Source of the DNA: an uncultured Acidobacterium sp. | Lineage (GTDB): Bacteria; Acidobacteriota; Vicinamibacteria; Vicinamibacterales; UBA2999 | Assembly: GCA_964350785.1 (NCBI GenBank) | Contig: CAYGMD010000003.1 | Coordinates: 1-61,624 of the forward strand | DNA length: 61,624 nucleotides | Reading direction: 5' to 3' | Part shown: in pieces, positions 1 through 61,624 of the stretch | How positions within the stretch are numbered: the stretch's first letter is position 1 | Layout of the letters: each line of letters starts with the position of its first letter | The notes under the pieces: model-generated | What the model was told of the DNA's origin: nothing | The model's input: the letters and a program-made list of their open reading frames with translations, nothing else | The model's database searches: none | Position numbers and translations under genes: made by a program

Positions 1-1
1 C

Positions 2-1483
2 GCCGTTGGCGTCCATCCGGAAGATCTTCTCGTTGCCGCTGACCCGGACCAGGTAGACCAGCGAGCGGCCGTCGGGCGCCCAGGTCGGCGCGTAGTTCGA
101 GAACGGGTCTTTCGTCAGGTTGACGATTTCCTTGGTCTCGAGATTGACGGTGAAGATGTCGGCCTGGCTGTCGCGCATGCCCGAGAACGCGATCAGCCTG
201 CCGTCGGGCGAGAAGTCGGGCGACTCGGGCGCGTCGACCGTGGTCAGCGGGATGCGGACTTCAATCTTCTTCGAGACCACGTTCTGCACGATCAGCGAAC
301 GGTCCTTCTCGGTGCGCACGAAATACGCGATGCGATCGCCGGTCGGCGACCACGACATCCACGGCACCGAGTTCCAGCGGCCGCCCGGCGTGGCCAGGTA
401 CTCGAAGCCCATGCTCTGGTCGAAGCCGCTCGTCAGGTTGCGGATGACCGAGCCGTCCTTGGCCGAGATCAGCACGATGTCGTATTCCCGGTCGCGGCCG
501 TTGCCGGTCATGCCGGCAATCAGGTCGCCCGAGGGCGACGGTTCGATCGACAGCACGTTCGAGTAGTGACCCTTGCGCGGATCCGGCGCCAGGTCACGGC
601 CGTAATCGGCCGGCCGCTCCTTGTCGCGGAACGGCTTGAAGCGCTCCTTCAGGTAGCGATCGAACTGCTGGTCCCACTCCTCGGGCGTCATCTGGAACGC
701 CTCCTGGTAGGCATCGTCGCTGCCGCCGATCACCGAGCGGCGCAGGGCGAAGACGTAGGCCCGCACGCCTTCCTTGCCCCACTTCGACTCCATGAACTCG
801 AAGGCGGCGTGACCCAGGTTGTAGATCAGGCGCGGGTTGCTGAAGCCGCCGTAGTCCTCCATCTCGCTCATCTTCGGCACGATGTCCGAGACCGCGGCGT
901 CGCGCACGGTCATGATGTCGAGCGGGCGCCAGTAGCCGGTCATGTAGTCCGACATGCCCTCCATGGTCCAGAGCGGCATGTTGCGGCGGATCAAACCGGT
1001 CGGGATGATGTCGAACTGGAACTGGTGGGTGAGCTCGTGGACGATCAGCCGGTAGAGCAGGTCGGGCGGCTCGTCGATCGGCATCACCATGCGGTAGCGG
1101 CCGGGCTCGGCGAAGGCGCCGACGCCTTCCTGGGCGGCGCCCGGGATCACGTTCTGCTGCCAGAACTCGCTGGCCGTCGAGAACAGGATGAGCGGCAGCT
1201 TCATGGAGAGGTCGTGCTTCAGCTCCGAGCTGACATGCTGGTAGGCGCTTTCGGCATAGCCGGCCACGCGTTCCAGGTGCGGTTCAATCTCGGGGTAGTA
1301 GTAGATCTCGAAGTGCTCGGTCTGGTAGGTATGCCACTCGAAGGTGTCGTAGCGGATCTGGTTCTTCCCGAAGTACGGGATATAGCCGGTTTGCGCGCTG
1401 ACATCACGGGGGCACCCGAGCGCAAGTACCATGAGAGTCGCATGCATCACGAGCGCGCGCGACAGGCTTTTCCTAATGGACAT
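2..1483 (-). CDS. Secreted gluzincin/peptidase MA-like + PD40 (TolB-like propeller) protein; 3' end runs off the window
   Basis: Manual translation from ATG 1483 (GAGG RBS): MSIRKSLSRALVMHATLMVLALG signal, HELTH..EGMSDY motif, WSPTGD/FSPDG/WAPDG repeats. Not in the ORF track because it has no stop inside the window. Confidence 0.8.
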   Translation of the reverse strand, partial: MSIRKSLSRALVMHATLMVLALGCPRDVSAQTGYIPYFGKNQIRYDTFEWHTYQTEHFEIYYYPEIEPHLERVAGYAESAYQHVSSELKHDLSMKLPLILFSTASEFWQQNVIPGAAQEGVGAFAEPGRYRMVMPIDEPPDLLYRLIVHELTHQFQFDIIPTGLIRRNMPLWTMEGMSDYMTGYWRPLDIMTVRDAAVSDIVPKMSEMEDYGGFSNPRLIYNLGHAAFEFMESKWGKEGVRAYVFALRRSVIGGSDDAYQEAFQMTPEEWDQQFDRYLKERFKPFRDKERPADYGRDLAPDPRKGHYSNVLSIEPSPSGDLIAGMTGNGRDREYDIVLISAKDGSVIRNLTSGFDQSMGFEYLATPGGRWNSVPWMSWSPTGDRIAYFVRTEKDRSLIVQNVVSKKIEVRIPLTTVDAPESPDFSPDGRLIAFSGMRDSQADIFTVNLETKEIVNLTKDPFSNYAPTWAPDGRSLVYLVRVSGNEKIFRMDANG

Positions 1484-1569
1484 GACAACCTCGCCGACCA
1501 AGTCGGCGACGCGGCTGGCACGCGTCGCTGAGGACCAGTCCAGCGAGCGACCCGAACGTTACAGCTGGA

Positions 1570-2629
1570 TTACCACTGTGTGGTCCAACTCACAGCACAC
1601 CCTCGGACCGAGGGTCGCCACGATCGGTCAGGAGTCGGGCATCCGCGCGTAGCACTCAGTAGGGGCACCGACGATTTCAGCCCACCTTCGGTCAGTCGCA
1701 GCACGGCGTGCATGGTCCCGGACGCGAGGCCGAGTACCGCGGGCAGCAGCCCGACGATGGCGCCGGGGAGGACCAGGAGCGAACTGGTCAAGCCAATGGC
1801 CGCTTGCAGACGGGGGGCCACAAACCATTGAATGGCGAGCGCGGTGAGGCTGAGACCGATGTAGAAATTGGCGAACAACGCGGTCCGATCGGCGGCCCCA
1901 CCGGCGTACGACGACGCGGCGCGATAGAACTGGAACTCAATCAGCACGCCGCAGATGGCCGCAAGGGCCGCGATCGCCAGCAGGAGCCGCAGGTAAGCGC
2001 TGTCGGATGGCGGTGGTGAAGGCCGTCGACGCGACAATCGGGCCGGTGAGTTCCACCGCATGGACAACGGGAAACCGCCGATGCGTGAACACGATGGCCA
2101 GCATGGCCGCGGCCAGGGTGACCGAACCGATCAACAGCAGACCGCGCGGCGTCAGCCAGGGCGCCAGGCCGCGGGCGAGGCTCGCGCCGAGAAGGCCGCC
2201 CAGGATTGAGGCCGCGCCGACGCGGCTGAACGCCCGGGCCAGGTCCGGTGAATCGCGCCCGATGATCTCGCCCGCCAGCAGCCAGGCCAGCGAAAACAGG
2301 CCGCCGAAGACGACCGGGACGAGCATGAAGAAGAGCGTCATCGCCGGACTGCCGCCGGGCGTGCCAACGATCCCGACTCCCGCCAGCACCAGTGACATCG
2401 CACCGGTGGCCACCAGCCGCGCCCGCCGCGCCCCAAGCGACCGCACCAGCCACAGCAGCACCGCCGCCATCGGCAGCGCGAGCAAGGCCACGCCCATGTA
2501 GGCGAGCGGCAGCGACTGGATGCCGCCGTCTTGGAAGTAGAGCGCATCGCGGCCAGTGCGCGCGAGCATGAACGCCGCCGTCATCAGCAGCATGACGGCG
2601 CTGACGTGAGAGATGCGGCGAGTGGACAC
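1570..2629 (-). pseudogene. NTT/TLC-like (ADP/ATP translocase-type MFS) membrane transporter, frameshifted and truncated
   Basis: Hydrophobic helices with RTGRDALYF in ORF 1937..2737 continue in ORF 1570..2067 (LIEFQFY...LRLTEGGLKSSV) after a frame change near 1995; C-terminus missing. Confidence 0.6.
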
Positions 2630-2682
2630 GGCCGGCAACCGAGTCGATATGTTACCTCTCCCCAAGCGCGGCCGTGGACTTC

Positions 2683-2709
2683 TGTAACGACTCGGCCATT
2701 CCGGTAGAC
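2683..2709 (+). promoter_or_regulatory. ECF-type promoter TGTAAC-N15-GTAGAC
   Basis: Same bipartite motif as six other promoters in the window; upstream of the thioredoxin-like gene. Confidence 0.55.
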
Positions 2710-2770
2710 CTACCCAAGGTAAGGCAATTGCCCCCAATCAGAGAGCCTCGTGATGCCATCGAAGAACACC

Positions 2771-3172
2771 ATGCCGACCGTTACCGCCGACACGCACGTG
2801 ATCGAGTACTTCTACGCTCAGGACTGTGCCACCTGCAGGGAGGCCCTGGAGGTCCTCAGGCGGTTCCAGTCGGCGCACCAGGAGGTCTACGTCCTCGAGC
2901 ATGACGTGGCGATCTACGTGGGACTGGCCAATCGATATCGACTGGCGTCCACACCGGCCACGGTGATCAATGGACGAAGGCTCATCTACGGGATCCCCAC
3001 CCTGGAGGCTCTCACCGCCGTCAGTCAGGCAGCCCGGCGCCCAGCCAACGCCGCAACGACTGGCGCCCGGTCTCGGGCGTGGGCCCGGATTCTGGCGTGG
3101 GCGCGGCCCCCGTTGCAGCGCACCTCGAATCGCCTGTCCGGTGACGCGACAATGCGTGGGCTGGTGCGCTGA
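2771..3172 (+). CDS. Thioredoxin/glutaredoxin-like CxxC protein
   Basis: YAQDCATC motif and STPATVING cis-Pro loop; the C-terminal tail looks non-homologous. Confidence 0.75.
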   Translation: MPTVTADTHVIEYFYAQDCATCREALEVLRRFQSAHQEVYVLEHDVAIYVGLANRYRLASTPATVINGRRLIYGIPTLEALTAVSQAARRPANAATTGARSRAWARILAWARPPLQRTSNRLSGDATMRGLVR

Positions 3173-3189
3173 TGCCGCCAGTGGCACGT

Positions 3190-3277
3190 TGCTTGAAAAT
3201 GAGAATCGGCTGGCCTGCAACCGTGGCCGAGGCGGCACCGCCGAGCCCGTTGGTCGCGAGCCACTCGCGGGTCCCCG

Positions 3278-3281
<4 letters not shown>
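3190..3281 (-). pseudogene. N-terminal remnant of amylo-alpha-1,6-glucosidase (glycogen debranching enzyme)
   Basis: [23 protein letters not shown] matches the GDE N-terminal REWLxTNGLGGxAS motif; ATGA overlap with the GH63 stop; homology stops after about 25 codons. Confidence 0.7.
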
Positions 3282-5959
<2,678 letters not shown>

Positions 5960-6003
5960 AGATCGACGTTATCGCATCGGCCACGCGGTGGGATCGGGGG
6001 GCG

Positions 6004-6019
6004 TGTGAGTCACCTCACT
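6004..6019. promoter_or_regulatory. CRP/FNR-type box TGTGA-gtcacc-TCACT
   Basis: One mismatch to the CRP consensus; upstream of the GH63 start, which has TAACGT 6 nt before its GTG. Confidence 0.55.
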
Positions 6020-6599
6020 TCAACGGCAGATGAGGTGCGGGGGCGTCGCGCGGATGCGGGGGCATCCCGTCTTCGAGGTCCACGCCGAGCCCGTCGGCCA
6101 CACGGTTGATGTAGTTGAAATAGCTGACGATCTGCACCGCATCCGAGACGGCGCGGTCATCAAAACCCTCAGCTCGAAGCGCCACGACATCGTCCTGGAT
6201 CATGGCTGCCGGCTCGGCGGTCAGCTTGACGGCGAAGGCGAGCAGCGCGCGGTCGGCGGGCCCCAGCGGTGCCTTCGTCCAGTCCGTTTTCACCTGCTCC
6301 ACCAGCTCCGGGTCGTCGACCTCGGCACGGAGGTCGTCGGCATGCGCCTCGGTTCAATAGTGGCAGCCGTTGGTCCGCGAGACGACCACGGCCAGCATCT
6401 CTCGCTGCGCCCTGGTGAGGGGCGACCGCCCGCGCATCAGGGCGGCGTAGAGCGCCGTCGAGTGCTTCATCGCCGGCGGGTTGAGGCTCTTGATTCGAAT
6501 GATCTGCCACACCTTGCCCGCGCGGGCCAGCGCGGCGTCGTACTCGGCTCGCAACAACCCGGTGGCTTCGGCCACCGGCTTCAGATCGATCCAGGCCAT
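6015..6599 (-). CDS. AhpD/CMD-family selenoprotein (CxxU), Sec at UGA 6354-6356
   Basis: ORFs 6354..6599 and 6015..6302 are in frame: NGCHY-TGA-TEAHADD. The UGA sits at the second Cys of the AhpD CxxC; downstream hairpin present. Confidence 0.88.
6317..6336 (-). other. Putative bacterial SECIS hairpin
   Basis: CGACCUC-CGUGCC-GAGGUCG, 7-bp stem; loop starts 24 nt after the UGA. Confidence 0.7.
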
Positions 6600-6788
6600 C
6601 TCGCTTCTCCTTCCTTAGCATGACACCGATGCTGAATCCTCATCGGCTCTTGGTGGGTGTCCTGCTCGCCGCGGAGCCATGTGGCGTGTGGGCCTGGTCG
6701 CGCGGCCCGCTGCGGTGACGATCACCGCCGAGGCTGGGCCGTTTCTTGACCAGGCCGTTGTGTCGCGCTGATATCGCGACGGATACGC

Positions 6789-6804
6789 TGTGAGCGGGCT
6801 CACA
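6789..6804. promoter_or_regulatory. Perfect CRP-type box TGTGA-gcgggc-TCACA
   Basis: In the divergent intergenic region between the AhpD selenoprotein and the TVP38 gene. Confidence 0.7.
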
Positions 6805-6979
6805 GATCCACGCCCCCGGCACACGGTCTCCGCCGCTGGCCAACAAGCGTGTGCCATGCTGGCGCCATGCCTGACGTAACACTGGCGTGCGATACACCGA
6901 TCGCTTCGGCACGAGCTGCCGCGTCCCGCATGGAACCAGCAGCGGAGTTCACCGCCGATGGTCAGGTGACCGGTCGGTG

Positions 6980-7681
6980 ATGGTGACCGGAACACTCAAG
7001 GCCGGGATGATCGCGGCTGGCGTTGCCGCGGCGGCCTTCCTCGTCTGGCAGCTGCCCGTCGCGCCCTGGATTGTTGCCTTGGCCGACCGGCTGCGGGAAA
7101 TGGGCTGGCTTGGCATCGCGCTATTCATCGCGATCTATGTCGTGGCCGAGGTGGCCCTTCTGCCGGGCTCGCTCTTCACGCTGGCGGCCGGATTCGCTTA
7201 CGGCCCCGTAGGTGGCCTGCTCGTGGCGTCGCCGGCCAGCGTCCTGGCCGCCACGGTGGCCTTCCTGCTGGGTCGCACGGTGCTGCGGGACTGGATCCGC
7301 GCACGGATTCATCGCTACCCGAAGGCCCAGGCGCTCGATACAGCGATCGGCACCAACAGCTTCAAGTTGATCCTGCTGCTCCGCCTGTCGCCCGTCATTC
7401 CGTTCAACATCCTGAACTACGCCCTCGGCCTGTCGGACGCCAAGGTCGGGCGCTATGTCGTGGCCTCGTTTGTCGGCATGCTGCCAGGCACCTGGTTGTA
7501 CGTGTATCTCGGATCGCTCGCCACGACGGCCGCCCAGCTCACTGAAGCCGGCCAGACCGGCTCACCGCAGACACTGATCCTGACGGGCGTGGGTCTGGTG
7601 TCCACCGTGCTCGTCGTCGTGCTCGTGACTCGCGCGGCGCAGCGGGCGCTGGACGAACAACTGGCCGCGACCAGACGCTGA
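6980..7681 (+). CDS. TVP38/TMEM64 (VTT/SNARE-assoc, DedA superfamily) membrane protein
   Basis: LPGSLFTLAAGFAYG, LLRLSPVIPFNILNY motifs; start could also be 7007. Confidence 0.9.
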   Translation: MVTGTLKAGMIAAGVAAAAFLVWQLPVAPWIVALADRLREMGWLGIALFIAIYVVAEVALLPGSLFTLAAGFAYGPVGGLLVASPASVLAATVAFLLGRTVLRDWIRARIHRYPKAQALDTAIGTNSFKLILLLRLSPVIPFNILNYALGLSDAKVGRYVVASFVGMLPGTWLYVYLGSLATTAAQLTEAGQTGSPQTLILTGVGLVSTVLVVVLVTRAAQRALDEQLAATRR

Positions 7682-7686
7682 ATGCC

Positions 7687-9210
7687 TTACCGCGTCCATC
7701 GAAAATACCGCTCGAACCACCGCTTCACCGACGGCGTCAGCAATCCTCTCCGGTAGGCGTCGCCGGCCTTCTTCAGCGCCTCGGCCTGCGTCGGGTACGG
7801 ATGGATCGTCGCCGCCAGATCACCCAGCGAGCCACCGTGCGTCACGACATACGAGGCCTCCCCAATCAGGTCTCCCGCATGCGCCGCGACGATGGTGCAA
7901 CCGAGAAGCCGTCCGCCCACGTGATGCAAGCGCACAAACCCCTCCGCCTCTTCGTCGAGCACCGCGCGATCGACCTCGGCCAGTTCAATCGTGATCGTCT
8001 TGACGTCATGGCCCTTCTGGCGGGCCTCGGCTTCATACATCCCGACGTGCGCGATTTCCGGATCGGTATACGTACACCACGGCACGACCAGCGCGCTCGC
8101 CCGCTTGCGCCCGTAGAACAGCGCATTCTGAATGACGATGCGCGCCATGGCGTCGGCGGCGTGAGTGAACTTGTACTTGGAACACACATCGCCGGCGGCG
8201 TAGATGCGCCGGTTCGAGGTCTGCATGCGGTCGTTCACCACGACGCCGGCCTTGGTGACGGCCACGCCGGCCGCGTCGAGGCCGAGTCCTTCGATGTTCG
8301 GCGCGCGGCCCGCCGCCACGAGTATCTGGTCACCACCCGCCGCTCCCGACCCGGCGCCGTCGCGGCGCTCGTACCGGATCCGCACACCGGCCGCATCGCT
8401 CGTGGCCTCGACCAGCTGGACACCGAGCTCCAGCCGCACGCCGTCCTCGAGGAGTTGGCGCTGCACGATCGCCGCCGCATCGGCGTCCTCGTTGGGAAGC
8501 ACGTGCGGTGGGCGACCGAGCAGCGTGACCTCGCTGCCGAATCGCGCGAAGGCCTGCGCCAGCTCGCAGCCAATGGGTCCCGCGCCGACCACGATGAGCC
8601 GCGGCGGCAGTTCGGTGAGCCAGAACACGGTCTCGTTAGTGAGGAACGGAATGCCGTCGAGGCCGGGTACCGGCGGGGCGATCGGGCGGCCGCCGGTGGC
8701 GACGACCGCACGGTTGAACTTCAACGTGCGGCCGGCCACTTCGAGGGTGCGCGCGCTCGTGAACGCGCCGCTGCCCAGGAAGACGTCCACCCCGGCGCGC
8801 TGCAAGCGCTGCACCGAGTCGTTGACGCTGATACCGGCGCGGCGCTCACGCATTCGGCGCATGATGGCGGGGAAGTCGGCCTCGACCGGCCCAATGCGGA
8901 CGCCGATCCTGGAAGCCCGGCGCGCCTCGGCGATGGCGCGCGCCGACCGGATGAGCGCTTTCGACGGCACACAACCGACGTTGAGGCAGTCACCGCCAAG
9001 CAAGCCCCGCTCGACAAGCGCCACGCACGCGCCGAGGCCGGCGGCGCCGACGGCACTGACCAGGCCAGCAGTTCCGCCGCCGACGACGACGAGGTCGTAG
9101 ACATCTCGCGGCTCAGGATTCTCCCAATCCGATGGATGAACCGCCTGGAGCAGCGCCTGGTTGGCCGCGTCGAGCGGCCGCACCAGTGGATGGGGCGTGG
9201 TCGTCGTCAT
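7687..9210 (-). CDS. Mercuric-reductase-like pyridine nucleotide-disulfide oxidoreductase
   Basis: GGGTAG, GGDCLNVGCVPSK, GAGPIGCE, IHPYPT; no HMA domain and no C-terminal Cys-Cys. Confidence 0.88.
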   Translation of the reverse strand: MTTTTPHPLVRPLDAANQALLQAVHPSDWENPEPRDVYDLVVVGGGTAGLVSAVGAAGLGACVALVERGLLGGDCLNVGCVPSKALIRSARAIAEARRASRIGVRIGPVEADFPAIMRRMRERRAGISVNDSVQRLQRAGVDVFLGSGAFTSARTLEVAGRTLKFNRAVVATGGRPIAPPVPGLDGIPFLTNETVFWLTELPPRLIVVGAGPIGCELAQAFARFGSEVTLLGRPPHVLPNEDADAAAIVQRQLLEDGVRLELGVQLVEATSDAAGVRIRYERRDGAGSGAAGGDQILVAAGRAPNIEGLGLDAAGVAVTKAGVVVNDRMQTSNRRIYAAGDVCSKYKFTHAADAMARIVIQNALFYGRKRASALVVPWCTYTDPEIAHVGMYEAEARQKGHDVKTITIELAEVDRAVLDEEAEGFVRLHHVGGRLLGCTIVAAHAGDLIGEASYVVTHGGSLGDLAATIHPYPTQAEALKKAGDAYRRGLLTPSVKRWFERYFRWTR

Positions 9211-9284
9211 GCGTTCCTCAGACCATGTACGCGGTGGTGTCTTGAGGCTTCGCGGTGAAGTGCAGCCCCTGTGCCCGGACGACG

Positions 9285-9457
9285 GGCACCTTCTTCGGAT
9301 CACACCCGCGCAGCGCGCACGTGCCGCCGAACGGCTGCTTGCCGATCATCGCGACGGTCCACCCCGCGCCGCGGCACCGCGACGCGACGCTGCCGGCCGC
9401 GGATCCGGAACCAATCACGATCAGGTCGACGGCGCGAGGCGTCATCACTTGAGGCAT
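9285..9457 (-). pseudogene. N-terminal remnant of a glutathione-reductase-like flavoprotein
   Basis: VDLIVIGSGSAAG...FGGTCALRGCDPKK then loss of homology. Confidence 0.7.
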
Positions 9458-9520
9458 GGAAAGAGCATAGCCCGCAGCGGCCCTCGCGCCGCGACGCGCG
9501 TGCGGGTAACCGTCGCGAAC

Positions 9521-9536
9521 AGTGAGGCGCGTCACA
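9521..9536. promoter_or_regulatory. CRP-type box AGTGA-ggcgcg-TCACA (class II position)
   Basis: Centre 9528.5 is 41.5 nt before ATG 9570; -10-like TATCGT at 9558-9563. Confidence 0.7.
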
Positions 9537-9569
9537 GCAGGGATGGAGTGGCGCCCCTATCGTTGGGCG

Positions 9570-10547
9570 ATGGCCCACGTCGTTGAGTTCTTCTACAGCG
9601 AACACTGTATCGGCTGTCCGGAGGCGCGGCAGGTCGTCAGACAACTGGCGGCGGCGAGGCCGGATATCGCGATCGCCGAGTTCGATATCGCGACGCACAT
9701 CGATGAAGCCGGCCGGCATGGCTTGATTGCCACGCCGGCAGTGGTCATCGATGGCGGCCCGGCGCTCTATGGGATTCCTCGGATTTCGGATCTGGCCGCC
9801 CGGTTGGACGGACCGTCGGCTCGGGCTCGCGCGAGTGGTGAACGGCCGCTTATACTGTCGGGGATGGCGGCCCACACCAAGCTTTGGTACCTGCAGCATT
9901 TCCGTTTGCTGGAGGCCCTCACCGACGTCCAGAAGCGCGCCGTCGAGAAGATGACGCGCATGCTGGAAGTCAAGCGCGGCCAGCGCATTTACCTCCCGGG
10001 CGATCCGAGTGACCAGATCTTCCTGCTCAAGACCGGGGTGGTGAAGATTTCGACAGGCGGCGCCGAACAAGATACCATCCTGGCGTTGCTCTATCCGGGC
10101 GACATCTTTGGTGAGCTCGCCATGCTCGACGAGTCGCCGCGCGATCACATCGCCGAGGTCGTGGAAGACACCGTCCTCTGCGCGCTCAATCGAGACATGC
10201 TGCTGCAGATGATCCAGCAGTCGCCTGCGCTCGGCTACCAGATCACCAAGCTCATGGGACTGCGGTTGCGCCGCCTGCGAACGCGGGTCGAGGAACTGCT
10301 GTTCAAGAGCGCGCATGCCCGCATCGCCCACACCCTGCTTGACCTCGCCGCCGACTACGGCGTCAAAGACGATGATGGGGTGCTGATTCCGATTCGCTTG
10401 AACCAGGGCGACCTGGGCAACCTGGTCGGCCTGGCGCGTGAGACGGTGAACATCGTTCTGCAGGACCTGAAGCAGCGAGGCCTCGTCGAGACCAGCCGCC
10501 AGAACATCCGCCTCAAGAGTCCGGAGCTGCTGCGCGCGGTCGTGTAG
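9570..10547 (+). CDS. Thioredoxin-like (CxxC) domain fused in frame to a CRP/FNR regulator
   Basis: FYSEHCIGC...ATPAVVIDG, then from Met 9864 a cNMP-binding domain (FGELAMLDESPR) and HTH (LVGLARETVN). No stop between the two parts. Confidence 0.8.
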   Translation: MAHVVEFFYSEHCIGCPEARQVVRQLAAARPDIAIAEFDIATHIDEAGRHGLIATPAVVIDGGPALYGIPRISDLAARLDGPSARARASGERPLILSGMAAHTKLWYLQHFRLLEALTDVQKRAVEKMTRMLEVKRGQRIYLPGDPSDQIFLLKTGVVKISTGGAEQDTILALLYPGDIFGELAMLDESPRDHIAEVVEDTVLCALNRDMLLQMIQQSPALGYQITKLMGLRLRRLRTRVEELLFKSAHARIAHTLLDLAADYGVKDDDGVLIPIRLNQGDLGNLVGLARETVNIVLQDLKQRGLVETSRQNIRLKSPELLRAVV

Positions 10548-10554
10548 CGCCATC

Positions 10555-10620
10555 GTGAAACGCATCCTCGCGTTCGACGTCAACGACACGCCGCTCGACG
10601 TCCGGGCCCTCGAGACCTCG
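10555..10620 (+). pseudogene. N-terminal remnant of haloacid dehalogenase type II
   Basis: GTG-KRILAFDVNDTPLDVRALE resembles the HAD-II motif I region; only about 20 codons. Confidence 0.45.
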
Positions 10621-10654
10621 GTGGAAAGACGGCAGGGCGCCAACAGGCGATGAT

Positions 10655-11236
10655 GTGAAGGACCTCACATTCTGTTGCCGCCACGCCGACCTGCTGGCGA
10701 TTCAACAAGCCGCCAAGGGTGCCGCGACGCTGACCGGTAATCTGCTGGGCGTCGCGCGCCGGTACAGCGCCGGTGCAACCTACGCCAGCGTGACCGACGT
10801 GCTCAGCGCACCGTTGGACAACCTCGCGCGCGAGTTCGCCAGGCACCACATCACCGTCGAAACCGACTTCAAACCGGCGCCGGCGCCGAACGTCGACCTC
10901 AACTTGCTCTCCCAGGTGTGCCTGAATCTCTATCTCAACGCGCGGGACGCCATGATTCCGAAGGGCGGCGGCACGCTTCGCGTGTCGCTGCGTGGCACGG
11001 CTGACGGCATCGAGTTCACGGTGACCGACACCGGCACGGGCATTCCGGAAGCGTTTCGCTCGCGTATCTTCCAGCCCCTGCAATCCACCAAGGGCGATCG
11101 CGGCACCGGGCTCGGGCTCTCGGTCTCGAAGTCGGTCATTGAATCGATGGGGGGACGCATTCGATACGAGTCGGTCGAGGGCCTGGGCACATCATTCTTT
11201 GTCACGCTGCCGACGGACCCGCCGGGGCGGGCGTAA
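10655..11236 (+). pseudogene. Histidine kinase C-terminal (HATPase_c) fragment
   Basis: N box LNLYLNARDAM, G1 VTDTGTGI, G2 GTGLGLS; no H-box or sensor domain. Confidence 0.7.
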
Positions 11237-11306
11237 GAGCGATGCCACCGGCCAGGCGCGACAGCGTGATCCGATAGGCCTGGAGGCGTTCCACCCACGG
11301 CCCGCA

Positions 11307-11350
11307 GACGAGCCGCCGAGCGGGTCGATGCACAGGATGTACTTGGCCCC
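11307..11350 (-). pseudogene. Tiny remnant of class I fructose-1,6-bisphosphatase
   Basis: KYILCIDPLGGSS resembles the FBPase DPLDGSS motif; lies just after zwf. Confidence 0.4.
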
Positions 11351-11414
11351 TGGCCCGCACGCGATCTGCCGCGGCGCGCCGGGTGCCCGTCCGTCATCGG
11401 CTCCTCCCGGCCGG

Positions 11415-12980
11415 TCACGCGCTCGGGTCCCGCCAGGCACGACTGTCGCGCTCCAGCAGCGCGTCGGCCTGCGTCGGCCCCCAACTGCCCGCCTGATACT
11501 CGCGGACGGGGGCGCCGCCCGCCTGCCACGACGCCAGCATCGGCGCCACCAGTTCCCATCCAGCCTCGACGATATCGGCGCGGTGGAACAGCGTGGCGTC
11601 ACCAATCATGCAGTCGTACAACAGCGTTTCGTAACCGGTGCTCGGCGACTCGCCGAAGTGGTCGGCGTAGCAGAAGTCCATCTTCACGGCGCCCAGTTGC
11701 ACGCGCGGGCCGGGCACCTTGGCCTCGAACTGCAACGAGATGCCCTCGCGTGGCTGGATGCGCAGCACCAGCCAGTTCGGCTGCACGCATTCGGCCGGGG
11801 TGTCGCGGAACAGCGCCAGGGGCGGCTGCTTGAACTGGATCGCGATTTCCGTCACTCGCGACGGCAACCGCTTCCCCGTCCGCAGGTAGAACGGCACCTC
11901 GGCCCAGCGCCAGTTATCAATAAGCACCTTCAACCCGACGTAGGTTTCGGTGTCGGACAGGAGCGCCACCTTGGGCTCCGATCGATACGCCGGGACGGCA
12001 TGGCCGCCGAGCGTTCCCGCGGTGTACTGGCCACGCACCACGTCGCGTGTCACCGCATCCTCGGTGAACGGGCGGACCGCCTGAAGCACTTTGAGCCGCT
12101 CGTTGCGGACCGGCTCGGCCAGGAACGACGCCGGCGGCTCCATCGTGGTGACCGCGAGCAGTTGGAACAAGTGGTTCTGCAGCATGTCGCGCACGGCACC
12201 CGCCGTGTCGTAATAACCGCCGCGCTGCTCGACACCAACCGCTTCGGCGACGCAGATCTGCACGTGATCGACATAGCGCCGGTTCCAGATCGGCTCGAAA
12301 ATGCCGTTACCGAACCGGAGCGCCATGATGTTCTGGACGGTCTCTTTTCCCAGGTAGTGGTCGATGCGATAGATCTGGTGCTCGTGCACGACGCCGAGCA
12401 TTTGGCGGTTGAGGGCGCGCGCCGAGTCGAGGTCCCGCCCGAAGGGCTTTTCGACGATGACACGACGCCAGGCACCGGCGGCTTCATGGGCGAGCCCGGC
12501 GGCACCGAGTTGGTCGACGATCGGCCCGAACAGGTTCGGCGGTGTGGCAAGGTAGAAGACGGCGTTGAGCGAGCCACCCTCACTGCCCGCCAGTCGCCGA
12601 GCGATCTCCCGGTACGTGGCCTGGTCGTCGAAGCCGCCCGACACGTACGCGGCGCGCGCCAGTAACCAGTCGACGTCCCCGGCATCGACCGGCGGCGCCG
12701 CGAACTCAACTAAGTCACGGACAAGCTTTTTGTGATACTCGGGATCGGTCTGCGCGTCGCGTCCGACGCCGATCAGGGTGAACCGGTCGCCCAGCAGGCC
12801 GCTGCCGCGCAGGTTATACAAGGCCGGCACCAGCTTGCGCATGGCCAGATCGCCACTGGCGCCGAAGATGACGACCGCGCAGGGATCGGCCGGCGGCGCC
12901 GGGGCCTGCGTCCGTTCGGCGCACCCGGCCGTGACGCCCGGCTCCCCCGTGGATTTGAGCTTCATCGTCGTTGGCGCCAT
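11415..12980 (-). CDS. zwf: Glucose-6-phosphate 1-dehydrogenase
   Basis: GASGDLA, RIDHYLGKE, RWAEVPFYLRTGK. Confidence 0.95.
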   Translation of the reverse strand: MAPTTMKLKSTGEPGVTAGCAERTQAPAPPADPCAVVIFGASGDLAMRKLVPALYNLRGSGLLGDRFTLIGVGRDAQTDPEYHKKLVRDLVEFAAPPVDAGDVDWLLARAAYVSGGFDDQATYREIARRLAGSEGGSLNAVFYLATPPNLFGPIVDQLGAAGLAHEAAGAWRRVIVEKPFGRDLDSARALNRQMLGVVHEHQIYRIDHYLGKETVQNIMALRFGNGIFEPIWNRRYVDHVQICVAEAVGVEQRGGYYDTAGAVRDMLQNHLFQLLAVTTMEPPASFLAEPVRNERLKVLQAVRPFTEDAVTRDVVRGQYTAGTLGGHAVPAYRSEPKVALLSDTETYVGLKVLIDNWRWAEVPFYLRTGKRLPSRVTEIAIQFKQPPLALFRDTPAECVQPNWLVLRIQPREGISLQFEAKVPGPRVQLGAVKMDFCYADHFGESPSTGYETLLYDCMIGDATLFHRADIVEAGWELVAPMLASWQAGGAPVREYQAGSWGPTQADALLERDSRAWRDPSA

Positions 12981-12985
12981 GCCAC

Positions 12986-13966
12986 CTAACCTCCAGACGG
13001 ACGCTCGACGTGACCGCCGAACTTGAAGCGCATGGCCGACAGTACTTTCTCGCCGAAGGTATGCTCCTGGCGCGAGCGGAATCTGGCGAACAGCGCCGAC
13101 GCCAAGACCTCGACCGGCACCGCCTCGGCGATTGCCGCTTCGATCGTCCAACGTCCCTCGCCGGAATCCTGCACAAAGCCCGTGTACTGCGATAGCTTCG
13201 GGTCTTCGGCGAGCGCCATGGCCGTGAGGTCAAGCAGCCAGGATCCGACCACGCTCCCATGTCGCCAGACCTCGGCGATCTCCGCCAAATCGAACTCGTA
13301 GCGCTGCCCGGCTGGCAACTGGTCGCCGCCGGCGTTACGAAGAATGTCGAAGCCCTCGGCGTAAGCCTGCATCAGTCCGTATTCGATGCCGTTGTGCACC
13401 ATCTTGACGAAGTGCCCGGCGCCGGCGGGTCCGCAGTACAGGTAGCCGCGCTCCGCAGTGCCGCCGGCCGGCCGGCCCGGCGTCGGTGACACGCCGTCGT
13501 GTCCGGGTGCGAGTGTGGCGAAGATCGGATCGAGCCGACCCACCACGTCTCGTGGGCCACCCACCATCAGGCTGTAGCCACGGTCGATCCCCCACAGCCC
13601 GCCGCTCGTGCCGACGTCGAGGTAGTGAACGCCGCTGGACTTCAGCGCCTCCGCGCGGCGAACGTCGTCTTTGAAATTTGAATTGCCACCGTCGATCACG
13701 ACATCACCGGGGCTGAGCAACGCCGAGACGGCCGACACCATCTGCTCGGTCGCCTCGCCGGCCGGCACCATGAGCCACACCGCACGTGGCGGCGTCAGGG
13801 CCTGCACCAGCGCTTCGAGCGAGGCCGACGGGGTGGCGCCTTCGCCGGCCAGTTCCTGCATGCGCTCGGCGCTCAAGTCGAACACCGCCGCCGCGTGCCC
13901 GCCGCGCATCAACCGGCGCACCATGTTGGCGCCCATCCGTCCGAGACCAATCATTCCAATTTGCAT
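12986..13966 (-). CDS. gnd: 6-phosphogluconate dehydrogenase (decarboxylating, short type)
   Basis: [40 protein letters not shown]. Confidence 0.95.
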
Positions 13967-14000
13967 CATTTCCTCATGGCGGAGACCACGCACCGCGTGT

Positions 14001-14184
14001 TTACCACAGCGCCTCGTTCACCAGCGCGGCGAGCCCTTCGAGCCCGGCGGCCACGTCGGTGCCGAGGTGGACGCCGAGCAGCGGCCGGCCACGAGCCGCC
14101 AGCACGAATCGATCGCGGTCGGTCGATCGACAGCGTGCGGATCGTGTTGATGGAGGGCTGTTCCAGTGCGATTGTCTCGCTCAC
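14001..14184 (-). pseudogene. Chimeric remnant: transketolase N-terminus joined to transaldolase/PGI C-terminus
   Basis: MSETIALEQPSINTIRTLSID (tkt-like start) and, in another frame, RFVLAARGRPLLGVHLGTDVAAGLEGLAALV (tal-pgi-like end); directly upstream of gnd. Confidence 0.55.
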
Positions 14185-14272
14185 GAACTCTCCCCAACGT
14201 GGTTGGTGTCTGGCGGCGTCGCAAGCATGGGTGCATCATGGCTTACTTGGAGGCGGCAAAGTGTTGTCGACC

Positions 14273-14989
14273 TCACCTCGTGATCACCGACCATCCGGCC
14301 AATGCAACATGGCTGTTGACGCCCGGATTCGTTGCCAGGCGGTTACCGTTGGAGATGTGCTGAAAGCGGTACGCGACGACCAGACCCTGTCTGGAGCGAA
14401 CGGGTACCCGAACCCCGGCGCCCCAATGCGCGGTGAAATTGAATTGCGCCGCCTCGTCTGGAATGGCGCCTGAGCTCCCTAGAAAGCCACCGGCCAGCTC
14501 GGTAAACGCCGACCACCGGCGGCGAGGGACCAGGTTCCACCTCAGGCCGATTGGCGAGATGCCCAGCGCATAGACCCGGGTCGGCGCGAGCTCGATCAGG
14601 AGCGGCATCACTTCGATGACCCAGGCCAAACGCCCCCGCAAGGCGCCAGGACCGCGGTCCGAAGTCAACTCACGCGACCACGACACGGTGTGGGCGGCGT
14701 ATCGGATTCCTCCTCGAGAGTGAAACAGCTCAACGCTGACCGCGCCACCGGCTCCGAACATCCACTCGGCGGTGCCGCCATGCTCAGTGGGCGCGGACAG
14801 CGGCACGATGCCGACTGCTGATTCGCCGGGTTCGGCAGACTCGGGAGAAGACGAGGCACTGGGCGCCGCGCGCTGGAGACCACCGGGCTGGCCGCGTGCG
14901 GTCGACGGCCACGCGCCCAACGCGATGACAACTCCCGCGACCAGAAGCCTCCGGCTGCACCAAGCTGATCGGCGGGGGTCTCGAGCCAT
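14273..14989 (-). CDS. pagL: PagL-family lipid A 3-O-deacylase / acyloxyacyl hydrolase beta-barrel
   Basis: QFNFTAHWGAG and YRFQHISNG motifs; signal-like N-terminus. Confidence 0.75.
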   Translation of the reverse strand: MARDPRRSAWCSRRLLVAGVVIALGAWPSTARGQPGGLQRAAPSASSSPESAEPGESAVGIVPLSAPTEHGGTAEWMFGAGGAVSVELFHSRGGIRYAAHTVSWSRELTSDRGPGALRGRLAWVIEVMPLLIELAPTRVYALGISPIGLRWNLVPRRRWSAFTELAGGFLGSSGAIPDEAAQFNFTAHWGAGVRVPVRSRQGLVVAYRFQHISNGNRLATNPGVNSHVALAGWSVITR

Positions 14990-14997
14990 GGGGTTGG

Positions 14998-15023
14998 GTC
15001 GCACGACATGGCCTGGTGTTACA
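14998..15023 (-). promoter_or_regulatory. ECF-type promoter TGTAAC-N14-TGCGAC
   Basis: Ends 8 nt before ATG 14989. Confidence 0.65.
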
Positions 15024-15071
15024 GCTGTCAAAAGGCGGGGCCAGGTAGCTCCGGCCGTCGCGGTCAGATAG

Positions 15072-15087
15072 TGTGACCAGCATCACA
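15072..15087. promoter_or_regulatory. Perfect CRP-type box TGTGA-ccagca-TCACA
   Basis: Between divergent pagL and ECF sigma 1. Confidence 0.7.
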
Positions 15088-15125
15088 CACGCCGCCCGAT
15101 GAATCGCCGAGAATGTCCCTTGATT

Positions 15126-15773
15126 ATGTCCACGTACTCCGACCCGGGCGGCGGCAGGGCGTCCTCGGACGACCTGGCAACCGTCCAGCAGTTGTTGGCG
15201 GGGGACGAAGCTACGTTCACAGCCGTGGTGGAGCGCCTCCACCCCTCCCTCATCAGGTTCGCCCTCCTCTTTGTGGCGAGTCGGGAAGTCGCCGAGGAAG
15301 TCGTGCAGGACACCTGGGTCGCGGTGCTGAACGGCTTGTCCTCGTTCCAGGGCCGCTCGGCGCTCAAGAGCTGGATCTTCAGCATCGCCGCGAACCGGGC
15401 GAAGACCCGCGCCATCCGCGAGAGGCGAACCATCACGTTCTCGGAGCTGTCGGCACCCGGGGACGATGAACCCGCGGTCGATCCGGATCGGTTCTCGAGC
15501 GGCGGCGCGTGGTCGGCGCCACCGGGCCGATGGGATCGCGACACGCCGGAGAAACTCCTGCTCCGTCAGGAGGCGCTCGCCGTGGTGGCCGCCGCCATCG
15601 CGGAATTGCCACCCAGCCAGCAGGCGGTCGTCACCCTCCGCGATGTCGAGGGGCTCGACGCGGCGGAAGTCTGTAACGTTCTCGAGATTTCGGATACCAA
15701 TCAGCGGGTTCTGCTGCACCGGGGCCGATCGAAAGTACGATCGGCACTCGAGCGGTATACGCTGGAAGGGTAG
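15126..15773 (+). CDS. ECF sigma factor (ECF-1)
   Basis: Region 2 EEVVQDTW...FQGRSALKSWIFSIAAN; region 4 NQRVLLHRGR. Confidence 0.9.
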   Translation: MSTYSDPGGGRASSDDLATVQQLLAGDEATFTAVVERLHPSLIRFALLFVASREVAEEVVQDTWVAVLNGLSSFQGRSALKSWIFSIAANRAKTRAIRERRTITFSELSAPGDDEPAVDPDRFSSGGAWSAPPGRWDRDTPEKLLLRQEALAVVAAAIAELPPSQQAVVTLRDVEGLDAAEVCNVLEISDTNQRVLLHRGRSKVRSALERYTLEG

Positions 15774-15775
15774 AC

Positions 15776-16006
15776 ATGCTCACGTGTCAGGAAGTAACCG
15801 AGGTCGTCACGGACTATCTGGAGGGGCGCCAGTCGCTGATGCAGCGGCTGCGCTTTCAGATGCACCTGGGCATGTGCCGGCACTGCCGCGCGTACCTGAA
15901 GCAGATGAAGACGACCGTTGACACCATCGGTCGCCTCCCCAACGAGTCGATCCCTCCCGAAATGAGCAAGGAAGTGCTCGATCGCTTCCGCGCGTGGAAG
16001 CGGTAG
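15776..16006 (+). CDS. Soluble zf-HC2 anti-sigma factor
   Basis: HLGMCRHC (HxxxCxxC), 76 aa, no TM segment. Confidence 0.88.
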   Translation: MLTCQEVTEVVTDYLEGRQSLMQRLRFQMHLGMCRHCRAYLKQMKTTVDTIGRLPNESIPPEMSKEVLDRFRAWKR

Positions 16007-16017
16007 ACCGACCGTGC

Positions 16018-17100
16018 CTACTGGCCGGGCGCGCGTTCGCGGTCCAGCGCCTTCAGGCTTACCGTCCACGTCAGCGGCACCGTCTGCGGGTTGAAACACA
16101 CCTTGTCGTCGCACGCCTGGTAGTTCAGGATCCCCTCGATGGTGACGCTGGTGGCGCCCTTGAGCGCGGCCTGGCCGGCGGCCGACGAGTCGATCATCAC
16201 GTCCTGCACAATACGGAACGGCTTCTGGTACACCTGCACGTGTTCATCCAGCGGCTTGAAGTGGTAGTCCTCTGATTTGGGGTACTGAGCGGCCCGGACG
16301 ACGAGGCCCGGCTTGGCTTTGACCGTCAAGACGATCGGCTTGTAACCGGTAACGCCGGGCGCATAGACATGCACTCGCGGCGCGGGAGTGATGTCCAGCA
16401 CGATGGAGAAGTGGGTGCCGGGCGCCGCCGCCTGGTCGGTCGTGTACGAGGTGATCTCGACATTCGGTGATGACACCTTGGTCGCCGGCACATTCACCTT
16501 GCTGCCCATCCGAACGAGCACGCTCGACATCGTATTGCGCTCCTGGTAGCCGTCTTCGAAGAAGCGGGACGTCACCACGCCCCGGCGGTCAACGATGAAC
16601 ATGCCGGGAAACGGATATCCGAACAGGTTGTTCGACGGATCCACCGCCGTATTGAGGAGCCCGTACCGCTTGATGACGGCCGAGCCGGCATCTGACAACA
16701 GGGGAAACGTGATCTGCCGGCGTGCCGCGAACTCGGCGAGTACGGGAACCGGGTCGTAGGTGATCACGGCCAACTCGTAGCCGTTCTGCCTCACGTCGGC
16801 CAGCCGTCCCTGCATTTCGACGAGTTGCGTCTTGCAATAGGGACACCAGGACGCGGACCTCGAGAAGGTCAGCATGAGGCCCTTGGGGCCCATCAAGGAT
16901 TCCAGGGTGCGGGCACGCCCCGTCTGGTCCCGGAGGGAGAACGCCGGCAGCTTGTCACCGACCTGCGGGCCGAGCTTTCGCACGTCCGGCGCGGACGCAG
17001 CGGCGGCCGATTGCTCGGCGACCAGCGGTGACGAGACGGCGCCGGAGGCGATCACGCCACCGATCAAACACACACAGAAAGCGCACAGGCGAGCGAGCAT
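16018..17100 (-). CDS. Exported redoxin (AhpC/TSA-like, CxxC) + DsbD N-terminal-like domain; Cys paralog
   Basis: Signal peptide, SWCPYCKTQL, C-terminal YQACDDKVCF. Confidence 0.85.
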   Translation of the reverse strand: MLARLCAFCVCLIGGVIASGAVSSPLVAEQSAAAASAPDVRKLGPQVGDKLPAFSLRDQTGRARTLESLMGPKGLMLTFSRSASWCPYCKTQLVEMQGRLADVRQNGYELAVITYDPVPVLAEFAARRQITFPLLSDAGSAVIKRYGLLNTAVDPSNNLFGYPFPGMFIVDRRGVVTSRFFEDGYQERNTMSSVLVRMGSKVNVPATKVSSPNVEITSYTTDQAAAPGTHFSIVLDITPAPRVHVYAPGVTGYKPIVLTVKAKPGLVVRAAQYPKSEDYHFKPLDEHVQVYQKPFRIVQDVMIDSSAAGQAALKGATSVTIEGILNYQACDDKVCFNPQTVPLTWTVSLKALDRERAPGQ

Positions 17101-17148
17101 CGAATTCTCCTTCGGGTATCAGACTCGGTTTGGTGCCGGGAGACTGGA

Positions 17149-17748
17149 CTAGCGGGGTGGTGGCGCGGCAATGCGTTCGATGGCAACGCCCGGCGCCAGG
17201 CCGGCCAGCACGCGTACCTCCAACTCTGTGGTTTTCGCGTCGATCGCCCCCATGTGCCGCTTCACGATCCGGCCGTCACGATCGACCAGCAGCGTCATCG
17301 GCAGCGCGTGTACACCACCGAACAACCGGTCCAGTTCCGGCGTCATCATCACAATCGGAAAATCCATCCTCATGGCCGCGACGAAATTCTTGACCGGCGT
17401 GAGATCGCCCTCGTCCGCCGAGATACCGATGACCCGCAGGTGCTCGCGATACTTGACCTGGAGCCGGAGCAGGTCCGGGATCTCCACCCGGCAGGGACCG
17501 CACCAGGTCGCCCAGAAGTTCACGAGCGTGACCTGGCCGCGCCACTGGCCGGACCGCACCGTCTGACCATCCAGCGAGCGTGCGGTGAAGGCCGGCAGCA
17601 GGCCGGGGCTGGCGAGGAACTGCACCGAAGTGGCGCCGGCGGCCGGCGGTGCCGGCGAGCCTGATACCGCCGATTGGGCCCCCAGGTTGACCCCAACAAT
17701 TAGCAGGCCGGCCGCAATCGACGCGCGCAGAATGTGTTTTTTTTCCAT
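17149..17748 (-). CDS. TlpA-family thiol-disulfide oxidoreductase
   Basis: VNFWATWCGPCRVEIP, HALPMT. Confidence 0.9.
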   Translation of the reverse strand: MEKKHILRASIAAGLLIVGVNLGAQSAVSGSPAPPAAGATSVQFLASPGLLPAFTARSLDGQTVRSGQWRGQVTLVNFWATWCGPCRVEIPDLLRLQVKYREHLRVIGISADEGDLTPVKNFVAAMRMDFPIVMMTPELDRLFGGVHALPMTLLVDRDGRIVKRHMGAIDAKTTELEVRVLAGLAPGVAIERIAAPPPR

Positions 17749-17769
17749 GCGAATCCCCTCGGGTGGACG

Positions 17770-18417
17770 TCAGCCGATGATGGTGAACGTCTGCACGGCA
17801 AGGCTGCCCGCCTCGCGAAACAGCCGGGCACGCACCCGCACGGCCTTGCCCAGCAGCGCCGTGTCGTGAATCAGGTCGGCCGATGCCGGCTGCTCGACGA
17901 TGTTCCAGATGCGACCGTCACTTGTGGCAATCGCGCCGTGGTGGCCCGTCCGCTGGCACATCGGCGGTTCGCCGTGCCGTTTCTCGAGCTCACAGTCGCG
18001 GCACACCAGTTGCCCTTCGAGCACGATCTCCGTCGGCCCGGACCACCTGGCCACGGCGGAATCCATCGCGCCAACCACGGCGTCGGGAATCTGCCCACTA
18101 CTGGCCGCCGCCAAGCCGGCGCCGACAACCAGCACGAGCGACGCGGCGATCGCCACGCGACGCCCGGCGGCGGGCAGGTCGCGCGGCACCCACCACGGCC
18201 GCAGTGACCGCCGGACCCGCTCGCCAAGATTCGCGGGAGGGCTGTGCGCGAACACCGCCTGCCGTACCGCGCCGCGCAATCGCTCGAGATGGGCCACCAC
18301 CCGCGCGCAGGCCGCGCACTCGGAGAGGTGCGCGTCGGCGGCGGCGACGGCCTCCGCTGACAACTCGCCGTCGACGTAGCAATCGAGCAACTCGCGAAAC
18401 TGTTTGCAATCCATCAT
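17770..18417 (-). CDS. Membrane-anchored zf-HC2 anti-sigma with Cys/His-rich extracytoplasmic domain
   Basis: HLSECAAC, one TM segment, then VCRDCELEKRHGEPPMCQRTGHH. Confidence 0.8.
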   Translation of the reverse strand: MMDCKQFRELLDCYVDGELSAEAVAAADAHLSECAACARVVAHLERLRGAVRQAVFAHSPPANLGERVRRSLRPWWVPRDLPAAGRRVAIAASLVLVVGAGLAAASSGQIPDAVVGAMDSAVARWSGPTEIVLEGQLVCRDCELEKRHGEPPMCQRTGHHGAIATSDGRIWNIVEQPASADLIHDTALLGKAVRVRARLFREAGSLAVQTFTIIG

Positions 18418-18959
18418 GATTTCCGTTCCTTGGCGATCGGCGCGCGCGCCATCGGCGGCGCCGAGACTCGCCCGCGCAGCAGGCGCGCCAGCATGCGCCG
18501 GCCGCGGTTGATTCGAGACATCACAGTGCCGATCGGGCAGCCCATCGCGGCCGCAATCTCCTGGTAGGTCAGCTCTTCAACATCGGCCAGCAATACGGCG
18601 AAGCGGAACGCCTCGGGTAACTGCCCGAGCGCCCACGTCATGTCCGCGGACACTTCCTCGCGGAGGAAGTCACCCTCCCAGTCGTAGTACGGCTCCGTCC
18701 TGACTTCCTCCACGTCGCCGACCGGCAGTTCCAGCCGGGTCTTTCGCCACTGCGTGACCCAAGCGTTGTGAAGAATGCGACACAGCCAGGCGCGGCAGTT
18801 GGTCGCTGGATCGAACTGGTCAAAATGCGCCCACGCCCGCAGGAACGTCTCCTGGGTGAGGTCGTCGGCCAGTCGCGCACCGCCGAGTTGCCAGGCCAGC
18901 CGATAGACGGCCGTCAGGTGTGGCATTGCGACGGCCTCGAAGTGCTGTCTGGTGCTCAT
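18414..18959 (-). CDS. ECF sigma factor (ECF-2)
   Basis: DDLTQETFLRAW, GTVMSRINRGR; overlaps the anti-sigma start by 4 nt. Confidence 0.9.
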   Translation of the reverse strand: MSTRQHFEAVAMPHLTAVYRLAWQLGGARLADDLTQETFLRAWAHFDQFDPATNCRAWLCRILHNAWVTQWRKTRLELPVGDVEEVRTEPYYDWEGDFLREEVSADMTWALGQLPEAFRFAVLLADVEELTYQEIAAAMGCPIGTVMSRINRGRRMLARLLRGRVSAPPMARAPIAKERKS

Positions 18960-19061
18960 CTCAACACGTCGGCGGTTGACTCCAGTTATCCTAAAGAACG
19001 CAGGGTCCCGGCCGGATATTCCTGGCCTCTCGTTCGCCCCGGCCCCGACCCATTCTGACCA

Positions 19062-19087
19062 GTCACGCCCGGGGTCGTTGTGTTACG
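19062..19087 (-). promoter_or_regulatory. ECF-type promoter CGTAAC-N14-CGTGAC upstream of ECF-2
   Basis: Likely autoregulatory promoter. Confidence 0.65.
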
Positions 19088-19094
19088 GATCACA
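19079..19094. promoter_or_regulatory. CRP-type box TGTGT-tacgga-TCACA overlapping the ECF -35
   Basis: One mismatch to consensus; covers 19082-19087. Confidence 0.6.
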
Positions 19095-19193
19095 CGCCGC
19101 GCACTTCGCCATTGACTGCGGCAACCGCACGGCCATACTGGCGACAGCCGCGTGGCACACTCGCCGGCGCGGGCCGGATGAAAAGGTGGGCTA

Positions 19194-20216
19194 ATGCGCG
19201 CGATGTTGATGTGGGTACTCTTCGCCGGCACGATGTCGGCTCAACTATCGTGGACCGAGCAGGCCACGATCGATGGCGATCCGGTGATGCGTGGCCTGCC
19301 CAAAGACGCCATTCCCGCGATTGACAAGCCCGTCTTCGTGCCCGTCGCCCAGGCGAAGTACATGCAGGACGAGGAACCGGTAATCGGCGTCGCGTTCGGC
19401 GCCGTCGCCCGCGCCTACCCCACCTGGCTGCTCAACGGGCACGAGATCGTCAACGACACCATCGCGGGGCGCGCGATTACGGTGACCTGGTGACCGCTCT
19501 GTTACACGGGCATCGTGTATGCCCGCACGGTCGCTAACCGCGAACTGACCTTCGGCGTGTCCGGCATGCTCTGGCGCGACAACCTGGTCATGTACGACCG
19601 CCAGACCGACTCCTGGTGGGCACAGGCCACCGGCACCGCCATTGCCGGGCCCCTCAAGGGACAAGTGCTGACCATTCTGGCCTCCGATATGATGACCTGG
19701 AAGCAGTGGCGCAGTCTGCACCCGGGCACGGTGGTCTTGTCCAAGGAGACCGCGGCCGGTGCCGACGGCACGAGCGACCGCTATGACGGCTATCACGCGC
19801 GCGGCGGAATCGGCGTCACAGGCCGCACGACGTCCGCCGGTGCTCTCGATCCGAAGGCGCGGGTGCTCGGTTTCCGCATCGAGGGCCGGCCCTACGCCGC
19901 AGCGCTCGATGTACTGAAGGCCAATCCGGTACTGCCGGTGGCGAGCGTGCCCGGTGGCCTGATCGTCGTCGCCACGCCCGACCGGTCAGGCGCCAAGGTG
20001 TTCGCCGCGGGCGGAAGGGCCTTCGAGGCGGCGGGCACAGAGGGCGACCGGACGACGATCCGAGACCGTGAGACCGGATCGCGGTGGGACGGTTATCAAG
20101 GCCTGGCTGTGTCCGGGCCGCTCAAGGGGCAGCAGCTCGCCGCCACGCCCGCGTTCGTGTCGTACTGGTTCTCGTGGCGGTCGTTCTTTCCGGCCACCGA
20201 GATCATACGGCGGTAG
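19194..20216 (+). CDS. DUF3179-family selenoprotein (UxxC), Sec at UGA 19491-19493
   Basis: ITVTW-TGA-PLCYTGIVY joins ORFs 19194..19493 and 19515..20216; PKDAIPAID, SGMLWRDNLVMYDRQTDSWW. Confidence 0.88.
19507..19525 (+). other. Putative SECIS hairpin
   Basis: CGGGCAU-CGUGU-AUGCCCG; loop 20 nt after the UGA. Confidence 0.75.
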
Positions 20217-20228
20217 CGACAAGGTGCC

Positions 20229-20771
20229 TCAAGAGCCGAAGCGCTCCTCGAGTTCGACGCCCAGTCCGTCCGCCAGGCGGTTGACGAAGGCGAAGTAACC
20301 GACGATGGTACAAACGTCGTGGATGGCCCGATCATCGAAGCCGGCGGCGCGCAGCAGGTCGACATCGGCGACCGTCATCGCGGCCGGGGTGCGCGTCAGC
20401 TTCATCGCATACACCAACATTGCCCGGTCCGGTGCGCTCGTCGCGGCGGACTCCGGGTGTTCCACCAGCGCACGCAGCATGTCGTCCTGGGCCGACGGCG
20501 CAATGCCCTCGCGGGTGAGCAACAGACGGAGACCCGCTCCGTGATGCTGAGTTCAATAGTGACAACCGTTGGCTGCCGACACGGCGGTCGCCATCATCTC
20601 CCGCTGAATCCGCGTGAGCGGCCCCGACCGCCGCATCAACTCGACGTAGAGATCGAAGTGCAGGCGCATCACCCGGCTGTGCACGCCGTGGATGCGGAGA
20701 ATGTTGTCGGTGTCATCGACGCGATCCTCGACGGGAATCTCGCTGTCTGGCAGATAGTGAATATGGGCCAT
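20229..20771 (-). CDS. Second AhpD/CMD-family selenoprotein (CxxU), Sec at UGA 20553-20555
   Basis: NGCHY-TGA-TQHHGAGL joins ORFs 20553..20771 and 20229..20522; FVNRLADGLGV C-terminus like the first copy. Confidence 0.88.
20520..20549 (-). other. Putative SECIS hairpin
   Basis: CAGCA/UGUUG lower stem, ACGGAG-CGGGU-CUCCGU upper stem; loop 16 nt after the UGA. Confidence 0.7.
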
Positions 20772-21479
20772 TTACGCGGAGAGTCTATCAGAGCCGCCCT
20801 CGGCACGCTCCTGGTGGTCGTACTGTGCGCGCCGCAGCCGGCCGCCCAGGCCCCGCCGATGGCGAACGGTGTTGACCCGAGACTCACCGAGGCGATCGCG
20901 TGGTACACCGGCACCGCCGGACACGTGGACGACGACCGTGCGCATGAGCTGCTGCTCCAGGCCGTCGCGGACGCGGACCCCGTGTCGGTGATGTGGCTCG
21001 CGCGCTGCCACTCGCGCGGGCGCATGCGGTTCGAGCGAGATCCGGCGAAGGCCACCGCGCTGGCACGCCGGGTTATTGGCGACATCGGGCGACTCGCCGA
21101 AACGGACTTGCCCGAGGCGGTGTTCCTGACGGGAACGGCGTACGACGAGGGCCTCGGCGTGGCTGTCAACACTGCCCTGGCCGCGGCGTGGTTTCATCGC
21201 GCCGCCGACCTGGGGCACCTGCTGGCGAAACACAATCTCGGCAACGCGTACGCCGACGGTCGAGGCGTGCCGCAGAGTGATGCCATGGCGGTCTACTGGT
21301 GGCGCGAGCCCGCCGACGCGGGCGATGCCATTCCGCAGTTCCGCATGGCGAAGATGTACGAGGAAGGACGCGGCGTGCCCCGCAATCCGCTGCTGGCCCT
21401 TCAGTGGTATCGACGTTCAGCCGAGCGCGGCCACGGACCGGCACGCGAGGCGCTGACCCGCCTCGGGGCGGGCAGGTAG
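20763..21479 (+). CDS. Sel1-repeat protein (start uncertain)
   Basis: AAAWFHRAADLGH, AKHNLGNAYADGRGV, QWYRRSAERGH repeats. Confidence 0.8.
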   Translation: MGHLRGESIRAALGTLLVVVLCAPQPAAQAPPMANGVDPRLTEAIAWYTGTAGHVDDDRAHELLLQAVADADPVSVMWLARCHSRGRMRFERDPAKATALARRVIGDIGRLAETDLPEAVFLTGTAYDEGLGVAVNTALAAAWFHRAADLGHLLAKHNLGNAYADGRGVPQSDAMAVYWWREPADAGDAIPQFRMAKMYEEGRGVPRNPLLALQWYRRSAERGHGPAREALTRLGAGR

Positions 21480-21930
21480 AAAGGCGTCAGGCGCGGGAGC
21501 CTCCGTAACGAATGCGCCCTCCGGCCCTCTTCGAACGGGTTCTGCTCGAGAAACTCTGGAACGACCTCGACCGGAGCGCGATTGACATTTGCGACTACCA
21601 CACACGATTCAAGCGCGAGCTGGATGCCCGGGCAACGGACGGGCCGGCCCGCGCAGCGGGTCGATTCTGAGCAAGATGATCCGCAGTGGCATCGGCGACG
21701 CTCACGCGGTGCCCGACATCCTCGGCGCCCGGTTCGTCGTCGGTAATCGGCGGCAGGCGTATGCGCCCGAACGACGACTGGTCCAGGCGCTCGGTGGGCC
21801 GTTCCGATGGCGAGACCGTGTCGACACGCTTGGCGGCGACGAGGACTTTCCAGAAGACATCTTCGGGTTGCATGCGCACGCCTGAGCGTCTCACGGGATC
21901 ACTGGCGCGTCGAAGTCCGCCGCGACTACT

Positions 21931-22836
21931 ATGGAGACGACGATGGTCGCCCTCGTGACACGTCGGCCGTGGCCCCGCGCGGTGGGGTTGGCGTTTCGAC
22001 TCGCGCCCGTGCTGCTGATCGTGGTCGGCCTGTTCGGGGCCGGCCTCCTGTCCGCGTTCGCTGAAAGCATCTCGCTGCCCGGGGCCGGAACCCTGACCGC
22101 GCGCTATTACCTCGGCGTCGCCCGCGATGAAGAGTTCTGGGCCTCGCTGGCGTTCAGCTTGTGGGTCTCGGTCGCCAGCACCACGATGGCCGCGGCGGCA
22201 GGCGTGGCCACGGCGTTGATCTTGTCCCGCTTGGCCGCCGGACGAGGGCTGGCCTACGCACTGCTGCAAGTGCCGCTCGCCGTGCCCCACCTGGCGATGG
22301 CGGTCGCCGTGCTCATGCTCATGGCCCCGAGCGGATGGATGGCGCGCATGGTGGCGATCACCGGATGGATTACGGCGCCCGCCGATTTTCCGGCGCTGGT
22401 CTACGACCGCTACGGCATTGGCATCATCCTGGCGTACGTTGCCAAGGAGGCTCCCTTCATCGCCATCGTCGCCACCGCGCTGCTGGTGCGGGTCGGACCG
22501 CAATACGACCGGGTCGCGGCCACCCTTGGCGCGTCGCCCTGGCAGCGGGTGCGCCACGTTACCCTGCCGATGCTGGCACCCGGCGTCGTCAGTGCCTCGC
22601 TGATGGTGTTCGCGTTCGTCTTCGCGGCGTTCGAGACGCCGTTTCTCCTGGGACGCCGCTATCCCGCCATGCTCTCGGTGGTCGCCGAGCGGCGCTACCT
22701 CAGTCTCGACCTGAACGACCGGCCCGACGCGATTGCGTGGGCACTCGTCATGACCGGCCTCGCGGCCATCGTGGTACAGGCCTACCTGGCGCTGTCGCGT
22801 GCGATCGACGCGCGGGGCCGGCCGGTGGTGTTCTGA
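21931..22836 (+). CDS. ABC permease (YnjC N-half-like)
   Basis: Six TM segments; VAATLGASPWQRVRHVTLP EAA loop. Confidence 0.85.
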   Translation: METTMVALVTRRPWPRAVGLAFRLAPVLLIVVGLFGAGLLSAFAESISLPGAGTLTARYYLGVARDEEFWASLAFSLWVSVASTTMAAAAGVATALILSRLAAGRGLAYALLQVPLAVPHLAMAVAVLMLMAPSGWMARMVAITGWITAPADFPALVYDRYGIGIILAYVAKEAPFIAIVATALLVRVGPQYDRVAATLGASPWQRVRHVTLPMLAPGVVSASLMVFAFVFAAFETPFLLGRRYPAMLSVVAERRYLSLDLNDRPDAIAWALVMTGLAAIVVQAYLALSRAIDARGRPVVF

Positions 22837-23624
22837 TGCGCGGTGTTCGCGGACGAGGGCTGTCGGGCCCGCTGGTCGTGATCGGCGTGGCCGCGCTCGC
22901 GATCGGCCCCATCGCCCTGCTCGCGATTGCCAGCGTCGGCCGGAACTGGTTCTGGCCGGCGTTGTTGCCGGCGGAGTGGAGCTGGCGCGGCTGGGACTAC
23001 CTGATGTCGGATGGCGCCGGCGTGGGCACGGCGCTGAGCCGCAGCCTGGGCATCGCCACAACGGTGTCGATCGCCGCCGTCGCGGCGGCGTTGCCGGCGG
23101 CGCGCGTGCTCGCCTTCGAGGAGTTCCGCGGCAAGCGGCTCTTGCTCTTCGCCCTGCTGCTGCCGGTGCTGACGCCGCCGTTGGCGGCCGCCATGGGGAT
23201 CCATGCCGTGTTCCTGCGAGCCGGCCTCGCCGACTCGATGGCCGGCGTCACGCTGGTCCACTTGATCCCCGCCGTGCCCTACGCGACCCTGATGCTGACG
23301 GGCAGCTTCGTCAACTTCGACCGCACGCTGGAAGACCAGGCCCGGACCCTGGGGGCAACGCCCTGGGCGGTGTGGACGAGGGTCACGCTGCCGATCATGC
23401 TCCCCGGCATCATGGTCGCGGCCACGTTTGCGTTCCTGATCTCGTGGAGTCAGTACCTGCTCACCCTGATTATCGGCGGCGGCCGCGTCATCACGCTGCC
23501 GCTGCTGTTGGTCGCGTTTCAGCGGGCTGGCGATGATGCGGTGAGCGCGGCCATGGCGATCGTGTTCATTGCGCCCACCCTGGTGTTGTTCGCGCTCGTG
23601 GCTCGTCACCTGAAGGAACTCTGA
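22836..23624 (+). CDS. ABC permease (YnjC C-half-like)
   Basis: LEDQARTLGATPWAVWTRVTLP; TGATG overlap with neighbours. Confidence 0.85.
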   Translation: MRGVRGRGLSGPLVVIGVAALAIGPIALLAIASVGRNWFWPALLPAEWSWRGWDYLMSDGAGVGTALSRSLGIATTVSIAAVAAALPAARVLAFEEFRGKRLLLFALLLPVLTPPLAAAMGIHAVFLRAGLADSMAGVTLVHLIPAVPYATLMLTGSFVNFDRTLEDQARTLGATPWAVWTRVTLPIMLPGIMVAATFAFLISWSQYLLTLIIGGGRVITLPLLLVAFQRAGDDAVSAAMAIVFIAPTLVLFALVARHLKEL

Positions 23625-24853
23625 TGCGACCGTACCTGATGACACTGATCACCGGCCTATCGGTGGCGGTCGCGGCGGCCTGCCACAGCGTCGGCCCGCG
23701 CCCGCCGGCGGCGGCCGAGCTGCTGGCCGGCAACTGGGCGGAGATCGAGCAGCAGGCGCGGGGGACAACCGTGTCGTTCGCGATGTGGGCCGGCGAGGAT
23801 GCCCGCAACCGGTTCTACCAGGGACCGGTGACGCAGACGCTGCGCGAGCGTTTCGGCATCGAGCTGCGCATCGTGCCTTTGACCGCGGTGCCTGACGTGA
23901 TCAACCGGCTGCTCAACGAGGAGCGGGCCGGGCGGGATCGGGCAGGAGCCATCGACCTGGCGTGGATCAACGGCGAGAACTTCCGCACCGCACGCCAAGG
24001 TGACCTGCTGTGGGGGCCATTCGCCGACTCGCTGCCCAATATCGTGCACTTCGATGAACAGGCGCGGCGGCGGGACTTCGGCACGCCCACCGACGGATTC
24101 GAAGCCCCGGTCGAATCGGCGCAGTTCGTGTTCGCGTACGACTCGGCCAGGTTGGCCGAGCCACCCCGGACGCTGGCGGCCCTGCGCGAGTGGATCGAAG
24201 CCCATCCCGGGCGCTTCACCTATCCGGCCCTCCCGGACTTCACGGGATCAGCGTTTGTCCGTCACGTGCTGTATCACGCTGGCGGCGAGCCGCCAGCGGC
24301 GTTCGCGGATGGATTTGACGAACAGCGCTACGCCCGTGCCTCGGCACGGGCCATCGCGTGGCTGCGGGACATCAAGCCATTCCTCTGGCGGAAGGGCGAA
24401 ACCTTTCCGGCCACAACGGCCGATCTCGATCGTTTGTTTGCGAACGGTGAGGTCGATTTCTCCATGAGCTACCGGCCCACTTTCGCCGCGGAGAAGATCC
24501 GCCGGGGCGAATTTCCGGCCTCGACGCGCACCTCGGGTTTCGAGGAGGGCACGATCTTCAACTACAGCTTTCTGGCTGTGCCCTTCAACGCCGCGAATCC
24601 GGCCGGGGCCCTGACCGTGATCAACTACTTCCTGTCGCCAGAACATGCGCTGGCGCGGATTCGGATGCTGGGCGGCCTGTTCCCGCAACGCCTCGACAAC
24701 GTCGCCGCCGAGATCAGGGCCGCGGTCGACTCGCTGACGAGCGACCCGGCCACGCTGCCGCTCGAGTGGCTCGCCGGCCATCGCATTGCCGAAGGGGACG
24801 CCGAGTATCTCATTCGCTTTGAGAAAGACTGGCAGCGGAGCGTCTTGCGATGA
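23624..24853 (+). CDS. ynjB: YnjB-like ABC substrate-binding lipoprotein
   Basis: Lipobox AAAC; IDLAWINGENFRT and FTYPALPDFTGSAF resemble E. coli YnjB as recalled. Confidence 0.75.
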   Translation: MRPYLMTLITGLSVAVAAACHSVGPRPPAAAELLAGNWAEIEQQARGTTVSFAMWAGEDARNRFYQGPVTQTLRERFGIELRIVPLTAVPDVINRLLNEERAGRDRAGAIDLAWINGENFRTARQGDLLWGPFADSLPNIVHFDEQARRRDFGTPTDGFEAPVESAQFVFAYDSARLAEPPRTLAALREWIEAHPGRFTYPALPDFTGSAFVRHVLYHAGGEPPAAFADGFDEQRYARASARAIAWLRDIKPFLWRKGETFPATTADLDRLFANGEVDFSMSYRPTFAAEKIRRGEFPASTRTSGFEEGTIFNYSFLAVPFNAANPAGALTVINYFLSPEHALARIRMLGGLFPQRLDNVAAEIRAAVDSLTSDPATLPLEWLAGHRIAEGDAEYLIRFEKDWQRSVLR

Positions 24854-25839
24854 CTCCGGCGCTCCACCTCGAGCAGATCGCGGCAGGCTACGGGCCACGC
24901 CGAGTGCTCCACGACTTCAACCTCGAAGTCGCCGCCGGTACCCTGACGGTACTGCTGGGACCGTCTGGATGCGGCAAGACCACCGTGCTGAACGTGGTGG
25001 CCGGGCTGTTGCCGGTGACGGGCGGCCGGGTCTTGCTGAACCAGAAGCCGCTCACCGAAGTCCCCGCCGAGCGGCGGGGCATCGGCGTCGTCTTTCAGAA
25101 GCCGTCGCTGTTTCCACACCTGACCGTCGCCGACAACGTCGCGTTCGGGCTCGCGATGCGTGGCGTCGCGCCGGCCAGGCGCCGCGCCGCGGCAGACGAA
25201 GCGCTGCGGCTGGTGCAGCTCGACGGCTTTGGCGATCGCACGCCAACGGCCCTGTCCGGCGGCCAGGAGCAGCGCGTGGCGCTGGCGCGGGCACTCGTGC
25301 TGGAACCGCGCGTGCTCCTGCTCGACGAGCCCCTGTCGGCCCTCGACGAAGGCTTGCGGGGAGAAATGCGGGCATTGCTGCGCAATCTGCAACGCCGGCT
25401 CGGCGTCACCACTCTCTTTGTTACCCACGACCAGCGCGAGGCAGTCGACATTGCCGACCAGGTGGCGGTGATGCTTGACGGCTCGATTGCGCAGGCCGGC
25501 CCACCGCGGCTGTTTTACACCGACCCTGCCACTGAACAGGTCGCGCGATTCTTCGGATGGGCGCTGCTCACCGGGTCGGGTGGTGGCACTGCGTTTCACC
25601 CTTCATCCGCCCGGCTCTGTTCCGGGCAGGACGACCACGGCGCCGACGCCGTAGCCGTCGAGGTGGTCGTCGAGCGAGTCCTCGACCTCGGCGCACAGAT
25701 TCGGGCCGTCGTGAGACTGCCCACCGGAGAGTCGATCGAGATCACCCAGGCGCCGGGCTCCGAGCTGGCACTCGAGTCCGCCTCAGGCACGGCAGCCGCA
25801 CGCCTCTTCGTCCCGAAGTCCGGCCTCCGCACCTTCTGA
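24850..25839 (+). CDS. ABC ATP-binding subunit
   Basis: GPSGCGKT, LSGGQEQR, LLLDEP. Confidence 0.92.
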   Translation: MTPALHLEQIAAGYGPRRVLHDFNLEVAAGTLTVLLGPSGCGKTTVLNVVAGLLPVTGGRVLLNQKPLTEVPAERRGIGVVFQKPSLFPHLTVADNVAFGLAMRGVAPARRRAAADEALRLVQLDGFGDRTPTALSGGQEQRVALARALVLEPRVLLLDEPLSALDEGLRGEMRALLRNLQRRLGVTTLFVTHDQREAVDIADQVAVMLDGSIAQAGPPRLFYTDPATEQVARFFGWALLTGSGGGTAFHPSSARLCSGQDDHGADAVAVEVVVERVLDLGAQIRAVVRLPTGESIEITQAPGSELALESASGTAAARLFVPKSGLRTF

Positions 25840-25847
25840 ACGGTCCC

Positions 25848-25873
25848 TGTAACGTTCGGCCCGTCCGCGATAC
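25848..25873 (+). promoter_or_regulatory. ECF-type promoter TGTAAC-N14-CGATAC
   Basis: Upstream of bufA copy 1; shares TGTAACGTTCGG with the copy 2 promoter. Confidence 0.6.
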
Positions 25874-25938
25874 TCAACTCCAGTTGGCCGGCGGTCAGGA
25901 TGAACCTGGCCGCGCCGGGCCATCAGGCTGGAGCCTCC

Positions 25939-26205
25939 ATGAATCCTCGTTTCGTTATCGCCTCGGCGTTCGCCGCGGCCATCGCCGTCCCCGCCCTGCT
26001 CTCGGCCCAGAAGCCCGCCGAGATGCCCACCTTCAAGGCGGAAAAGTGCTACGGCATCGCCAAGGCCGGCGCCAACGACTGCGCGTCGACCGGCAACAAC
26101 TCGTGCGGCGGCACCTCCAAGCGCGCCAGCGACAGCAAGGCCTGGATGTTCGTGGCCGAGGGCACCTGCGACCGCATCGTCGGCGGCAGCAAGACCGCGA
26201 AGTAA
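25939..26205 (+). CDS. bufA1: DUF2282 bufferin-type precursor, copy 1
   Basis: Signal peptide + EKCYGIAKAGANDCA...SC...C, four Cys, 88 aa. Confidence 0.85.
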   Translation: MNPRFVIASAFAAAIAVPALLSAQKPAEMPTFKAEKCYGIAKAGANDCASTGNNSCGGTSKRASDSKAWMFVAEGTCDRIVGGSKTAK

Positions 26206-26217
26206 GCACGGGACCAA

Positions 26218-26577
26218 GTGGCCATCACCATGTCGTCGACTCATCGCGCTCCGGTCCGGGCCGGCGTCGGCCCGAGATTGCCGCACATCGAAGAGGTGGT
26301 GGCCACTCGGCTGCCCTATGACCGGGAGACGCTCGACACGGTGACGCGACACCTGCGCGAGGTCCAGGACGGCCTGGGTCGGCCATACCTGCTGGAGAAC
26401 CCATCCAGCTACGTCGGCTTCGCGGGCTCGACCATGACGGAAACGGAATTCCTGAACGAGCTGGTCGACCGCACCGGCTGCCAAGTGGCGATGCCCGTGT
26501 GGGGCAGCGACGCCCGTCGTTCGCTCATGGTTTCTCCGTCACAGATCCAGGGTGAGGTCAGTCGAATGGGCGCGTGA
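26218..26577 (+). pseudogene. DUF692 (MNIO) maturase remnant
   Basis: Versus the intact copy at 39930 it has an 86-codon in-frame deletion (ATR/LPYDRET) and loses homology after DRTGC. Confidence 0.9.
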
Positions 26578-27486
26578 GACGCACGTGCACATGTACTGCT
26601 CTCGGAGCCCCTGCGAGAGGCAGACGTCGCGGTGGTCCGGCTCGCCAGCGACGACCCGCGTCATGCAGGAGGCGCACTCGCCGCGGCGACACTCGTACGG
26701 CGCCCACACGCCGGCGTTGAGGATGGCATCGAGGATAGTCTCCCCGGGGACGACCTGGACGGTGAGCGCCGAGCGCGCGAGGTGGACTTCGACAACCCGG
26801 TCACCGGGAAGCAGCGTCGGGCCGAAGCTTTCGAAGTGGATCTGGGCTTTCGGCCAACCGGCCTGTTCGCCCAGGGATGTCACCGCGCGGATCAACACCG
26901 GCGGGCCACACACATAGACGTGCGCCCCGCGCCGTGGCGTGGCCAGAAGGGCCTCGAGGTCGACCAGTTGGGGCGGCTCCACGTGACTGAAATAGAAGTG
27001 CGCCCGGTCGCCGGCGAGCGCCTCGATTCCCTCGCCGAACGCCATCCGGGCCGGCGTGCGCGCGGCGTAATGCAACTCGAAGCTGCGCCGATGGTGCACG
27101 AGCGTCTGGACCATGCTCAGGAGAGGCGTGATGCCGATCCCGCCCGCGATGAGGATGGTGTGGTCGCCGTCGAGCAGGGGGAAGCCGTTCTCCGGCGGAG
27201 CCACTCGGAGGATCGAGCCCGGCTCGATCCGCTCGTGCATGAAGCGGGACCCGCCCCGGCCCTCGGCCTCCAGGAGGACGGCGATCCGGTAGCGATTTCG
27301 ATCCCGCGGATCCCCGAGCAGGGAATAGTGCCTCTGCGCGGCCCGTCCGTTCGCGAGCTCGACCTCGACCTGGAGATGGGCGCCGGCCTCGAAAGGCGGC
27401 AGATCCGCACCTCCCGGATCCCGCAACTCGAACGAGCGGATCTGCTCCGCTTCGTCGCGGAGGTCCGTAACGCGGAGGGTCATCAT
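26539..27486 (-). CDS. PDR/VanB-family FMN/2Fe-2S oxidoreductase
   Basis: RHYSL, GGIGITP, CRRGECASC...C. Confidence 0.9.
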   Translation of the reverse strand: MMTLRVTDLRDEAEQIRSFELRDPGGADLPPFEAGAHLQVEVELANGRAAQRHYSLLGDPRDRNRYRIAVLLEAEGRGGSRFMHERIEPGSILRVAPPENGFPLLDGDHTILIAGGIGITPLLSMVQTLVHHRRSFELHYAARTPARMAFGEGIEALAGDRAHFYFSHVEPPQLVDLEALLATPRRGAHVYVCGPPVLIRAVTSLGEQAGWPKAQIHFESFGPTLLPGDRVVEVHLARSALTVQVVPGETILDAILNAGVWAPYECRRGECASCMTRVVAGEPDHRDVCLSQGLREQYMCTCVSRAHSTDLTLDL

Positions 27487-28376
27487 GCCTCGATCGGTGG
27501 GTTGAACGGAGATTCATCGACCAGGCGCCAATGGGTCGCGCCGGGCAATGGCGAGACGACCCACGCGCGGGGCCTCAAGGTCCAGGCGCGCCCGGTGCCC
27601 GCCATTTCCACGCTGACCTCGCCGCTCAGGTGCAGCTGCCGTCGCGCCTCGAAATCGACGAGAGCCAATCCCGCGCGCGGTTCGACCACCATGTTCCCGA
27701 GGCTGCAGAACATGGAATTCCCCGGGTAGTCGGGCACGACGACGGTATCGCCGTCCAATCGCATGTACCCGCGTCGCCCGCCGCGATGCGAACAGTCGAG
27801 CCTCCCGTCCGGCCCGATGCTCGCGACGAATGCCGTATCGGTGCGAGTCAGCCACGATTGCAGCTGAGCCGGGGCGCCCAGTCCCCTCGACGTCGTCGCC
27901 GACGGCACGAGTGTGGCCGCATCGACGCGTTCGCGCCGCTGGATGTACTTGGGGCAATTCGGAAACGCTTGCTCAACAGCGACCCGCAGGTCGCGGTCCG
28001 TCGATCGCTCGACGACCCCATTGACCCGTAATCGACGCCTCGTGGCAAGGTCGATGACCAGCATGCCGACCGCGCCCGTCGCGCGCACATCGTCGTGGAA
28101 CGAGCCGGGCGGTGTGAGACTGCCCGTCGTACGAATCGTCACGGCGGTCCCGTCCTGGTCGCAAGACGCAAACCCAGGCCCACCCACCGCCAGCGACGCC
28201 CAGGGATTGCCCGACGGGTCGCGCCAACCGATCGCGACAGAGGATTGTTGACCGACGAAGGACCGGGCAGGCGCAGGGATGACACTCGAGAACACACGGC
28301 CATTGAGGACCGCCTGACTGCGTTCGCCAGCCAGTTCCTGAACGGCGATCTCACCTCGGTGATACAACTCGGCCAC
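27483..28376 (-). CDS. Pyridoxamine 5'-phosphate oxidase-like (double FMN split barrel) protein
   Basis: YHRGEIAVQ, RRRLRVNG, NCPKYIQRR, DCSHRGG, PDYPGN. Confidence 0.85.
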   Translation of the reverse strand: MAELYHRGEIAVQELAGERSQAVLNGRVFSSVIPAPARSFVGQQSSVAIGWRDPSGNPWASLAVGGPGFASCDQDGTAVTIRTTGSLTPPGSFHDDVRATGAVGMLVIDLATRRRLRVNGVVERSTDRDLRVAVEQAFPNCPKYIQRRERVDAATLVPSATTSRGLGAPAQLQSWLTRTDTAFVASIGPDGRLDCSHRGGRRGYMRLDGDTVVVPDYPGNSMFCSLGNMVVEPRAGLALVDFEARRQLHLSGEVSVEMAGTGRAWTLRPRAWVVSPLPGATHWRLVDESPFNPPIEA

Positions 28377-28390
28377 GATGACTCTCCTAG

Positions 28391-28424
28391 AAAAAAATGG
28401 GGCGGGACCCAGTCGGCCCCGCCC
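28391..28424 (-). terminator. Intrinsic terminator after dsrE-like gene
   Basis: GGGCGGGGCC/GGUCCCGCCC stem followed by a U7 run. Confidence 0.7.
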
Positions 28425-28445
28425 GGTCACAACCTCGCGGGGTGG

Positions 28446-28823
28446 TTAGAAGTTCAGGACGCGGTAGCCGGCGTCCAGGTACTTGGACAGATCGATGATT
28501 CCGGAGGTGCCCGGAATCGCCTTTTCGTGAATCAGGTTTGCACCGGCATTCCTGGCGTCCTGCGTCGCACCGAACACGTCGGCGCAACCACCGCACACGC
28601 CGACCACGCTGTCCTTGACCGCGTTGTAGAGCGCGTGCGCCGGGTGTTCGGGCTTCACCAGCTCGCTGGCCCAACGCACGCCGGTGCCCTGGAAGATCAG
28701 CGCCACGTCCTGCTTCTTCTCGAGCAGTTCGTAGGCCACGAACATGCCGTTGAACAGCCGGCCGAGCGCTTCTTCACTGCCGGACTTCGGATCGGAATAG
28801 ATGACAATTGCGGTCTTCGACAT
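28446..28823 (-). CDS. DsrE-family protein
   Basis: LIFQGTGV and VCGGCADVFG. Confidence 0.75.
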   Translation of the reverse strand: MSKTAIVIYSDPKSGSEEALGRLFNGMFVAYELLEKKQDVALIFQGTGVRWASELVKPEHPAHALYNAVKDSVVGVCGGCADVFGATQDARNAGANLIHEKAIPGTSGIIDLSKYLDAGYRVLNF

Positions 28824-28900
28824 CAGTCACTCCTGAAAATTGTGGTCTGCAAATGGCCGATTAAGTCGTGTACGAGCGCGGCGTGGCCCTGCGCCGCGCG

Positions 28901-29374
28901 TCAGAGGTTGAGATCCGACAACGAGGGATGCCCCTCGGGCCGCGGGCCGGCCGGCCACCGGAACAGCCGGTCGGCCTCGAGAATCGGCCGCTCGTTGATG
29001 CTGGCCAGGCGGCGCCGCATCAGCCCGGCGGTGTCGAACTCCCAGTTCTCGTTGCCGTACGACCGGAACCAGTTCCCGCTGTCGTCGCGCCACTCGTAGG
29101 CGAAGCGAACGGCGATCCGATCGGCGCCGAACGTCCACAGCTCCTTGACAAGCCGGTAGTCCAGTTCGCGCGCCCACTTCCGCCGCAGAAACGCGACGAT
29201 GGCGGGGCGACCGGCAAGGAACTCGACCCGGTTGCGCCAGATCGAGTCCGGCGTGTAGGCGAGCGACACGCGCTCCGGATCGCGGCTGTTCCAGCCGTCC
29301 TCCGCCATCCGCACCTTCTGCGTGGCGGTCTCAGGGGAAAACGGCGGTGCAGGTGGACGAATCGGTAAAGACAT
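28901..29374 (-). CDS. DUF1348 / NTF2-like protein
   Basis: [36 protein letters not shown]. Confidence 0.9.
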
Positions 29375-29404
29375 GGGCACAGTCCTCTCGTTGACCGGGC
29401 GTTC

Positions 29405-30208
29405 CTACTTGAGCGACGACAGGACCTTCACGGCGCTCGCCGTGCTCCAGATGTCGCTGGCAATGAGCCGGAAGTTGACGTAGGCGGCCTCGTAGCCGTC
29501 GAAGCCCGGAAGTTTCGCGGCGGCCGTCGCGTCGGTGACGACGACGACCTCGAAGCCCTGCTCGAGCAGCTCGCGCATGTGCGACTCGGTGCAGAGATTG
29601 GCCGACATGCCGGCCAGCACGACCTGGCCGATTCCGGCCTTTCGAAGCTGCAGCACCAGATCGTTGGTCTCGGGTCCGAACACCTTGTGCGGGCTGGAGA
29701 CGACGGTCGTGCCGTCGTTCAGGTACGGCTTGTAGCGATCCAACCAGTCGGCGCCTGATCCCTCGAACGCTTCCTGCGTGAGCGCGCCCTTGCGGTCGAA
29801 CATGCCGATGTTGTGCATCAGCACCTCGAGCGCGCCCGCGAACTTCCAGCGATGGTCGTGCGCGAAGTAATAGTGCGGGCTCACGAACACCGGCACATCC
29901 GCGGTCTTCGCGGCCTTGAGCAGCCGCTCGATGTTCTCGACCGTGCCGTTCTCCTTCACGCTCTCGCCGACGACGCCCCAGGCGACGCCCTTCGGGCTGA
30001 GGAAATCGTTCTGCGGATCGGTGACGAGCAAGCCGACGCGGCCCTTGATGGGGGTCATGCCGGGACGCGGCACCGGCGCGTCGGCTCGCGGACCACTGAA
30101 GTGCGGCAGGGTGGGTGTCGCGCGCTGAGCGACGAGGTGGGGCGCCACGGCCAGGGCCGAAGCGCCGACAATCAGGGCGATAACTGACAAGCGGATGATA
30201 CGGGTCAC
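29405..30208 (-). CDS. Isochorismatase-family cysteine hydrolase with signal peptide
   Basis: TDPQNDF, SPHK, GMSANLC catalytic triad. Confidence 0.88.
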   Translation of the reverse strand: MTRIIRLSVIALIVGASALAVAPHLVAQRATPTLPHFSGPRADAPVPRPGMTPIKGRVGLLVTDPQNDFLSPKGVAWGVVGESVKENGTVENIERLLKAAKTADVPVFVSPHYYFAHDHRWKFAGALEVLMHNIGMFDRKGALTQEAFEGSGADWLDRYKPYLNDGTTVVSSPHKVFGPETNDLVLQLRKAGIGQVVLAGMSANLCTESHMRELLEQGFEVVVVTDATAAAKLPGFDGYEAAYVNFRLIASDIWSTASAVKVLSSLK

Positions 30209-30284
30209 GGTGGTCTCCTTCGACCGATGAGCAAACACGGTTCCTTAGGACGAATCGTCCTGACTCGTCCCCGCCGACCGATAT

Positions 30285-30301
30285 ATCAAGTTGCCTGCCA
30301 A
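30285..30301 (-). promoter_or_regulatory. sigma54-type promoter TTGGCAGGCAACTTGAT
   Basis: GG-N10-GA variant of -24/-12; faces the hydrolase operon, next to a bEBP gene. Confidence 0.55.
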
Positions 30302-30340
30302 CTTGTGACCTGACGTGTAAGTTACTGTTTCAATTGATGT

Positions 30341-30356
30341 TGTGACAGATTTCAGA
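30341..30356. promoter_or_regulatory. CRP-type box TGTGA-cagatt-TCAGA
   Basis: One mismatch; divergent AT-rich intergenic region. Confidence 0.5.
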
Positions 30357-30462
30357 CATTATCCGGTAACGACCAAATATCGTCGCCTACCATTTTTCGT
30401 TGCACATAATAGTTGTTTTTCGTAGTCTACCAGCGGTGAACACGCTTCAGTTACCTGGTGTC

Positions 30463-32016
<1,554 letters not shown>

Positions 32017-32403
32017 TTGACGGCGGACAGTTCGGCACACGCAGCCGCGCAGCTTCTCGAGAGGACCGCCGCGCGGTCCGGCCACCAGCGGTGCCCACCG
32101 CTACCTCAAGGCGACGATTCGGTCCGCACATCCTGACCACCCGCGGTTGCGGCGCTCGTCGGCATCCGCGTCTTTGCGCGGGAGCTGAACAGAAGCACGT
32201 TGCCTTCGAAGGGGGTCGATGCGGCTTTCGCAGGCGTGAGCTGGTTCGGCGGTCTTCTCGGTGGCGTGGGAACAGGTCTGTGGATGCTCCGGTGCCGCCG
32301 CATTCCGATCGTGCGAGCGGCCGCCCAAGCGACCTGCCGTGGGCCGTCGCTTTTCCCGGCGCCGGACTGCGGCAGCCCTGACGACTGCCAGCCCTTCGTG
32401 CCG

Positions 32404-33198
32404 TCAGTGATGCGCCGGCCGTTGCGCTGATCGCTTCCATAGGGCGATCCCTCCGAGCAGGCCGGCAGCGTTGTCGACCACGCGCACGCGGCGGCCCAGG
32501 TGGAAATCGATGCGCGCGGCGTTGCCCCCACCCAGATAGAGCCGGTCGAAGTTGAAAACGGTCTCGAGAATGCCAATGACGCGACGCACGCGCCGGCGCC
32601 ACTTGCGAGTGCCCAGCCGCTTACGCGCCGCATCGCCGAGGTACTGATCGTAGGTCTTGCGGCCGCGGACCGGGTGCTGTGACAGTTCCAGATGCGGCAA
32701 CAGCGCGCCGTCCTGAAACTGCGCGCTGCCCACGCCGGTTCCCAGCGTGATGACCAGCTCGAAACCTTGACCCGCGATCACCGCAAGCCCCTGGACCTCG
32801 GCGTCGTTGACCACCCGAACCGGCCGCTTGAGAATCTCCTCCAGCGCGCGTGCGAGATCGAATCCGCGCCAGGTCCGACTGGCGAAGTTCGGTGCGGTGC
32901 GTACGACACCATCTCGAACCACGCCTGGAAAGCCTGCCGAGATCCGATCATACTCGGCCAGGGGCGCGACCAAGTCGCGGATTGCGCGTACCACGGTCGA
33001 TGGCGGCCGGCCGGCGGGTGTTGGCGTACGCACGCGGTCGCCTATGGGCTTGCCGCGAGCATCGAGGACCACGGCCTTCAGTCCCGTTCCGCCGATGTCG
33101 ATCGTCAGCGTCAGAGGGCCGGCGCGTCTACGACGCTGTTGCCTCGCACGGGCGGCTGCAGGGGGCTTGGTTGAAATGACAGGCTCCTTCGGCGTCAT
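32404..33198 (-). CDS. ROK-family kinase (polyphosphate glucokinase-like)
   Basis: DIGGTGLK, VNDAEVQG, LGTGVGS, LGGGNA. Confidence 0.85.
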   Translation of the reverse strand: MTPKEPVISTKPPAAARARQQRRRRAGPLTLTIDIGGTGLKAVVLDARGKPIGDRVRTPTPAGRPPSTVVRAIRDLVAPLAEYDRISAGFPGVVRDGVVRTAPNFASRTWRGFDLARALEEILKRPVRVVNDAEVQGLAVIAGQGFELVITLGTGVGSAQFQDGALLPHLELSQHPVRGRKTYDQYLGDAARKRLGTRKWRRRVRRVIGILETVFNFDRLYLGGGNAARIDFHLGRRVRVVDNAAGLLGGIALWKRSAQRPAHH

Positions 33199-33244
33199 AT
33201 GGCTTAGGTTAGTCGCCGTCGTGAGTTGTCTGTTACCGCCGACC

Positions 33245-33260
33245 GGTGATCCACATCACA
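33245..33260. promoter_or_regulatory. CRP-type box GGTGA-tccaca-TCACA
   Basis: Upstream of the ROK gene, which has TAACCT 7 nt before its ATG. Confidence 0.55.
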
Positions 33261-33344
33261 CATCCCGCACATCGCTCGTCTCGTTCCACCAAACCGGGCA
33301 CACACGTTGGACATCACGCGGGCACGTTCAACTCTGGCGGAATC

Positions 33345-33520
33345 TGATGCACCCGCATATTGGTCGGTCGATGTTAATGGTTAAACCCGGCCTGCGGATG
33401 GTGAGGGTCAAGCAGGCATTTGGAGTCTTGATTCTCGGCACAGCGCTCTACTACGGCTATGTGGCGTATGAGTTGTTCGCCAATCGCTGGGTGGACGCCT
33501 CCTCGGCGGCGACGCGCGAA
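33345..33520 (+). pseudogene. DsbD/CcdA transmembrane-domain remnant
   Basis: KPGLRMVRVKQAFGVLILGTALYYGY resembles the DsbD PxPGxWMxxxKxxxG segment. Confidence 0.55.
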
Positions 33521-33631
33521 CCGGGCGAGTTGTCCAGCTCAATCGCCGTACCATCACATCTCTATGATGCAAAGGGGCTACAGAACAGAGCACCCCTGGC
33601 CATTTGGTGGCGGGACCCCTTGTGCGAAGGC

Positions 33632-33647
33632 TGTGAGCGGAGTCACA
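33632..33647. promoter_or_regulatory. Perfect CRP-type box TGTGA-gcggag-TCACA (class II position)
   Basis: Centre 33639.5; TATGAT at 33670-33675; GTG 33680 / ATG 33683. Confidence 0.75.
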
Positions 33648-33682
33648 CCTTGGGCGCGATCAGTGCGCGTATGATGCGGGTG

Positions 33683-34831
33683 ATGAAAGGTGCGGCGAGT
33701 TTCTGGTCAATGCTGGCGCTGCTGTGCGCCCCGCTGTTCTCGCAGGTGCCGGCGCCGCGGGCGCCCGTGGACGTGGCACGGCTCGGACCGCAGGTCGGCG
33801 AACACGTTCCTGGATTCAGCCTGACGGATCAGTCGGGCAAGACGTGGACTCTGTCCTCCGTCATGGGCCCGAAGGGCGCCATGATCGTCTTCTACCGATC
33901 GGTGGATTGGTGACCGTATTGCAAAACGCAGCTCGTGGAGCTGCAAGGACGGGTGGACGAACTCACGGCGCAAGGCCTCGGCCTAACCGCCATCAGCTAT
34001 GACTCGCCGGAGCTGCTGGCGGATTTCAGCCGCCGGCACCGGATCACGTTTCCGCTGCTCTCGGACACCGGCTCGGCGACGATCACGACCTACGGCATTC
34101 TCAACACCGTCGCCGACGAAGCGCTCGAGACCCGACCCGGCAACGCCACCCTGCGGGAGGATGTGAAGAAGTACGTGGCGACCAACGGATCGCGCAGCGT
34201 CGCCGAGCTGACGAAGGGAACGCCGTTCCCCGGTACGTTTGTCGTCGATCGCGAGGGTCGCGTCACGGCGCGATTCTTCGAGGAGTACTATCGCGAGCGG
34301 AACACGGCATCGAGCATCCTGCTCAGGCTCGGAAACGGTGCGCCGCCGGTCGCCGCCACGCGGATCGCGGCTGCACATCTCGACATCACGGCGTATGCGA
34401 GCGACTCGACGGTCTCGCCCGGCACACGCTTCGCGCTTGCCGTGAGCGTCGTGCCCCGGCCGCGCATCCACGTCTACGCCCCGGGCGCCGATGCCAACGG
34501 GTACCGTGTCGTGTCCTTGAGCGTCGCGCCGCAGCCGTTCGTGCGGACGCTGCCGATTCGTTATCCCCCTTCGGAGATCTACGATTTCAAGCCGCTCGAC
34601 GAGCGCGTGCCGGTGTACCGGAAGGCGTTCACCTTGCTACGGGAAGTGGTCGTCGAGGTCACCTCCGAAGCGGAGCGGGCCCTGCGCGATCGGAAGACCC
34701 TGACGATGACCGGCGTCCTCGAGTATCAGGCCTGCGACGACAAGGTGTGTTTCACTCCGGCAACGGTGCCGCTGACGTGGACGGTCGCGCTCACACCAAA
34801 CATTACCGAGCGCCCGAATCGTCCGCAGTGA
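33683..34831 (+). CDS. Exported redoxin + DsbD-N-like selenoprotein (UxxC), Sec at UGA 33911-33913
   Basis: FYRSVDW-TGA-PYCKTQL aligns with FSRSASW-C-PYCKTQL of 16018..17100. Confidence 0.9.
33928..33944 (+). other. Putative SECIS hairpin
   Basis: GCAGCUC-GUG-GAGCUGC; loop about 20 nt after the UGA. Confidence 0.75.
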
Positions 34832-35031
34832 CACGGGCGCGGGCCCCGGCCCTCGACTCACCATCGCGATGAGCCTGCTGCTTTTCGTCGTGCTGATCCG
34901 GATGCGCCAGACGGTGGCAGGCGAATCTCGACGCGGTCAGCGCACCCAGCCTCCTCAATCTGCCCAGCCCGCGGATCTTCAATGCTTTGAATCAATCCTG
35001 CGGCCGTATTGGATCGTGGCTCCGAGCTCGC

Positions 35032-35058
35032 TGTAACGAAAGTCCTTCACTAACGGAC
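35032..35058 (+). promoter_or_regulatory. ECF-type promoter TGTAAC-N15-ACGGAC
   Basis: Upstream of the TonB-dependent receptor. Confidence 0.55.
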
Positions 35059-35084
35059 TGTGCGACTGACGAGGAGGATCCGAC

Positions 35085-38000
35085 ATGGTGCATGACATAG
35101 ACAAAACGCCAGTGCGACAGCCTGGCTCAAGACGGAGTGGAGTGGCGGCGCTGGCCTGCGTCTTCGCACTGCTGCTCGCGACGCCCGCACTGGCGCAGGA
35201 ACAGCGCGGGAGCATCGTAGGAACGGTCACCGACACCTCGGGCGGCGTGCTTCCCGGCGTGACGGTCGAGGCGCGCAGCGCCGGCGGCACCGTCGTTACC
35301 GCGACCACGGATGCGTCCGGGGGCTACCGGTTCCCCGCGCTGGCGCCCGGCACGTACGAGGTCACCGCCACCCTCGCTGGCTTCAGAGCGCAGAGAGTCG
35401 ACAAGGTCCAGGTCGCGGTGAGCCAGATCCGGAAACTGGATGTCGCCCTCGCCGTGGGCGGCGTCGCGGAGGCCGTACAGGTGACCGCTGAATCGCCGAT
35501 CATCGAGGTCACTCAGAGCGAGAAGGCGACGCATATCCGGGACGAATTCATCACAAACCTCCCGAAAGGGCGGGACTTCTCGACCCTGCTCATTCAGGCG
35601 CCCGGTGCCAACGCCGAGAGCCGTTTCGCTGGCCGCATTTCGATTGACGGCTCGAGCGCCGGCGAGAACCGGTTCTTCGTCGACGGCGTCGACACGACGC
35701 AGATGGTCAACGGCACCCAGGGCAAGAAGGTGGTGACCGACTTCCTGGACGAAGTCGAGGTGCGCTCGAGCGGCTACACCGCCGAGTTCGGCGGCTCCAC
35801 GGGCGCCGTGGTCAACGTGGTCGGCAAGAGTGGCTCGAACGCATTTCACGGCGACGGGGGCTTCTACTTCTCGGGGGATTCGCTGACGTCGAGCCGGCGC
35901 CCCACGCTGCGGCTCAACCTCAACAACTCCGAGCTCGCCGAGTTCGTGACGTTTCCTGAAGATGACGAGACCCAGGTCGAGCCCGGCGTCACAATTGGCG
36001 GGCCGATCGTCAAGAATCGCGTCTGGTTCTTCGGCGGCTACCAGCCGGAACTGATTGACAGAGAGCGGACCGTGACGCTCACGGCAAACGGTGAGACAGT
36101 CTCGCGCGGGCAGGACGAGACCACGCACAACGTCACGGCCAACGTCCGCAGCCAGATCAAGAACAACCTCACGGGCCGGCTCGCGTTCAACATGAGCTCG
36201 TCCCGTAGAGAGGGACTGCTGCCGGACCTGAGCGGCACGGACGCGCCGGGCACGCTCTACGACATCGACCGCACAAGTCCGAACCGGACGTTCTCCGGGC
36301 ATCTCGACTATGTGGCAACCCCGAAGCTGTTCCTGGGCGTTCGTGGCGGGTATTTTTTCTCCGACATCACAGACAAAGGCGTGCCGCAATCGCCGAACGT
36401 CACTTTCCAGACCTCGAACATTGGCCAGGCGGGCGTGCCGGCGCAGTTCCAGCGCTCGACCGGATTCTCGACGCTTTCCACCAACAACGAGACGCGGAAG
36501 GACGAGCTGACGCGCCTGAACTTCCAGGGCGATGCGACCTACTACGCCGACTTCGGCGGCAAGCACACCTTCAAGGGCGGCGTGCAGATCGATCGCATCG
36601 GCAACGACGTCGATTCCGGGGAGACCGGTCATCGCACGCTGGTGTTCTGGAACCGATCGATCGGCGGCCAGCGCGGGACATTCGGCTACTACCGGATTCG
36701 CAGCAACGGTTTGCGGCCAGAGCTGGGATTCCTGCGCCAGGGCGACATCAATCAGAACAACGTGGGGCTGTTCATCCAGGACGCCTGGGCCGTCACTGAC
36801 CGGCTCACGCTCAACATCGGTCTGCGCAGCGAGAACGAGCACATCCCCTCGTTCACGACCGAGGGCGGCATTCCGTCGACTGCGATCAAGTTCGACTTCG
36901 GCGACAAGCTGGCGCCGCGCCTGGGGGCGGCCTACGACGTCCTCGGGGACGGGCGCTGGAAGGCCTACGGCTCGTGGGGCCTCTACTACGACATCACCAA
37001 GCTCGAGCTGCCGCGCGGATCGTTCGGCGGCGAGCACTGGCTGGAGTATTGGTTCGCGCTCGACACGCCGGATTTCAACTCGCTCAACCCCGCCGGCTGT
37101 CCGCCGGCCTGCCCCGGCCGACTGCTCAGGGGACCCACCAACTTCCGCAGCCCGTCGAATTCGCCCGGGGACGAGACGATCGATCCGGGCATCGACGCGA
37201 TGAAGCTCCAGGAGGCCGTCGTCGGGCTCGATCACCAGCTCACGCGGGACATCGCGATCGGCGCGCGCTACGTCCACAAGCAGATCGACCGCGCGGTCGA
37301 GGACATCGGGTTCCTCGACGCCGCCGGGAACGAGATCTTCAAGATCGGCAACCCCGGCTTCGGCCAGTCGCACGAATTCCTCCCTGACGGCGGCACCAGC
37401 GTGATCGCTCAGCCGAAAGCGGTGCGCGACTATGACGGCGTGGAGGTCTCCCTCAACAAGAGCCTGTCGAACCACTGGGCGCTGCGGACGAGCTATCTCT
37501 GGAGCCGCCTCCATGGCAACTTCTCCGGGCTGTCGCAATCGGACGAGAACGGCCGCCTCAGCCCGAATGTCGGCCGGAACTTCGACGCCCCGATCATGTC
37601 GTTCAACGCGGAGGGGGAGCCCGTCTTCGGGGCCCTGGCGACCGACCGGCCGCACCAGTTCAAGGCACATTTCATCTACGCCCTGCCGTTCGGCACGACC
37701 GCCGGCGTCAGCCAGTTCGCGTCAAGCGGCGTCCCGGTGACCCGCGAGGCCGCGTTCATTCTGGGGAGCAACTTCCCGGTCATGTACCTCGGGCGGAAGA
37801 GCGACGGGCGCACGGAGAAGTTCACGCAGACCGATCTCGTGGTGATGCACGAGTTCGGTTTGGGGGCCGGTCAGGGCCTGCAGGTGAGCTTCAACATCCT
37901 GAACCTGTTCAATCAGGACGCCGTCACCGAGAAGTTCCGTACCCAACTGGCCTCGGGTACGTCGATCAACGTGACGGAGGCGGAGTTCTTCAACGGCGTC

Positions 38001-38114
38001 GATACGCGAGCGCTCATCAGCCAGCAGCGGCTCCCGCAGGACCCGCGCTTCCTCCAGCCGTCGGGCTTCCAGGCGCCGCGCTCGATGCGGTTCGGCGTGC
38101 GCTGGCGGTTCTGA
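35085..38114 (+). CDS. Oar-like TonB-dependent receptor with carboxypeptidase-regulatory-like N-domain
   Basis: GTVTDTSGGVLPGVTV, FFVDGVDTT, AEFGGSTGAVVNVV, C-terminal RFGVRWRF. Confidence 0.92.
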   Translation: MVHDIDKTPVRQPGSRRSGVAALACVFALLLATPALAQEQRGSIVGTVTDTSGGVLPGVTVEARSAGGTVVTATTDASGGYRFPALAPGTYEVTATLAGFRAQRVDKVQVAVSQIRKLDVALAVGGVAEAVQVTAESPIIEVTQSEKATHIRDEFITNLPKGRDFSTLLIQAPGANAESRFAGRISIDGSSAGENRFFVDGVDTTQMVNGTQGKKVVTDFLDEVEVRSSGYTAEFGGSTGAVVNVVGKSGSNAFHGDGGFYFSGDSLTSSRRPTLRLNLNNSELAEFVTFPEDDETQVEPGVTIGGPIVKNRVWFFGGYQPELIDRERTVTLTANGETVSRGQDETTHNVTANVRSQIKNNLTGRLAFNMSSSRREGLLPDLSGTDAPGTLYDIDRTSPNRTFSGHLDYVATPKLFLGVRGGYFFSDITDKGVPQSPNVTFQTSNIGQAGVPAQFQRSTGFSTLSTNNETRKDELTRLNFQGDATYYADFGGKHTFKGGVQIDRIGNDVDSGETGHRTLVFWNRSIGGQRGTFGYYRIRSNGLRPELGFLRQGDINQNNVGLFIQDAWAVTDRLTLNIGLRSENEHIPSFTTEGGIPSTAIKFDFGDKLAPRLGAAYDVLGDGRWKAYGSWGLYYDITKLELPRGSFGGEHWLEYWFALDTPDFNSLNPAGCPPACPGRLLRGPTNFRSPSNSPGDETIDPGIDAMKLQEAVVGLDHQLTRDIAIGARYVHKQIDRAVEDIGFLDAAGNEIFKIGNPGFGQSHEFLPDGGTSVIAQPKAVRDYDGVEVSLNKSLSNHWALRTSYLWSRLHGNFSGLSQSDENGRLSPNVGRNFDAPIMSFNAEGEPVFGALATDRPHQFKAHFIYALPFGTTAGVSQFASSGVPVTREAAFILGSNFPVMYLGRKSDGRTEKFTQTDLVVMHEFGLGAGQGLQVSFNILNLFNQDAVTEKFRTQLASGTSINVTEAEFFNGVDTRALISQQRLPQDPRFLQPSGFQAPRSMRFGVRWRF

Positions 38115-38239
38115 ATATCTGAAGGCGGGCCGCGTCGGGACGCGGCTCGCCTCCCTCGGCGCGGGCCGCGATCGAGCACGAGCAGGCCCACCTGCACATC
38201 AGCGCCGCCACCCGCTGGGAAATGGCGAACAAGGCGACC

Positions 38240-38594
38240 CGTGAAAGTGCGGGAGTGCTCAACAGAAGAACAAAGCAAGAACGATTCTGGTTGCCCAGAA
38301 TCGGCGAGAGGTCGCTGTTGAGGCCGACCACGGGGCGCTCGATCGAATCGCTGCTGCTGAAGAACTTGAAGGGCACGCCGTCGAAGCTGGCGCCGCCCAG
38401 GCCCGCAAACGACAGGTAGTCGTAGCCACGCAGCTCGGCGTTCCCCCCGAAATAGGTGAAGTCGGGATTGTCGCCCCAGCTCGAGAAGCCACGCGCACGG
38501 AGCACGAGGACTCCCCAGCGCCGAGGCGAAGATACTTGCGCGCGTCGACGTCGAGCGTTTGCCGCGAGAGCGTGTTGCCGATCTTCGGCGCCAA
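38240..38594 (-). pseudogene. Omp85/BamA-like barrel C-terminal fragment, frameshifted
   Basis: LSRQTLDVDARKYLRL, frameshift near 38520, then VLVLRARGFSSWGDNPDFTYFGGNAELRGYDY (RGY loop motif). Confidence 0.65.
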
Positions 38595-38717
38595 CTCGTT
38601 AGAACTGGAATTCGATCAGCACCCCGCAAAGGGCGGCCAGCGCGGAAACGGCGAGCAGGAGCCGGACATACGACTCGATGACGCGACACTGACGTTAGAT
38701 ATGTTACCTGCCCGTCG

Positions 38718-38743
38718 TGTAACGGCACGCCGGAAGGGGAGAC
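38718..38743 (+). promoter_or_regulatory. ECF-type promoter TGTAAC-N14-GGAGAC
   Basis: Upstream of membrane protein 38768. Confidence 0.6.
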
Positions 38744-38767
38744 CACATCAGCATAGGGAGCCCCTCA

Positions 38768-39300
38768 TGAATGCGCGCAACTACGTGCTCGACCGGCCGG
38801 CCGGGTGGTCGCCTGACTCGGCGCTGACCTGGTCCAGCGGATTCCTCGCCACACTCGCCATCAGCACGACGAGCTACCTGCTTCCCGCAATCGGGCTGCC
38901 GCAGGTCGATCTCCCTGTCTGGGTGGCACGGTTGCTTGTCGCCGATCCCGTTCACGTCGGCGCGGTGGGACTCGCGGTGCACCTGGTCGCCGGCTTCACG
39001 TTCGCGTGGCTCTACGTCACGCAGGTCGAGCCACGCCTCACCTTCGGGCCGGGAACGAGCGGCCTGATCTTCGGCGCCGGGCTCTGGTTCTTCGTCCAGA
39101 CTGTTGCTGTGCCGATGCTCGGCGCCATCGGTAGTGTCCTCGGCGCGGTTGGAGGCGAGCCCGGCCTGCTGTCGGCGCGCTTTGGTGTGGCCGCCGCCGG
39201 GGCTAGCCTGGTTGCGCATCTTGCCTATGGCGGTGTGCTTGGCTACGTCTATGGCTGCCGGGGTGGTGGGCGCTGCCGGCGGGTGCGGGAAGCTGGCTAA
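38768..39300 (+). CDS. Four-TM membrane protein of unknown function
   Basis: GLAVHLVAG and [10 protein letters not shown] His-containing helices; GGGAG RBS. Confidence 0.7.
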
Positions 39301-39329
39301 GGTGCCGAGTCCGCCGGCTTCGACACCCA

Positions 39330-39432
39330 CCATCGACACACTCAGTCAACGCCCGGAGTAGTTCGGCGACACTCCACGCTTGCGCAGTGCAGCCCCGCGG
39401 CGTGTGCGGTGGGTCGCCGTCGAACAGTTCGC
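39330..39432 (-). pseudogene. C-terminal remnant of amylo-alpha-1,6-glucosidase
   Basis: [27 protein letters not shown] matches the GDE_C terminal motif. Confidence 0.75.
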
Positions 39433-39560
39433 AGTTGCGGAGTCTCGCGGGGACAGTGGATTTCCGCCCGAAAGTGGCCCCGAGATGCAGGCCACGCAGT
39501 TGGTGGTCCCGGCCGCCAGCCTGCGTTTCTTCTGGCTCGACCGGGCACATTCGCACCGAG

Positions 39561-39586
39561 TGTAACGTTCGGGCCTCCCTCAAGAC
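39561..39586 (+). promoter_or_regulatory. ECF-type promoter TGTAAC-N14-CAAGAC
   Basis: Upstream of bufA copy 2. Confidence 0.65.
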
Positions 39587-39652
39587 TCATTCTGTTGTGG
39601 CCGGTCGACCGGGATGGACCCGGGACCGCGCCTGGCCACCTGTGGAGCACCC

Positions 39653-39919
39653 ATGAACACTCGTATCGTTATCGCCTCGGCGTTCGCGGCGGCCATCGCC
39701 GTCCCCACCCTCCTCGCCGCACAGAAGCCCGCCGAAATGCCGAGCTTCAAGGCCGAAAAATGCTACGGCATTGCGAAGGCCGGCGCCAACGACTGCGCAT
39801 CGACCGGCAACAACTCGTGCGGTGGCACGTCGAAGCGGGCTGGCGACGGAAAGGCATGGATGTTCGTGCCTGAGGGAATCTGCGACCGCATCGTCGGCGG
39901 CAGCAAGACCGCGAAGTAG
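39653..39919 (+). CDS. bufA1: DUF2282 bufferin-type precursor, copy 2
   Basis: 79/88 aa identical to copy 1 by manual alignment. Confidence 0.88.
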   Translation: MNTRIVIASAFAAAIAVPTLLAAQKPAEMPSFKAEKCYGIAKAGANDCASTGNNSCGGTSKRAGDGKAWMFVPEGICDRIVGGSKTAK

Positions 39920-39929
39920 GAGGGGACAG

Positions 39930-40814
39930 GTGGCCATCGCCATGTCATCGATGCGAATGCCAGCCCGAGCGGGCGTCGGCCTGAGACTGCCGCACATCGA
40001 AGAGGTGATGGCCACCCGGCCGTCTGCCGGGTGGTTCGAGATCCATCCGGAGAACTTCGTGGCCAATCCCCATGCAACCGAGCTCTTGCAGGATCTGGCG
40101 CAGCAGTATCCCGTCTCCGTTCACACCGTCGGCCTGTCAGTTGGCAGCGTGGGCGGAATCGATCGCGGACACCTCGCCCGCGTGCGCGCGCTCATTGATC
40201 TCATCGATCCGATCCTGGTGTCCGGTCACCTCGCGTGGTCGACGCACAAGGGCGAGTACCTCAATGATCTTCTGCCGCTGCCGTATGACCGTGAGACCTT
40301 GGACACCGTCGCGCGGCACCTGCACGAGGTCCAGGACGGACTCGGCCGACCGTACTTGCTCGAAAACCCATCGAGTTACGTCGGCTTTGCAGGTTCGACG
40401 ATGACAGAGATCCAATTCCTGAACGAACTGGTGGATCGCACCGGCTGTCGGTTGCTGTGCGACGTCAGCAACGTGTATTTGAGCGGTCGCAACATGGGGT
40501 ACGACGCGCGCGGCTACATCGATGGACTGCCTGCCGACGCCATCCGTGAGTTACATCTCGGAGGATTCACACCGGAAGACGACGAGGCGACGCCTGGCGG
40601 CGAAGTGCTCATCGACACCCACGCAACTCCCGTCGCGGAACCCGCATGGGATCTCTATGCCTATGCGATCCGTCGGTTCGGCCCAAGACCGACGCTGATC
40701 GAGTGGGACAACGAGATCCCGGCGCTGGGGGTGCTGCTCGACCAGGCGGAGAGAGCCAACGCCGTCGCGCACGAAGCAGTTACAGGCGAGGCACACCGTG
40801 TTGCCGCTCGCTGA
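39930..40814 (+). CDS. bufB: DUF692 MNIO bufferin maturase
   Basis: EIHPENF, SGHLAWS, LLENPS, LCDVSN, ELHLGG, IDTH, LIEWD. Confidence 0.92.
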   Translation: MAIAMSSMRMPARAGVGLRLPHIEEVMATRPSAGWFEIHPENFVANPHATELLQDLAQQYPVSVHTVGLSVGSVGGIDRGHLARVRALIDLIDPILVSGHLAWSTHKGEYLNDLLPLPYDRETLDTVARHLHEVQDGLGRPYLLENPSSYVGFAGSTMTEIQFLNELVDRTGCRLLCDVSNVYLSGRNMGYDARGYIDGLPADAIRELHLGGFTPEDDEATPGGEVLIDTHATPVAEPAWDLYAYAIRRFGPRPTLIEWDNEIPALGVLLDQAERANAVAHEAVTGEAHRVAAR

Positions 40815-41637
40815 CATTCAACAACGCATCCGCGACGCGGTCGTCGCTGGCGACCTCAGCGCCGCCGCACCCCTTTTGATCGGCGGCGTGGATGCCACCA
40901 GGCGCCTCGCGATCCATCGCCGCCATTATGAAACAAGCCTCGTGGCCGCGTTGTTGGGCCGATTTCCCGCCACCGGCTGGCTCATGGGAACCGCGACCAT
41001 CGAATCCGCCGCTCGCGTATTTGTGCGCGCACAGCCGCCCTCGGCGCCGTGTATCGCCGAGTACGGCCAGGACTTCCCGAAGTTCCTTGCGGAATGGCCT
41101 GGGTGTGAACGCGTCCCCTATCTGCAGGCGTTCGCGGATCTTGATTGGCACCTGGGTCGACTCGCGGTGGCGGGAGACCTGCCTGCGGTCACACGGACCA
41201 GCATCGCCGCCGTTCCGCCCGCTCAATTGGCGGACACGACGCTGACGATTCAGGCCGGCATCCACTACCTCGCGGCGTCCCGCCCCATCGATGACTTGAT
41301 CATGCTCTATCTCGCTGACGACACGCCGGATCGCATCGAGTTGCCGGAGGCCGACGTGTGGGTCGAGGTCCGTGGCGCACGGGGAGCGTTTCGCTTCGCG
41401 CGGCTCACACCGGCCACCTTCGCCTTCCGGGTCGCCCTTGCGAGTGGGTTGTCGATCGGCGATTCGGCAGAGCGTGCGTGGGCAGTGGATACTTCCTTTG
41501 ATCCGGGCGCGGCGCTCGCGCTGCTGGTGGATGCGGGCCTCGTCGTCGCCATCGACGGCCGCGAGATGAGCGCGGCATGGCCTGATGAGCTACGCCCTCG
41601 ACCTCTACGCCTCGCCACAACGCCACGTATCCGGTGA
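40798..41637 (+). CDS. bufC: DUF2063 (HvfC/BufC-like) partner protein
   Basis: RLAIHRRHY, YGQDFPKFL, ADLDW; follows DUF692. Confidence 0.85.
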   Translation: MLPLADIQQRIRDAVVAGDLSAAAPLLIGGVDATRRLAIHRRHYETSLVAALLGRFPATGWLMGTATIESAARVFVRAQPPSAPCIAEYGQDFPKFLAEWPGCERVPYLQAFADLDWHLGRLAVAGDLPAVTRTSIAAVPPAQLADTTLTIQAGIHYLAASRPIDDLIMLYLADDTPDRIELPEADVWVEVRGARGAFRFARLTPATFAFRVALASGLSIGDSAERAWAVDTSFDPGAALALLVDAGLVVAIDGREMSAAWPDELRPRPLRLATTPRIR

Positions 41638-41756
41638 TCGCTGTCGCCGCGTCCTTGGGTTGCGGTGACTACCTCGCAGCAATGCGATTGACCTCACCAC
41701 CCCAGTCCATCGCCGGACGAGGCATCAATCAGCGCCTGCAGAACTATACTGGCCGC

Positions 41757-42503
41757 ATGAGCCTTCAGGCGAACCACGTCACGTACGCGTTCGGCGACGT
41801 GATCGCGCTTGATGACGTGTCGCTGTCGGTTCCGCGCGGACAGTGCCTCGCGCTTGTCGGGGAAAGCGGCGCCGGGAAGACCACCCTTCTGCGCTGCTTC
41901 AACCGGATGGTTGTTCCATCGAGCGGTCAAGTGTGGGTCGATGACATCGACGTCGCGCGGCAACCCGTGGCGGAACTCCGTCGGCGGATCGGATATGTCC
42001 CGCAGCACGGAGGACTACTGCCGCATTGGACCGTTCTTCGTAATGTCGCACTGGTCCCCGATCTGTTGCGTCAACCTGACGCCGCTGCGGCGGCACCGCG
42101 AGCACTCGAGCAGGTGGGCCTGTCGCCTCGCGACTTCGGGAACCGCTATCCGCACGAGTTGTCAGGTGGCCAGCGTCAGCGTGTCGCGCTGGGCCGCGCT
42201 ATTGCCGCACGACAGGACGTGCTGCTCATGGACGAGCCCTTTGGAGCGCTGGACGCTATCAGCCGCTCCGAGCTTCAGGCGCTCTTTGCATCTCTTCGTA
42301 TGCAAACGGGCGTAACGACGCTGATCGTGACGCATGACTTGTTGGAAGCCGACTTCCTGGCCGACGAGATCGCGGTCATGCGCGGCGGCCGGATCGAACA
42401 GCGATCCACACTGGACACCCTTCTTACCACGCCAGCGACGCCGTACGTCGAGTCCCTCCTCGCTCGAGCGCTATCAGGCGGGCGGCGCAGGAGGGACTCA
42501 TGA
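41757..42503 (+). CDS. Osmoprotectant ABC ATP-binding subunit
   Basis: GESGAGKT, YPHELSGGQRQR, MDEPFGALD; TATACT 6 nt before the ATG. Confidence 0.9.
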   Translation: MSLQANHVTYAFGDVIALDDVSLSVPRGQCLALVGESGAGKTTLLRCFNRMVVPSSGQVWVDDIDVARQPVAELRRRIGYVPQHGGLLPHWTVLRNVALVPDLLRQPDAAAAAPRALEQVGLSPRDFGNRYPHELSGGQRQRVALGRAIAARQDVLLMDEPFGALDAISRSELQALFASLRMQTGVTTLIVTHDLLEADFLADEIAVMRGGRIEQRSTLDTLLTTPATPYVESLLARALSGGRRRRDS

Positions 42504-44137
42504 CTCGACGGCTCCCCTGTGCACTGACCCTGGCGGTATTTTGCCTGGCCGCGCTGACACCGGCCTGGGGACACGCGCAACAGGGCGTGGCTCCGGTCGT
42601 GGTCGCCTCAAAACCTTTTGGAGAGTCGTACCTGCTCGCGGAGATGTTCGCGCAGTTGCTGGAGGGGGGCGGCGTCTCAGTCAAGCGGCTTCCGGGTCTC
42701 GGCAGTACCGAGATCATCTTTCAAGCATTGCGGGCTGGCGACGTAGACGTCTATCCCGAGTACACCGGCACTGGGCTGATTGCCATCTTGAAGGACGCGC
42801 TGCCCGATCAGGCACTCGCGGATCCTCGGCGCGTGTTCGCACACGTGTCGGAAGCGTTTGCAGGGCGCTACGGCATGCGCTGGTTGCCGCCGCTCGGCTT
42901 CGAGAACACCTTTGCGCTGGCGGTGCGTCCCGACACCGCGCGCCGATACCGCTTGCGGACGCTCACCGATCTCGCGCGGGAGAGCTCGCAACTGACGGCC
43001 GGCTTCACGCCCGACTTCGTGCAGCGTCCCGACGGCCTCGCAGGCCTGGCGCGAGCCTATGGCGACACCATTCGGCCCGGAACAGTGAAGCCACTGCTCC
43101 CCGCCCTCAAGTACCAGGCGCTCGCCGAGGGGGCAGTGGACGTCATCGACGGGTTCTCCACCGACGGTCTGCTCGAGCGCTATGACCTGGTTGTGCTCCA
43201 GGACGACCGCCGATTCTTTCCGCCGTACGAGGCGGCTGCCCTCCTCGGGAAAAGGGCAACGGGCCGCGCTGACGTGGTGTCCAGGCTCACGCTCCTGAGC
43301 GCGACACTGAGCGAAGCCACCATGCGCGCGTTAAATCGCCGCATCGAAGTGGACGGCGAAGACGTACGACAAGTCGCGTCGGCGGCGCTCGACGCAGTCG
43401 GCCTGGGCGCTGCACGCTCGGCGACGCAACCCGGCGGCAACGCATCTGCCGGAGCATTCACACCGACTTCCGGGCGGCTCGACGAATCCTTCGGCGTATA
43501 TATCTGGACGAGGCGCGACACGCTGGTGCGACTGACGGTTCAGCATCTCTGGCTGGTAACGCTTGCGCTGCTCGCCGCGGTCCTCATCGCCCTGCCGCTG
43601 GGCCTTGCCCTCGAGAGGGCTCGGCACATCGCGGGCCCTGCGCTTGCCGGGCTCGGCGTGATTCAGACGATTCCCAGTATCGCGTTGCTGGCATTCATGG
43701 TTCCGTTCCTGGGGGTCGGCGTGGTCCCGGCGCTCATCGCCCTGTGGCTTTATGCGCTCTTGCCAATCGCGCGCGGCACTTTCAGCGGCGTGCGAGACGC
43801 CGATCCGTCCGCGGTTGAGGCTGCCGAAGCGCTGGGCATGACGCCGCGACAACGACTGGTGACGGTCCGGCTGCCACTGGCGGCTCCGGTGATTATGGCC
43901 GGAGTTCGCACCGCGGCAGTGATCACGGTTGGCGCGACGACCCTGGCTGCGTTCATCGGCGCCGGCGGGCTCGGTGAGCCAATCGTGACCGGACTCGCGT
44001 TGGCAGACACCAGGATGGTCCTCTTCGGCGCGGTTCCTGCCGCCGCCCTCGCCGTTCTGGTCGACGTCGCCCTGGCCATCGTCGAGAAACGCGTCAGACC
44101 CGCACACCTGCGTCGCCGCCGTCGGCGGCTGATGTGA
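42500..44137 (+). CDS. Fused glycine-betaine-type ABC substrate-binding + permease
   Basis: VASKPFGES, YPEYTGT, FFPPY, QTIPSIALL, FIGAGGLGEPI. Confidence 0.9.
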   Translation: MTRRLPCALTLAVFCLAALTPAWGHAQQGVAPVVVASKPFGESYLLAEMFAQLLEGGGVSVKRLPGLGSTEIIFQALRAGDVDVYPEYTGTGLIAILKDALPDQALADPRRVFAHVSEAFAGRYGMRWLPPLGFENTFALAVRPDTARRYRLRTLTDLARESSQLTAGFTPDFVQRPDGLAGLARAYGDTIRPGTVKPLLPALKYQALAEGAVDVIDGFSTDGLLERYDLVVLQDDRRFFPPYEAAALLGKRATGRADVVSRLTLLSATLSEATMRALNRRIEVDGEDVRQVASAALDAVGLGAARSATQPGGNASAGAFTPTSGRLDESFGVYIWTRRDTLVRLTVQHLWLVTLALLAAVLIALPLGLALERARHIAGPALAGLGVIQTIPSIALLAFMVPFLGVGVVPALIALWLYALLPIARGTFSGVRDADPSAVEAAEALGMTPRQRLVTVRLPLAAPVIMAGVRTAAVITVGATTLAAFIGAGGLGEPIVTGLALADTRMVLFGAVPAAALAVLVDVALAIVEKRVRPAHLRRRRRRLM

Positions 44138-44241
44138 AGACAGGAAGATTGCCCTCGGCGGCCACTGGATCGATCCCTCAACAGCCGTTCGGCGACAACA
44201 GGTAACCCTCCCAGAACTGCCGGACCGACACTAGATGATGA

Positions 44242-44330
44242 TGGCGGAGAGGGTGGGATTCGAACCCACGTGCCCTTTCGGACAACACGCTTTCGAGGCG
44301 CGCCCGTTACGACCACTTCGGTACCTCTCC
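44242..44330 (-). tRNA. tRNA-Ser(CGA)
   Basis: GGAGAGG/CCTCTCC acceptor stem, CT-CGA-AA loop, long variable arm, GGTTCGAATCC, CCA end. Confidence 0.95.
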
Positions 44331-44366
44331 GCTAGGGTGGGACCGCGACTGTCGCCGGAATCTCCG

Positions 44367-44395
44367 ATTATATCAGAGACCGACGGGACGGCACT
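44367..44395 (-). promoter_or_regulatory. sigma70-like tRNA-Ser promoter
   Basis: TATAAT at 44372-44367. Confidence 0.5.
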
Positions 44396-44516
44396 TTTTG
44401 TCGGGGCGGCACTTCTTGACTCAAGACCGGTCACGCCGTCGTAAGTCCCCGGCAGGCAGTGCCATCCCGTCAGGCACTCGCTCCGCCTCCCATCCGCTGT
44501 GGGATAATAGGAGGGT

Positions 44517-44774
44517 ATGGCTGAGCGCCCTGACGTGACCGTCCGGGTCTTTTCGTCGATGGCCGAGCAGGATCGCCACGATGCCGCCTACTGGGCCGCG
44601 CTCCCAGTCGACGTCCGAGTGATGCAGGTCTGGAAGCTCAGCCTCGAGCAGTGGCAACTTCAGGGTGCGCCGCCTCATGAACCAGGACGCTCGATCTATT
44701 ACGGTCGTTCGGCGCCCATAGCGCCGCGACAAGGATCGGTTCGACGTCGTCCCTCGAATAGGCGAGGCCGCTAG
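44517..44774 (+). pseudogene. Small antitoxin-like ORF followed by a collapsed nucleotidyltransferase remnant
   Basis: EQDRHDAAYW...VWKLSLEQW, overlapping ATG 44677 (MNQD) and an RDKDRFDV tail within about 85 nt. Confidence 0.45.
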
Positions 44775-44986
44775 CGGCCGAACAACTTCTGCAAGAACGA
44801 CTTCGGCCGCGGACACTGGCAGCGCTGCCCCTTCGGCACGTCGCCCAGCACCTGCTCAACGTGCTGGCCGCAACCCACCCAGGTGGGCTTGCCGCATTTC
44901 GGACACTGAACCCGCTGGCACATGACTGAATCCTCGTCTGGATCCAGTCTACCAGCCGCGCGTCAGCGCTTCCCGGCCGACCGGTG

Positions 44987-45706
44987 TCACGGCGCCTCGC
45001 AGAGCGGCCTGAAGCCAAACCCCCGCGCGCGCAACTCAGGCACCAGGCGGCGCACCGCCTCGGCCGCGTGACGGCGATCCGCGCGCGGGTCCTTGTGGTG
45101 GCCGTCGTGAATCACCACGATGTCCCCATCCGACGCCTTCCCCGCCAGCCGCGCGGCGATCTGGTCGCCCTGCGGACGCCGCCACCAGTCGAAGTCCCAC
45201 ATCCCCCAGCTCCAGCCGGCCAGCCGGTAGCCGGCCAGGTCGAGCCCCGCATACATCTGCCCGCCGCGCCAGCCCGCGTGCGGCCGGAACAGCCGGCACG
45301 GCTCGCGCCCGGTGATGGCGGCAATGCGGGCCGCGGCCTGGTCCAACCGCCGCGCCAGGTCCTGCGGCCGCTCGAGCATCAACCGCCGCGTGCCGCTGTG
45401 CAGGCCAATCGCATGCCCCTCGTCGGCCATCCGCCGGACGATGGCCTCGGTGGCGGGGGTGATGTGATCGTCGATCAGGAAGAACGTCGCCTTGGCGTCG
45501 GTGTCGCGCAACGCATCGAGCAGCGCCGGCGTCCACGCCCCATTCGGGCCGTCGTCAAACGTGAGGTAAAGTGAGGACCCATCGCCCGGACGGCTGTCGA
45601 CGTGCCACAACGAGCGGGATGGGCTGAAGGCCTCGAGGAAGGACGGAAACGGCGCCGTGTGTGCCAGCGCCATCACCGCCGCGGCAATCGCTATGAACAC
45701 CAACAC
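44987..45706 (-). CDS. Polysaccharide deacetylase (NodB)
   Basis: LTFDDGP, GHAIGLH, FRPHAG, VVIHDG. Confidence 0.9.
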   Translation of the reverse strand: MLVFIAIAAAVMALAHTAPFPSFLEAFSPSRSLWHVDSRPGDGSSLYLTFDDGPNGAWTPALLDALRDTDAKATFFLIDDHITPATEAIVRRMADEGHAIGLHSGTRRLMLERPQDLARRLDQAAARIAAITGREPCRLFRPHAGWRGGQMYAGLDLAGYRLAGWSWGMWDFDWWRRPQGDQIAARLAGKASDGDIVVIHDGHHKDPRADRRHAAEAVRRLVPELRARGFGFRPLCEAP

Positions 45707-45710
45707 GGCG

Positions 45711-46610
45711 TCACGTCCCCTTGATCGCGTGCGGATCCTTCTCGGCGAACGACTCCGGCTTGGGCTTCACGCCGCGCCGCTGGGCGTAGACCCGCGTGAA
45801 CTCCGCGCCGAACAGCAGGATCTGGCACGAGTAGTACACCCACAGCAGCAGCACCATCATCGACCCCGCGGCGCCATAGGCCGTGGCCATGCTGCTCTGT
45901 CCCAGGTAGAGGCCGATCAACTGCTGGCCAATCGCAAACAGCACCGCCGTCACCAGCGCGCCGGTGGTCACGTCGCGCCAGTGCAGGCGCACGTCGGGCA
46001 GAAAGCGGAACAGCAAGGCAAACAACCCGGTCGTCACCACGACCGACACCAGCAGGCCGAGCGCCGTCCACACGAGCGGGACCTCGGGGGAGAGGCGGGA
46101 CAGCCATTCGTTGAGGGCGGCCAGCGCGGCCGTGACCGTCAGCGAGACCAGCAGCAGAAAGCCGACCGCCACCACCAACCCGAACGACCGCAGGCGATCG
46201 ATCAGGTACGCTCGGAGGTTGACGCCCTCCTTCACCTTCACGCGCCAGATGGTGTTGAGGGCGACCTGCAACTCGAGGAACGCGCCGGTTGACGCGACCA
46301 GGAAGGTGATGCTGCCAATCACGGTGGCGAGGGCGCCGGCGCGCCGCTGGCTGGCGCCCTCGAGCAGGCTCTGCACCGCCAGCGCGCCCTCGCGCCCGAC
46401 GAGCGAGTCGAGCTGGCCGACGATCTGGCCCCGCACCGCCGCCTCGCCAAACGCCGCGCCCGCGATGGCCGTCGCCACCAGCAGGATCGGCGCGATCGCA
46501 AACAGCGTGTAATACGCCAGCGAGGCGCCCAGCCGCGGCGCGTCATCGTCCCACCAGGCGCGGGCCGCGCCGCCAAACAGCCGCAGAAATTCCACCACGC
46601 TCATGGGCAT
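45711..46610 (-). CDS. YihY/BrkB family membrane protein
   Basis: LGASLAYYTLFAIAP, YGAAGS...WVYYS. Confidence 0.9.
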   Translation of the reverse strand: MPMSVVEFLRLFGGAARAWWDDDAPRLGASLAYYTLFAIAPILLVATAIAGAAFGEAAVRGQIVGQLDSLVGREGALAVQSLLEGASQRRAGALATVIGSITFLVASTGAFLELQVALNTIWRVKVKEGVNLRAYLIDRLRSFGLVVAVGFLLLVSLTVTAALAALNEWLSRLSPEVPLVWTALGLLVSVVVTTGLFALLFRFLPDVRLHWRDVTTGALVTAVLFAIGQQLIGLYLGQSSMATAYGAAGSMMVLLLWVYYSCQILLFGAEFTRVYAQRRGVKPKPESFAEKDPHAIKGT

Positions 46611-46637
46611 CTCCATCACACTGTAACTTGACTGCCC

Positions 46638-48455
46638 ATGCCCGAACTCCCGAACACGCTGAAACCGTGGATTACCTTTGCCGGCAGCGTGCTGATCGTC
46701 GCGGTGCTGTACTGGGCGCAGGCGGTGCTGGTGCCGGTGGCGCTGGCCGTGCTCATCGCGTTCGTGCTGGCGCCGCCGGTCACCTGGCTCGAGCGCTGGC
46801 TCGGCCGTGTCCCGGCCGTGTTGCTTGTCGTCACCCTGGTGTTCCTCGTGCTGGGCCTGGCCGGCTGGGGCCTGGCCCGGCAAATGGAGAACCTCGCTGA
46901 GGACCTGCCCCGCTACCGCGTGAACATCCTGGCCAAGATCGCCGACGTCCGCGGCGCCGGCAAGGGCGGCACGGTTGAAAAGCTGCAGGAAACGATCGCG
47001 GACATCAAGACCGACCTTGGCAAGACCGAGGCCCCGAAAGGCCAACGGGCGGCGCCGGTGATGATTACCTCCGAGCTGGTCGGCGGCTTCCCCGCCATCG
47101 CCTGGCTCGGCCCCATCGTCGGACCACTTGGCACCGCGGGCCTGATCGTGGTGCTGGTGATCTTCATGCTGCTCGAACGGCGCGACCTGCGCGACCGCTT
47201 GATCGGGCTGTTCGGCCAGGGCCACCTGACGGTGACCACCAAGGCGTTTGACGAAGCCGGCAGCCGCGTCAGCCGCCAACTGCTGATGCAGTCGCTGGCC
47301 AGCCTGGTCTACGGCGTGGTGGCCGGACTCGGCCTCTACCTCCTCGGCGTGCCGTATCCGCTGGTCTGGGGCGCGCTGGGCGCGGCGCTTCGCTACATTC
47401 CGTATGTCGGGCCGGTGATCGGCGCCGGCGGCCCGATTCTGGCCAGCCTCGCCGCCATGCCGGGCTGGACCGGCCCGCTCTCGGTAATGGGCATGTTCGT
47501 CGTGCTCGAGTTGTTCACGAACCTGGTCCTCGAGACCGTCCTGTATGCCGGCGCGGCCGGCGTCTCGCAAGTCGCGCTGCTGGTGTCGGTCGCGTTCTGG
47601 ACGTGGCTGTGGGGGCCGCTCGGCCTGTTAATGGCCACGCCGCTCACCGTGTGCGTGGTGGTGCTCGGCCGGCACGTGCCCGGCCTGTCGTTGATCGGCA
47701 CGCTGATGGCCGACACGCCGGCCCTGGCGCCGGAGTTCACCTACTACCAGCGCCTGCTGGCGCGCGATCCCAGCGAGGCCGCCGACATCCTCGATCGGCA
47801 CATCAAGAACGAGGCGTGGGGGTCGGTCTACGACGCCCTGTTGCTGCCAGCGCTCAACTACGCCGAGCGCGACCGGCTGGAGCGCCGCTTGTCGGACGAG
47901 GAAGAGAACGCGGTGATCGACGCGACGCGGGAACTGCTGGCCGACGCCGCGGATGCAATGCGCCGCCTGCAACCGTCGACGCCGGCCACCGACGCGGTGG
48001 TGCTGCCCGCGCCGCGCGAGCCGCTGCGCGTGCTGGGCTACGCCGCCAACGGCACGGCCGACGAGCTGGCGCTCACCATGCTCGGGCACGTCCTGGCCGA
48101 CCAGCCGATCGTGATCGAGATGACGAAGACGCGCGTGCTGGCATCGGAGCTGGTCTCGCTGGTTCACGCGCAGGGCGTATCGGTGATCTGCATCGCCGAC
48201 CTGCCGCCAAGCCCGCCGTCGAAGACCCGGTACCTGGTGAAGCGCCTGCACGCCGCGCTACCCGACCTTCGCATTGTCGTGGGGCGATGGAGCCCGCCGG
48301 CGCTGGCCGACGACAGCACGCAGGCGCTGCGCGACGCCGGCGCCACGCTGGTGTGCGCCACGCTGATCGAAACGCGCGATTACCTCGGCAGCCTGATCGA
48401 GATGCCGCGCCTCCCCGCACCGGAAGCCGGCGACCCGCCGGTCGCCGCCGCCTAG
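46638..48455 (+). CDS. AI-2E family transporter with C-terminal cytoplasmic extension
   Basis: LRYIPYVGP, WLWGPLGLLMATP; C-terminal B12-binding-like fold. Confidence 0.9.
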   Translation: MPELPNTLKPWITFAGSVLIVAVLYWAQAVLVPVALAVLIAFVLAPPVTWLERWLGRVPAVLLVVTLVFLVLGLAGWGLARQMENLAEDLPRYRVNILAKIADVRGAGKGGTVEKLQETIADIKTDLGKTEAPKGQRAAPVMITSELVGGFPAIAWLGPIVGPLGTAGLIVVLVIFMLLERRDLRDRLIGLFGQGHLTVTTKAFDEAGSRVSRQLLMQSLASLVYGVVAGLGLYLLGVPYPLVWGALGAALRYIPYVGPVIGAGGPILASLAAMPGWTGPLSVMGMFVVLELFTNLVLETVLYAGAAGVSQVALLVSVAFWTWLWGPLGLLMATPLTVCVVVLGRHVPGLSLIGTLMADTPALAPEFTYYQRLLARDPSEAADILDRHIKNEAWGSVYDALLLPALNYAERDRLERRLSDEEENAVIDATRELLADAADAMRRLQPSTPATDAVVLPAPREPLRVLGYAANGTADELALTMLGHVLADQPIVIEMTKTRVLASELVSLVHAQGVSVICIADLPPSPPSKTRYLVKRLHAALPDLRIVVGRWSPPALADDSTQALRDAGATLVCATLIETRDYLGSLIEMPRLPAPEAGDPPVAAA

Positions 48456-48471
48456 CGCCAAAGGCAGCAGG

Positions 48472-49758
48472 ATGGCCACCGCCTGGTTCCTGATCACCGG
48501 CGCGCTCCTGATCGGCTTTGCGCTCGCCGGCACGGTGCTCAAGCGCCTGCCGGTGACGCCGTCGATGTTCTACCTGGCGGCCGGCGCCTGGCTGGGCCCA
48601 TGGGGCGCCGGGCTGCTGCACGTCGACGCGCTCGACGACACCGCCATGCTCGAACGGCTGACCGAAGTCGCGGTCATCATCTCGCTGTTCACCGCCGGCC
48701 TGAAGCTGCGCCTGCCGTGGTCCGATCGCCGGTGGCGCACCGCGCTGCTGCTGTCGTCGGTCGCCATGCTGCTGACCATTGCCGGCATCGCCGCCTTCGC
48801 GGTCGCCGTGGGCATGGCGCTGCCGGTGGCGCTGCTGCTCGGGGCCATCCTGGCCCCGACCGACCCGGTCCTGGCGTCGGATGTCCAGGTCAGCCACGAG
48901 CACGACGCCGAACCCGTGCGCTTCAGCCTCACCGGCGAGGCCGGCCTGAACGACGGCACCTCGTTCCCGTTCGTCATGCTCGGCCTCGGCCTGATGGGCG
49001 CCTACGACCTGGGCACGCTGGGCTGGCGCTGGTGGACCATCGACCTCGTATGGGCCATCGCGGCCGGCCTCGGCGTGGGCACCGCCTGCGGCGCCGGCAT
49101 TGCCCGGCTGGTGATCTACCTGCGGCGCGTGCACAAGGAGGCCGTCGGCCTCGACGAGTTCCTGGCCCTTGGCTTGATTGCCCTGTCGTACGGCATTGCG
49201 CTGCTCATGGGCGGCTACGGTTTTCTCGCGGTGTTTGCGGCCGGGTTGTCGGTGAGGCGCATCGAGCGCGAACACGCAGAGGTGACACCGTCGAAACAGA
49301 TCCGGCAGGCCGGCCTCAGCGACGAGGACCAAGCCACCAACCCGGCCACGGCGCCGGCCTACATGGCCAACGCCGTGCTGGGCTTCAACGAGCAGTTGGA
49401 GCGCCTGGGCGAACTGGCCGTCGTGGTGGTGGTGGGCGCGATGCTGGCCCGCATCGACAGCGTCGGTCCCGGCCTGTGGCTGGCGTTGGTCCTGTTCGTG
49501 GTGATTCGCCCGCTGTCGACGTCGCTCACGCTGCTGCCGACGCGGCTGTCGCGCGCGCAGCGGGCGTTCATCGCCTGGTTTGGCGTGCGCGGCGTGGGCT
49601 CGATCTACTACCTGGCGTTCGCACTGGCGCACGGCGTGGACGGCCCGATCGCCCGCCAACTCGTGGACCTCACCATGGTCGTGGTCGCCACGTCGATCGT
49701 CGTGCACGGCGTGTCGGTGACGCCGCTGATGCAGCTGTACTCGGCCCGCCGCCGGTAG
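48472..49758 (+). CDS. CPA1/NhaP cation:proton antiporter
   Basis: LAPTDPV, EAGLNDG, WFGVRGVGS. Confidence 0.92.
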   Translation: MATAWFLITGALLIGFALAGTVLKRLPVTPSMFYLAAGAWLGPWGAGLLHVDALDDTAMLERLTEVAVIISLFTAGLKLRLPWSDRRWRTALLLSSVAMLLTIAGIAAFAVAVGMALPVALLLGAILAPTDPVLASDVQVSHEHDAEPVRFSLTGEAGLNDGTSFPFVMLGLGLMGAYDLGTLGWRWWTIDLVWAIAAGLGVGTACGAGIARLVIYLRRVHKEAVGLDEFLALGLIALSYGIALLMGGYGFLAVFAAGLSVRRIEREHAEVTPSKQIRQAGLSDEDQATNPATAPAYMANAVLGFNEQLERLGELAVVVVVGAMLARIDSVGPGLWLALVLFVVIRPLSTSLTLLPTRLSRAQRAFIAWFGVRGVGSIYYLAFALAHGVDGPIARQLVDLTMVVVATSIVVHGVSVTPLMQLYSARRR

Positions 49759-49780
49759 GCGGCCGCGCGGCCGCGCGCCG

Positions 49781-50707
49781 CTAGGGTTCCCGCTCGGCCG
49801 CGGCGCGCTCCTCTTCCTCCCATCGCCGCCGGTGCTCCGCGTGGCGGCGGCGCCGGACCCACACCGCCAGGGTGGCCACGCCGATCACCAGCAGCCAGAA
49901 GGCCTCGCCCGACGTGAAGAACGGCACCCACCGCGTCCACACGCGCTGCCGGCTCCAGAACTCGTCCTCGACCCCGCCGAGCGTGCGTCGGGCGACGCTC
50001 ACGACCGCCCGCTCGAACGGCACATCGTCGCGGACCAGCCGCAGGATCGCGGCCGGCGCGGCGGCGCCGTGCTCGCGAATGAGGTCGCGGACCACGGCGG
50101 CCGACAGCGTGTACGCGCGCGACTGCACGGCCGGACCGCCGTCGAACATCGCGTCGATCTCGCGCAGCCGCAGCCGCGGTCCGGCCAGTATCTCCCACGC
50201 CAGCCGCGACCGATCCTCGAGGTCCCACGGCCGCTCGACCACCACCGACAGCCCTTCGTGAAACCAGCGGGGCACCTCGCGGCCGCCCGCGGCGCGCGCG
50301 ATCAGCACGTGCGACACCTCGTGGCGCAGCACGTCTTCCAGCGTGTCGTGCGGGTAGCTGGGGGCACGGGCGGGAAACAGCACGACCAGGCCGGCGTTGC
50401 TGACGGCGTAGCCGGCAATCCAGGCGCCCGCACGGCGTGCCGCATCGCTATCTTCGCCGGCAAGCACCACCTGGATCACCGGGCCCGGGTCGGACAGGCC
50501 CACGGTGCCGGCGATGCCGGCCAGCGAGGCGCGGTCGAATCGTTCAAGCCGCGCGCGCGCCGGCGCCAGCTCCGCCGGCGCCATGATCGACAGCGAAGGC
50601 GCGGTTTGCGCCACCGCCGGCGGCACGAGGATGCCGGCGGACCAGGCCAACACCAGCCAGACGGCCAGGCGCCGCCCACGGCGGCTGTGAGAAACTACTC
50701 GCCGCAT
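49781..50707 (-). CDS. Peptidase MA-like metallopeptidase (start uncertain)
   Basis: LRHEVSH...PRWFHEG. Confidence 0.8.
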   Translation of the reverse strand: MRRVVSHSRRGRRLAVWLVLAWSAGILVPPAVAQTAPSLSIMAPAELAPARARLERFDRASLAGIAGTVGLSDPGPVIQVVLAGEDSDAARRAGAWIAGYAVSNAGLVVLFPARAPSYPHDTLEDVLRHEVSHVLIARAAGGREVPRWFHEGLSVVVERPWDLEDRSRLAWEILAGPRLRLREIDAMFDGGPAVQSRAYTLSAAVVRDLIREHGAAAPAAILRLVRDDVPFERAVVSVARRTLGGVEDEFWSRQRVWTRWVPFFTSGEAFWLLVIGVATLAVWVRRRRHAEHRRRWEEEERAAAEREP

Positions 50708-51284
50708 GGGCAAAGGCCGGCTCGAAGCGTTCAGTGACGGCGTCATCGCCATCATCATCACTATCATGGTCCTCGAGATGAAGGTGCCGCACGGCGAGTA
50801 CCTCGACTCGATTGCCCCGCTGTGGCCGGTGTTTGTCAGCTACGTCCTCAGCTTCATCATCGTCGGCATCTACTGGAACAACCATCACCACATGCTGCAC
50901 TCGGTGCGGCACGTCACGGGCGCCGTGCTGTGGGGCAACCTGCACCTGCTGTTCTGGCTGTCGCTGATGCCGTTTGCCACCGGCTGGATGGGCGAAAACC
51001 ACTTCGCGCCGCTGCCGGTCGCCCTCTACGGCTTCGTGCTGTTGATGGCGGCGATCGCCTACTTCCTGCTGGTGCGCGCACTGATTGCCGGGCACGGCGG
51101 CGATTCGGAGTTCGCCGCGCGCATCGGCTCGGACTGGAAGGGCAAGATCCCGCTGGGGGTCTACGCCGCCGGCATCGGGCTGGCGTTCGTGAACCCGTGG
51201 ATCTCGATGGTCCTGTACGCCGCCATCGCCGCCCTGTGGTTCATTCCCGATCGCCGGTTCGAACCGCCTCGCGGCGGTGCTTGA
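50706..51284 (+). CDS. TMEM175-family K+ channel
   Basis: RLEAFSDGVIAIIITIMVLE, YWNNHH. Confidence 0.92.
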   Translation: MGKGRLEAFSDGVIAIIITIMVLEMKVPHGEYLDSIAPLWPVFVSYVLSFIIVGIYWNNHHHMLHSVRHVTGAVLWGNLHLLFWLSLMPFATGWMGENHFAPLPVALYGFVLLMAAIAYFLLVRALIAGHGGDSEFAARIGSDWKGKIPLGVYAAGIGLAFVNPWISMVLYAAIAALWFIPDRRFEPPRGGA

Positions 51285-51714
51285 AGAACGCCTGGATGAT
51301 GGCGCGGCACTCGTCTTCGAGCACACCGCCGATGGCCGCCAGCCTGTGGTTGAGCCCGCCCAACTCGTGCGCGCTCGTCATGGAGACGATGGCGCCGGCC
51401 CGCGGTTCGGTGGCGCCGTAGACGACCGTGCCGACACGCGCGTGCACCATGGCGCCCACGCACATCAGGCACGGCTCCACCGTCACGTACATCGTCGAAC
51501 CGCTGAGGCGGTAGTTCTGGAGCGACGCCGCCGCGGCACGCAACGCGACGACTTCGGCATGGGCGGTGGGATCGTTTGCGGTGATCGGCTGGTTGTAGCC
51601 GGCGCCAATCACGACGCCGTCAAGCACGAGGACGGCGCCAACGGGGACTTCGTTGGCAGCCAATGCGAGGGCGGCCTGGGCAAGCGCAAGCCGCATGAAG
51701 TCGTCAGGCCCCAT
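51241..51714 (-). CDS. tadA: tRNA adenosine(34) deaminase
   Basis: EVPVGAV, HAE, EPCLMC, FFKHRR. Confidence 0.9.
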   Translation of the reverse strand: MGPDDFMRLALAQAALALAANEVPVGAVLVLDGVVIGAGYNQPITANDPTAHAEVVALRAAAASLQNYRLSGSTMYVTVEPCLMCVGAMVHARVGTVVYGATEPRAGAIVSMTSAHELGGLNHRLAAIGGVLEDECRAIIQAFFKHRREAVRTGDRE

Positions 51715-51727
51715 GCGGCGATTGTAC

Positions 51728-51792
51728 CGGGAGTCGGGAACCGGGAACCGACTCTCGACTCCCGACTCCCGACTCCCGACTCCCGACTCCCG
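51728..51792. repeat. Heptamer tandem repeat (CGACTCC)x6 preceded by inverted units
   Basis: 51749-51790 six units; 51728-51748 CGGGAGT/CGGGAAC/CGGGAAC. Confidence 0.9.
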
Positions 51793-51800
51793 GCAAGTAT

Positions 51801-52370
51801 CTACCTAATCGTCGGCAGGCCGTGGGCCGCCGGGTCGCCGGGGAACTGGAACTCGTCCAGGCGGAGGAAGCCGTCCGAGCCCCGGTGCAGGACGACGGTG
51901 CCCTTGGCGCCAGGCTCGCGATCCAGGTGCAGGCAGTGGAACGCCACAACCGGATTCTTCTGGTCCTCGAACTTGTAGATGTAGGTGCACGGCCCGCCGG
52001 CGGCCATGCGGTCGTTGTCGTGTTCGATCACGTAGCGGCCCTGCAGGATGTTGTTGCCGATCCGCACCGGCTGCTGGAACCACACCACCGTGGCCTGGCG
52101 GGCCGGCGCGGTGGCGGCAGGAGGAACGGGCCGTTCAAACGATACAGCCAGGAAGAACGGGTCGGTGAGGTCGGCGTCGGCCATGGCCACGGGCGCCTTG
52201 TGGTCCTTGCAGCACGGCATGTCGCAGCAGGCGTGATCGGCCGGCTTGGCCTTGTCCTGGCAACACGTCATGACCTTGTCCTGGCAACAACCGTTATTGG
52301 CGGCGATGGCAGCCGGCGTAGCAACGAGTAATCCCGCGAGTCCGATGAATGCGACCAATCGTGAATGCAT
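51801..52370 (-). CDS. Secreted hypothetical protein with four Cys-Cys pairs
   Basis: GGAGG RBS; signal peptide; GCCQDKVMTCCQDKAKPADHACCDMPCCKDH. Confidence 0.75.
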   Translation of the reverse strand: MHSRLVAFIGLAGLLVATPAAIAANNGCCQDKVMTCCQDKAKPADHACCDMPCCKDHKAPVAMADADLTDPFFLAVSFERPVPPAATAPARQATVVWFQQPVRIGNNILQGRYVIEHDNDRMAAGGPCTYIYKFEDQKNPVVAFHCLHLDREPGAKGTVVLHRGSDGFLRLDEFQFPGDPAAHGLPTIR

Positions 52371-52553
52371 ATGAAGCCTCCGCTTGGCCGTTACCAGAGC
52401 GAAACGCGTGCCACGTGTCGATCGCGAAAACAGGCGTAATTCGCCTGACAGGCGCCCCCCGGGGGGCGGAGATTCCCCTGCCCCGTCGAAAATTCCCCGC
52501 CTGCCGGTCGTTGATATGATGGCCGCACCGATTTCATGCGCCTGGAGGATTCG

Positions 52554-54164
52554 ATGACCGTTCGTTTCTGTCGTATTGCGGCTGTGTGTCTGTGTTGTCT
52601 GGTGGCCGGCTCCTCTGCGGGCTGGGCTCAAGAGAGTCATCTCGATGCCGCGGGCGAAGTCCCCAAATACGTGAAAGACCCCATTCCCCTCTACACCGCC
52701 GCACTCGGCCCTTTCCAGCGACCCATTTCCTCCAAGAACGCCGAGGCCCAGGCTTATTTCAACCAGGGCTTCCAGATGATGTACGCGTTCGCGCGCATCG
52801 ACGCCATCCGTTCGTTCCGCGAGGCGTGGAAGCGCGACCCGGACTGCGCCATCTGCTATTGGGGCGAGGGGTGGGCGTGGGGTTCCTATTTGAACGGCCC
52901 GATGTCGGCCGACCAGTCGCCGTTTGCCTATGCGGCGACGCAGAAGGCCATCAGCCTGAAGGACAAGGCGACGCCGGTCGAGCGCGCCTTCATCGCGGCG
53001 CTCAGCGTCCGCTACGTCAAGGACTTCGACGTCAAGACCCGCAAGGAACAGGACCAGGCCTACGCCGACGCCATGAAGAAGGTCGCGGACCAGTATCCAA
53101 ACGACCTCGACGCCATCACGCTGTACGGCGACGCGCTGTTCCTGCTGGAACCGCGCCGCGGCACGCGCGACATCAACCAGCCGGGCGTCAAGCGCCTGCA
53201 CGGTGTGCTCGAATCCGTGCTCAACAAGGATCCGAAACATCCCGGCGCCTGCCACCTCTACGTGCATGCCACCGAATCGACGGTGGTGCCCGACAAGGCG
53301 GTGGCGTGCGCCGAGTTCCTGGGCAAGACCATCCCGGGCGCCAGCCACATCAACCACATGCCCTCGCACACCTGGAACGTGGTGGGCCGCTGGGCCGACT
53401 CGGTGCGGGCCAACCTCGACGCGTGGCATTCGGACCTGAAGGCCGACAGCGGCGAAGGCTTCGCCATCTACCCGGATCACAACCTGCACATGCTGCTGTT
53501 TGCCGCGTCGATGGACGGCCAGGGCGCCATTGCGACGCAGGCCGGCAAGGACTACACCAAGCGCACCAGCGACACCATGTACCAAGTGCTGACGCTGATT
53601 CGTTTCGGCCGCTTCGATGAAGTGGTCGAAATCACCAAGCGGCCCGAGCGCGAGATTCCCGCGGCCGCCTTCGACTTCTCGCAGGGCTACGCCAGGCTGA
53701 AGCTGGGCGACGTCGATTTCGCCAGGGCCTACCTCGCCAAGGTGGAGAAGGCGGCGGCCACCTCGAAGCAGGAGTTCCGCCAGCATTCGGCGGCCCGCCT
53801 GGGCGGCATCATGGCCGGCATCCTCGAGGGCGAGATTGCCCGCACCGAGGGCCGCCTGGACGAAGCGATCGCCCACTTCGAGACGGCGGCCAAGCTGGAC
53901 GACGAGCTGGAATATGACGAGCCCGAGCCGCTGCCGTTCGCGGCGCGGCACTGGCTGGGCGCGGCGCTGCTCGAGGCCAAGCGGCCCGCCGACGCCGAAC
54001 GCGCCTATCGCGAAGACCTCAAGGCGCACCCCCACAACGGGTGGGCGCTGCTCGGCCTGCAGCAGGCGCTGAAGGCGCAGGGCAAGACCGACCCGGCGGT
54101 GGACGAGGACCTGGCCAGGAGCTGGGCCCGGTCCGACACCTGGATCCGGGCGTCCCGTTTTTAG
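52554..54164 (+). CDS. Secreted TPR-like protein
   Basis: AQAYFNQG, HPGACHLYVH, HINHMPSH, HPHNGWALLGL. Confidence 0.85.
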   Translation: MTVRFCRIAAVCLCCLVAGSSAGWAQESHLDAAGEVPKYVKDPIPLYTAALGPFQRPISSKNAEAQAYFNQGFQMMYAFARIDAIRSFREAWKRDPDCAICYWGEGWAWGSYLNGPMSADQSPFAYAATQKAISLKDKATPVERAFIAALSVRYVKDFDVKTRKEQDQAYADAMKKVADQYPNDLDAITLYGDALFLLEPRRGTRDINQPGVKRLHGVLESVLNKDPKHPGACHLYVHATESTVVPDKAVACAEFLGKTIPGASHINHMPSHTWNVVGRWADSVRANLDAWHSDLKADSGEGFAIYPDHNLHMLLFAASMDGQGAIATQAGKDYTKRTSDTMYQVLTLIRFGRFDEVVEITKRPEREIPAAAFDFSQGYARLKLGDVDFARAYLAKVEKAAATSKQEFRQHSAARLGGIMAGILEGEIARTEGRLDEAIAHFETAAKLDDELEYDEPEPLPFAARHWLGAALLEAKRPADAERAYREDLKAHPHNGWALLGLQQALKAQGKTDPAVDEDLARSWARSDTWIRASRF

Positions 54165-54202
54165 GCTCGCATCTTGCAACCGGAGCGAGAGGAGACTTCA
54201 CC

Positions 54203-54568
54203 ATGTACCTCTTGCTTCGGTTGCTGATTAACGCCGGCGCCCTCTGGGCCGCCACCATGCTCGTCCCCGGCATCTCGTTCGTGGGCGACACCGGCCGCTT
54301 CCTGGTCGTCGCGCTCGTCTTTGGCCTGCTGAACGCCCTGGTCCGGCCAATCCTCCTGCTGCTCTCGCTGCCCCTCCTGATCCTCACGCTCGGGTTGTTC
54401 ACGTTCGTACTGAACGCGCTCATCCTCATGCTGCTGGGATCGCTGTCGGAAGGCTTTGGCCTGGGCTTCCACGTCAACGGCTTCTTCCCGGCATTTGTGG
54501 GCGCGCTGATCGTCACGGTGGTCAGCTTCGTGTTGTCGATGGTGGTAAAGCCGGCGAGCGACCGCTAG
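54203..54568 (+). CDS. YvlD/phage-holin-like 4-TM membrane protein
   Basis: LNALVRPILLLLSLPLLILTLGLF. Confidence 0.85.
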   Translation: MYLLLRLLINAGALWAATMLVPGISFVGDTGRFLVVALVFGLLNALVRPILLLLSLPLLILTLGLFTFVLNALILMLLGSLSEGFGLGFHVNGFFPAFVGALIVTVVSFVLSMVVKPASDR

Positions 54569-54592
54569 GTAAGCGCGCCGGGCTTTCGACAG

Positions 54593-54814
54593 CCACCGAT
54601 TACACAGATTGCGCAGATGCACAGGCCCGTGGCGGCCTCCGGCCGCCAGCTCCGAAACAAGGCCCTGATTCCGAGAGTCGCCAGAAAGCAGATGACTCTC
54701 GAAATCAGGGCCTTGTTTCGGAGCGTGGGCGCCGTGGGTTTTCCAGGCGCCCACGGGCCTTGCCGTAAAAAATGCCCGCGCGCGCACATCTGCGTCATCT
54801 GCGTCATCTGTGGC
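54593..54814. repeat. Nested inverted-repeat element (MITE/REP-like or structured RNA)
   Basis: 30-bp stem with one mismatch at 54649-54724, plus 10-bp and 17-bp outer arms. Confidence 0.8.
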
Positions 54815-54828
54815 CCTAGAATGGCGGG

Positions 54829-56721
54829 ATGCGACAAGCCACGCTGGCGATTCTAATCTTCGGCATTCTGTCCATCGGCGTCGACGGCCAGCAGTGGCCG
54901 CACTACGCCGGCGACCAGACCGCGTCGCACTACTCACCGCTCGAACAGATCACCGCCGCCAACGTCGGCTCGCTTCAGATCGCGTGGGAGTGGAAGCCCA
55001 ACGAGAAGGTCCTCTCTGAGTTCGGCACCCGGCCGGGCGCGTTCCAGAACACGCCGCTGATGATCGACGGCGTGCTCTACGTCAGCACGCCCTACAACCA
55101 GGTGGCGGCGCTCGATGCGGTGAGCGGCAAGGAACTCTGGCGCTACGATCCCAAGGCCTACGAAGACGGCCAGCCGCCCAACGGCCAGGGCTTCGCCCAT
55201 CGCGGCGTCGCCGCCTGGCGGGACGCGGCCAACGGCCGGCTTCGCATCTTCCTGAACGCGCGCTACAAGCTGATCCAGCTTGATGCCGCCACCGGCAGGC
55301 CCGTGCCGGCGTTTGGCACGGCCGGTGTCGTCGACCTCAGCGAGGGCCTGGTGTGGGCCATCAACAAGAAGCACTACACCAACACGTCCCCGCCCATCGT
55401 CTTCAAGAACCTGATCATCGTCGGCAACGGCGTCGGCGATCGGCTCACTTACAAGAACGATCCGCCCGGTGACGTGCGGGCGTTCGACGCGCGGACGGGC
55501 AAGCTGGTGTGGAAGTTCAACACCATCCCGCAGCGGGGCGAGTTCGGCAACAACACGTGGGACGCCGGTTCGTGGCAGTTCACCGGCCACACCAACGTGT
55601 GGGCGCCCATGAGCGTGGACGAGGCGCGCGGCCTGCTCTACCTGCCGGTCAGCACGCCGAGCAACGACTACTACGGCGGCCGCCGGCCCGGCCAGAACCT
55701 GTTCGCCGAGTCGCTGGTGTGCCTCGATGCCAATACCGGCGCGCGCAAGTGGCACTTCCAGATCGTGCATCACGGGTTGTGGGACTACGACCCCGCATCG
55801 GCGCCCAACCTGGTCACCCTCACCGTTGACGGCAAGCGCATCGACGCCGTGGTGCAGCTCACCAAGCAGGGCTGGGCGTTCGTGTTCGACCGGGTGAACG
55901 GCCGGCCGGTGTGGCCGATCGAGGAGCGCGCCGCGCCGCGCAGCGACGTGCCCGGCGAAGCCTCGTGGCCGACGCAGCCCTTCCCCACCAGGCCACCGGC
56001 GTTTGAATCCCAGGGCGTGACGCTCGACGATGCGTTCGATGCGACCCCGGCGTTGAAGGCGGCGGCGCAGGCCGAGTTGAAGAAGTATCGCCTGGGTCCC
56101 ATCTACACGCCGCCGTCGTTGCAGGGCACCGTGGTGCTGCCGGGCGTGTGGGGCGGCGCCAACTGGGGCGGTGGCGCCTTCGATCCCGAGACCGGACGCC
56201 TGTACGTGAAAACCTCGCGCAGCCCCGGCATCTTCAAGATGGAGCGTTTCGAGCCACCCGCGTCCACCGACGATCGGGCCGGCGAAGTGGACGCGGAGTG
56301 GATCAACCGCACCCAGCCCGGGTTCGTGGACGGCGTGCCCATCCTGAAGCCGCCCTACGCGCACCTGGTGGCCCTCGATCTCAATCGCGGCGACATTGCC
56401 TGGAAGGTGCCGTTCGGCGACGCGCCGGAACTGCGCAACGTGCCGGCCCTCAAGGGCGTGCCGCTGCCCGATCGTCTCGGCGCGGTCGGGCCGCCGGGCG
56501 CGATCGTCACGAAGGGCGGCCTCGTGTTCGTCGGCGGCAACGACATGGCCCTTTCGGCGTTCGACAAGGTGACGGGCCGTGAAGTGTGGCGTCACGTGCT
56601 GCCGCGCCAGGCCACCGCCACGCCCATGACGTACCTGGCGGCCGACGGCCGCCAGTTCGTCCTGATTGCCACCGGCCGTGGCGAAGACACGGCCCTCGTC
56701 GCCTTTGCTTCGTCCAAATGA
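54829..56721 (+). CDS. PQQ-dependent dehydrogenase (glucose/quinate type)
   Basis: FQNTPLMIDG, HHGLWDYD, NWGGGAFDP, ATPMTY. Confidence 0.92.
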   Translation: MRQATLAILIFGILSIGVDGQQWPHYAGDQTASHYSPLEQITAANVGSLQIAWEWKPNEKVLSEFGTRPGAFQNTPLMIDGVLYVSTPYNQVAALDAVSGKELWRYDPKAYEDGQPPNGQGFAHRGVAAWRDAANGRLRIFLNARYKLIQLDAATGRPVPAFGTAGVVDLSEGLVWAINKKHYTNTSPPIVFKNLIIVGNGVGDRLTYKNDPPGDVRAFDARTGKLVWKFNTIPQRGEFGNNTWDAGSWQFTGHTNVWAPMSVDEARGLLYLPVSTPSNDYYGGRRPGQNLFAESLVCLDANTGARKWHFQIVHHGLWDYDPASAPNLVTLTVDGKRIDAVVQLTKQGWAFVFDRVNGRPVWPIEERAAPRSDVPGEASWPTQPFPTRPPAFESQGVTLDDAFDATPALKAAAQAELKKYRLGPIYTPPSLQGTVVLPGVWGGANWGGGAFDPETGRLYVKTSRSPGIFKMERFEPPASTDDRAGEVDAEWINRTQPGFVDGVPILKPPYAHLVALDLNRGDIAWKVPFGDAPELRNVPALKGVPLPDRLGAVGPPGAIVTKGGLVFVGGNDMALSAFDKVTGREVWRHVLPRQATATPMTYLAADGRQFVLIATGRGEDTALVAFASSK

Positions 56722-56765
56722 CACCTGTAGCGTCCGGCTTTAGCCGGACCATTCAAGGAGACCCC

Positions 56766-57170
56766 ATGGCCGACCGTTACACGAAAGCTGTCCTCACGCT
56801 GATCGCCACTGCCCTCGTCTACCTGTGCATCGCCCTCACGCCGCTGCCGGGCGTGCAGGCGCAGGCCACGCTGAGGCCCGGCGAACCGACCGGGCCCGTG
56901 CAGGTCGTCGTCGTCGGCTGGCGCGGTGCGCCGGGCGAAAGCATCCCGGTGTCGGCCCGCGCGCCGGTGCCGGTCTCAATCGCCGCGCCCGTGCAGGTGG
57001 CCGGCCTGGTCGAGGTCAGGGGCAGCGTCAAGACCGAGAAGGCCACGGATCGCGCCGACCGCGTCGTCATGGTGGGATGGGAAGAAGGCGGCAGCCGGGA
57101 CGGCAAGGTCGTGCCGGTGATGAAACCCATCACGGCCCTCGACGCCCTGCCCGTCAGCGTCAAGCGATGA
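56766..57170 (+). CDS. Hypothetical protein with N-terminal TM/signal
   Basis: GGAG RBS; DRYTKAVLTLIATALVYLC; repeated VVVVGW/VVMVGW. Confidence 0.65.
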   Translation: MADRYTKAVLTLIATALVYLCIALTPLPGVQAQATLRPGEPTGPVQVVVVGWRGAPGESIPVSARAPVPVSIAAPVQVAGLVEVRGSVKTEKATDRADRVVMVGWEEGGSRDGKVVPVMKPITALDALPVSVKR

Positions 57171-57222
57171 GGGCTCGGGCGAGCCGGTACGCCCTTTGCT
57201 GAGGTAACCGCCGAGGAACCTG

Positions 57223-57429
57223 ATGAGCACAACCGTAATCGACCCGAAGACCCCCGCCACCAAGCCGCACGGCACCACCGACGACCAGATCAAGGAGATG
57301 GAAAGCGAAGGCCAGGCGAGCACGTCGCAGGCTACGCCCGAGGAACCCGCCAAGACGCCGAAGGCCACGGAGCCCGACAGGGGCGACCAGGACATCGACA
57401 CGGCCGGCACTGAAGCCGACAAGCCCTAA
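57223..57429 (+). CDS. Small acidic low-complexity protein
   Basis: GAGG RBS; high-GC3 codons. Confidence 0.55.
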   Translation: MSTTVIDPKTPATKPHGTTDDQIKEMESEGQASTSQATPEEPAKTPKATEPDRGDQDIDTAGTEADKP

Positions 57430-57432
57430 GCC

Positions 57433-57639
57433 ATGGCAACCGGCGACCCAATTCCGAACCGGCAAGACCGCAATGTGGAAGAGCCGGGCGACACCAACGC
57501 GGCCGACATCGTCGGCCGCACGGGCGAAGAGATGCCCACGCAGAGCCATGACGGCGTGGACGACGAGGATCGTACCCCGCCGCCCGCCGACGCCGGCGAT
57601 GATGACGACCATGAGGCCCAGAGCGGCCATCCGATCTAG
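57433..57639 (+). CDS. Small acidic low-complexity protein
   Basis: 3 nt after the previous stop; D/E-rich. Confidence 0.55.
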   Translation: MATGDPIPNRQDRNVEEPGDTNAADIVGRTGEEMPTQSHDGVDDEDRTPPPADAGDDDDHEAQSGHPI

Positions 57640-57648
57640 GATGGGCGC

Positions 57649-57819
57649 ATGAGCGATCGAGTTGTGGTCCACCTGCCGGCTATGCCCCAGCCGAAAGATT
57701 TCGGTCTGGACGCGAAAGTCAACGAAGACACGCCCGCCGCGGCGCGCTACGACAAGGCGCTGAAGGTGTGGGAGCGGGTCGTTCGCGACATTTCAAAGCG
57801 AGTCGGCAAAAAGAAGTAA
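57649..57819 (+). CDS. 56-aa hypothetical protein (below ORF-track cutoff)
   Basis: Manual: MSDRVVVHLPAMPQPKDFG...WERVVRDISKRVGKKK. Confidence 0.5.
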   Translation: MSDRVVVHLPAMPQPKDFGLDAKVNEDTPAAARYDKALKVWERVVRDISKRVGKKK

Positions 57820-57892
57820 CGGCCGGCGCCAGCCGGACCGTGCCGCGCGGGCAGGGTACGCGATATGCACAGGGATCATGCGGAGGATTCTT

Positions 57893-59044
57893 ATGTATTC
57901 GCGTGCGCTGCTTTCTCTTTCGTTCGTAGCTTTTTCGACCTCATTCGCCTTCGGCGCCACGGCTGAGCAGGCCCGCCCCGCCAGCATGCGCTTCGAAGCC
58001 ATGGATCGCAACGGCGACGGCGTGATCACGCGCGACGAATGGCAAGGCTCCGCGCGTTCGTTCCAGGTCCACGACTGGAATGGCGACGGCCGTCTGGCCG
58101 GCAACGAGGTCCGCATTGGCGCCCAGCGCAATGACGACCGCGAAGTGGCCGACCACGTTCCCGGCCGCACCGAGCGCTTCTTGAACTGGACGCCCGCCGG
58201 CTTCACCAGCCTCGACCACAATCGCGACAATCGCATCACCGCCAACGAGTGGCACTTCGACCTCGAGTCGTTCCGGCGCGCCGACGTCAACCGCGACGAC
58301 GTGCTGACGCGGGCCGAGTTCCTGGGCGAGGACGATGTCGATGACGACCGCGAAGACAGCTTCGACGACCTCGACGTGAACAACAACGGGCTGATCGAGC
58401 GCGGCGAGTGGCATGCCAGCACCAGCATGTTCAGCGTGCTGGACCGCAACCGCGACGGCGTGCTCAGCCGCTTCGAAGTCGTCGGCTCGGCGCCGAGCCA
58501 GGACACCTACGACGAGTTCGCCAGTCTCGACATCAACAGCAATGCGTCGATCGACCGCGCGGAATGGCACTGGTCAACGGCCAGCTTCACGCAGCGCGAC
58601 ACCAACCGCGACGGCCGGCTGTCGCGCCGCGAGTTCGACGCCAGCGGCGGCGCCCCCGCCGTGGCCTCGGCCGCCGGCACCGAGACCGTGCGCGTCAACG
58701 CGCAGCAGCGCTGGACCGACGCCGTCCTCACCGTGCGCGCCGGCGACACGATTACCTTTGACGCCAACGGCACGATCACGATGAGCGGCGACAACAACGA
58801 CACCGCCTCGCCGGCCGGCTCGAGCCGCGGCCGCACGGCGCCCGACGCGCCGGTGCTGAACCAGCTTGCCGGCGGCCTGATCATGCGGATCGACAGCTAC
58901 GGGCCGATCTTCATCGGCAACCGCCGCACCATCACGGCGCCCGTCAGCGGGCGTGTTTACCTTGGCGTGAACGACGACCACCTGCCCGACAACCAGGGCG
59001 AGTTCGTGGTGACCATCGGCGTCCGCGGCCGCACGTCACGATGA
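57893..59044 (+). CDS. Secreted multi-EF-hand protein with C-terminal LecA/PA-IL-like domain
   Basis: Eight DxNxDxxxxxxE loops; C-terminal GLIMRI...VYLGVNDDHLPDNQGEF. Confidence 0.8.
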   Translation: MYSRALLSLSFVAFSTSFAFGATAEQARPASMRFEAMDRNGDGVITRDEWQGSARSFQVHDWNGDGRLAGNEVRIGAQRNDDREVADHVPGRTERFLNWTPAGFTSLDHNRDNRITANEWHFDLESFRRADVNRDDVLTRAEFLGEDDVDDDREDSFDDLDVNNNGLIERGEWHASTSMFSVLDRNRDGVLSRFEVVGSAPSQDTYDEFASLDINSNASIDRAEWHWSTASFTQRDTNRDGRLSRREFDASGGAPAVASAAGTETVRVNAQQRWTDAVLTVRAGDTITFDANGTITMSGDNNDTASPAGSSRGRTAPDAPVLNQLAGGLIMRIDSYGPIFIGNRRTITAPVSGRVYLGVNDDHLPDNQGEFVVTIGVRGRTSR

Positions 59045-59047
59045 ACC

Positions 59048-59195
59048 TGACGGGAGGGCGCTTCTTGACGGGGGGACACATCTTGACGGGAGGGCACCTC
59101 CCGTCGGGAAACAACTCACCGTCAAGACGCATCTCCCGTCAGGAAGCAACTCCCCGTCCGTCAAGAGACGGCTCCCCGTCTGTTTTTTTGACGGG
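59048..59195. repeat. Array of GACGG/CCGTC motifs with about 18-nt period; last unit forms a terminator-like hairpin
   Basis: TGACGGG at 59048, 59066, 59084; CCGTC at 59101, 59119, 59136, 59154, 59158, 59176; AGACGG-CTCC-CCGTCT-GT7. Confidence 0.75.
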
Positions 59196-59224
59196 CATTT
59201 CCTGTGTTAAGCTTGAAAGTCTGT

Positions 59225-59302
<78 letters not shown>

Positions 59303-59501
59303 CACCTCTTCGCAATCAACTACTTCCACGCACGAGCCAGATTTCGACCTGAATTCTTAGCATGAATTTGGGTCATTTCCGGCAAGTTACACGCCATCAG
59401 TAGGTTAGGGGTCAGCTCCCTGACGCTTCCTGCGGCTCAGTGAACAATTCGATCAGGCTTACGTCTCTGACGTAGTCCGTTATTGACGTATAACCTGGTC
59501 A

Positions 59502-59559
59502 GTGACGTTCGTCGGAACGAAGCTCTTCACGGGAGGAGGAGATCGATGCCGAAGGCTAA
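59502..59559 (+). pseudogene. Collapsed RelE/HigB-like toxin
   Basis: GTG-TFVGTKLFT joined out of frame to EEIDAEG-stop overlapping the antitoxin ATG. Confidence 0.55.
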
Positions 59560-59818
59560 GCGGAATGTCGGCCAGGAGGTTCTCGAGGGCATCCGTCAGC
59601 TCAAGCGAGGCGAACACGGACGCGTGGTGAAGGTGCCGCCGGTCACTCGCATCCGCGAGAAGACCGGTCTGTCGCAACCGCGGTTCGCGGCGTTACTTGG
59701 AGTGTCTGTGCGTAATCTCCTGGAATGGGAGCAAGGTCGTCGTGCACCGTCGGGCGCGGCCCGAACATTGCTGCTCGTCGCGGAAAGGAATCCTCGTGCC
59801 CTTCTTGACGTCGCCTAA
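59546..59818 (+). CDS. HigA/NadS-like XRE HTH antitoxin
   Basis: IREKTGLSQPRFAALLGVSVRNLLEWEQGRRAPSGAA. Confidence 0.85.
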   Translation: MPKAKRNVGQEVLEGIRQLKRGEHGRVVKVPPVTRIREKTGLSQPRFAALLGVSVRNLLEWEQGRRAPSGAARTLLLVAERNPRALLDVA

Positions 59819-59846
59819 GAGGTAGCCTCGTCTAAACGGCCGGCCG

Positions 59847-60086
59847 TTACATGGTGGGCCAGAAAACCTCGTTCTCTTCGATCTCCCGAAAGCAATCCGC
59901 CGCCGTCAGTCCGCGGAAGACCGTGCACCACTTGTCCGTGTGGCGAAAGTACGCGAGATCGAATCTGCCGAAACCGGTCAGCGTCATCCGCGTGTGGCGA
60001 ACAACGAAGTCATCTTCGGGCCTGCGGCTTCGAGCGCGGTATCGAACGTTCAAGTAGAACGCCTTGCCGCGCCACTCCGGGAACAC
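59847..60086 (-). CDS. Hypothetical, DUF3024-like; 5' end uncertain
   Basis: WRGKAFY...RFDLAYFRHTDKW; the frame stays open upstream to 60243 without an ATG. Confidence 0.4.
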   Translation of the reverse strand: MFPEWRGKAFYLNVRYRARSRRPEDDFVVRHTRMTLTGFGRFDLAYFRHTDKWCTVFRGLTAADCFREIEENEVFWPTM

Positions 60087-60693
60087 GGCGATCGGATAGT
60101 TGAAGGGACCGGGATCGGCTTCAAATGGCGCCCTGTTGACGCTGCTCGCGCGTGCACGTCCGAAGAGGATCTTCTCACCGAACTCGTTGGCCGAAGCAGG
60201 CGATCGCCTCGAACGGAGGCCAGATGGACGCGAGTGGATCTTTCACTGCGCGCGAGCCTTCCGTATGGTTCCACTACCGCAATCCCAGAGGCGTCAGTGT
60301 TCGGCGCATGGACCGCTGCCGTCGTGGAGCAGGCTGATGCTGTGTTTACCGAGGTCAAGGAGAGGGACGGGCGCATCCTCGCCGTCCACGGCGGCCACGA
60401 CGGTCTGGAACTGCACTCGCGGTGCAACTCTGATGGAGTAATCTCGCTCACTGCCGTCGCGATCTCGGCATTCCGCATCGTTCGCGTGCCACGGGCGTGG
60501 GACAGTCCCGAGTGGCGCGCGGCGGAGGGAGATTCGCATCGCGAGCTCGATCGACTGGCGCGTAGGTTCCGAACGGCGATTGACGACTGGACGCAGAGTA
60601 TTGCCTCGCTAGCTACCTGGATCCGGTACTCGCCGCCAGTTGAGTGAGCCGTCAAGCTGTAAACACTCCGACGGTCTGAGGCTCAGGGCCTCG

Positions 60694-61074
60694 TTAGGAC
60701 TTCTTCGATCCGATCGGCAGGATTCGCACTTTGCCACGCGATTCGTCCACTGTGACGATCGCCCCTTCCTCCAGCTGCGATTCGTACGTCCGGATCACCG
60801 AGACGACCATCGGCCCGATACGGTCCGGGAGTACGTCGTGAGCGCGAACTTGGACGACGCTCGGACCGGATTCGCGCGTCAACGCGAGCAATGTTCCAAA
60901 GTCCAGATCGTGCGTGAAGATGACGCGCCGGTTCTCCCTGGCCCACGCCGTAATTGTTCGGTCCTTCGCGCGAGGATCGCCAACGGTGGACCAATGCACG
61001 GCGGGCCAACCGTGGCGGACGACAACGTCAACCCATAGCGGCGACAAATTAACGTCGACGACGAGGCGGATCAC
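60694..61074 (-). CDS. DUF5615 PIN-like (VapC45-type) toxin
   Basis: LVVDVNLS, AKD, IFTHDLDFG. Confidence 0.88.
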   Translation of the reverse strand: MIRLVVDVNLSPLWVDVVVRHGWPAVHWSTVGDPRAKDRTITAWARENRRVIFTHDLDFGTLLALTRESGPSVVQVRAHDVLPDRIGPMVVSVIRTYESQLEEGAIVTVDESRGKVRILPIGSKKS

Positions 61075-61298
61075 TTGCCGAGCGGGACCTCGGTCTCCTC
61101 AACGCGCCACGCGGCATAGGTCAGCGCCTCGCGGATGTCGTCCTCTTCCAGGTAGGGGTACGCGGCGAGGATCTGTGGGGTGTTCCGCCCGCTGGCCACG
61201 AGGCCGACGATCATCCCTACCGTGACGCGCAGTCCACGGATGCAGGGTTTGCCCCCCATCACGTCAGGGTCAAGCGTGATTCTGGTCAGTGGCGTCAC
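61071..61298 (-). CDS. DUF433 (VapB45-type) antitoxin
   Basis: RITLDPDVMGGKPCIRGLRVTV...YPYLEEDDIREAL. Confidence 0.9.
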   Translation of the reverse strand: MTPLTRITLDPDVMGGKPCIRGLRVTVGMIVGLVASGRNTPQILAAYPYLEEDDIREALTYAAWRVEETEVPLGK

Positions 61299-61452
61299 AG
61301 CGCGGCTCCCGTGATCTATTGTCGCACCGAACGCCGAGGCCGGTGCATGTGAACAATTCGTGAACAATTTCCACCAGAACACCAGGTGACAACGGGTCCT
61401 CAGTGGGGGCTAAACCAACGAAGAACCTTCGAGAAATAACACCTGCAGCAAC

Positions 61453-61497
61453 CTACGAACCAGGAGGTCGCATGTTCGAATCATGCTGGGCGCACCA
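61453..61497 (+). repeat. attR copy of the tRNA-Arg 3' half
   Basis: Identical to 59258-59302. Confidence 0.92.
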
Positions 61498-61571
61498 ACC
61501 TTCGCCAACCTATGCCATCATCCGTTGGCTACGGCTGGCAGGCCAAGCCCAAGAATCTAGCCACGCGGCTT

Positions 61572-61624
61572 TGCGTATTCCGGCCATTGTGATCACTCAG
61601 TCCGGTCATCGTGATCGCCGATTC
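61572..61624. mobile_element. Probable IS21-family terminal region
   Basis: TGCGTATTCCGG start, then TCCGG..AT.GTGATC units with a 22-nt period (61579, 61601, 61623). Confidence 0.6.

Follow-up and report, generated by a model that had tools for sequence, protein, structure and literature searches.

Four in-frame UGA codons in a 61,624-nucleotide stretch of DNA from an uncultured, soil-type, Vicinamibacterales-like member of the Acidobacteriota (the window) very probably encode selenocysteine (Sec) in genes of thiol-type oxidoreductases, which would be decoded in the ordinary way with the help of bSECIS elements and owe their density to a redox neighbourhood. The four genes (Table 1) are best described as genuine predicted selenoprotein genes, missed by gene callers. 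All four are new members of already catalogued selenoprotein families: two AhpD-like proteins, a DUF3179 protein and a Prx-like redoxin. The source is a GC-rich metagenome-assembled genome of 5.08 Mb, a bin of 375 contigs with ~3% contamination.

Table 1. Predicted selenoprotein genes, Sec codons, hairpins and context genes in the window.
Feature	Position	Strand	Description
AhpD-like 1 (peroxidase-related, TIGR01926)	6015..6599	-	194 aa, GCHY-U-TEAH, no signal peptide
Sec codon UGA, U82 of AhpD-like 1	6354..6356	-	
bSECIS-type hairpin, AhpD-like 1	6317..6336	-	CGACCUC-CGUGCC-GAGGUCG, 7 bp, loop starts 24 nt after UGA
ECF sigma factor + zf-HC2 anti-sigma pair	15120..16006	+	context
Cys paralogue of redoxin/DsbD-alpha-like fusion	16018..17067	-	W-C-P-Y-C; PF00578 89.5 bits, PF11412 32.6 bits
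TlpA-like thioredoxin-fold redoxin	17149..17748	-	context gene
Second ECF sigma factor + zf-HC2 anti-sigma pair	17770..18959	-	context
DUF3179 selenoprotein gene (predicted)	19194..20216	+	340 aa, signal peptide, VTW-U-PLC
Sec codon UGA, U100 of DUF3179	19491..19493	+	
bSECIS-type hairpin, DUF3179	19507..19525	+	CGGGCAU-CGUGU-AUGCCCG
AhpD-like 2	20229..20771	-	180 aa, GCHY-U-TQHH, convergent with DUF3179 gene
Sec codon UGA, U73 of AhpD-like 2	20553..20555	-	
bSECIS-type hairpin, AhpD-like 2	20520..20549	-	upper stem ACGGAG-CGGGU-CUCCGU + lower stem
Exported Prx-like/TlpA-like redoxin + DsbD-alpha-like domain	33671..34831	+	VDW-U-PYC; YQAC-DDKV-C
Sec codon UGA of redoxin fusion	33911..33913	+	
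bSECIS-type hairpin, redoxin fusion	33928..33944	+	GCAGCUC-GUG-GAGCUGC

The initial annotation of the window had placed the four codons within the motifs CHY-U, W-U-PLC, CHY-U and W-U-PYC, and every coordinate and motif is right. Reading through the codons restores full domains, as it had proposed, with single Pfam or NCBIfam domains spanning each TGA, and all three families that it had named as known selenoproteins (AhpD-like, DUF3179 and redoxin, the last here Prx-like) are found in selenoprotein catalogues. Standard gene callers do split the genes: in public assemblies they appear, in window order, as fragments of 81+92, 99+233, 83+72 and 188+298 residues, broken at the same TGAs in independent ENA and Logan assemblies. 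The organism is represented in assemblies ERZ27247820/30/37 and in runs ERR3094295/6. Protein identity downstream of the UGA is 84–90% in sister species. Sec and Cys were counted over homologous loci by tblastn column mapping, a comparison suggested at the outset, and Cys or TGA sits in exactly the UGA columns. The residue at these columns is Cys and never Trp, the sole other being Gly in a distant AhpD-like homologue (L045, 27.5% identity). When every in-frame TGA flanked on each side by coding signal was scanned, the window gave no other candidate with a redox motif. A possible fifth Sec gene, 5' of the disulfide oxidoreductase gene, was considered and rejected, the 79-residue open reading frame there (~9218–9448, minus strand) being in a different frame and resembling the remnant of a second oxidoreductase.

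Both AhpD-like proteins contain CxxU and exceed the TIGR01926 cut-off of 81.8 bits (147.6 bits for AhpD-like 1 and 114.8 bits for AhpD-like 2); they are 48% identical to each other. The UGA column of AhpD-like homologues holds TGA in 17 cases and Cys in three. Orthologues of AhpD-like 1 with 56–85% identity retain the TGA, as do those of AhpD-like 2 in the sister species G041 and G043 (85–87% identity), and the best PDB relative of AhpD-like 1 (PDB id: 3c1l) has Cys at this column. The AhpD-like selenoprotein family (TIGR01926 'peroxidase-related enzyme', COG2128, CxxU) was first reported from the Sargasso Sea metagenome (PMC1088965) and is also catalogued in PMC13188914. The two proteins share with this family a C-x-x-U motif, Sec standing for the second Cys of the AhpD CxxC, as well as a bSECIS after the UGA. 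They show no essential difference from it; here, two diverged and unannotated paralogues occur in one Acidobacteriota genome.

The DUF3179 protein matches PF11376 over the entire profile (positions 1–292 of 292) with 273.5 bits against a cut-off of 27. Its relatives have TGA in five cases and Cys in the rest, the TGA being retained in sister species, and the columns of residues 100 and 103 are invariant Cys in 17 of 17 full-length DUF3179 homologues. DUF3179 domain-containing selenoproteins (PF11376, UxxC/T) are listed in PMC9312934 and PMC13188914; like these, the Acidobacteriota protein has a full-length PF11376 domain, begins with a signal peptide and carries UxxC where CxxC is invariant in the family. 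It differs from other DUF3179 proteins in belonging to a W-[U/C]-P-L-C subfamily, which is ~32–35% identical to the Y-C-T-L-C subfamily common in relatives. A sequence search of the PDB returned no match for this protein. Its AlphaFold model is confident (pLDDT of 90), and a Foldseek search with the model gives nothing at E ≤ 0.001. The top matches are Rieske-type ferredoxins (~95 columns, E of 0.085, TM-target of 0.58), a non-significant similarity, so that a Rieske-type likeness of the modelled fold is only a lead.

The fourth protein is a fusion. Its AhpC/TSA domain (PF00578) scores 98.6 bits against a cut-off of 26 and carries WUPYC, i.e. UxxC; the start codon is inferred to be one of three ATGs (33671, 33674 or 33683). 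ResA-type thiol-disulfide oxidoreductases are its best solved relatives, and its U occupies the column of the leading Cys in the ResA CxxC. Assignment as a true peroxiredoxin was rejected, the PxxxTxxC/U (TxxU) peroxidatic motif being absent and the motif present being W-U-P-Y-C. The C-terminal domain resembles the DsbD N-terminal alpha domain (PF11412), with a score of 22.2 bits that lies under the gathering cut-off of 25. Its YQAC-x4-C cysteine pair is invariant in 80 of 80 redoxin-fusion homologues, whereas the spacing in E. coli DsbD is C-x5-C. The genome has four copies of the fusion, three with Sec and one with Cys, and the UGA column in 79 homologous loci reads TGA in 69, TGC in seven and TGT in three. 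Prx-like thiol:disulfide oxidoreductase selenoproteins (PF00578, UxxC) are known from, e.g., Geobacter and Syntrophus (PMC1794560, PMC13188914). The fusion has their AhpC/TSA-Redoxin fold, W-U-P-x-C motif, exported nature and Sec at the first (nucleophilic) position of the ResA/TlpA-type CxxC, but adds the conserved C-terminal DsbD-alpha-like domain, of which the accessible portions of the catalogue entries make no mention.

Four selenoprotein genes fall within 28.8 kb of the 5.08-Mb genome in 0.025–1% of random placements of 15–40 genes. The high local density is attributed here to the surroundings of the genes, a part of the chromosome occupied by genes for thiol redox and oxidative stress, where a pyridine-nucleotide disulfide oxidoreductase, a thioredoxin-Crp regulator, G6PD and 6PGD are also found. 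The density, called unusual in the initial annotation, is indeed above random but not extraordinary: the genes form no operon, the literature already describes Prx-like selenoprotein genes co-located with AhpD-like ones, and selenoprotein operons with three to six such genes exist (PMC13188914). The region resembles the grdA-grdB, frhA-frhD-hdrA-glpC, SAO and Tso operons (PMC13188914) in grouping several selenoprotein genes; unlike them, it is a loose neighbourhood, interrupted and of mixed direction. A selenoprotein operon was rejected on the grounds that the four genes are neither contiguous nor co-directional, have unrelated genes between them and keep their neighbourhood in only nine of 80 and none of five loci. 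The same annotation had also spoken of an accessory region, a description that has no clear support: GC content is flat with no compositional shift, no integrase or transposase domains are present in the gene map of 3–38 kb, and a block of TlpA-like, DUF3179, AhpD-like and ABC transporter genes is syntenic in G041 and G043.

A more ambitious reading takes the four genes for one selenium-dependent redox module or regulon, in which ECF sigma factors control a response to envelope and cytoplasmic thiol stress, the proteins exchange electrons with one another and the density is functional. This appears unlikely, although a good deal of the context agrees with it. The neighbourhood is rich in redox genes and has two ECF/zf-HC2 pairs, the clustering exceeds random placement, with the Prx-like/AhpD-like co-location of the literature as a precedent, and the TlpA-like/DUF3179/AhpD-like arrangement recurs in the two sister species, the TlpA-like gene adjoining DUF3179 in G043, G041 and L017. 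DUF3179 lies within 3 kb of seven of the 80 redoxin-fusion loci, far above chance; genes for ECF sigma factors, TlpA-like proteins and DedA-disulfide-reductase fusions recur beside the redoxin-fusion gene, and an archaeal DUF3179 homologue (P0121) is fused to a thioredoxin/AhpC-TSA domain. However, the genes in the window occupy both strands, 12–13 kb apart, with an ABC transporter, G6PD and a sigma-54 activator between them. Of the 80 redoxin loci, 71 lack both DUF3179 and AhpD-like genes at a distance of up to 3 kb, the DUF3179 genes that do lie beside the redoxin fusion belong to the distant Cys subfamily, and close kinship alone may account for the shared gene order of G041 and G043. Clustering of the flanking open reading frames at the 80 redoxin loci gave no strongly conserved neighbour, and none of the five Sec-DUF3179 orthologues in other families adjoins an AhpD-like gene, so the association is a loose one.

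All four genes have a hairpin downstream of the UGA that agrees with the constraints for bSECIS elements (loop of 3–9 nt, G in the first two loop positions, 16–37 nt from the UGA; PMC13188914), with apical loops 16–24 nt after the codon. Hairpins passing loose bSECIS constraints also follow 24% of the ordinary TGA stops of this genome, and they are therefore informative only through comparative conservation. The stem of AhpD-like 1 is identical in five orthologues, down to 56% protein identity. The DUF3179 hairpin shows a compensatory change of a G-C to a U-A pair in L016–L018 and is absent from Cys forms. All seven pairs of the redoxin stem are kept in 56 of 70 Sec forms versus three of 10 Cys forms. 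The third codon position is fixed within the stem but varies freely elsewhere, and the Leu codon CTC is used in 60 of 70 although the usual one is CTG. That the TGAs are true stops, leaving pseudogenes or two separate half-proteins as the existing annotation implies, is most improbable: gene callers do output split genes and a GTG start codon exists 3' of each TGA, but the breaks fall inside active-site motifs in the middle of single domains, the hairpins are conserved with synonymous-site constraint, the replacement residue in homologues is Cys (one distant Gly aside), and decay is incompatible with a TGA that keeps its column across dozens of species, in protein that is conserved on both sides of it.

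Sec as the inserted residue is further supported by the decoding machinery. The initial annotation correctly reported no selABCD genes in the window and recommended a search of the genome, which finds all four on other contigs. The matches score 525.6 bits for selA, 324.7 bits for selB and 354.9 bits for selD, the last with an in-frame UGA of its own in SCAG-U-ASK, and tRNA-Sec (selC) is detected both by ARAGORN and by Rfam RF01852 (61.9 bits). The presence of these genes on separate contigs of a contaminated bin is of reduced concern because selA occurs lineage-wide (36 of 41 relatives). In G028, a relative lacking selA, the AhpD-like homologues are all of the Cys form. TGA is also the most frequent ordinary stop, ending 26 of 43 confident window genes, and is the true stop of three of the four Sec genes, AhpD-like 1 among them. 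Reading of UGA as a different amino acid (e.g. Trp, Cys or Gly), through suppression or a changed genetic code, has very little to recommend it: the inserted residue is computationally indistinguishable and near-cognate insertion of Cys or Trp at UGA occurs at a low level in bacteria, but TGA is the main terminator of this genome, the Sec pathway is complete, the relative without selA has Cys forms alone, and homologues align Cys, in no case Trp, in redox motifs typical of known selenoproteins.

With UGA read as Sec, a mechanism can be proposed. In each protein, Sec would replace one Cys of a two-residue redox motif, giving CxxU in the two AhpD-like proteins, predicted to be cytoplasmic, and UxxC in the DUF3179 protein and the redoxin, predicted to be exported; the DsbD-alpha-like CxxxxC would be a second redox centre in the fusion. 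The stem-loop within the coding sequence would recruit SelB-GTP-Sec-tRNA(Sec) as in ordinary bacterial decoding, and a UGA with no hairpin behind it would terminate three of the four genes. Judging from the roles of Cys homologues, Sec may act as the attacking nucleophile and form a selenenylsulfide with the partner Cys. The DUF3179 protein and the redoxin would then take part in thiol-disulfide exchange in the envelope, and the two AhpD-like proteins would reduce peroxides or disulfides in the cytoplasm.

Elsewhere in the genome there are at least eleven more candidate Sec genes, likewise mis-annotated as fragment pairs; two candidates of the genome scan, a NUDIX protein (C320) and an aminotransferase (C17), are doubtful. 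The genome also contains at least one putative Sec family, DUF411/CopG-like (U-G-C-C), which was not found in the selenoprotein catalogues. Taken to its furthest, the picture would be of a Vicinamibacterales-like lineage with an unusually large thiol-oxidoreductase selenoproteome (at least ~15 genes versus the 3–4 reported in cultured Acidobacteria), in which the 29-kb region is a selenium-dependent core module for thiol stress in envelope and cytoplasm, controlled by ECF sigma/ZAS, with the redoxin fusion, TlpA-like and DUF3179 proteins as an extracytoplasmic electron relay and with the AhpD-like proteins as the cytoplasmic arm. As a whole, this proposal is speculative and probably goes too far.

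The findings leave unchanged what is known of Sec decoding and of the existing kinds of selenoproteins. The redoxin-fusion family, with Sec in 69 of 79 loci and a clearly constrained SECIS, constitutes a large natural Sec/Cys data set for Sec-to-Cys conversion. For the organisms themselves, redox genes stand in public assemblies as pairs of fragments. Functional or pangenome studies of soil Acidobacteriota consequently underestimate how far these bacteria depend on selenium, as well as their redox capacity in antioxidant defence and in the envelope.

The four in-frame TGA triplets of the window are very probably selenocysteine (Sec, U) codons. Their positions and redox-motif contexts are exactly those of the initial annotation. 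With TGA translated as U, all four reading frames are uninterrupted and a single Pfam domain spans the TGA in each protein, which agrees with the proposal that read-through restores full-length domains. These are a CMD/AhpD domain in both AhpD-like proteins, a match over the whole DUF3179 profile (273.5 bits) and, in the redoxin fusion, AhpC/TSA-Redoxin accompanied by a weak DsbD_N match. The AhpD-like proteins also match NCBIfam TIGR01926 ('peroxidase-related enzyme') with 147.6 and 114.8 bits against a cut-off of 81.8. The redoxin fusion most likely starts at ATG 33671–33683 with the signal peptide MMRVMKGAASFWSMLALLCAPLFSQ, and the long upstream extension of its frame is noncoding. A scan of every in-frame TGA in the window with coding signal on both sides gave no further redox-motif candidates. 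The Sel1-repeat ORF has a spurious long extension that overlaps AhpD-like 2 on the other strand and won over it when genes were called by a simple codon score; in public gene calls the Sel1 gene begins at 20859.

Coordinates of genes and other features discussed in the text (C numbers are contigs of the genome; C3 is the window)
Feature	Contig	Position	Strand	Details
AhpD-like 1	C3	6015–6599	−	194 aa; U82; NGCHY-U-TEAH; TGA 6354–6356
DUF3179 protein	C3	19194–20216	+	340 aa; U100; VTW-U-PLCYTG; TGA 19491–19493
AhpD-like 2	C3	20229–20771	−	180 aa; U73; NGCHY-U-TQHH; TGA 20553–20555
Redoxin fusion	C3	frame end 34831	+	U within SVDW-U-PYCK; TGA 33911–33913
Redoxin-fusion Cys paralogue	C3	16018–17067		
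Sel1 ORF with extension	C3	20319–21479	+	
DedA/VTT and disulfide oxidoreductase genes	C3	6977–9210		oxidoreductase 7687–9210
Short oxidoreductase-like ORF	C3	~9218–9448	−	76–79 aa
Thioredoxin-cNMP-Crp regulator	C3	9543–10547	+	
DUF2282 gene and DUF692 piece	C3	25900–26577	+	
Ordinary tRNA gene	C3	44245–44330	−	
Ordinary tRNA gene	C3	59226–59299	+	
selA	C304			525.6 bits
selB	C252			324.7 bits
selD	C80	5216–6145		354.9 bits; SCAG-U-ASK
tRNA-Sec (selC)	C7			ARAGORN; Rfam RF01852, 61.9 bits vs 47
Sec redoxin/DsbD-alpha fusion	C78	9012–9947		
Sec redoxin/DsbD-alpha fusion	C192	4501–5457		
Prx	C46	8252		FTGG-U-T
HMA metal-binding protein	C65	4011		GMT-U-TGC
AhpF-N-terminal-type PDO	C60	23756		TIGR02187 above cut-off
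ArsM-like methyltransferase	C25	17457		
FdhA	C215	5108		
Third AhpD-like protein	C53	24124		
DUF411/CopG-like protein	C1	82041–82523	+	L160; exported; TGA at 82182
CooC/MinD-like P-loop ATPase	C4	38279–39055	+	L158; PF01656; GHGGAG-U-MCG (UxC)

The AhpD-like pair carry no signal peptides. Among solved structures, their relatives are AhpD-core proteins described as 'peroxidase-related', which have Cys where these two have U. In the CxxC motif, U takes the second position, reportedly that of the attacking residue in M. tuberculosis AhpD work. The best alignments of the redoxin domain are with extracytoplasmic thiol-disulfide oxidoreductases of the ResA/TlpA type, in which the first, nucleophilic Cys stands opposite U; the domain is 'Prx-like' rather than a true peroxiredoxin. 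In the C-terminal domain of the fusion, the YQAC-x4-C pair is invariant (80 of 80 homologues), and the DsbD_N match is above threshold in the Cys paralogue and just below it in the Sec protein. The DUF3179 protein is predicted to be exported. No solved relative of it was found; its predicted model is all-beta and confident (pLDDT of 90), and resembles Rieske ferredoxins only weakly.

At each U column the homologues carry either Cys or TGA, apart from one distant AhpD-like protein with Gly (the other AhpD-like homologues being 17 TGA and 3 Cys). DUF3179 genes have TGA at the same column in five related genomes and Cys in all other homologues (Y-C-T-L-C), and C100 and C103 are invariant in 17 full-length database homologues. 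At 79 redoxin-fusion loci from Acidobacteriota MAGs, labelled mostly Vicinamibacterales, the codon is TGA in 69, TGC in seven and TGT in three. Two sister species (G041 and G043, ~80–86% nucleotide identity) keep the TGAs of both DUF3179 and AhpD-like 2, with 84–90% protein identity over the full length, the part after the TGA included. Neither this conservation nor a break that falls inside an active-site motif fits pseudogenes or split genes. A reassigned code is ruled out because ordinary genes end in TGA more often than in any other stop codon (26 of 43 confident window genes) and three of the four Sec genes do so too. Sequencing error is excluded, since fragments split at the same TGAs recur in independent assemblies (ENA and Logan) of this organism or one nearly identical to it, just as gene callers had been expected to split them.

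A stem-loop follows every UGA, its apical loop starting 16–24 nt downstream with a G within the first two loop positions, and all four fit the bacterial Sec insertion element (bSECIS) constraints as quoted in PMC13188914. Hairpin presence alone is weak evidence in this GC-rich genome, because 24% of its ordinary TGA stops precede a hairpin that passes these loose constraints. The comparative hairpin data are strong evidence. Among 70 Sec forms of the redoxin fusion, the stem GCAGCUC/GAGCUGC has seven pairs in 56 and at least six in 69; all seven form in only 3 of 10 Cys forms. Third codon positions within the stem are near-invariant (G in 69, G in 70, C in 60, G in 70 and G in 69 of 70), and those of the loop and flanks are free to vary. 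In three DUF3179 orthologues a G-C pair of the hairpin has become U-A, a compensatory change, and the Cys forms have no such hairpin. The AhpD-like 1 stem is unchanged across five orthologues, whose proteins are as little as 56% identical.

The initial annotation saw no selABCD in the window; selA, selB, selC and selD are all present on other contigs of the assembly (5.08 Mb, 375 contigs, 95% complete, 3% contamination). The selD gene has a single in-frame TGA of its own, at the classical active-site position. Related genomes carry selA in 36 of 41 cases (29 of 31 among those of good quality), and the Sec trait is thus a property of the lineage and does not come from contamination of the bin. 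One relative, G028, is a natural control: it lacks selA, and none of its four AhpD-like homologues has a TGA. Neither of the two tRNA genes in the window is tRNA-Sec. At 4 of 80 loci (L079 and three more, in other Acidobacteria MAGs), a gene that appears selA-like, from inspection of its N-terminal sequence alone, directly adjoins the Sec redoxin fusion.

When Sec and Cys forms were compared across the whole genome, with checks by motif, Pfam and NCBIfam, at least about 15 genes for selenoproteins emerged, counting the four in the window. Those on other contigs comprise the DUF411/CopG-like protein, the CooC/MinD-like ATPase and candidates from known families: two more Sec redoxin fusions, the Prx, the HMA metal-binding protein, the AhpF-N-terminal-type PDO, the ArsM-like methyltransferase, FdhA, SelD and the third AhpD-like protein. 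The DUF411/CopG-like protein, which matches no NCBIfam model above cut-off, has its TGA at the first Cys of CxCC (YKSPT-U-GCC), a column with TGA in ~17 related genomes and Cys in ~10. A hairpin of 8–9 bp lies ~11 nt after the UGA in all 11 Sec forms examined and is missing from the Cys form. We found no DUF411/PF04214 entry in a 2026 selenoprotein review and no paper with both DUF411 and selenocysteine; this may be an uncatalogued selenoprotein family. The CooC/MinD-like ATPase, not found in the selenoprotein catalogue consulted, keeps TGA and hairpin in the sole close relative with the gene (G006, 87% identity).

The four genes had been assigned to an unusually dense accessory region. GC content is flat and the block is syntenic in G041 and G043, with no evidence of an accessory or mobile island. 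The clustering itself is real, since four of 15–40 randomly placed genes fall within 28.8 kb of a single contig in only 0.025–1% of trials, but it is loose: the genes lie on both strands, 12–13 kb apart, with unrelated genes between. A DUF3179 or AhpD-like gene occurs within 3 kb of the redoxin fusion at only 9 of 80 loci, yet well above chance, and no Sec-DUF3179 orthologue in other families has an AhpD-like neighbour. From 3 to 38 kb the map reads: GH63-like hydrolase, Sec-AhpD-like 1, DedA/VTT protein, pyridine-nucleotide disulfide oxidoreductase, thioredoxin-cNMP-Crp regulator, G6PD, 6PGD, PagL, an ECF sigma/zf-HC2 anti-sigma pair, the redoxin-fusion Cys paralogue, TlpA-like redoxin, a second ECF/zf-HC2 pair, Sec-DUF3179 convergent with Sec-AhpD-like 2, Sel1-repeat protein, ABC transporter, DUF2282, DUF692 fragment, ferredoxin reductase, PNPOx, DsrE-like, DUF1348, isochorismatase, sigma-54 activator, ROK fragment, the Sec redoxin fusion and a TonB-dependent-type outer-membrane protein.

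Several neighbours have features of their own. The regulator, which adjoins the disulfide oxidoreductase and is 85% conserved in G041, combines N-terminal Thioredoxin_3, cNMP-binding and Crp-type HTH domains and may be a redox-sensing transcription factor. In another frame, immediately before the start of the full-length gene for the oxidoreductase, the short ORF covers no more of such an enzyme than its N-terminal FAD-binding region and GGTC-ALRG-C redox motif; it was rejected as a Sec or frameshift gene and looks like a gene remnant. DedA/VTT protein and oxidoreductase, separate adjacent genes here, are fused beside the redoxin fusion at six of the 80 loci. The DUF2282 gene is followed by a 99-aa DUF692 (MbnB/TglH/ChrH) piece (profile positions 106–166 of 263), and this seems to be the usual DUF2282-DUF692 pair in truncated form.

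The literature confirms that the families themselves are known: AhpD-like and Prx-like selenoproteins since 2005–2006 (PMC1088965, PMC1794560), and DUF3179 in PMC9312934; PMC13188914 lists all three. That review also describes Prx-like and AhpD-like selenoprotein genes clustered in operons, as well as operons that contain three to six genes for selenoproteins. Acidobacteria were credited in 2006 with four selenoproteins in three families (PMC1794560), and one cultured member has three, so some 15 or more genes is high for Acidobacteriota. The data support the four genes as new members, so far unannotated, of selenoprotein families already known. Their density is a moderate, explicable enrichment, and the region is best described as a chromosomal neighbourhood in which thiol-redox genes are loosely grouped, in a lineage rich in selenoproteins.

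Follow-up and report, generated by a model that had tools for sequence, protein, structure and literature searches.

A cluster of CRP-type palindromes around the gene for a thioredoxin-linked CRP/FNR-family regulator in an uncultured member of the Vicinamibacterales: a candidate operator set for thiol/selenol defense

The window analyzed here, a whole contig of 61,624 nucleotides of an uncultured Acidobacterium sp., encodes a regulator of the CRP/FNR family, joined in one reading frame to a thioredoxin-like (Trx-like) domain, in the neighborhood of genes for redox proteins, sigma and anti-sigma factors, and sugar enzymes. Acidobacteriota are rarely cultured, abundant inhabitants of soil, and to our knowledge their control of transcription is almost entirely unexplored. 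The genes considered here are the following:

3278..5959, minus strand: GH63/MGH1-like glycoside hydrolase, putative target
6015..6599, minus strand: AhpD-like (CMD) protein with an in-frame TGA in NGCHYU (CxxU), putative target
6887..7681, plus strand: DedA/VTT membrane protein, putative target
7687..9445, minus strand: pyridine nucleotide-disulfide oxidoreductase, intact, with its start near 9210
9570..10547, plus strand: Trx-like domain (CIGC) and CRP/FNR-family regulator in one 325-aa frame
ATG at 9864, plus strand: start of a 227-aa form that comprises CRP alone, with a conserved TATACT-N7 ahead of it
11415..13993, minus strand: 6-phosphogluconate dehydrogenase (6PGD) and glucose-6-phosphate dehydrogenase (G6PD), NADPH supply
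15099..16006, plus strand: ECF sigma factor and zf-HC2 anti-sigma factor
16018..18959, minus strand: ECF sigma factor, zf-HC2 anti-sigma factor, TlpA-like thioredoxin, and AhpC-TSA/DsbD_N protein (Cys-containing paralog)
19194..20216, plus strand: DUF3179 protein with an in-frame TGA in W-U-P-L-C (UxxC)
28446..30238, minus strand: isochorismatase-family, DUF1348, and DsrE-like genes
30400..32016, plus strand: GAF-AAA+-HTH_8 sigma54-dependent activator
32404..33198, minus strand: ROK-family protein (sugar kinase or regulator)
33683..34831, plus strand: secreted Prx-like thiol:disulfide oxidoreductase/DsbD_N protein with an in-frame TGA in W-U-P-Y-C (UxxC)

Ahead of the intact disulfide oxidoreductase gene lies what remains of a second copy, its N-terminal part (9445 to ∼9220). 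Four candidate selenoproteins are recognizable by a TGA codon at the position of a redox-motif Cys with coding signal on both sides (CHYU twice, UPLC, and UPYC). The AhpD-like (CxxU), Prx-like (UxxC), and DUF3179 (UxxC/T) proteins represent catalogued prokaryotic selenoprotein families (PMC9312934), and the TGA codons of the four putative targets fall exactly at the motif positions listed there. Of the Sec machinery, tRNA-Sec and SelA (E value of 2e-131) are encoded in the genome. In a check for SECIS elements, hairpins were found to begin 13 to 20 nt past each UGA, with folding energies no better than those of shuffled sequences. A literature search found no report of a common CRP-type regulator for these three families.

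Ten boxes that match the palindrome TGTGA-N6-TCACA with at most one mismatch are present in the window:

1579..1594: one mismatch (TGTGGTCCAACTCACA), upstream of a minus-strand PD40/WD40 gene
6004..6019: one mismatch, centered 52 nt upstream of the GH63/MGH1-like start (5959, minus strand) and overlapping the CMD stop codon
6789..6804: perfect, between the AhpD-like/CMD candidate (minus strand) and the DedA/VTT gene (plus strand, start 90 nt away)
9521..9536: one mismatch, putatively autoregulatory, followed by 21 nt, TATCGT, 6 nt, and the ATG at 9570; class II spacing, transcript predicted to be leaderless
10654..10669: perfect, 107 nt past the stop codon of crp and at the 5' edge of a histidine kinase fragment (HATPase_c domain only)
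15072..15087: perfect, between a PagL-like gene (minus strand) and the ECF sigma/zf-HC2 anti-sigma pair (plus strand)
19079..19094: one mismatch, between the ECF sigma-anti-sigma-TlpA-like-Prx/DsbD_N operon (minus strand) and the DUF3179 candidate (plus strand)
30341..30356: one mismatch, between the isochorismatase-DUF1348-DsrE operon (minus strand) and the GAF sigma54 activator gene (plus strand)
33245..33260: one mismatch, centered 54 nt upstream of the start of the ROK gene (minus strand)
33632..33647: perfect, followed by 22 nt, TATGAT, 7 nt, and the ATG at 33683 of the Prx-like/DsbD_N candidate; class II spacing, transcript predicted to be leaderless

The first-pass annotation had listed eight boxes (perfect at 6789, 15072, and 33632; with one mismatch at 6004, 9521, 19079, 30341, and 33245), and all eight coordinates hold. 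It had missed the perfect box at 10654 and the one-mismatch box at 1579, which lies outside the range that it gave. Its remark that none had been noticed in the 45- to 59-kb part is borne out, as the scan of the window revealed no box with at most one mismatch past position 33647. The PagL-like gene next to box 15072 is followed along the same strand by the 6PGD and G6PD genes. Box 33632 lies in the segment 33347-33650; this segment, examined within the open reading frame 32807-33913, matched no Pfam family, so it is not referred to as a remnant of any named gene. At boxes 9521, 30341, and 33632, a TAnnnT hexamer begins 30 to 31 nt from the center of the box; class II spacing had been proposed for the first and the last of these, and box 30341 displays it as well, with TATCGT in the direction of the plus-strand sigma54 activator gene. 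This spacing is seen at only 3 of the 10 boxes.

Both the number of boxes in the window and their placement in the genome are far from random expectation. Four perfect boxes are found where 0.03 are expected from shuffled sequences, and 10 with at most one mismatch where 1.11 are expected; none of the 100 shuffles reached 4 or 10, respectively. When every 5-mer inverted dyad with a spacer of 2 to 8 was counted in an unbiased manner, TGTGA-N6 ranked as the top dyad for excess in the window over the rest of the genome (p of 1.4e-7; runner-up, 6.7e-4). The flanks of the 10 boxes have only chance matches of 9 to 11 nt in common, which argues that the boxes are not copies of a repeat element. The entire genome (5.08 Mb, 67% GC, Vicinamibacterales-like) contains 7 perfect and 33 near-perfect sites, and 10 of these 33 are on this contig, which comprises 1.2% of the genome, a 25-fold local density. 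Of the 33, 20 fall into the ∼15% of the genome that is non-coding, a 4-fold intergenic bias according to a GC3-based mask of open reading frames, in which boxes 9521 and 10654 are scored as coding through frames stretched to their maximum length. The boxes had been described as confined to this region; it does hold 10 of the 33 near-perfect sites, but the other contigs carry 3 perfect and ∼10 near-perfect intergenic ones, among them one located 67 bp ahead of nuoA and one located 103 bp ahead of the gene for an ActA-like pentahaem cytochrome. Certain off-contig sites contain spacers that are rich in AT (TGTGAAAnnTTTCACA); sites of the same type are present in genomes without an ortholog of the regulator, and they may belong to another factor.

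The product of the 9570/9864 gene carries both domains that define the CRP/FNR superfamily: an N-terminal cNMP-binding-type beta-roll (PF00027; E value of 3.5e-19, 69 bits at a cutoff of 27.5) and a C-terminal helix-turn-helix (HTH_Crp_2, PF13545, 7.7e-17; Crp, PF00325, 3.8e-7), which also passed the cutoff when the genome was scanned. Its best matches among solved structures are the Mycobacterium tuberculosis CRP (4e-29; recognition helix RETVNK) and GlxR (∼1e-28 to 1e-29 for the pair), both of which have TGTGA-N6-TCACA as their operator. Among 34 family members, RETVN is retained without variation and matches the M. tuberculosis CRP through the Asn. In the window regulator, the third basic residue of the recognition helix (R185 in Escherichia coli, or Lys) is replaced by Ile. 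In E. coli CRP, R180 and E181 form the Arg-Glu pair that reads TGTGA. Among the five CRP/FNR paralogs of the genome, only the one encoded in the window has the RETVN helix; the other four read IETAIR, SRPTVT, and TRSRVN (twice). In the nucleotide pocket, Gly83, Glu84, and Arg93 are invariant, and the Arg is followed by a nearly invariant Asp and an invariant His (PRDH). This departs from the cAMP phosphate-binding cassette G-E...R-[ST]: in the structures from E. coli and M. tuberculosis, the Ser or Thr after the cassette Arg contacts the cyclic phosphate, and the M. tuberculosis CRP has Thr-Ser where the window regulator has Asp-His. Cys106 is also invariant, so that GE, P-R-(D)-H, C106, and RETVN are the hallmarks of the family. 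The Trx-like domain contains a CxxC or CxxS motif and is fused to the regulator in at least eight independent sequences.

In six related loci (L001, L002, L030, L031, L032, and G036), a perfect box lies upstream of trx, with 21 to 22 nt from the box to a −10-like hexamer and 6 to 7 nt from the hexamer to the trx start codon; the hexamer fits TAnnnT in five of them and reads TAGGCT in G036. A box ahead of the regulator's own operon is conserved in seven lineages, and TATACT-N7-ATG is retained ahead of crp in five loci despite differing surrounding sequence. Other boxes in the relatives recur near disulfide reductase, DUF3179, and peroxiredoxin genes: they are found between the operon of a 514-aa disulfide reductase and VKOR/FA_hydroxylase genes (L030:4370, L031:5380, and L032:2939) and adjoin a GRDB-like gene and an AhpC/VTT pair. 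In L001, a VTT gene is near a box and the 6PGD and G6PD genes adjoin crp, as in the window. The DUF3179 orthologs that adjoin crp in L001, L030, and L032 are likewise split into two open reading frames.

The first-pass annotation had regarded the region as accessory. This agrees with the gene remnants in it and with the patchy distribution of the regulator, whose ortholog is present in 10 of 81 genomes of the order and 2 of 7 genomes of the family, but the trx-crp core with its DUF3179, disulfide reductase, and pentose-phosphate neighbors is syntenic in several lineages. Genomes with the ortholog contain on average 4.0 perfect sites (n = 10) versus 1.3 in those without it (n = 14; Mann-Whitney p of 6e-4). 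Around the distant orthologs (up to 63% identity; G015, G030, G047, G012, and G011), no box with at most one mismatch was found within ∼10 to 30 kb, with two exceptions, a site at L025:8011 (G011) and another, with one mismatch, at L020:6677 (G015); accordingly, the autoregulatory box is documented only for the closer clade. The neighbors of perfect boxes in G013, G012, and G030 are mixed (1-Cys peroxiredoxin, NuoI, a DUF3179 fragment, and an XRE-like frame) and, having been delineated with a crude ORF caller, are not counted as regulon conservation.

We favor the interpretation (with a probability of roughly 0.78) that the ten boxes are the operator set of the CRP/FNR regulator encoded at 9570/9864-10547 and that it drives local thiol/selenol defense in response to a signal that is probably not cAMP. 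As judged from sequence, the core of the earlier proposal, CRP-type operators in intergenic or remnant DNA that are most likely served by the 9570/9864 protein, is supported. A dimer of the regulator would read TGTGA-N6-TCACA through its RETVN helix, and the boxes at the promoters of trx-crp, of the gene for the Sec-containing Prx-like protein, and of the sigma54 activator gene would occupy the class II activator position. The trx-crp and Prx-like transcripts are predicted to be leaderless, i.e., to start at or beside the start codon. A second promoter that has no box (TATACT-N7-ATG), located within the crp frame or immediately ahead of it, would supply basal regulator, and the trx-crp promoter could therefore form a positive feedback loop. 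The remaining seven boxes might serve for activation from further upstream or for repression. The output would include the AhpD-like, DUF3179, and Prx-like candidates, the disulfide reductase, the TlpA/DsbD_N envelope reductants, two pairs of ECF sigma and ZAS-type anti-sigma factors, and the glucose-to-NADPH enzymes GH63, ROK, G6PD, and 6PGD; this mixture of targets fits a single theme of thiol/selenol redox defense with NADPH supply.

The signal itself is probably something other than cAMP. The altered pocket (R-D-H) and the single invariant Cys, together with the gene linkage, constitute the entire basis for a thiol-redox signal, which they make plausible; the redox state would be sensed through the co-encoded or fused CxxC Trx-like domain and Cys106. 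A more elaborate version, in which the Trx-fold CxxC domain is the sensor of a distinct CRP/FNR subfamily, thiol-disulfide exchange between it and Cys106 of the former nucleotide-binding domain replaces cAMP, and the regulator is a redox-gated master, amplifying itself through two leaderless promoters, of an island rich in selenoproteins for antioxidant defense and NADPH supply, is tentative, with odds well below even.

Alternatively, the regulator could be an ordinary global regulator of the cAMP-CRP/GlxR type that happens to be encoded in a redox island and responds to a cyclic nucleotide, Trx being merely a co-transcribed target. Its closest solved relatives do bind cAMP and the Gly-Glu and Arg of the cassette are invariant; in addition, control of ahpC has been reported for the Crp of Mycobacterium smegmatis (PMC4218801), and activity in oxidative stress for the CRP of Deinococcus radiodurans (PMC4868304). 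However, replacement of the phosphate-contacting Ser/Thr by Asp-His does not sit well with this view, nor does the repeated in-frame fusion of Trx in independent lineages, unusual for a mere target, and we consider it unlikely. That the boxes are bound by one of the other paralogs, the local regulator having a different operator, appears very unlikely. There are four such HTH_Crp_2 proteins, one of which is encoded on contig C68 at ∼1 kb from a perfect site (C68:7967), and the AT-spacer sites occur in genomes that lack the local regulator's ortholog; nevertheless, the R-E pair is absent from the recognition helices of all four, for which reason they were rejected as binders, the box is kept directly upstream of the local regulator's operon across lineages, and site counts follow the presence of its ortholog.

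The GAF sigma54 activator encoded at 30400-32016 is another potential user of the boxes, as NifA-type upstream activator sequences. NifA sites read TGT-N10-ACA, which the box formally fits, and are located roughly 80 to 150 bp upstream of a −24/−12 (GG-N10-GC) promoter; the activator gene adjoins box 30341, and a weak −24/−12-like site (30286-30300, minus strand) precedes the isochorismatase operon. This reading is highly improbable and was rejected because such sites are neither enriched (78 observed versus 68 expected) nor paired with the boxes; in addition, related loci that retain the boxes have no called sigma54 activator, and their −10-like hexamers are conserved at class II spacing. Chance, base composition, or copies of a short mobile repeat can be given practically no weight as explanations of the cluster. 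The motif is short, and chance occurrences are likelier in low-GC stretches, which harbor a few of the off-contig sites, but the shuffles, the dyad ranking, and the intergenic bias all contradict this, as do the dissimilar flanks and the conserved position of the box across genomes. A repeat or mobile-element origin was rejected because similarity among the boxes ends at the palindrome.

A single protein, some ten sites, and a promoter layout that is conserved make up a compact regulator-operator pair that is open to experimental tests. One circuit would join the expression of selenoproteins with thiol reductants of the envelope, cascades of ECF sigma factors, and the supply of NADPH, and, should the Trx-like partner be the sensor, this would represent a new type of input for the CRP/FNR family. 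The conservation of −10 hexamers 6 to 7 nt before the start codons points to leaderless transcription in Acidobacteriota. The literature search found nothing on Trx-linked CRPs or on CRP regulons in Vicinamibacterales.

Among the known systems, the M. tuberculosis CRP (Rv3676) and GlxR from Corynebacterium glutamicum share with the window regulator the two-domain build, the RETVN motif, and, presumably, the 16-bp operator. The window regulator differs from them in having R-D-H rather than R-T-S, Ile rather than Lys after RETVN, and one invariant Cys of its own; in genes of its type, a CxxC Trx-like domain is invariably encoded ahead of the regulator or fused to it, and its candidate sites are crowded in one island, whereas theirs are genome-wide. 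The E. coli CRP uses the same palindrome, and the distance of ∼30 nt from the box center to the −10-like hexamer at three promoters would correspond to the −41.5 arrangement of its class II promoters. In contrast to E. coli, leaderless mRNAs are predicted here, dependence on cAMP is doubtful, and the counterpart of R185 is missing. FLP from Lactobacillus casei is a CRP/FNR family member whose activity is altered by disulfide formation. The same is reported for CprK from Desulfitobacterium (PMC2610375). The thiol switching proposed for the window regulator is the same kind of idea, but CprK and FLP have operators that differ from TGTGA-N6-TCACA and carry two Cys residues inside the regulator, whereas the window regulator combines one invariant Cys with a separate or fused Trx-fold CxxC domain.

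The TGTGA-N6-TCACA boxes of the window are the predicted operators of a CRP-family regulator encoded in the window itself, a set that is real, statistically strong, and phylogenetically supported. A pattern scan detected four perfect boxes (6789, 10654, 15072, and 33632), compared with 0.03 expected from shuffled sequences, and ten boxes with at most one mismatch, compared with 1.11 expected; the six one-mismatch boxes are at 1579, 6004, 9521, 19079, 30341, and 33245. The eight coordinates listed in the first-pass annotation were all correct, but that count overlooked the perfect box at 10654 and the one at 1579. The absence of boxes from 45 to 59 kb was borne out, as the window has none with at most one mismatch past 33647. 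The window represents the entire contig C3 of a 5.08-Mb assembly (375 contigs, 67% GC) and comprises 1.2% of the genome, yet it carries 10 of the 33 boxes with at most one mismatch; perfect boxes total 7 genome-wide. Judging by the names of homologs, the genome belongs to the order Vicinamibacterales of the Acidobacteriota. When all 5-mer inverted dyads (spacer length, 2 to 8 nt) were ranked for the window versus the rest of the genome, TGTGA-N6 came out on top (P = 1.4e-7; runner-up, 6.7e-4). The suggested preference for noncoding DNA holds genome-wide: 20 of the 33 boxes fall outside a crude, GC3-based mask that scores 85% of the DNA as coding, and two "coding" boxes on contig C3 stem from ORFs extended to maximum length. 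The 176-bp surroundings of the ten boxes share matches of merely 9 to 11 nt, which is the chance level, so that the boxes are independent short palindromes; their origin as copies of an element is thereby ruled out.

Genes beside the ten boxes, assigned by Pfam searches and frame analysis
1579: ahead of a minus-strand PD40/WD40 gene
6004: 52 nt ahead of the gene for a GH63/MGH1-like hydrolase
6789: flanked by an AhpD-like (CMD) gene and a DedA/VTT gene
9521: between a pyridine nucleotide-disulfide oxidoreductase gene and the Trx-CRP frame
10654: edge of a histidine kinase fragment (HATPase_c only)
15072: between a PagL-like gene, followed on the same strand by 6PGD and G6PD, and an ECF sigma/zf-HC2 anti-sigma pair
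19079: between a second ECF sigma-anti-sigma-TlpA-like-AhpC-TSA/DsbD_N operon and a DUF3179 gene
30341: flanked by an isochorismatase-DUF1348-DsrE operon and a GAF sigma54 activator gene
33245: 54 nt ahead of a ROK gene
33632: ahead of a gene encoding a secreted AhpC-TSA/DsbD_N protein

These genes are diverse, as had been remarked, but their content points to a single theme rather than a mixture. The putative targets cover peroxide and disulfide chemistry of the thiol/selenol type, reductants of the envelope, ECF modules of the redox type, and enzymes (GH63, ROK, G6PD, and 6PGD) that may convert sugar to NADPH. A pyridine nucleotide-disulfide oxidoreductase remnant of ∼55 N-terminal codons (GSGSAAG ... 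GGTCALRGC) occupies 9218-9445 (-), in another frame ahead of its intact paralog. A second thioredoxin_3/DUF1223-like ORF, an orphan at 2750-3172 (+; 140 aa), adjoins the C-terminal fragment of an MFS gene (1937-2737, -) and is possibly a displaced copy of trx. At 25900-26577 (+), an ORF for DUF2282 (bufferin-type precursor) precedes a 119-aa MbnB/TglH/ChrH-family fragment that covers profile positions 106 to 166 of 263 and looks like a truncated RiPP maturase.

Four genes of the region have an in-frame TGA exactly at the redox-motif position: two CMD genes read NGCHYU, the DUF3179 gene WUPLC, and the Prx-like gene WUPYC. These motifs agree with catalogued selenoprotein families (PMC9312934). 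The genome encodes SelA and tRNA-Sec, the latter on a contig other than C3; the tRNA genes of the window are tRNA-Ser(CGA) at 44242-44330 and tRNA-Arg(ACG) at 59226-59302. Hairpins follow every UGA and fold no better than shuffled sequence. The upstream gap of the second CMD gene, at 20229-20771 (-), contains no box even at up to two mismatches.

The candidate regulator, Trx-CRP (9570-10547, +; 325 aa), joins a thioredoxin-fold domain with a CIGC motif to a CRP/FNR regulator. Among solved structures, two small thioredoxins from archaea, 1FO5 and 1NHO, come closest to the thioredoxin-fold domain. The best solved relatives of the regulator are Mycobacterium tuberculosis CRP (RETVNK helix; E = 4e-29) and Corynebacterium glutamicum GlxR, both of which use TGTGA-N6-TCACA. 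Family invariants (34 members) include G83-E84, P92-R93-(D94)-H95, C106, and R192-E193-T194-V195-N196. Homologs are mostly 227 to 228 aa long, and a Trx-like domain with CxxC or CxxS is fused in at least 8 independent sequences of 328 to 352 aa. In locus L001 of a relative (85% identical), trx and crp share one frame with a single TAG codon between them. The distribution is patchy, with the regulator found in 10 of the 81 genomes of the order and 2 of the 7 of the family.

Class II spacing is seen at three of the ten window boxes (9521, 30341, and 33632). Relatives have a perfect box immediately ahead of trx or the trx-crp fusion (loci L001, L002/3/4, L030, L031, and L032 and genome G036). The box is followed after 21 to 22 nt by a -10-like hexamer, which ends 6 to 7 nt before the trx ATG or GTG; the hexamer is TATCGT (window and L001), TATGCT (L030 and L032), or else TATGTT, TACGCT, or TAGGCT. 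This layout is kept across loci, while the sequence between its elements diverges. The same spacing is found at 33632 (TATGAT, 7 nt, ATG at 33683) and 30341 (TATCGT). The spacing is that of class II, and the trx transcript would start at the start codon. Five loci carry TATACT-N7-ATG before crp in differing surroundings (window, 9851-9866; L001, 9988-10003; L030 to L032, just before 10001), which suggests a box-independent crp promoter. In the window, this element sits within the fused frame and looks like an internal leaderless promoter, from which a CRP-only product would be made. Combined with a box-dependent trx(-crp) promoter, it would create a positive feedback loop. A weak sigma54-type -24/-12 site (TGGCAGGCAACTTGA; 30286-30300, -) precedes the start of the isochorismatase operon by 48 nt, with the CRP box only ∼55 nt upstream of the site; it is oriented opposite to the divergently transcribed gene for the sigma54 activator.

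Genomes with an ortholog (n = 10) have a mean of 4.0 perfect boxes versus 1.3 in those without (n = 14; Mann-Whitney P = 6e-4, or 1e-3 leaving out the window's genome); a reversed-pattern control gave 0 to 1 sites. In relatives, further boxes are found repeatedly at corresponding positions: they separate a 514-aa disulfide reductase/radical-SAM methyltransferase operon from VKOR/FA_hydroxylase genes (L030:4370, L031:5380, and L032:2939) and adjoin a GRDB-like gene (L030:11433 and L032:11768) or AhpC and VTT genes (L001:2556). The crp neighbors include disulfide reductases, an entire oxidative pentose-phosphate operon (L001), and split DUF3179 genes, which probably contain Sec. A search near distant orthologs (63% identity or less) found no boxes with at most one mismatch, apart from single sites in G011 (L025:8011) and G015 (L020:6677). 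ORFs called beside boxes in G012, G013, and G030 were a mixed set, among them a 1-Cys peroxiredoxin, NuoI, a DUF3179 fragment, and an XRE-like ORF. Genes for an ABC transporter, with SBP_bac_8, ATPase, and two permease domains, accompany trx-crp in several lineages (window, 21931-25839; L003, 1-2867; L018 in G036:C1, 13578-18264). In L003 and G036, the locus also encodes a CDP-alcohol phosphatidyltransferase, and the G036 locus has a one-mismatch box that overlaps the binding-protein gene start.

The boxes could also be taken for NifA-type TGT-N10-ACA sites of the GAF sigma54 activator. That reading does not hold up: at 78 versus 68 expected, -24/-12-like sites show no enrichment and do not occur alongside the boxes, and box-bearing related loci lack any called sigma54 activator. 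Binding by another CRP/FNR paralog is unlikely, since R-E-T-V-N is found in the window protein only, whereas the recognition helices of the other four HTH_Crp_2 proteins of the genome read IETAIR, SRPTVT, and, twice, TRSRVN. However, AT-rich spacers (TGTGAAAnnTTTCACA) mark a group of sites that recurs in many genomes of the order, also in those without a Trx-CRP ortholog, and that may be operators of a distinct class, bound by another factor. Because of this recurrence, some sites on other contigs of the window's genome may belong to such a factor, the candidates being C68:7967, C77:15649 before nuoA, C260:2566 before an ActA-like pentahaem cytochrome gene, and C104:11342. As for the signal of Trx-CRP itself, it may be cAMP, but the phosphate-binding cassette is R-D-H in place of the R-T-S of M. 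tuberculosis CRP, which argues against this ligand; the regulator is probably cAMP independent. Gene linkage, the fusion, one invariant Cys, and the altered pocket prompt the idea that it senses redox.

A search of the accessible literature found no description of this Trx-linked CRP operator set, which comes from a phylum whose regulation has been little studied. The predicted switch is of the classical kind; its new features are the link to thioredoxin, the probable independence from cAMP, and the many candidate selenoprotein targets.

Follow-up and report, generated by a model that had tools for sequence, protein, structure and literature searches.

The window, a stretch of 61,624 nucleotides of DNA from an uncultured Acidobacterium sp., includes four in-frame UGA codons, each at the redox Cys position of the encoded product (Table 1). 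Two of the UGAs occur within CHYU motifs of AhpD-like genes, one within a WUPLC motif of a DUF3179 gene, and one within a WUPYC motif of a gene for a Prx-like protein fused to a DsbD_N domain. AhpD-like gene 2 and the DUF3179 gene are in convergent orientation. A profile search of the translations showed that Pfam or NCBIfam matches run across all four UGAs in continuous frames, and that the genes belong to three unrelated families (CMD/TIGR01926, PF11376, and PF00578 together with PF11412).

Table 1. Probable selenoprotein genes and predicted SECIS hairpins in the window. Sec codons are predicted; hairpin intervals include the UGA, and stems are given as 5' strand/3' strand.
Feature	Position	Strand	Length or stem	Motif at UGA, or loop	Details
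AhpD-like (peroxidase-related, TIGR01926) selenoprotein gene 1	6015..6599	-	194 codons	C-H-Y-U	Sec codon 6356-6354; terminal TGA 6017-6015
SECIS 1 (AhpD-like 1) with UGA	6317..6356	-	CGACCUC/GAGGUCG, 6336-6330 / 6323-6317, 7 bp	CGUGCC	17-nt spacer; UGA-to-loop 24 nt; codes D-D-L-R-A-E-V
DUF3179 selenoprotein gene	19194..20216	+	340 codons	W-U-P-L-C	Sec codon 19491-19493
SECIS 2 (DUF3179) with UGA	19491..19525	+	CGGGCAU/AUGCCCG, 19507-19513 / 19519-19525, 7 bp	CGUGU	13-nt spacer; UGA-to-loop 20 nt; codes T-G-I-V-Y-A-R
AhpD-like (TIGR01926) selenoprotein gene 2	20229..20771	-	180 codons	C-H-Y-U	Sec codon 20555-20553
SECIS 3 (AhpD-like 2) with UGA	20526..20555	-	ACGGAG/CUCCGU, 20542-20537 / 20531-20526, 6 bp	CGGGU	10-nt spacer; UGA-to-loop 16 nt; codes H-G-A-G-L-R
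Prx-like (AhpC/TSA) + DsbD_N fusion selenoprotein gene	33671..34831	+	386 codons	W-U-P-Y-C	Sec codon 33911-33913
SECIS 4 (Prx-like/DsbD_N) with UGA	33911..33944	+	GCAGCU/AGCUGC, 33928-33933 / 33939-33944, 6 bp	CGUGG, or 7-bp stem with triloop GUG	14-nt spacer; UGA-to-loop 20 nt; codes T-Q-L-V-E-L-Q
Prx-like Cys paralogue	16018-17100	-			

The product of AhpD-like gene 1 matches PF02627 (3.8e-11) and TIGR01926 (147.7 bits, cut-off 81.8), both matches spanning the UGA, and that of AhpD-like gene 2 matches TIGR01926 at 114.9 bits. The DUF3179 product matches PF11376 at 2.9e-81 over profile positions 1-292 of 292. In the fusion protein, PF00578 extends across the UGA (3.3e-28), and the C-terminal part matches PF11412 at 22.2 bits, which is below the 25-bit cut-off of that profile. 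Homologues with Cys at the UGA position were found for the DUF3179, Prx-like and AhpD-like genes. A conserved TGA is present in AhpD-like 1 orthologues of 114 of the 301 genomes sampled from the phylum, and Sec and Cys orthologues of the DUF3179 gene occur in 77 of 201 sampled genomes. Some loci whose Sec codon escaped simple regular expressions were excluded from the comparisons of orthologous elements. For AhpD-like gene 2, one TGA was counted in the AhpD-like orthologue survey. The Prx-like gene has two Sec paralogues elsewhere in the genome (C78:9153 and C192:5316) and a single Cys paralogue within the window. DUF3179 is a known selenoprotein family with a UxxC/T motif (PMC13188914).

The genome encodes SelB (324.7 bits), SelA (525.6 bits), SelD (354.9 bits) and tRNA-Sec, and its selD itself includes an in-frame TGA. 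SelB is a protein of 643 amino acids with the canonical domain architecture. Its C-terminal 106 residues align to the Moorella thermoacetica SelB chain in 1WSU (E = 5e-11), with the motif SRK(F/Y)..PLLEYLD....TRR.GD.R of the last helix, in the last winged-helix domain, conserved between the two. Judged from the gene sequences, the four genes very probably read UGA as selenocysteine. At least 10 additional probable selenoprotein genes were found elsewhere in the genome; standard gene callers would cut short or divide them and the four window genes, all of which call for annotation as selenoprotein genes. The resulting set of 14, drawn from read-through ORFs that passed a relaxed coding-potential filter, is a lower bound on the selenoproteome. 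An in-frame TGA in a sigma-70-like ORF (C361:1031) was excluded, the family match of the ORF lying only downstream of it, and many TGAs followed by Met within a few codons were taken as boundaries of adjacent same-frame genes rather than as Sec codons.

Each of the four UGAs is followed by a hairpin with a perfect stem, and the positions, stems of 6-7 bp, loops, and UGA-to-loop distances of 16-24 nt given in the first-pass annotation proved correct to the base. G occupies loop position 2 in all four elements, as that annotation had stated with reference to the general rule for bacterial SECIS. The predicted minimum free energy (MFE) of the 50 nt from the UGA onward is -13.8 to -17.3 kcal/mol; the corresponding z-scores of -0.3 to -1.2 are indistinguishable from those of shuffled sequence for 50-nt pieces of this 66% G+C DNA. 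Since MFE z-scores were unhelpful, the frequency of the pattern at other TGAs and covariation were used in their place. A search of the whole window with Rfam at gathering thresholds gave two tRNAs only and no SECIS family for these short hairpins, a result that speaks neither for nor against them.

The control search required a stem of 6 bp or more with Watson-Crick pairs throughout and a loop of 3-8 nt, with a gap of 13-30 nt after the TGA. Among all TGA trinucleotides of the genome (n = 122,250), 6.1% are followed by any such hairpin, 2.4% by one with G at loop position 2, and 0.11% by one whose loop starts with CG[GU]G. The respective values for the terminal TGAs of confident long ORFs (n = 770) are 8.3%, 2.6%, and 0.26%. 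With G-U pairs allowed, the pattern was found at 7 of 13 Sec UGAs genome-wide versus 1.0% of terminal TGAs. The chance of four out of four under the a priori rule of G at position 2 is about 3e-7. Hence, the hairpins after the four UGAs are far above chance, and equally good hairpins after ordinary terminal stops, which the first-pass annotation had named as the observation that would speak against it, are rare.

Among AhpD-like loci, 65 of 77 carry the AhpD-like 1 element, and they represent nine named phyla: Planctomycetota, Chloroflexota, Actinomycetota, Latescibacterota, Gemmatimonadota, Myxococcota, Marinimicrobia, Verrucomicrobiota, and Acidobacteriota. The form common across at least nine phyla is GACCUC-CG[U/G]G-GAGGUC. 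In an alignment of 84 AhpD-like SECIS sequences, 97% of cells are paired and compensatory double changes occur at five of the seven pairs, values that were reached by none of 500 shuffles. One such compensation combines a change of GAC to GAU with a change of GUC to AUC, replacing V by I. RNAalifold returned the same structure for this AhpD-like class I element, with -10.6 kcal/mol for the consensus hairpin alone. Judged from these alignments, the AhpD-like stem is selected as RNA.

For the Arg codon in the AhpD-like loop, 39 of 65 sequences use CGG and 26 use CGU, and none uses CGC or CGA; an ending in G or U, expected in 40%, is thus found in all 65, whereas CGC makes up 43% of the remaining Arg codons of the same genes. 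Loop position 3, a synonymous site, is therefore restricted to G or U. Within the AhpD family, SECIS 3 has the position termed 'class II'. Many AhpD-like genes have an orthologous hairpin of this class, ACGGAGA-GGA-UCUCCGU, located 16-17 nt downstream of the UGA, and one AhpD-like locus (L174) has the form ACGGAGC-GGG-GCUCCGU.

A hairpin with a G[G/U] loop (CGUGU, GGUCU, GGUUC or GGUAC) is present in 14 of 14 Sec forms of DUF3179 versus one of six Cys forms, and the two forms are a natural control for the hairpin. In the 25 Sec orthologues of the Prx-like gene, the loops are GGUCG (9), CGUGG (8), CGUCG (3) and others (5); 23 of these orthologues have GU and two have GG at loop positions 2-3. 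The third bases of the flanking Leu and Val codons covary (C..G in 9, G..C in 10, G..G in none; Fisher p = 0.0016, with relatedness ignored). The first loop base is C in all 11 copies from the same order and G in most copies from other classes.

Within the genome, the loop starts with CGKG in seven of the 14 Sec genes, and these derive from five independent elements. Among the remaining genes, the loops are GGUCU in FdhA, GGUCC in SelD, GGUC in PDO-thioredoxin, GUC/GGUCC in the CooC-like gene, and AGUUC in AhpD-like 3; a DUF411 gene and an HMA-domain gene also lack the CGKG loop. With the U of UGA as the first position, the FdhA hairpin carries G22 G23 U24 C25, which agrees with E. coli fdhF. 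DUF411 orthologues from the same order have GGUCU or GGUCA loops. The combination of UGA, spacer, stem and CGKG, which had been proposed as a genome-wide probe for further selenoproteins, finds only about half of the selenoprotein genes of this genome and, used alone, would return some 130 false hits over 5 Mb; it is thus a poor stand-alone detector.

The four hairpins are, with little doubt, ordinary bacterial SECIS elements located inside the reading frames of four genes that probably encode selenoproteins of known families. Their constant part is N-G-[G/U]-N with flanks that are often complementary, which is the published bacterial SECIS consensus, and both C..G and G..C flanks are to be expected because the genome has 66% G+C. 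By analogy with E. coli and Moorella, the C-terminal winged-helix domain of SelB, in complex with GTP and Sec-tRNA(Sec), would bind the apex of the hairpin and recognise the G exposed at loop position 2 together with the U or G at position 3. The complex would be kept at the ribosome as the UGA, located 16-24 nt 5' of the loop, enters the A site, and selenocysteine would be inserted in place of termination. On these grounds, we infer SelB binding and Sec insertion at the four UGAs.

It is improbable that CGKG and GGUC loops represent two functional classes that are served by one SelB with different affinity or read-through efficiency, such that genes of the thiol-peroxidase type would be tuned apart from fdhA and selD. 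The distribution in the genome is of the kind that such a division would give, with CGKG in the AhpD-like, Prx-like, BCP and DUF3179 genes and GGUC in fdhA, selD, PDO-thioredoxin and the CooC-like gene. However, orthologues swap freely between the two forms (CGUGG and GGUCG in Prx-like, CGUGU and GGUCU in DUF3179, and CGGGCC and a C-GGUC-G variant in AhpD-like genes), and both are treated as one model by the published consensus (PMC13188914). If two classes did exist, the flanking loop bases that covary at synonymous sites would be a part of the recoding signal open to tuning.

The first-pass annotation had suggested that the shared loop, on which unrelated genes had converged, is a lineage-specific SelB recognition motif; SelB of the lineage would then have shifted its specificity to it. 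Its identification of the hairpins as SECIS elements of probable selenoprotein genes under the general rule stands, and the lineage-specific motif is very unlikely. The loop is found in all four window genes and in half of the Sec genes of the genome, while CGKG starts only ~1.8% of background hairpin loops (136/7,443), and C is the first loop base in every order-level copy of the Prx-like gene. However, seven of the 14 host genes lack it, a finding that had been named in advance as contrary to the proposal, and the same-order DUF411 orthologues have other loops. Outside the lineage, the identical stem and CG[U/G]G loop occur in the AhpD-like genes of the nine phyla, and inside the phylum, orthologues of the DUF3179 and Prx-like genes show GGUCU, GGUUC or GGUCG at the same position. 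The Arg and Ala codons of AhpD-like 1 begin with C1 and G4 of the loop. Winged-helix domain 4 of SelB is conserved in sequence with Moorella, and N1-G-[G|U]-N-N2 with N1 and N2 paired is an already published consensus (PMC13188914). As the same SelB also serves GGUC-type loops, this genome does not require CG(U/G)G, and the loop is not peculiar to the lineage; it is one of the forms that the published general rule covers. There may be a mild local preference for C-first loops.

Least credible is that the hairpins are by-products of conserved peptides (DLRAEV, QLVELQ, GIVYA) with no role as RNA, read-through then needing something else: the stems do overlap conserved peptide motifs, the three Prx-like paralogues share an identical hairpin together with its residues, and the MFE z-scores are unremarkable, but the restricted third base of the loop Arg codon, the covarying third bases of the Prx-like Leu and Val codons, the compensation of stem changes even where the amino acid changes, and the absence of the hairpin as well as the downstream peptide motif from Cys-form DUF3179 homologues argue against it.

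The elements are thus real and already explained as ordinary SECIS, with no new or lineage-specific recognition code. For SECIS biology they are confirmatory, and give a clean natural illustration of the consensus in the restriction of position 3 to G or U across nine phyla and in the covariation of the flanks.

The SelB found here is similar in sequence to Moorella thermoacetica SelB, of which winged-helix domains 3-4 are known in complex with SECIS RNA (PDB 1WSU, 2UWM), the 1WSU fragment from crystals. The SECIS of E. coli fdhF has a minimal upper stem-loop of 17 nt with U17, G23 and U24. E. coli SelB needs the bulged U in the SECIS stem. Like the fdhF element, the window hairpins are located directly downstream of the UGA, and three of the four have GU at loop positions 2-3. 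Unlike it, all four stems are perfect and lack the bulged U (U17), the loop flanks are C..G and not G..C, and the conserved G is at position 21-29 rather than 23. The GGUC loop of the fdhF type is absent from the four elements, which start with CGUG or CGGG. Assignment of the four hairpins to the E. coli fdhF type was rejected on the absence of the bulged U and the swapped flanking bases. AhpD-like 2 has GG in place of GU at loop positions 2-3, which is outside the E. coli mutational data and is permitted by the published consensus.

That consensus includes a loop of 3-9 nt, a stem of 4-16 bp, and a UGA-to-loop distance of 16-37 nt, with G at loop position 1 or 2 and commonly G or U next to it on the 3' side (PMC13188914). 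The loop pattern is N1(0-1)G[G|U]NN2(0-1) with N1 and N2 paired (PMC13188914; bSECISearch model of Zhang and Gladyshev). SECIS 1 to 4 have loops of 6, 5, 5, and 5 nt, stems of 7, 7, 6, and 6 bp, distances of 24, 20, 16, and 20 nt, and loop starts CGU, CGU, CGG, and CGU, respectively, all within these limits. Their MFE values are below the limit of -7.5 kcal/mol, and SelA, SelB, SelD and tRNA-Sec are all present in the host. There is no substantive difference from the bSECISearch consensus, of which CG(U/G)G is the sub-case with N1 = C and G following. AhpD-like, Prx-like and DUF3179 selenoproteins with CxxU and UxxC motifs are known from marine and other metagenomes; for AhpD-like proteins a SECIS whose loop has a conserved G has been predicted, and co-located Prx-like and AhpD-like selenoprotein genes have been reported (PMC1088965, PMC2398784, PMC13188914). 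The 2026 review (PMC13188914) does not name Acidobacteriota in its main text. The window genes belong to the same families and have the same motifs as those from metagenomes, and are new instances in Acidobacteriota.

The four hairpins in the window are canonical bacterial SECIS elements of known selenoprotein families. They were placed by a pattern scan for TGA-stem-CG[GT]G, read-through translation and a coordinate check, and the positions claimed in the first-pass annotation proved exact, as did its assignment of the genes to three unrelated families. With U translated as C for family searches, both AhpD-like proteins matched TIGR01926 ('peroxidase-related enzyme') above the cut-off, the DUF3179 protein matched PF11376 end to end (2.9e-81), and the Prx-like/DsbD_N protein matched AhpC/TSA (3.3e-28), each match spanning the UGA. 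The DsbD_N match of the last protein scored 22.2 bits, below Pfam's 25-bit cut-off. The UGA occupies the position of a redox cysteine in all four genes. Selenoprotein families described in a 2026 review of the prokaryotic selenoproteome include AhpD-like (TIGR01926, CxxU) and DUF3179 (UxxC/T), and the review also records Prx-like selenoprotein genes co-located with AhpD-like ones; Acidobacteriota are not mentioned in its main text (PMC13188914).

Probable selenoprotein genes of the host genome. The first four are given by window position, the others by contig of the host assembly (C) and position of the UGA; U in protein motifs is selenocysteine (Sec).
Gene	Gene coordinates	Strand	UGA	Motif	Hairpin (stem-loop-stem)	UGA to loop
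AhpD-like 1	6599-6015	-	6356-6354	CHYU	CGACCUC-CGUGCC-GAGGUCG	24 nt
DUF3179	19194-20216	+	19491-19493	WUPLC	CGGGCAU-CGUGU-AUGCCCG	20 nt
AhpD-like 2	20771-20229	-	20555-20553	CHYU	ACGGAG-CGGGU-CUCCGU	16 nt
Prx-like/DsbD_N	33671-34831	+	33911-33913	WUPYC	GCAGCU-CGUGG-AGCUGC	20 nt
Prx-like/DsbD_N paralogue		+	C78:9153		GCAGCU-CGUGG-AGCUGC	
Prx-like/DsbD_N paralogue		-	C192:5316		GCAGCU-CGUGG-AGCUGC	
BCP-type peroxiredoxin		+	C46:8252	FTGGUTAEC	GUCGCUC-CGUGA-GAGCGGC	
FdhA		+	C215:5108		CGUCGCC-GGUCU-GGCGGCG	
PDO-type thioredoxin		-	C60:23758		CGAGGGC-GGUC-GUCCUCG	
CooC/MinD-like ATPase	C4:38279-39055	+	C4:38612	GAGUMCG	GCCACG-GUC-CGUGGC	
SelD		-	C80:6115		UCGCUCA-GGUCC-UGAGCGG (32 nt downstream)	
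AhpD-like 3		+	C53:24124		GGCGGC-AGUUC-GCCGCC	
DUF411	C1:82041-82523	+	C1:82182	UGCC	9-nt loop UGCAACAUC	
HMA-domain protein		-	C65:4013		weak	

The best named matches of AhpD-like 1 within Acidobacteriota were Vicinamibacterales MAGs (58-61% identity). The DUF3179 and AhpD-like 2 genes are convergent neighbours with 12 nt between their stop codons, and two relatives (G134:C1, 385-391 kb; G098:C69, 15.8-22.7 kb) likewise have DUF3179, Prx-like and AhpD-like genes no more than a few kb apart. This clustering in the window and in relatives suggests a conserved redox gene neighbourhood. A Cys paralogue of the Prx-like/DsbD_N gene, with 54% identity over the Prx domain and without an in-frame stop, is found at 16018-17100 (-) of the window. 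Two tRNA genes identified with Rfam, at 44245-44330 (-) and 59226-59299 (+), have no relation to the hairpins.

The published model of a bacterial SECIS element includes an apical loop of 3-9 nt, a stem of 4-16 bp, a G at loop position 1 or 2, 'often followed by another G or uracil', a spacing of 16-37 nt between UGA and loop, and a free energy no higher than -7.5 kcal/mol (PMC13188914). Generally, the stem is 6-8 bp and the conserved loop G lies ~20 nt past the UGA (PMC4605307); an AhpD-like SECIS with a conserved loop G was already depicted in a Sargasso Sea study (PMC1088965). The four window elements agree with this model in every testable respect, in line with the first-pass view that they follow the general bacterial rule.

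That the four hairpins are far from chance was confirmed by a control that required a perfect Watson-Crick stem of ≥6 bp, a loop of 3-8 nt and a gap of 13-30 nt. Among all TGA trinucleotides (n = 122,250), 6.1% were followed by any such hairpin, 2.4% by one with G at loop position 2 and 0.11% by one with a loop starting CG[GU]G; the corresponding values for terminal TGAs of confident long ORFs (n = 770) were 8.3%, 2.6% and 0.26%. The chance of all four window elements having the G at loop position 2 specified a priori is ~3e-7. When G-U pairs were allowed, a hairpin was present at 12 of 13 Sec UGAs genome-wide, as compared with 31% of terminal TGAs, and a CGKG loop (starting CG[GU]G) at 7 of 13, as compared with 1.0%. 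Given these much lower rates at terminal TGAs, equally good hairpins do not follow ordinary stops at a similar frequency. Folding-energy z-scores were uninformative in this DNA, which is rich in G+C.

The first-pass annotation had further suggested that the CG(U/G)G loop is a lineage-specific SelB recognition motif and could be used in a genome-wide probe for selenoproteins. As a probe, UGA-stem-CGKG gave 136 matches in the whole genome; ranked by coding potential on either side of the TGA, the top six were the four window genes and two Prx-like paralogues, and the remaining matches were noise-like. Eight further probable Sec genes were found by a coding-potential scan independent of hairpins, together with family checks and targeted searches, one being a PDO-type thioredoxin that scored above the TIGR02187 cut-off. 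The 5-Mb Acidobacteriota genome thus has at least 14 probable selenoprotein genes, four in the window and at least 10 elsewhere. Their loops are CGKG in 7 genes, GGUC-type in 4, AGUUC in 1 and other in 2. As FdhA, SelD and others have non-CGKG loops, half of the host's Sec genes (7/14) lack the proposed motif, which contradicts a lineage-specific code. An additional sigma-70-like ORF (C361:1031, -) has an in-frame TGA (…ASACALUHEGAWDH…) with a family match (Sigma70_r4) only downstream of it, and may be a selenoprotein or two adjacent frames.

The CooC/MinD-like P-loop ATPase may represent an undescribed selenoprotein family. Its PF01656 match spans the UGA, and G-A-G-U-M-C-G replaces the C-x-C of CooC-like proteins. 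It matched no selenoprotein-specific NCBIfam model, and the text of PMC13188914 makes no mention of the family. Among 121 sampled genomes, five Cys forms and a second Sec form (G024, 49% identity) were found. In DUF411, likewise unnamed in that text, the metal-binding motif CGCC reads UGCC. Nine further genomes of the 121 sampled have homologues with an in-frame TGA, alongside forms without TGA; of the loci examined, five had a TGA that could be assigned to the CGCC position and five were confirmed as Cys forms.

The lineage-specific code is contradicted also by the presence of the same loop in nine phyla. Of 301 genomes sampled from the phylum, 114 had AhpD-like homologues, with an in-frame TGA in most matches listed. 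Their class I hairpin, which includes AhpD-like 1, encodes D-D-L-R-A-E-V (CGACCUC-CG[U/G]GCC-GAGGUCG, 24 nt downstream), and class II, of which AhpD-like 2 is a variant, encodes H-G-E-D-L-R (ACGGAGA-GGA-UCUCCGU, 16-17 nt downstream). At related loci (L010-L039, L100-L179) the two classes occupy mutually exclusive positions. As the downstream peptide differs with the SECIS class, the RNA signal seems to have influenced the protein sequence. A scan with one genome per species returned 80 loci; the Sec codon was placed in 77, of which 65 were class I, from Planctomycetota, Chloroflexota, Actinomycetota, Acidobacteriota, Latescibacterota, Gemmatimonadota, Myxococcota, Marinimicrobia and Verrucomicrobiota. 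Class I loops begin CGUG or CGGG, or CGGU in five cases, which form a C-GGUC-G tetraloop of E. coli type. Arginine in the loop is always encoded by CGG (39) or CGU (26), with no CGC, CGA or AGR, whereas elsewhere in these genes CGC makes up 43% of arginine codons and CGG+CGU just 40% (~1e-26, ignoring relatedness). In 84 aligned elements, 97% of cells were paired and 5 of 7 pairs showed changes on both sides; none of 500 shuffles matched these values, and slid controls fell to 21-46% paired. In some cases, such as GAC→GAU with GUC(Val)→AUC(Ile), the compensation comes at the price of an amino-acid change. For class I, RNAalifold independently predicted the identical structure, a 7-bp stem with a 6-nt loop.

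Orthologues of the other genes switch between CGUG and GGUC, again contradicting such a code. Selenoprotein forms are common across Acidobacteriota: DUF3179 homologues occur in 77 of 201 sampled genomes, with an in-frame TGA in about half of the matches listed, and Prx-like/DsbD_N homologues in 38 of 201, with TGA in most matches listed. In DUF3179, each of the 14 Sec forms has an equivalently placed hairpin, the loop being CGUGU, GGUCU, GGUUC or GGUAC; a comparable hairpin was present in only one of six Cys forms, and the Cys forms are also without the G-[IVL]-V-[YHW] peptide downstream. The Prx-like stem GCAGCU/AGCUGC is near-invariant across 25 Sec orthologues, and the pentaloop is CGUGG (8), GGUCG (9), CGUCG (3) or, once each, GGUCC, CGUGC, AGUUG, GGGUC and CGGCG. 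At positions 2-3, 23 orthologues have GU and 2 have GG, and positions 1 and 4 are synonymous third bases of Leu and Val codons. The latter combine as C..G 9, G..C 10, C..C 4 and G..G 0 (Fisher p = 0.0016, uncorrected for phylogeny). A slight bias towards C-first loops at the local level is conceivable, as all 11 order-level Prx-like copies have them; however, these represent one gene lineage, and DUF411 orthologues from the same order have GGUCU, GGUCA or GGUCUUG, the host DUF411 loop being the least canonical of its genome's set. Across AhpD-like, DUF3179, Prx-like and DUF411, it is N-G-[G/U]-N with complementary flanks that is invariant, rather than CG(U/G)G. The elements are of value for correct annotation of selenoprotein genes and as a clean natural illustration of the already known SECIS consensus.

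All four Sec machinery components are encoded in the 5.08-Mb assembly: SelB (324.7 bits, TIGR00475), SelA (525.6 bits), SelD (354.9 bits; its own gene has an in-frame TGA) and tRNA-Sec with anticodon UCA. SelB is canonical (643 residues), with EF-Tu-like and SelB winged-helix domains, and this one SelB would serve both loop spellings. By analogy with E. coli and Moorella, and given the conserved SelB C-terminus, the hairpins most probably act through SelB, which would bind the G-[U/G] exposed in the loop. The last winged helix aligns with that of Moorella thermoacetica SelB crystallised with SECIS RNA (1WSU), and the motif SRK(F/Y)..PLLEYLD....TRR.GD.R is kept. In E. coli fdhF the conserved loop bases are G23 and U24 (PMC8659212), and the host fdhA loop, G22 G23 U24 C25 counted from the U of UGA, has the same numbering. 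The window elements differ from E. coli fdhF in lacking the bulged U, in having C..G rather than G..C loop flanks, and in the position of the loop G (21-29, as compared with 23).

Follow-up and report, generated by a model that had tools for sequence, protein, structure and literature searches.

A gene encoding a thioredoxin (Trx)-like protein and the downstream gene of a CRP/FNR-family regulator are joined in a single open reading frame of 325 aa in the genome of a groundwater acidobacterium. We consider it likely that this frame results from a recent stop loss in a conserved trx-crp cassette, that an upstream promoter (P1) provides the long form and an internal promoter (P2) the short, CRP-only form, and that the fusion is near-neutral. 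The frame, its domains, its junction, the split state of relatives and the position of their stop codons, the conservation of the promoter geometry and the recurrence of fusion in other lineages were all observed directly. The conservation of the sequence points, in addition, to promoter activity, leaderless starts, autoregulation and the existence of both isoforms. The stretch that we analyzed, referred to as the window, comprises 61,624 nucleotides, and the features discussed are listed in Table 1.

Table 1. Features of the trx-crp region, in coordinates of the window
Feature	Position	Strand	Evidence
Flavoprotein disulfide reductase gene, truncated to an N-terminal fragment of 79 aa, divergent	9218..9457	-	Pfam, below cut-off
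CRP-type palindrome aGTGAggcgcgTCACa, centre 9528.5	9521..9536	.	Sequence, related loci, motif enrichment
P1 -10 hexamer TATCGT, 6 nt before ATG 9570, leaderless-type geometry	9558..9563	+	Sequence, relatives
Fused ORF: Trx-like domain, linker and CRP, 325 aa plus TAG	9570..10547	+	Sequence, Pfam
Thioredoxin_3 / MJ0307-type domain, aa 1-82	9570..9815	+	Pfam PF13192, PDB 1fo5, AF2
Linker, formerly trx tail plus intergenic DNA; CGG 9822-9824 at the trx stop of relatives	9816..9863	+	DNA alignment
P2 -10 hexamer TATACT, 7 nt before ATG 9864; putative internal leaderless-type promoter	9851..9856	+	Conservation
CRP/FNR-family regulator proper, 227 aa	9864..10547	+	Pfam, orthologues, Foldseek

Domains of the fused protein

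The translated frame, which begins at either GTG 9522 or ATG 9570, contains no stop before the TAG at 10545-10547. GTG 9522 was rejected as the start: it lies inside the CRP box, and relatives show no conserved start there. ATG 9570 aligns with the starts of relatives and is thus the likely start. As the initial annotation had stated, Trx and CRP domains share one ORF. Pfam searches of the 325-aa protein detected Thioredoxin_3 (PF13192; 27.2 bits, cut-off 24.8), cNMP_binding (PF00027; ~9966-10220; 69 bits, cut-off 27.5) and HTH_Crp_2 (PF13545; ~10317-10538; 61.5 bits), together with PF00325 at 30.1 bits. The CIGC active site of the Trx domain (9606-9617, aa 13-16) lies at the N-terminus of helix 1, and the cis-Pro motif reads ATPA (TP, aa 55-56). 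This domain matched PDB entry 1fo5 by sequence (E = 2.5e-7), and AF2 predicted it with the topology beta-alpha-beta-alpha-beta-(beta)-alpha at pLDDT values of 89-98.

The CRP part has orthologues of 227-228 aa that are up to 92% identical to it, and its recognition helix reads RETVN, which aligns to the RETVN of the Mycobacterium tuberculosis (Mtb) CRP. In Foldseek comparisons, the model of the CRP part gave TM scores of 0.91-0.92 against Mtb CRP and GlxR. The AF2 model of the full 325-aa protein, built from an alignment of 65 sequences, had a mean pLDDT of 88.1, with both domains at ~90, and a pTM of 0.65; it replaced an earlier model from a 10-sequence alignment (pLDDT 62.8), which was set aside for the CRP part. 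The pLDDT dropped below 50 at linker residues 90-98, and with this disordered linker and a pTM of 0.65 the model contained no confident docking of the Trx domain onto the CRP. A Foldseek search found no PDB chain spanning both Trx and CRP domains.

The cNMP pocket, whose GE..R the initial annotation described as kept, is only partly conserved. The Gly-Glu and the Arg of the phosphate-binding cassette are present, but the Ser/Thr position after the Arg is occupied by Asp (PRDH) in 15 of 15 aligned members, and the cassette therefore differs from that of cAMP-binding relatives. Because PRDH replaces PR(T/S)S, binding of cAMP is doubtful. The genome contains two genes with a class III cyclase domain.

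Split and fused relatives

In Vicinamibacterales, the cassette consists of an MJ0307-type trx gene followed 18-53 nt later by crp, a close linkage seen in more than 30 loci. In two of the related loci, L001 and L002, trx (84 and 92 aa) and crp (227 aa) are called as separate genes, and in three others (L015, G025 and G048) the aligned genes share a frame that is interrupted by just one stop. In the phylogenetic tree, the window is sister to the split locus L015 (support 98/94), whose CRP is 99% identical. DNA alignments placed a TAA of L015 exactly at window codon 9822-9824. A contig from run X9, ~93% identical to the window, carries a TGA at the same codon, and L001 and L016 have a TAG one codon earlier. 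The suggestion that the linker is former intergenic DNA and that a stop was recently lost is borne out by these four sequences, all of which have their stop at or beside 9822-9824. The fusion in the window lineage is a single recent event and, judged from these alignments, a very recent one.

The fused state is not common to the closest relatives of the window: L015 and the ~93% identical relatives are split, and long retention was seen only in another, deep clade, which comprises 8 distinct fused sequences (support 100/99). The tree indicated at least three origins of fusion, with fused states nested inside split ones. Thus, in addition to the window, there are at least two other independent fusions, one of them deep and long-maintained, and the prospect raised in the initial annotation that all relatives might encode two separate genes was not realized. 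Because the deep clade has kept the fusion and two of its lineages have lost P2, we infer that a Trx-CRP protein can be functional. We also searched 1.84 billion representative sequences with the Trx domain. Most of the 81 matches were stand-alone proteins of 80-130 aa, and a single one (P0026) was fused to a CRP, suggesting that the architecture is confined to the present family.

Two putative leaderless-type promoters

The centre of aGTGAggcgcgTCACa is 41.5 nt away from the trx ATG 9570 on one side and 71.5 nt away from the divergent ATG 9457 on the other. The position that the initial annotation had given for a CRP box, 41.5 nt upstream of a leaderless-type trx start, was confirmed, and its spacing is conserved in 18 loci. 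The centre of GTGA-N6-TCAC is found 41.5 nt before the trx start in 11 of these distinct loci (window included) and 42.5 nt before it in the remaining 7. In addition, a TAnnnT -10 hexamer precedes the trx start by 6-7 nt in related loci. If transcription starts at the A of ATG 9570, the box would fit a class II activator site near -41.5, a geometry that implies positive autoregulation. The complete arrangement of box, -10 element and start occurs at only 3 sites genome-wide, indicating that the strict class II leaderless layout is not general for the regulon.

A second -10 element just before the CRP Met, from which a CRP-only isoform might be made, had also been proposed, and this proposal gained from comparison with relatives. 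Of 27 distinct loci, both split and fused, 25 (including 8 of the 9 fused) have the exact hexamer TATACT upstream of crp, 6-8 nt from its start. The rare codons that contain it are TAT, used for 21% of Tyr, and ACT, used for 2.4% of Thr; in the window, the hexamer is covered by CTT, used for 3.5% of Leu, and ATA, used for 1% of Ile, which are likewise rare. A terminator scan revealed no terminator between the Trx domain and ATG 9864; it returned three weak terminator-like matches, all of which lie in coding sequence, either at the start of trx or inside crp. Across the genome, TANNNT precedes candidate starts 177 times at a spacer of 6 and 116 times at a spacer of 7, over a background of ~35. 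The geometry of P1 and P2 goes beyond chance, since the box spacing recurs in 18 loci and TATACT in 25 of 27, and the box is enriched in the window. A search for the locus in RNA sequencing runs gave no match. The long and short forms are probably both made in the organism of the window.

CRP boxes and the putative regulon

GTGA-N6-TCAC occurs 7 times in the window, compared with 0.9 expected, and none of 100 shuffled sequences reached 7. The seven boxes adjoin genes for CMD, VTT/DedA, Pyr_redox_2, G6PD, 6PGD, an ECF sigma factor and AhpC-DsbD_N; boxes lie at 6790, 15073 and 33633, among other positions. More generally, boxes of the form TGTGA-N6-TCACA cluster around crp and stand before thiol/peroxide, NADPH-producing and selenoprotein genes; they are predicted CRP operators. 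The divergent reductase fragment next to P1 matched Pyr_redox_2 below threshold (23.4 bits, cut-off 26.1; E = 4.7e-5) and over 47 aa only, and its ATG is preceded by a TATGCT at a distance of 6 nt. The full reductase gene next to it (7687-9210) has orthologues in L001 and L016, where they lie immediately beside trx.

A model for the origin and expression of the fusion

In the scenario that we favour, the trx stop would recently have been replaced by the sense codon CGG (9822-9824), and because both genes were already in the same frame, trx, the old spacer and crp now constitute one ORF. The autoregulated P1 would produce an mRNA for the Trx-linker-CRP fusion, and P2, which now lies inside the ORF, would produce a leaderless mRNA that encodes the unextended CRP of 227 aa. 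The two isoforms may form homo- and heterodimers, in which a disordered linker of ~20 aa would tether the Trx domain, and the CRP would recognize the TGTGA-N6-TCACA boxes concentrated around its own gene. The stop loss in this genome was most likely neutral or mildly consequential.

Alternative explanations

Two alternatives concern how the single frame came about. It might be an artefact, produced by an assembly or sequencing error, or else only the CRP might be expressed, with an upstream frame that is meaningless in high-GC DNA. The gene does come from a metagenome-assembled genome of 375 contigs, and from base composition we estimated that a 30-codon stretch at 67% GC would be free of stops by chance about half the time. 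However, contigs that were built independently from 4 runs, belonging to 2 studies, all show the stop-free junction with 0 differences and 0 gaps, which excludes an assembly error. Moreover, relatives possess the Trx domain as an intact and conserved gene that is called separately and whose promoter and start are likewise conserved, and no stop is met from 9570 until 10545. The artefact explanation is largely refuted by these observations, and we regard it as extremely improbable. The initial annotation had singled out the junction as a place where a stop might turn up; the contigs of all 4 runs lack one there, while the nearest relatives do have it. Alternatively, the fused state could be ancestral, with the split loci representing fissions, or the in-frame split loci could make some fusion protein by stop-codon read-through. 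Fourteen of the 23 distinct split loci are in frame, where one third would be expected if shared ancestry is ignored, and this is so although the spacing between the Trx motif and the start of crp ranges from 258 to 294 nt. The in-frame loci carry single stops of all three kinds, and fused forms keep the internal Met/Val start and P2. This excess could hint at selection on frame or at read-through rather than pure drift. Nevertheless, the count was made on loci irrespective of phylogeny, the tree nests fused within split states, and the other 9 split loci are out of frame, including a clade ~93-94% identical to the window (L044, L046 and L047). Programmed read-through had been suggested by the first 5 loci, all of which were in frame, and was set aside once the 9 out-of-frame loci appeared. 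An ancestral fusion or read-through seems very unlikely, and recent stop loss in a split cassette remains our preferred reading.

The third alternative accepts the stop loss and holds that it is adaptive: the tethered Trx domain would act on the CRP moiety or on a partner by reduction, oxidation or formation of a mixed disulfide, and the long P1 and short P2 products would differ in their properties, creating a feedback loop. The tight linkage of trx and crp in more than 30 loci is consistent with this idea, as are the multiple origins of fusion with one maintained deep clade and the thiol and peroxide genes that make up the regulon. Across 10 fused sequences, neither the first Cys nor the cis-Pro of the Trx domain varies, and one subclade has exchanged CxxC for CxxS, which resembles a trapping or sensor variant. 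Two lineages of the deep fused clade, L122 and L126, have lost P2, so their CRP would be made mainly as a fusion. For the window itself, however, the fusion is of very recent date, given that the sister locus with its 99% identical CRP is split; the linker holds the rarest codons of the genome, and AF2 gave no confident docking. Its CRP possesses a single Cys (C106), which also occurs in relatives without a nearby trx, and lacks both Cys148 and Cys166. Cys148, which the deep fused clade carries, was rejected as a candidate for a fusion-specific partner Cys because relatives that are split or have no trx possess it as well; Cys166 occurs throughout that clade and was otherwise found only in one trx-less sequence. 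Since the former is unspecific and the latter is absent from the window, neither lends support to a partner Cys there. Thus, an adaptive role for the window fusion appears unlikely, and near-neutral stop loss accounts better for it. Redox gating of the CRP, which the initial annotation had suggested, is plausible in view of the recurrence of fusion and of the thiol/selenoprotein regulon in which the locus lies. It can be argued that the Trx and CRP proteins work together, because fusions arose independently and a deep clade has kept the fusion, losing P2 in places. One might go further and propose that they form a dedicated thiol-switch pair, in which the Trx-like protein senses or resets the redox state of the regulator or acts as a promoter co-factor, and the tethered P1 isoform and the free CRP from P2 exert a cAMP-independent, SigR/SigR'-like feedback on a regulon of thiol, peroxide and selenoprotein genes. 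We offer this proposal tentatively; if it were true, the repeated fusions would be Rosetta-stone evidence of physical interaction.

Comparison with known systems

The CRP/FNR regulators sense cAMP, O2, CO, NO, 2-oxoglutarate or their own disulfides. The redox-sensing members include FNR, with a [4Fe-4S] cluster, CprK, with a Cys11-Cys200 disulfide, and FLP of Lactobacillus casei. In these proteins, a CRP fold responds to redox through cysteines, and the sensing cysteines or clusters lie inside the CRP fold, whereas the candidate sensor of the window would be a separate or fused Trx-fold module and its CRP has one Cys. A full-text literature search yielded no description of a Trx-fold module on a CRP/FNR regulator, and no solved structure of one was found.

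A parallel for two isoforms is SigR/SigR' of Streptomyces coelicolor, in which a constitutive promoter gives the short isoform and an autoregulated upstream promoter gives an N-terminally extended one. SigR is a thiol-stress regulator, and its regulon includes genes of the thioredoxin system. However, SigR/SigR' is a sigma factor whose extension is not a folded Trx domain and whose arrangement is ancestral and characterized, while the window encodes a CRP that acquired its extension by recent stop loss. The split L015 allele and the fused window allele differ by little beyond the stop codon and thus form a natural before-and-after pair for tethering. In addition, the suggested functional link between Trx and CRP offers a handle on the control of a thiol, peroxide and selenoprotein gene island in an uncultured acidobacterial group. 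If the window fusion is neutral, it would be an unremarkable case of two genes caught soon after stop loss had fused them. The retention of a putative -10 box for a leaderless mRNA in very rare codons inside an ORF also bears on the annotation of isoforms in leaderless-rich phyla; our full-text literature search returned nothing specific on leaderless promoters in Acidobacteria.

The best match of the C-terminal 227 aa, by both sequence (phmmer E = 4e-29) and fold, was to the actinobacterial CRP/GlxR proteins (Rv3676 CRP, PDB 3i54/3mzh; Corynebacterium glutamicum GlxR, 3r6s/4cyd). They have in common a cNMP beta-roll, a long dimerization helix, a RETV recognition helix and an operator of the TGTGA-N6-TCACA type. 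The CRP of the window is, however, only ~26% identical to them and has PRDH instead of PR(T/S)S. In addition, the window protein possesses an N-terminal Trx-like domain, which is absent from solved CRPs, and the putative targets are thiol and peroxide genes rather than those of carbon metabolism. The Trx domain shares with MJ0307 / MTH807-type proteins (Thioredoxin_3, TIGR00411; PDB 1fo5, 1nho) an ~80-aa Trx fold, a CxxC at helix 1 and a cis-Pro loop. These proteins are stand-alone, whereas in the window and in the deep sister clade the domain forms the N-terminus of a transcription factor. Against TIGR00411, the window domain scored 34.9 bits, far under the equivalog cut-off of 92.75 bits.

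Domain composition of the fused protein

The initial annotation had described a thioredoxin (Trx) fold and a CRP domain in a single frame, a CRP box at 41.5 nt and a second -10 element before Met 9864, and all of these elements are present in the sequence. In the Pfam search, a Thioredoxin_3 match (residues 26-87 of the 341-aa version, 27.2 bits against a cut-off of 24.8) lay in the same protein as cNMP_binding (69 bits) and HTH_Crp_2 (61.5 bits); NCBIfam gave sub-threshold similarity only, to the CRP, NtcA and FNR equivalogs and to an MJ0307-type thioredoxin. An AF2 model of the fusion, built from a 65-sequence alignment, reached a mean pLDDT of 88.1 and a pTM of 0.65. The Trx domain was modelled at pLDDT 89-98 (strands 3-9, 33-39 and 57-60; helices 16-29, 44-49 and 72-80) and the CRP part at approximately 85-97, and the values for residues 90-98 fell below 50, so the model indicates two folded modules joined by a flexible tether. 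For the CRP part, Foldseek aligned about 222 columns with M. tuberculosis CRP and C. glutamicum GlxR at TM 0.91-0.92, and no solved chain spanning both modules was found among its matches. The nearest proteins by sequence were M. tuberculosis CRP for the CRP part (E 4e-29) and MJ0307 (1fo5, E 2.5e-7) and MTH807 (1nho) for the Trx part. Profile, CxxC, cis-Pro and predicted fold all assign the N-terminal part to Thioredoxin_3, and the C-terminal part belongs to the CRP/FNR family on the basis of its domain, fold, recognition helix and operator.

The phosphate-binding cassette retains Gly-Glu and Arg, and the residue that follows is Asp (PRDH) in 15 of 15 aligned members, whereas cAMP-binding relatives have Thr or Ser after this Arg. 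Because the cassette reads PRDH, membership of the window protein among the strictly cAMP-responsive CRPs appears doubtful, and its effector is uncertain despite the two class III cyclase-domain genes in the window genome.

Positions of the cassette, its promoter elements and neighbouring features in the window
Feature	Position (strand)	Remark
GTGA-N6-TCAC sites	6005, 6790, 9522, 10655, 15073, 33246, 33633	seven sites
Genes flanking the boxes		CMD/AhpD-like (in-frame TGA in CxxC), VTT/DedA, flavoprotein disulfide reductase (Pyr_redox_2), G6PD, 6PGD, ECF sigma factor, AhpC-DsbD_N peroxiredoxin
CMD/AhpD-like gene	6015-6599 (-)	in-frame TGA at 6354-6356
Full reductase	7687-9210	
Reductase stub	9218-9457 (-)	79 aa
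CRP-type palindrome	9521-9536	aGTGAggcgcgTCACa; centre 41.5 nt before A of ATG 9570
Fused frame	9522 (GTG) or 9570 (ATG) to 10547 (+)	single open frame; TAG at 10545-10547
P1 -10 hexamer	9558-9563	TATCGT, 6 nt before ATG 9570
P2 -10 hexamer	9851-9856	TATACT, 7 nt before ATG 9864
Region downstream of crp	10550-11236 (+)	contains an ORF with HATPase_c only
Box downstream of crp	10654-10669	full TGTGAaggaccTCACA

Two conserved putative promoters in the trx-crp cassette

We analysed 121 fetched loci for the promoters before the trx start (P1) and the crp start (P2), with tallies made over 27 distinct loci. The P1 box, GTGA-N6-TCAC, was found upstream of trx in 23 of them, its centre lying exactly 41.5 nt (11 loci) or 42.5 nt (7 loci) before the start codon. 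A TAnnnT hexamer stands 6-7 nt before the trx start, and no conservation was seen between box and hexamer. Such a layout matches a class II CRP-activated promoter, from which the transcript would start at the start codon itself. At P2, 25 of 27 distinct loci have an exact TATACT 6-8 nt (6 or 7 except in one locus) ahead of the crp start codon, ATG or GTG, and its flanks vary freely. Before candidate start codons of long high-GC3 ORFs in the window genome, TANNNT occurred 177 and 116 times at spacers of 6 and 7 nt, versus a background of about 35 (3-5x). This peak suggests that leaderless-type promoters are common there, and a sizeable share of the genes in this Vicinamibacterales genome probably have leaderless mRNAs.

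A terminator scan revealed none between trx and crp, its three weak matches all falling within coding sequence. Sequence comparison suggests that transcripts from P1 would now encode the 325-aa Trx-CRP fusion and those from P2 the 227-aa CRP alone. Comparative evidence supports both the anatomy given in the initial annotation and its proposal of two isoforms. In Streptomyces, an autoregulated upstream promoter yields an N-terminally extended isoform, SigR', of the thiol-stress regulator SigR. This pair is the nearest functional analogy to the predicted long and short CRP isoforms of the window.

Fused and split relatives

The exact junction sequence is present in contigs of eight sequencing runs from two studies, and four of these runs (two per study), compared over 9450-10100, showed zero substitutions and zero gaps in their contigs. 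The Trx-CRP junction is genuine. Among RNA sequencing runs, none was found to contain the locus.

We searched 5.8 billion proteins for homologs. Most matches were CRP-only proteins of 227-228 aa from Vicinamibacterales and other Acidobacteria, up to 92% identical in the CRP part, and in the nearest of these, the crp gene directly follows a Thioredoxin_3 gene called on its own (84 or 92 aa; contigs L001 and L002). A minority were full-length fused ORFs of 328-349 aa with an overall identity of 54-65%; P0109 (297 aa) and P0115 (307 aa; locus L053) are likewise fused, their called starts having been placed too late. Only 3 of 37 whole genomes of the window genus carry the gene. In the two other carriers of this genus, one internal stop (TAA or TAG) interrupts an otherwise continuous frame that aligns over the full 325 residues, and in a further genome from a different family, the frame is interrupted by TGA. 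A search of 1.84 billion representative proteins with the Trx domain yielded a single CRP-fused relative, P0026, which represents the deep fused clade described below. A full-text literature search found no description of a Trx-CRP fusion, and none was found among solved structures. Other Trx-domain relatives, P0137 (256 aa) and P0134 (227 aa), are fused at the C terminus to different partners, in P0137 a CMD/AhpD-like domain; this small module thus appears to fuse readily with genes of redox islands.

Origin and recurrence of the fusion

The sister locus L015, from the same genus and 99% identical in the CRP part, reads GCA TAA CGC in the DNA alignment where the window reads GCT CGG GCT (9819-9827). 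A contig of run X9, about 93% identical, has GCT TGA at the position of the window GCT CGG, and L001 and L016 have GAG TAG one codon earlier than the L015 stop. Elsewhere the former spacer has diverged, and the window linker exceeds that of L015 by 3 nt. In the fused frame, TATACT is read as CTT ATA CTG; in the window genome, 3.5% of Leu codons are CTT and 1.0% of Ile codons are ATA, and such rare codons are expected because this DNA was non-coding until recently. Taken together, the stops and the rare linker codons point to stop loss in the window lineage. Judged from these alignments, the window gene became fused when a conserved cassette recently lost a stop codon, the alternative that the initial annotation had raised. 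The most likely effect of this fusion is neutral or mild.

An alternative, in which the split loci read through their stop or descend from a fused ancestor, would account for an excess of in-frame loci: 14 distinct split loci are in frame and 9 out of frame, where one third would be in frame by chance, a raw count that ignores kinship and is suggestive. However, one clade with an identity of 93-94% to the window is among the out-of-frame loci, and we consider this scenario of low probability.

The initial annotation had considered that all relatives might encode two separate genes; fused relatives exist, and a maximum-likelihood tree built from the CRP parts requires the fused state to have arisen at least three times. 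One origin is the window, sister to the split L015 (support 98/94), and another is P0002, sister to the split L018 (99/93). The third is a clade (100/99) of eight distinct fused sequences, which have diverged from one another as much as the split group as a whole. In this deep clade, the Trx motif and the crp start are 294, 312 or 327 nt apart, and each of these spacings keeps the frame. Among the fused sequences, no variation is seen in the first active-site Cys, the cis-Pro or the YG.P motif, and in one subclade of the deep clade (L024, L031 and L124), CxxS (CPAS) replaces CxxC. Cys166, universal in the deep clade, and Cys148, carried by this clade and by split and trx-less relatives, are both missing from the window CRP, the single Cys of which, C106, is also found in trx-less relatives.

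In most deep-clade members, TATACT survives as the rare codon pair TAT-ACT (21% of Tyr and 2.4% of Thr codons in the window genome; product 0.5%). P2 has been lost in L122 (2668-2710), where a GGGAG resembling a Shine-Dalgarno sequence lies 9 nt ahead of the internal ATG, and in L126 (3190-3212), which reads AGTACT instead. In these two loci, CRP is probably made mainly as the fusion, suggesting that the Trx-CRP architecture is viable and can be maintained. From this maintenance it does not follow that the young fusion of the window is adaptive. The finding matters mainly for the natural pair of split and fused alleles, the recurrent fusions and the promoter conserved within coding sequence.

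Candidate operator sites and neighbouring genes

The window holds 7 GTGA-N6-TCAC sites versus 0.9 expected, a number reached in 0 of 100 shuffles, and the genome 150 versus about 47 expected from base composition. Only the box at 9522 shows the strict -41.5 leaderless geometry; that at 33633 is centred at -43.5, with TATGAT 7 nt before an ATG. The redox-gene context, the tight trx-crp linkage and the repeated fusions make a functional Trx-CRP coupling plausible.

The reductase stub, an N-terminal piece of a flavoprotein disulfide reductase, retains GxGxxG and CxxxxC and then ends; a TATGCT-N6-ATG of its own stands 71.5 nt downstream of the shared CRP box. The orthologue of the full reductase directly adjoins trx in L001 and L016, which identifies the stub as the trace of a rearrangement ahead of the cassette. 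The region downstream of crp also looks fragmentary: an ORF there has neither a sensor nor a complete dimerisation domain, and a short stretch, VKRILAFDVNDTPLDV, resembles a HAD-hydrolase N-terminus. In the CMD/AhpD-like gene, the in-frame TGA falls within the active-site motif RTNGCHY-U-TEAHADDL (CxxU), and this gene probably encodes a selenoprotein; the window genome has a selB match of 324.7 bits versus a curated cut-off of 242.
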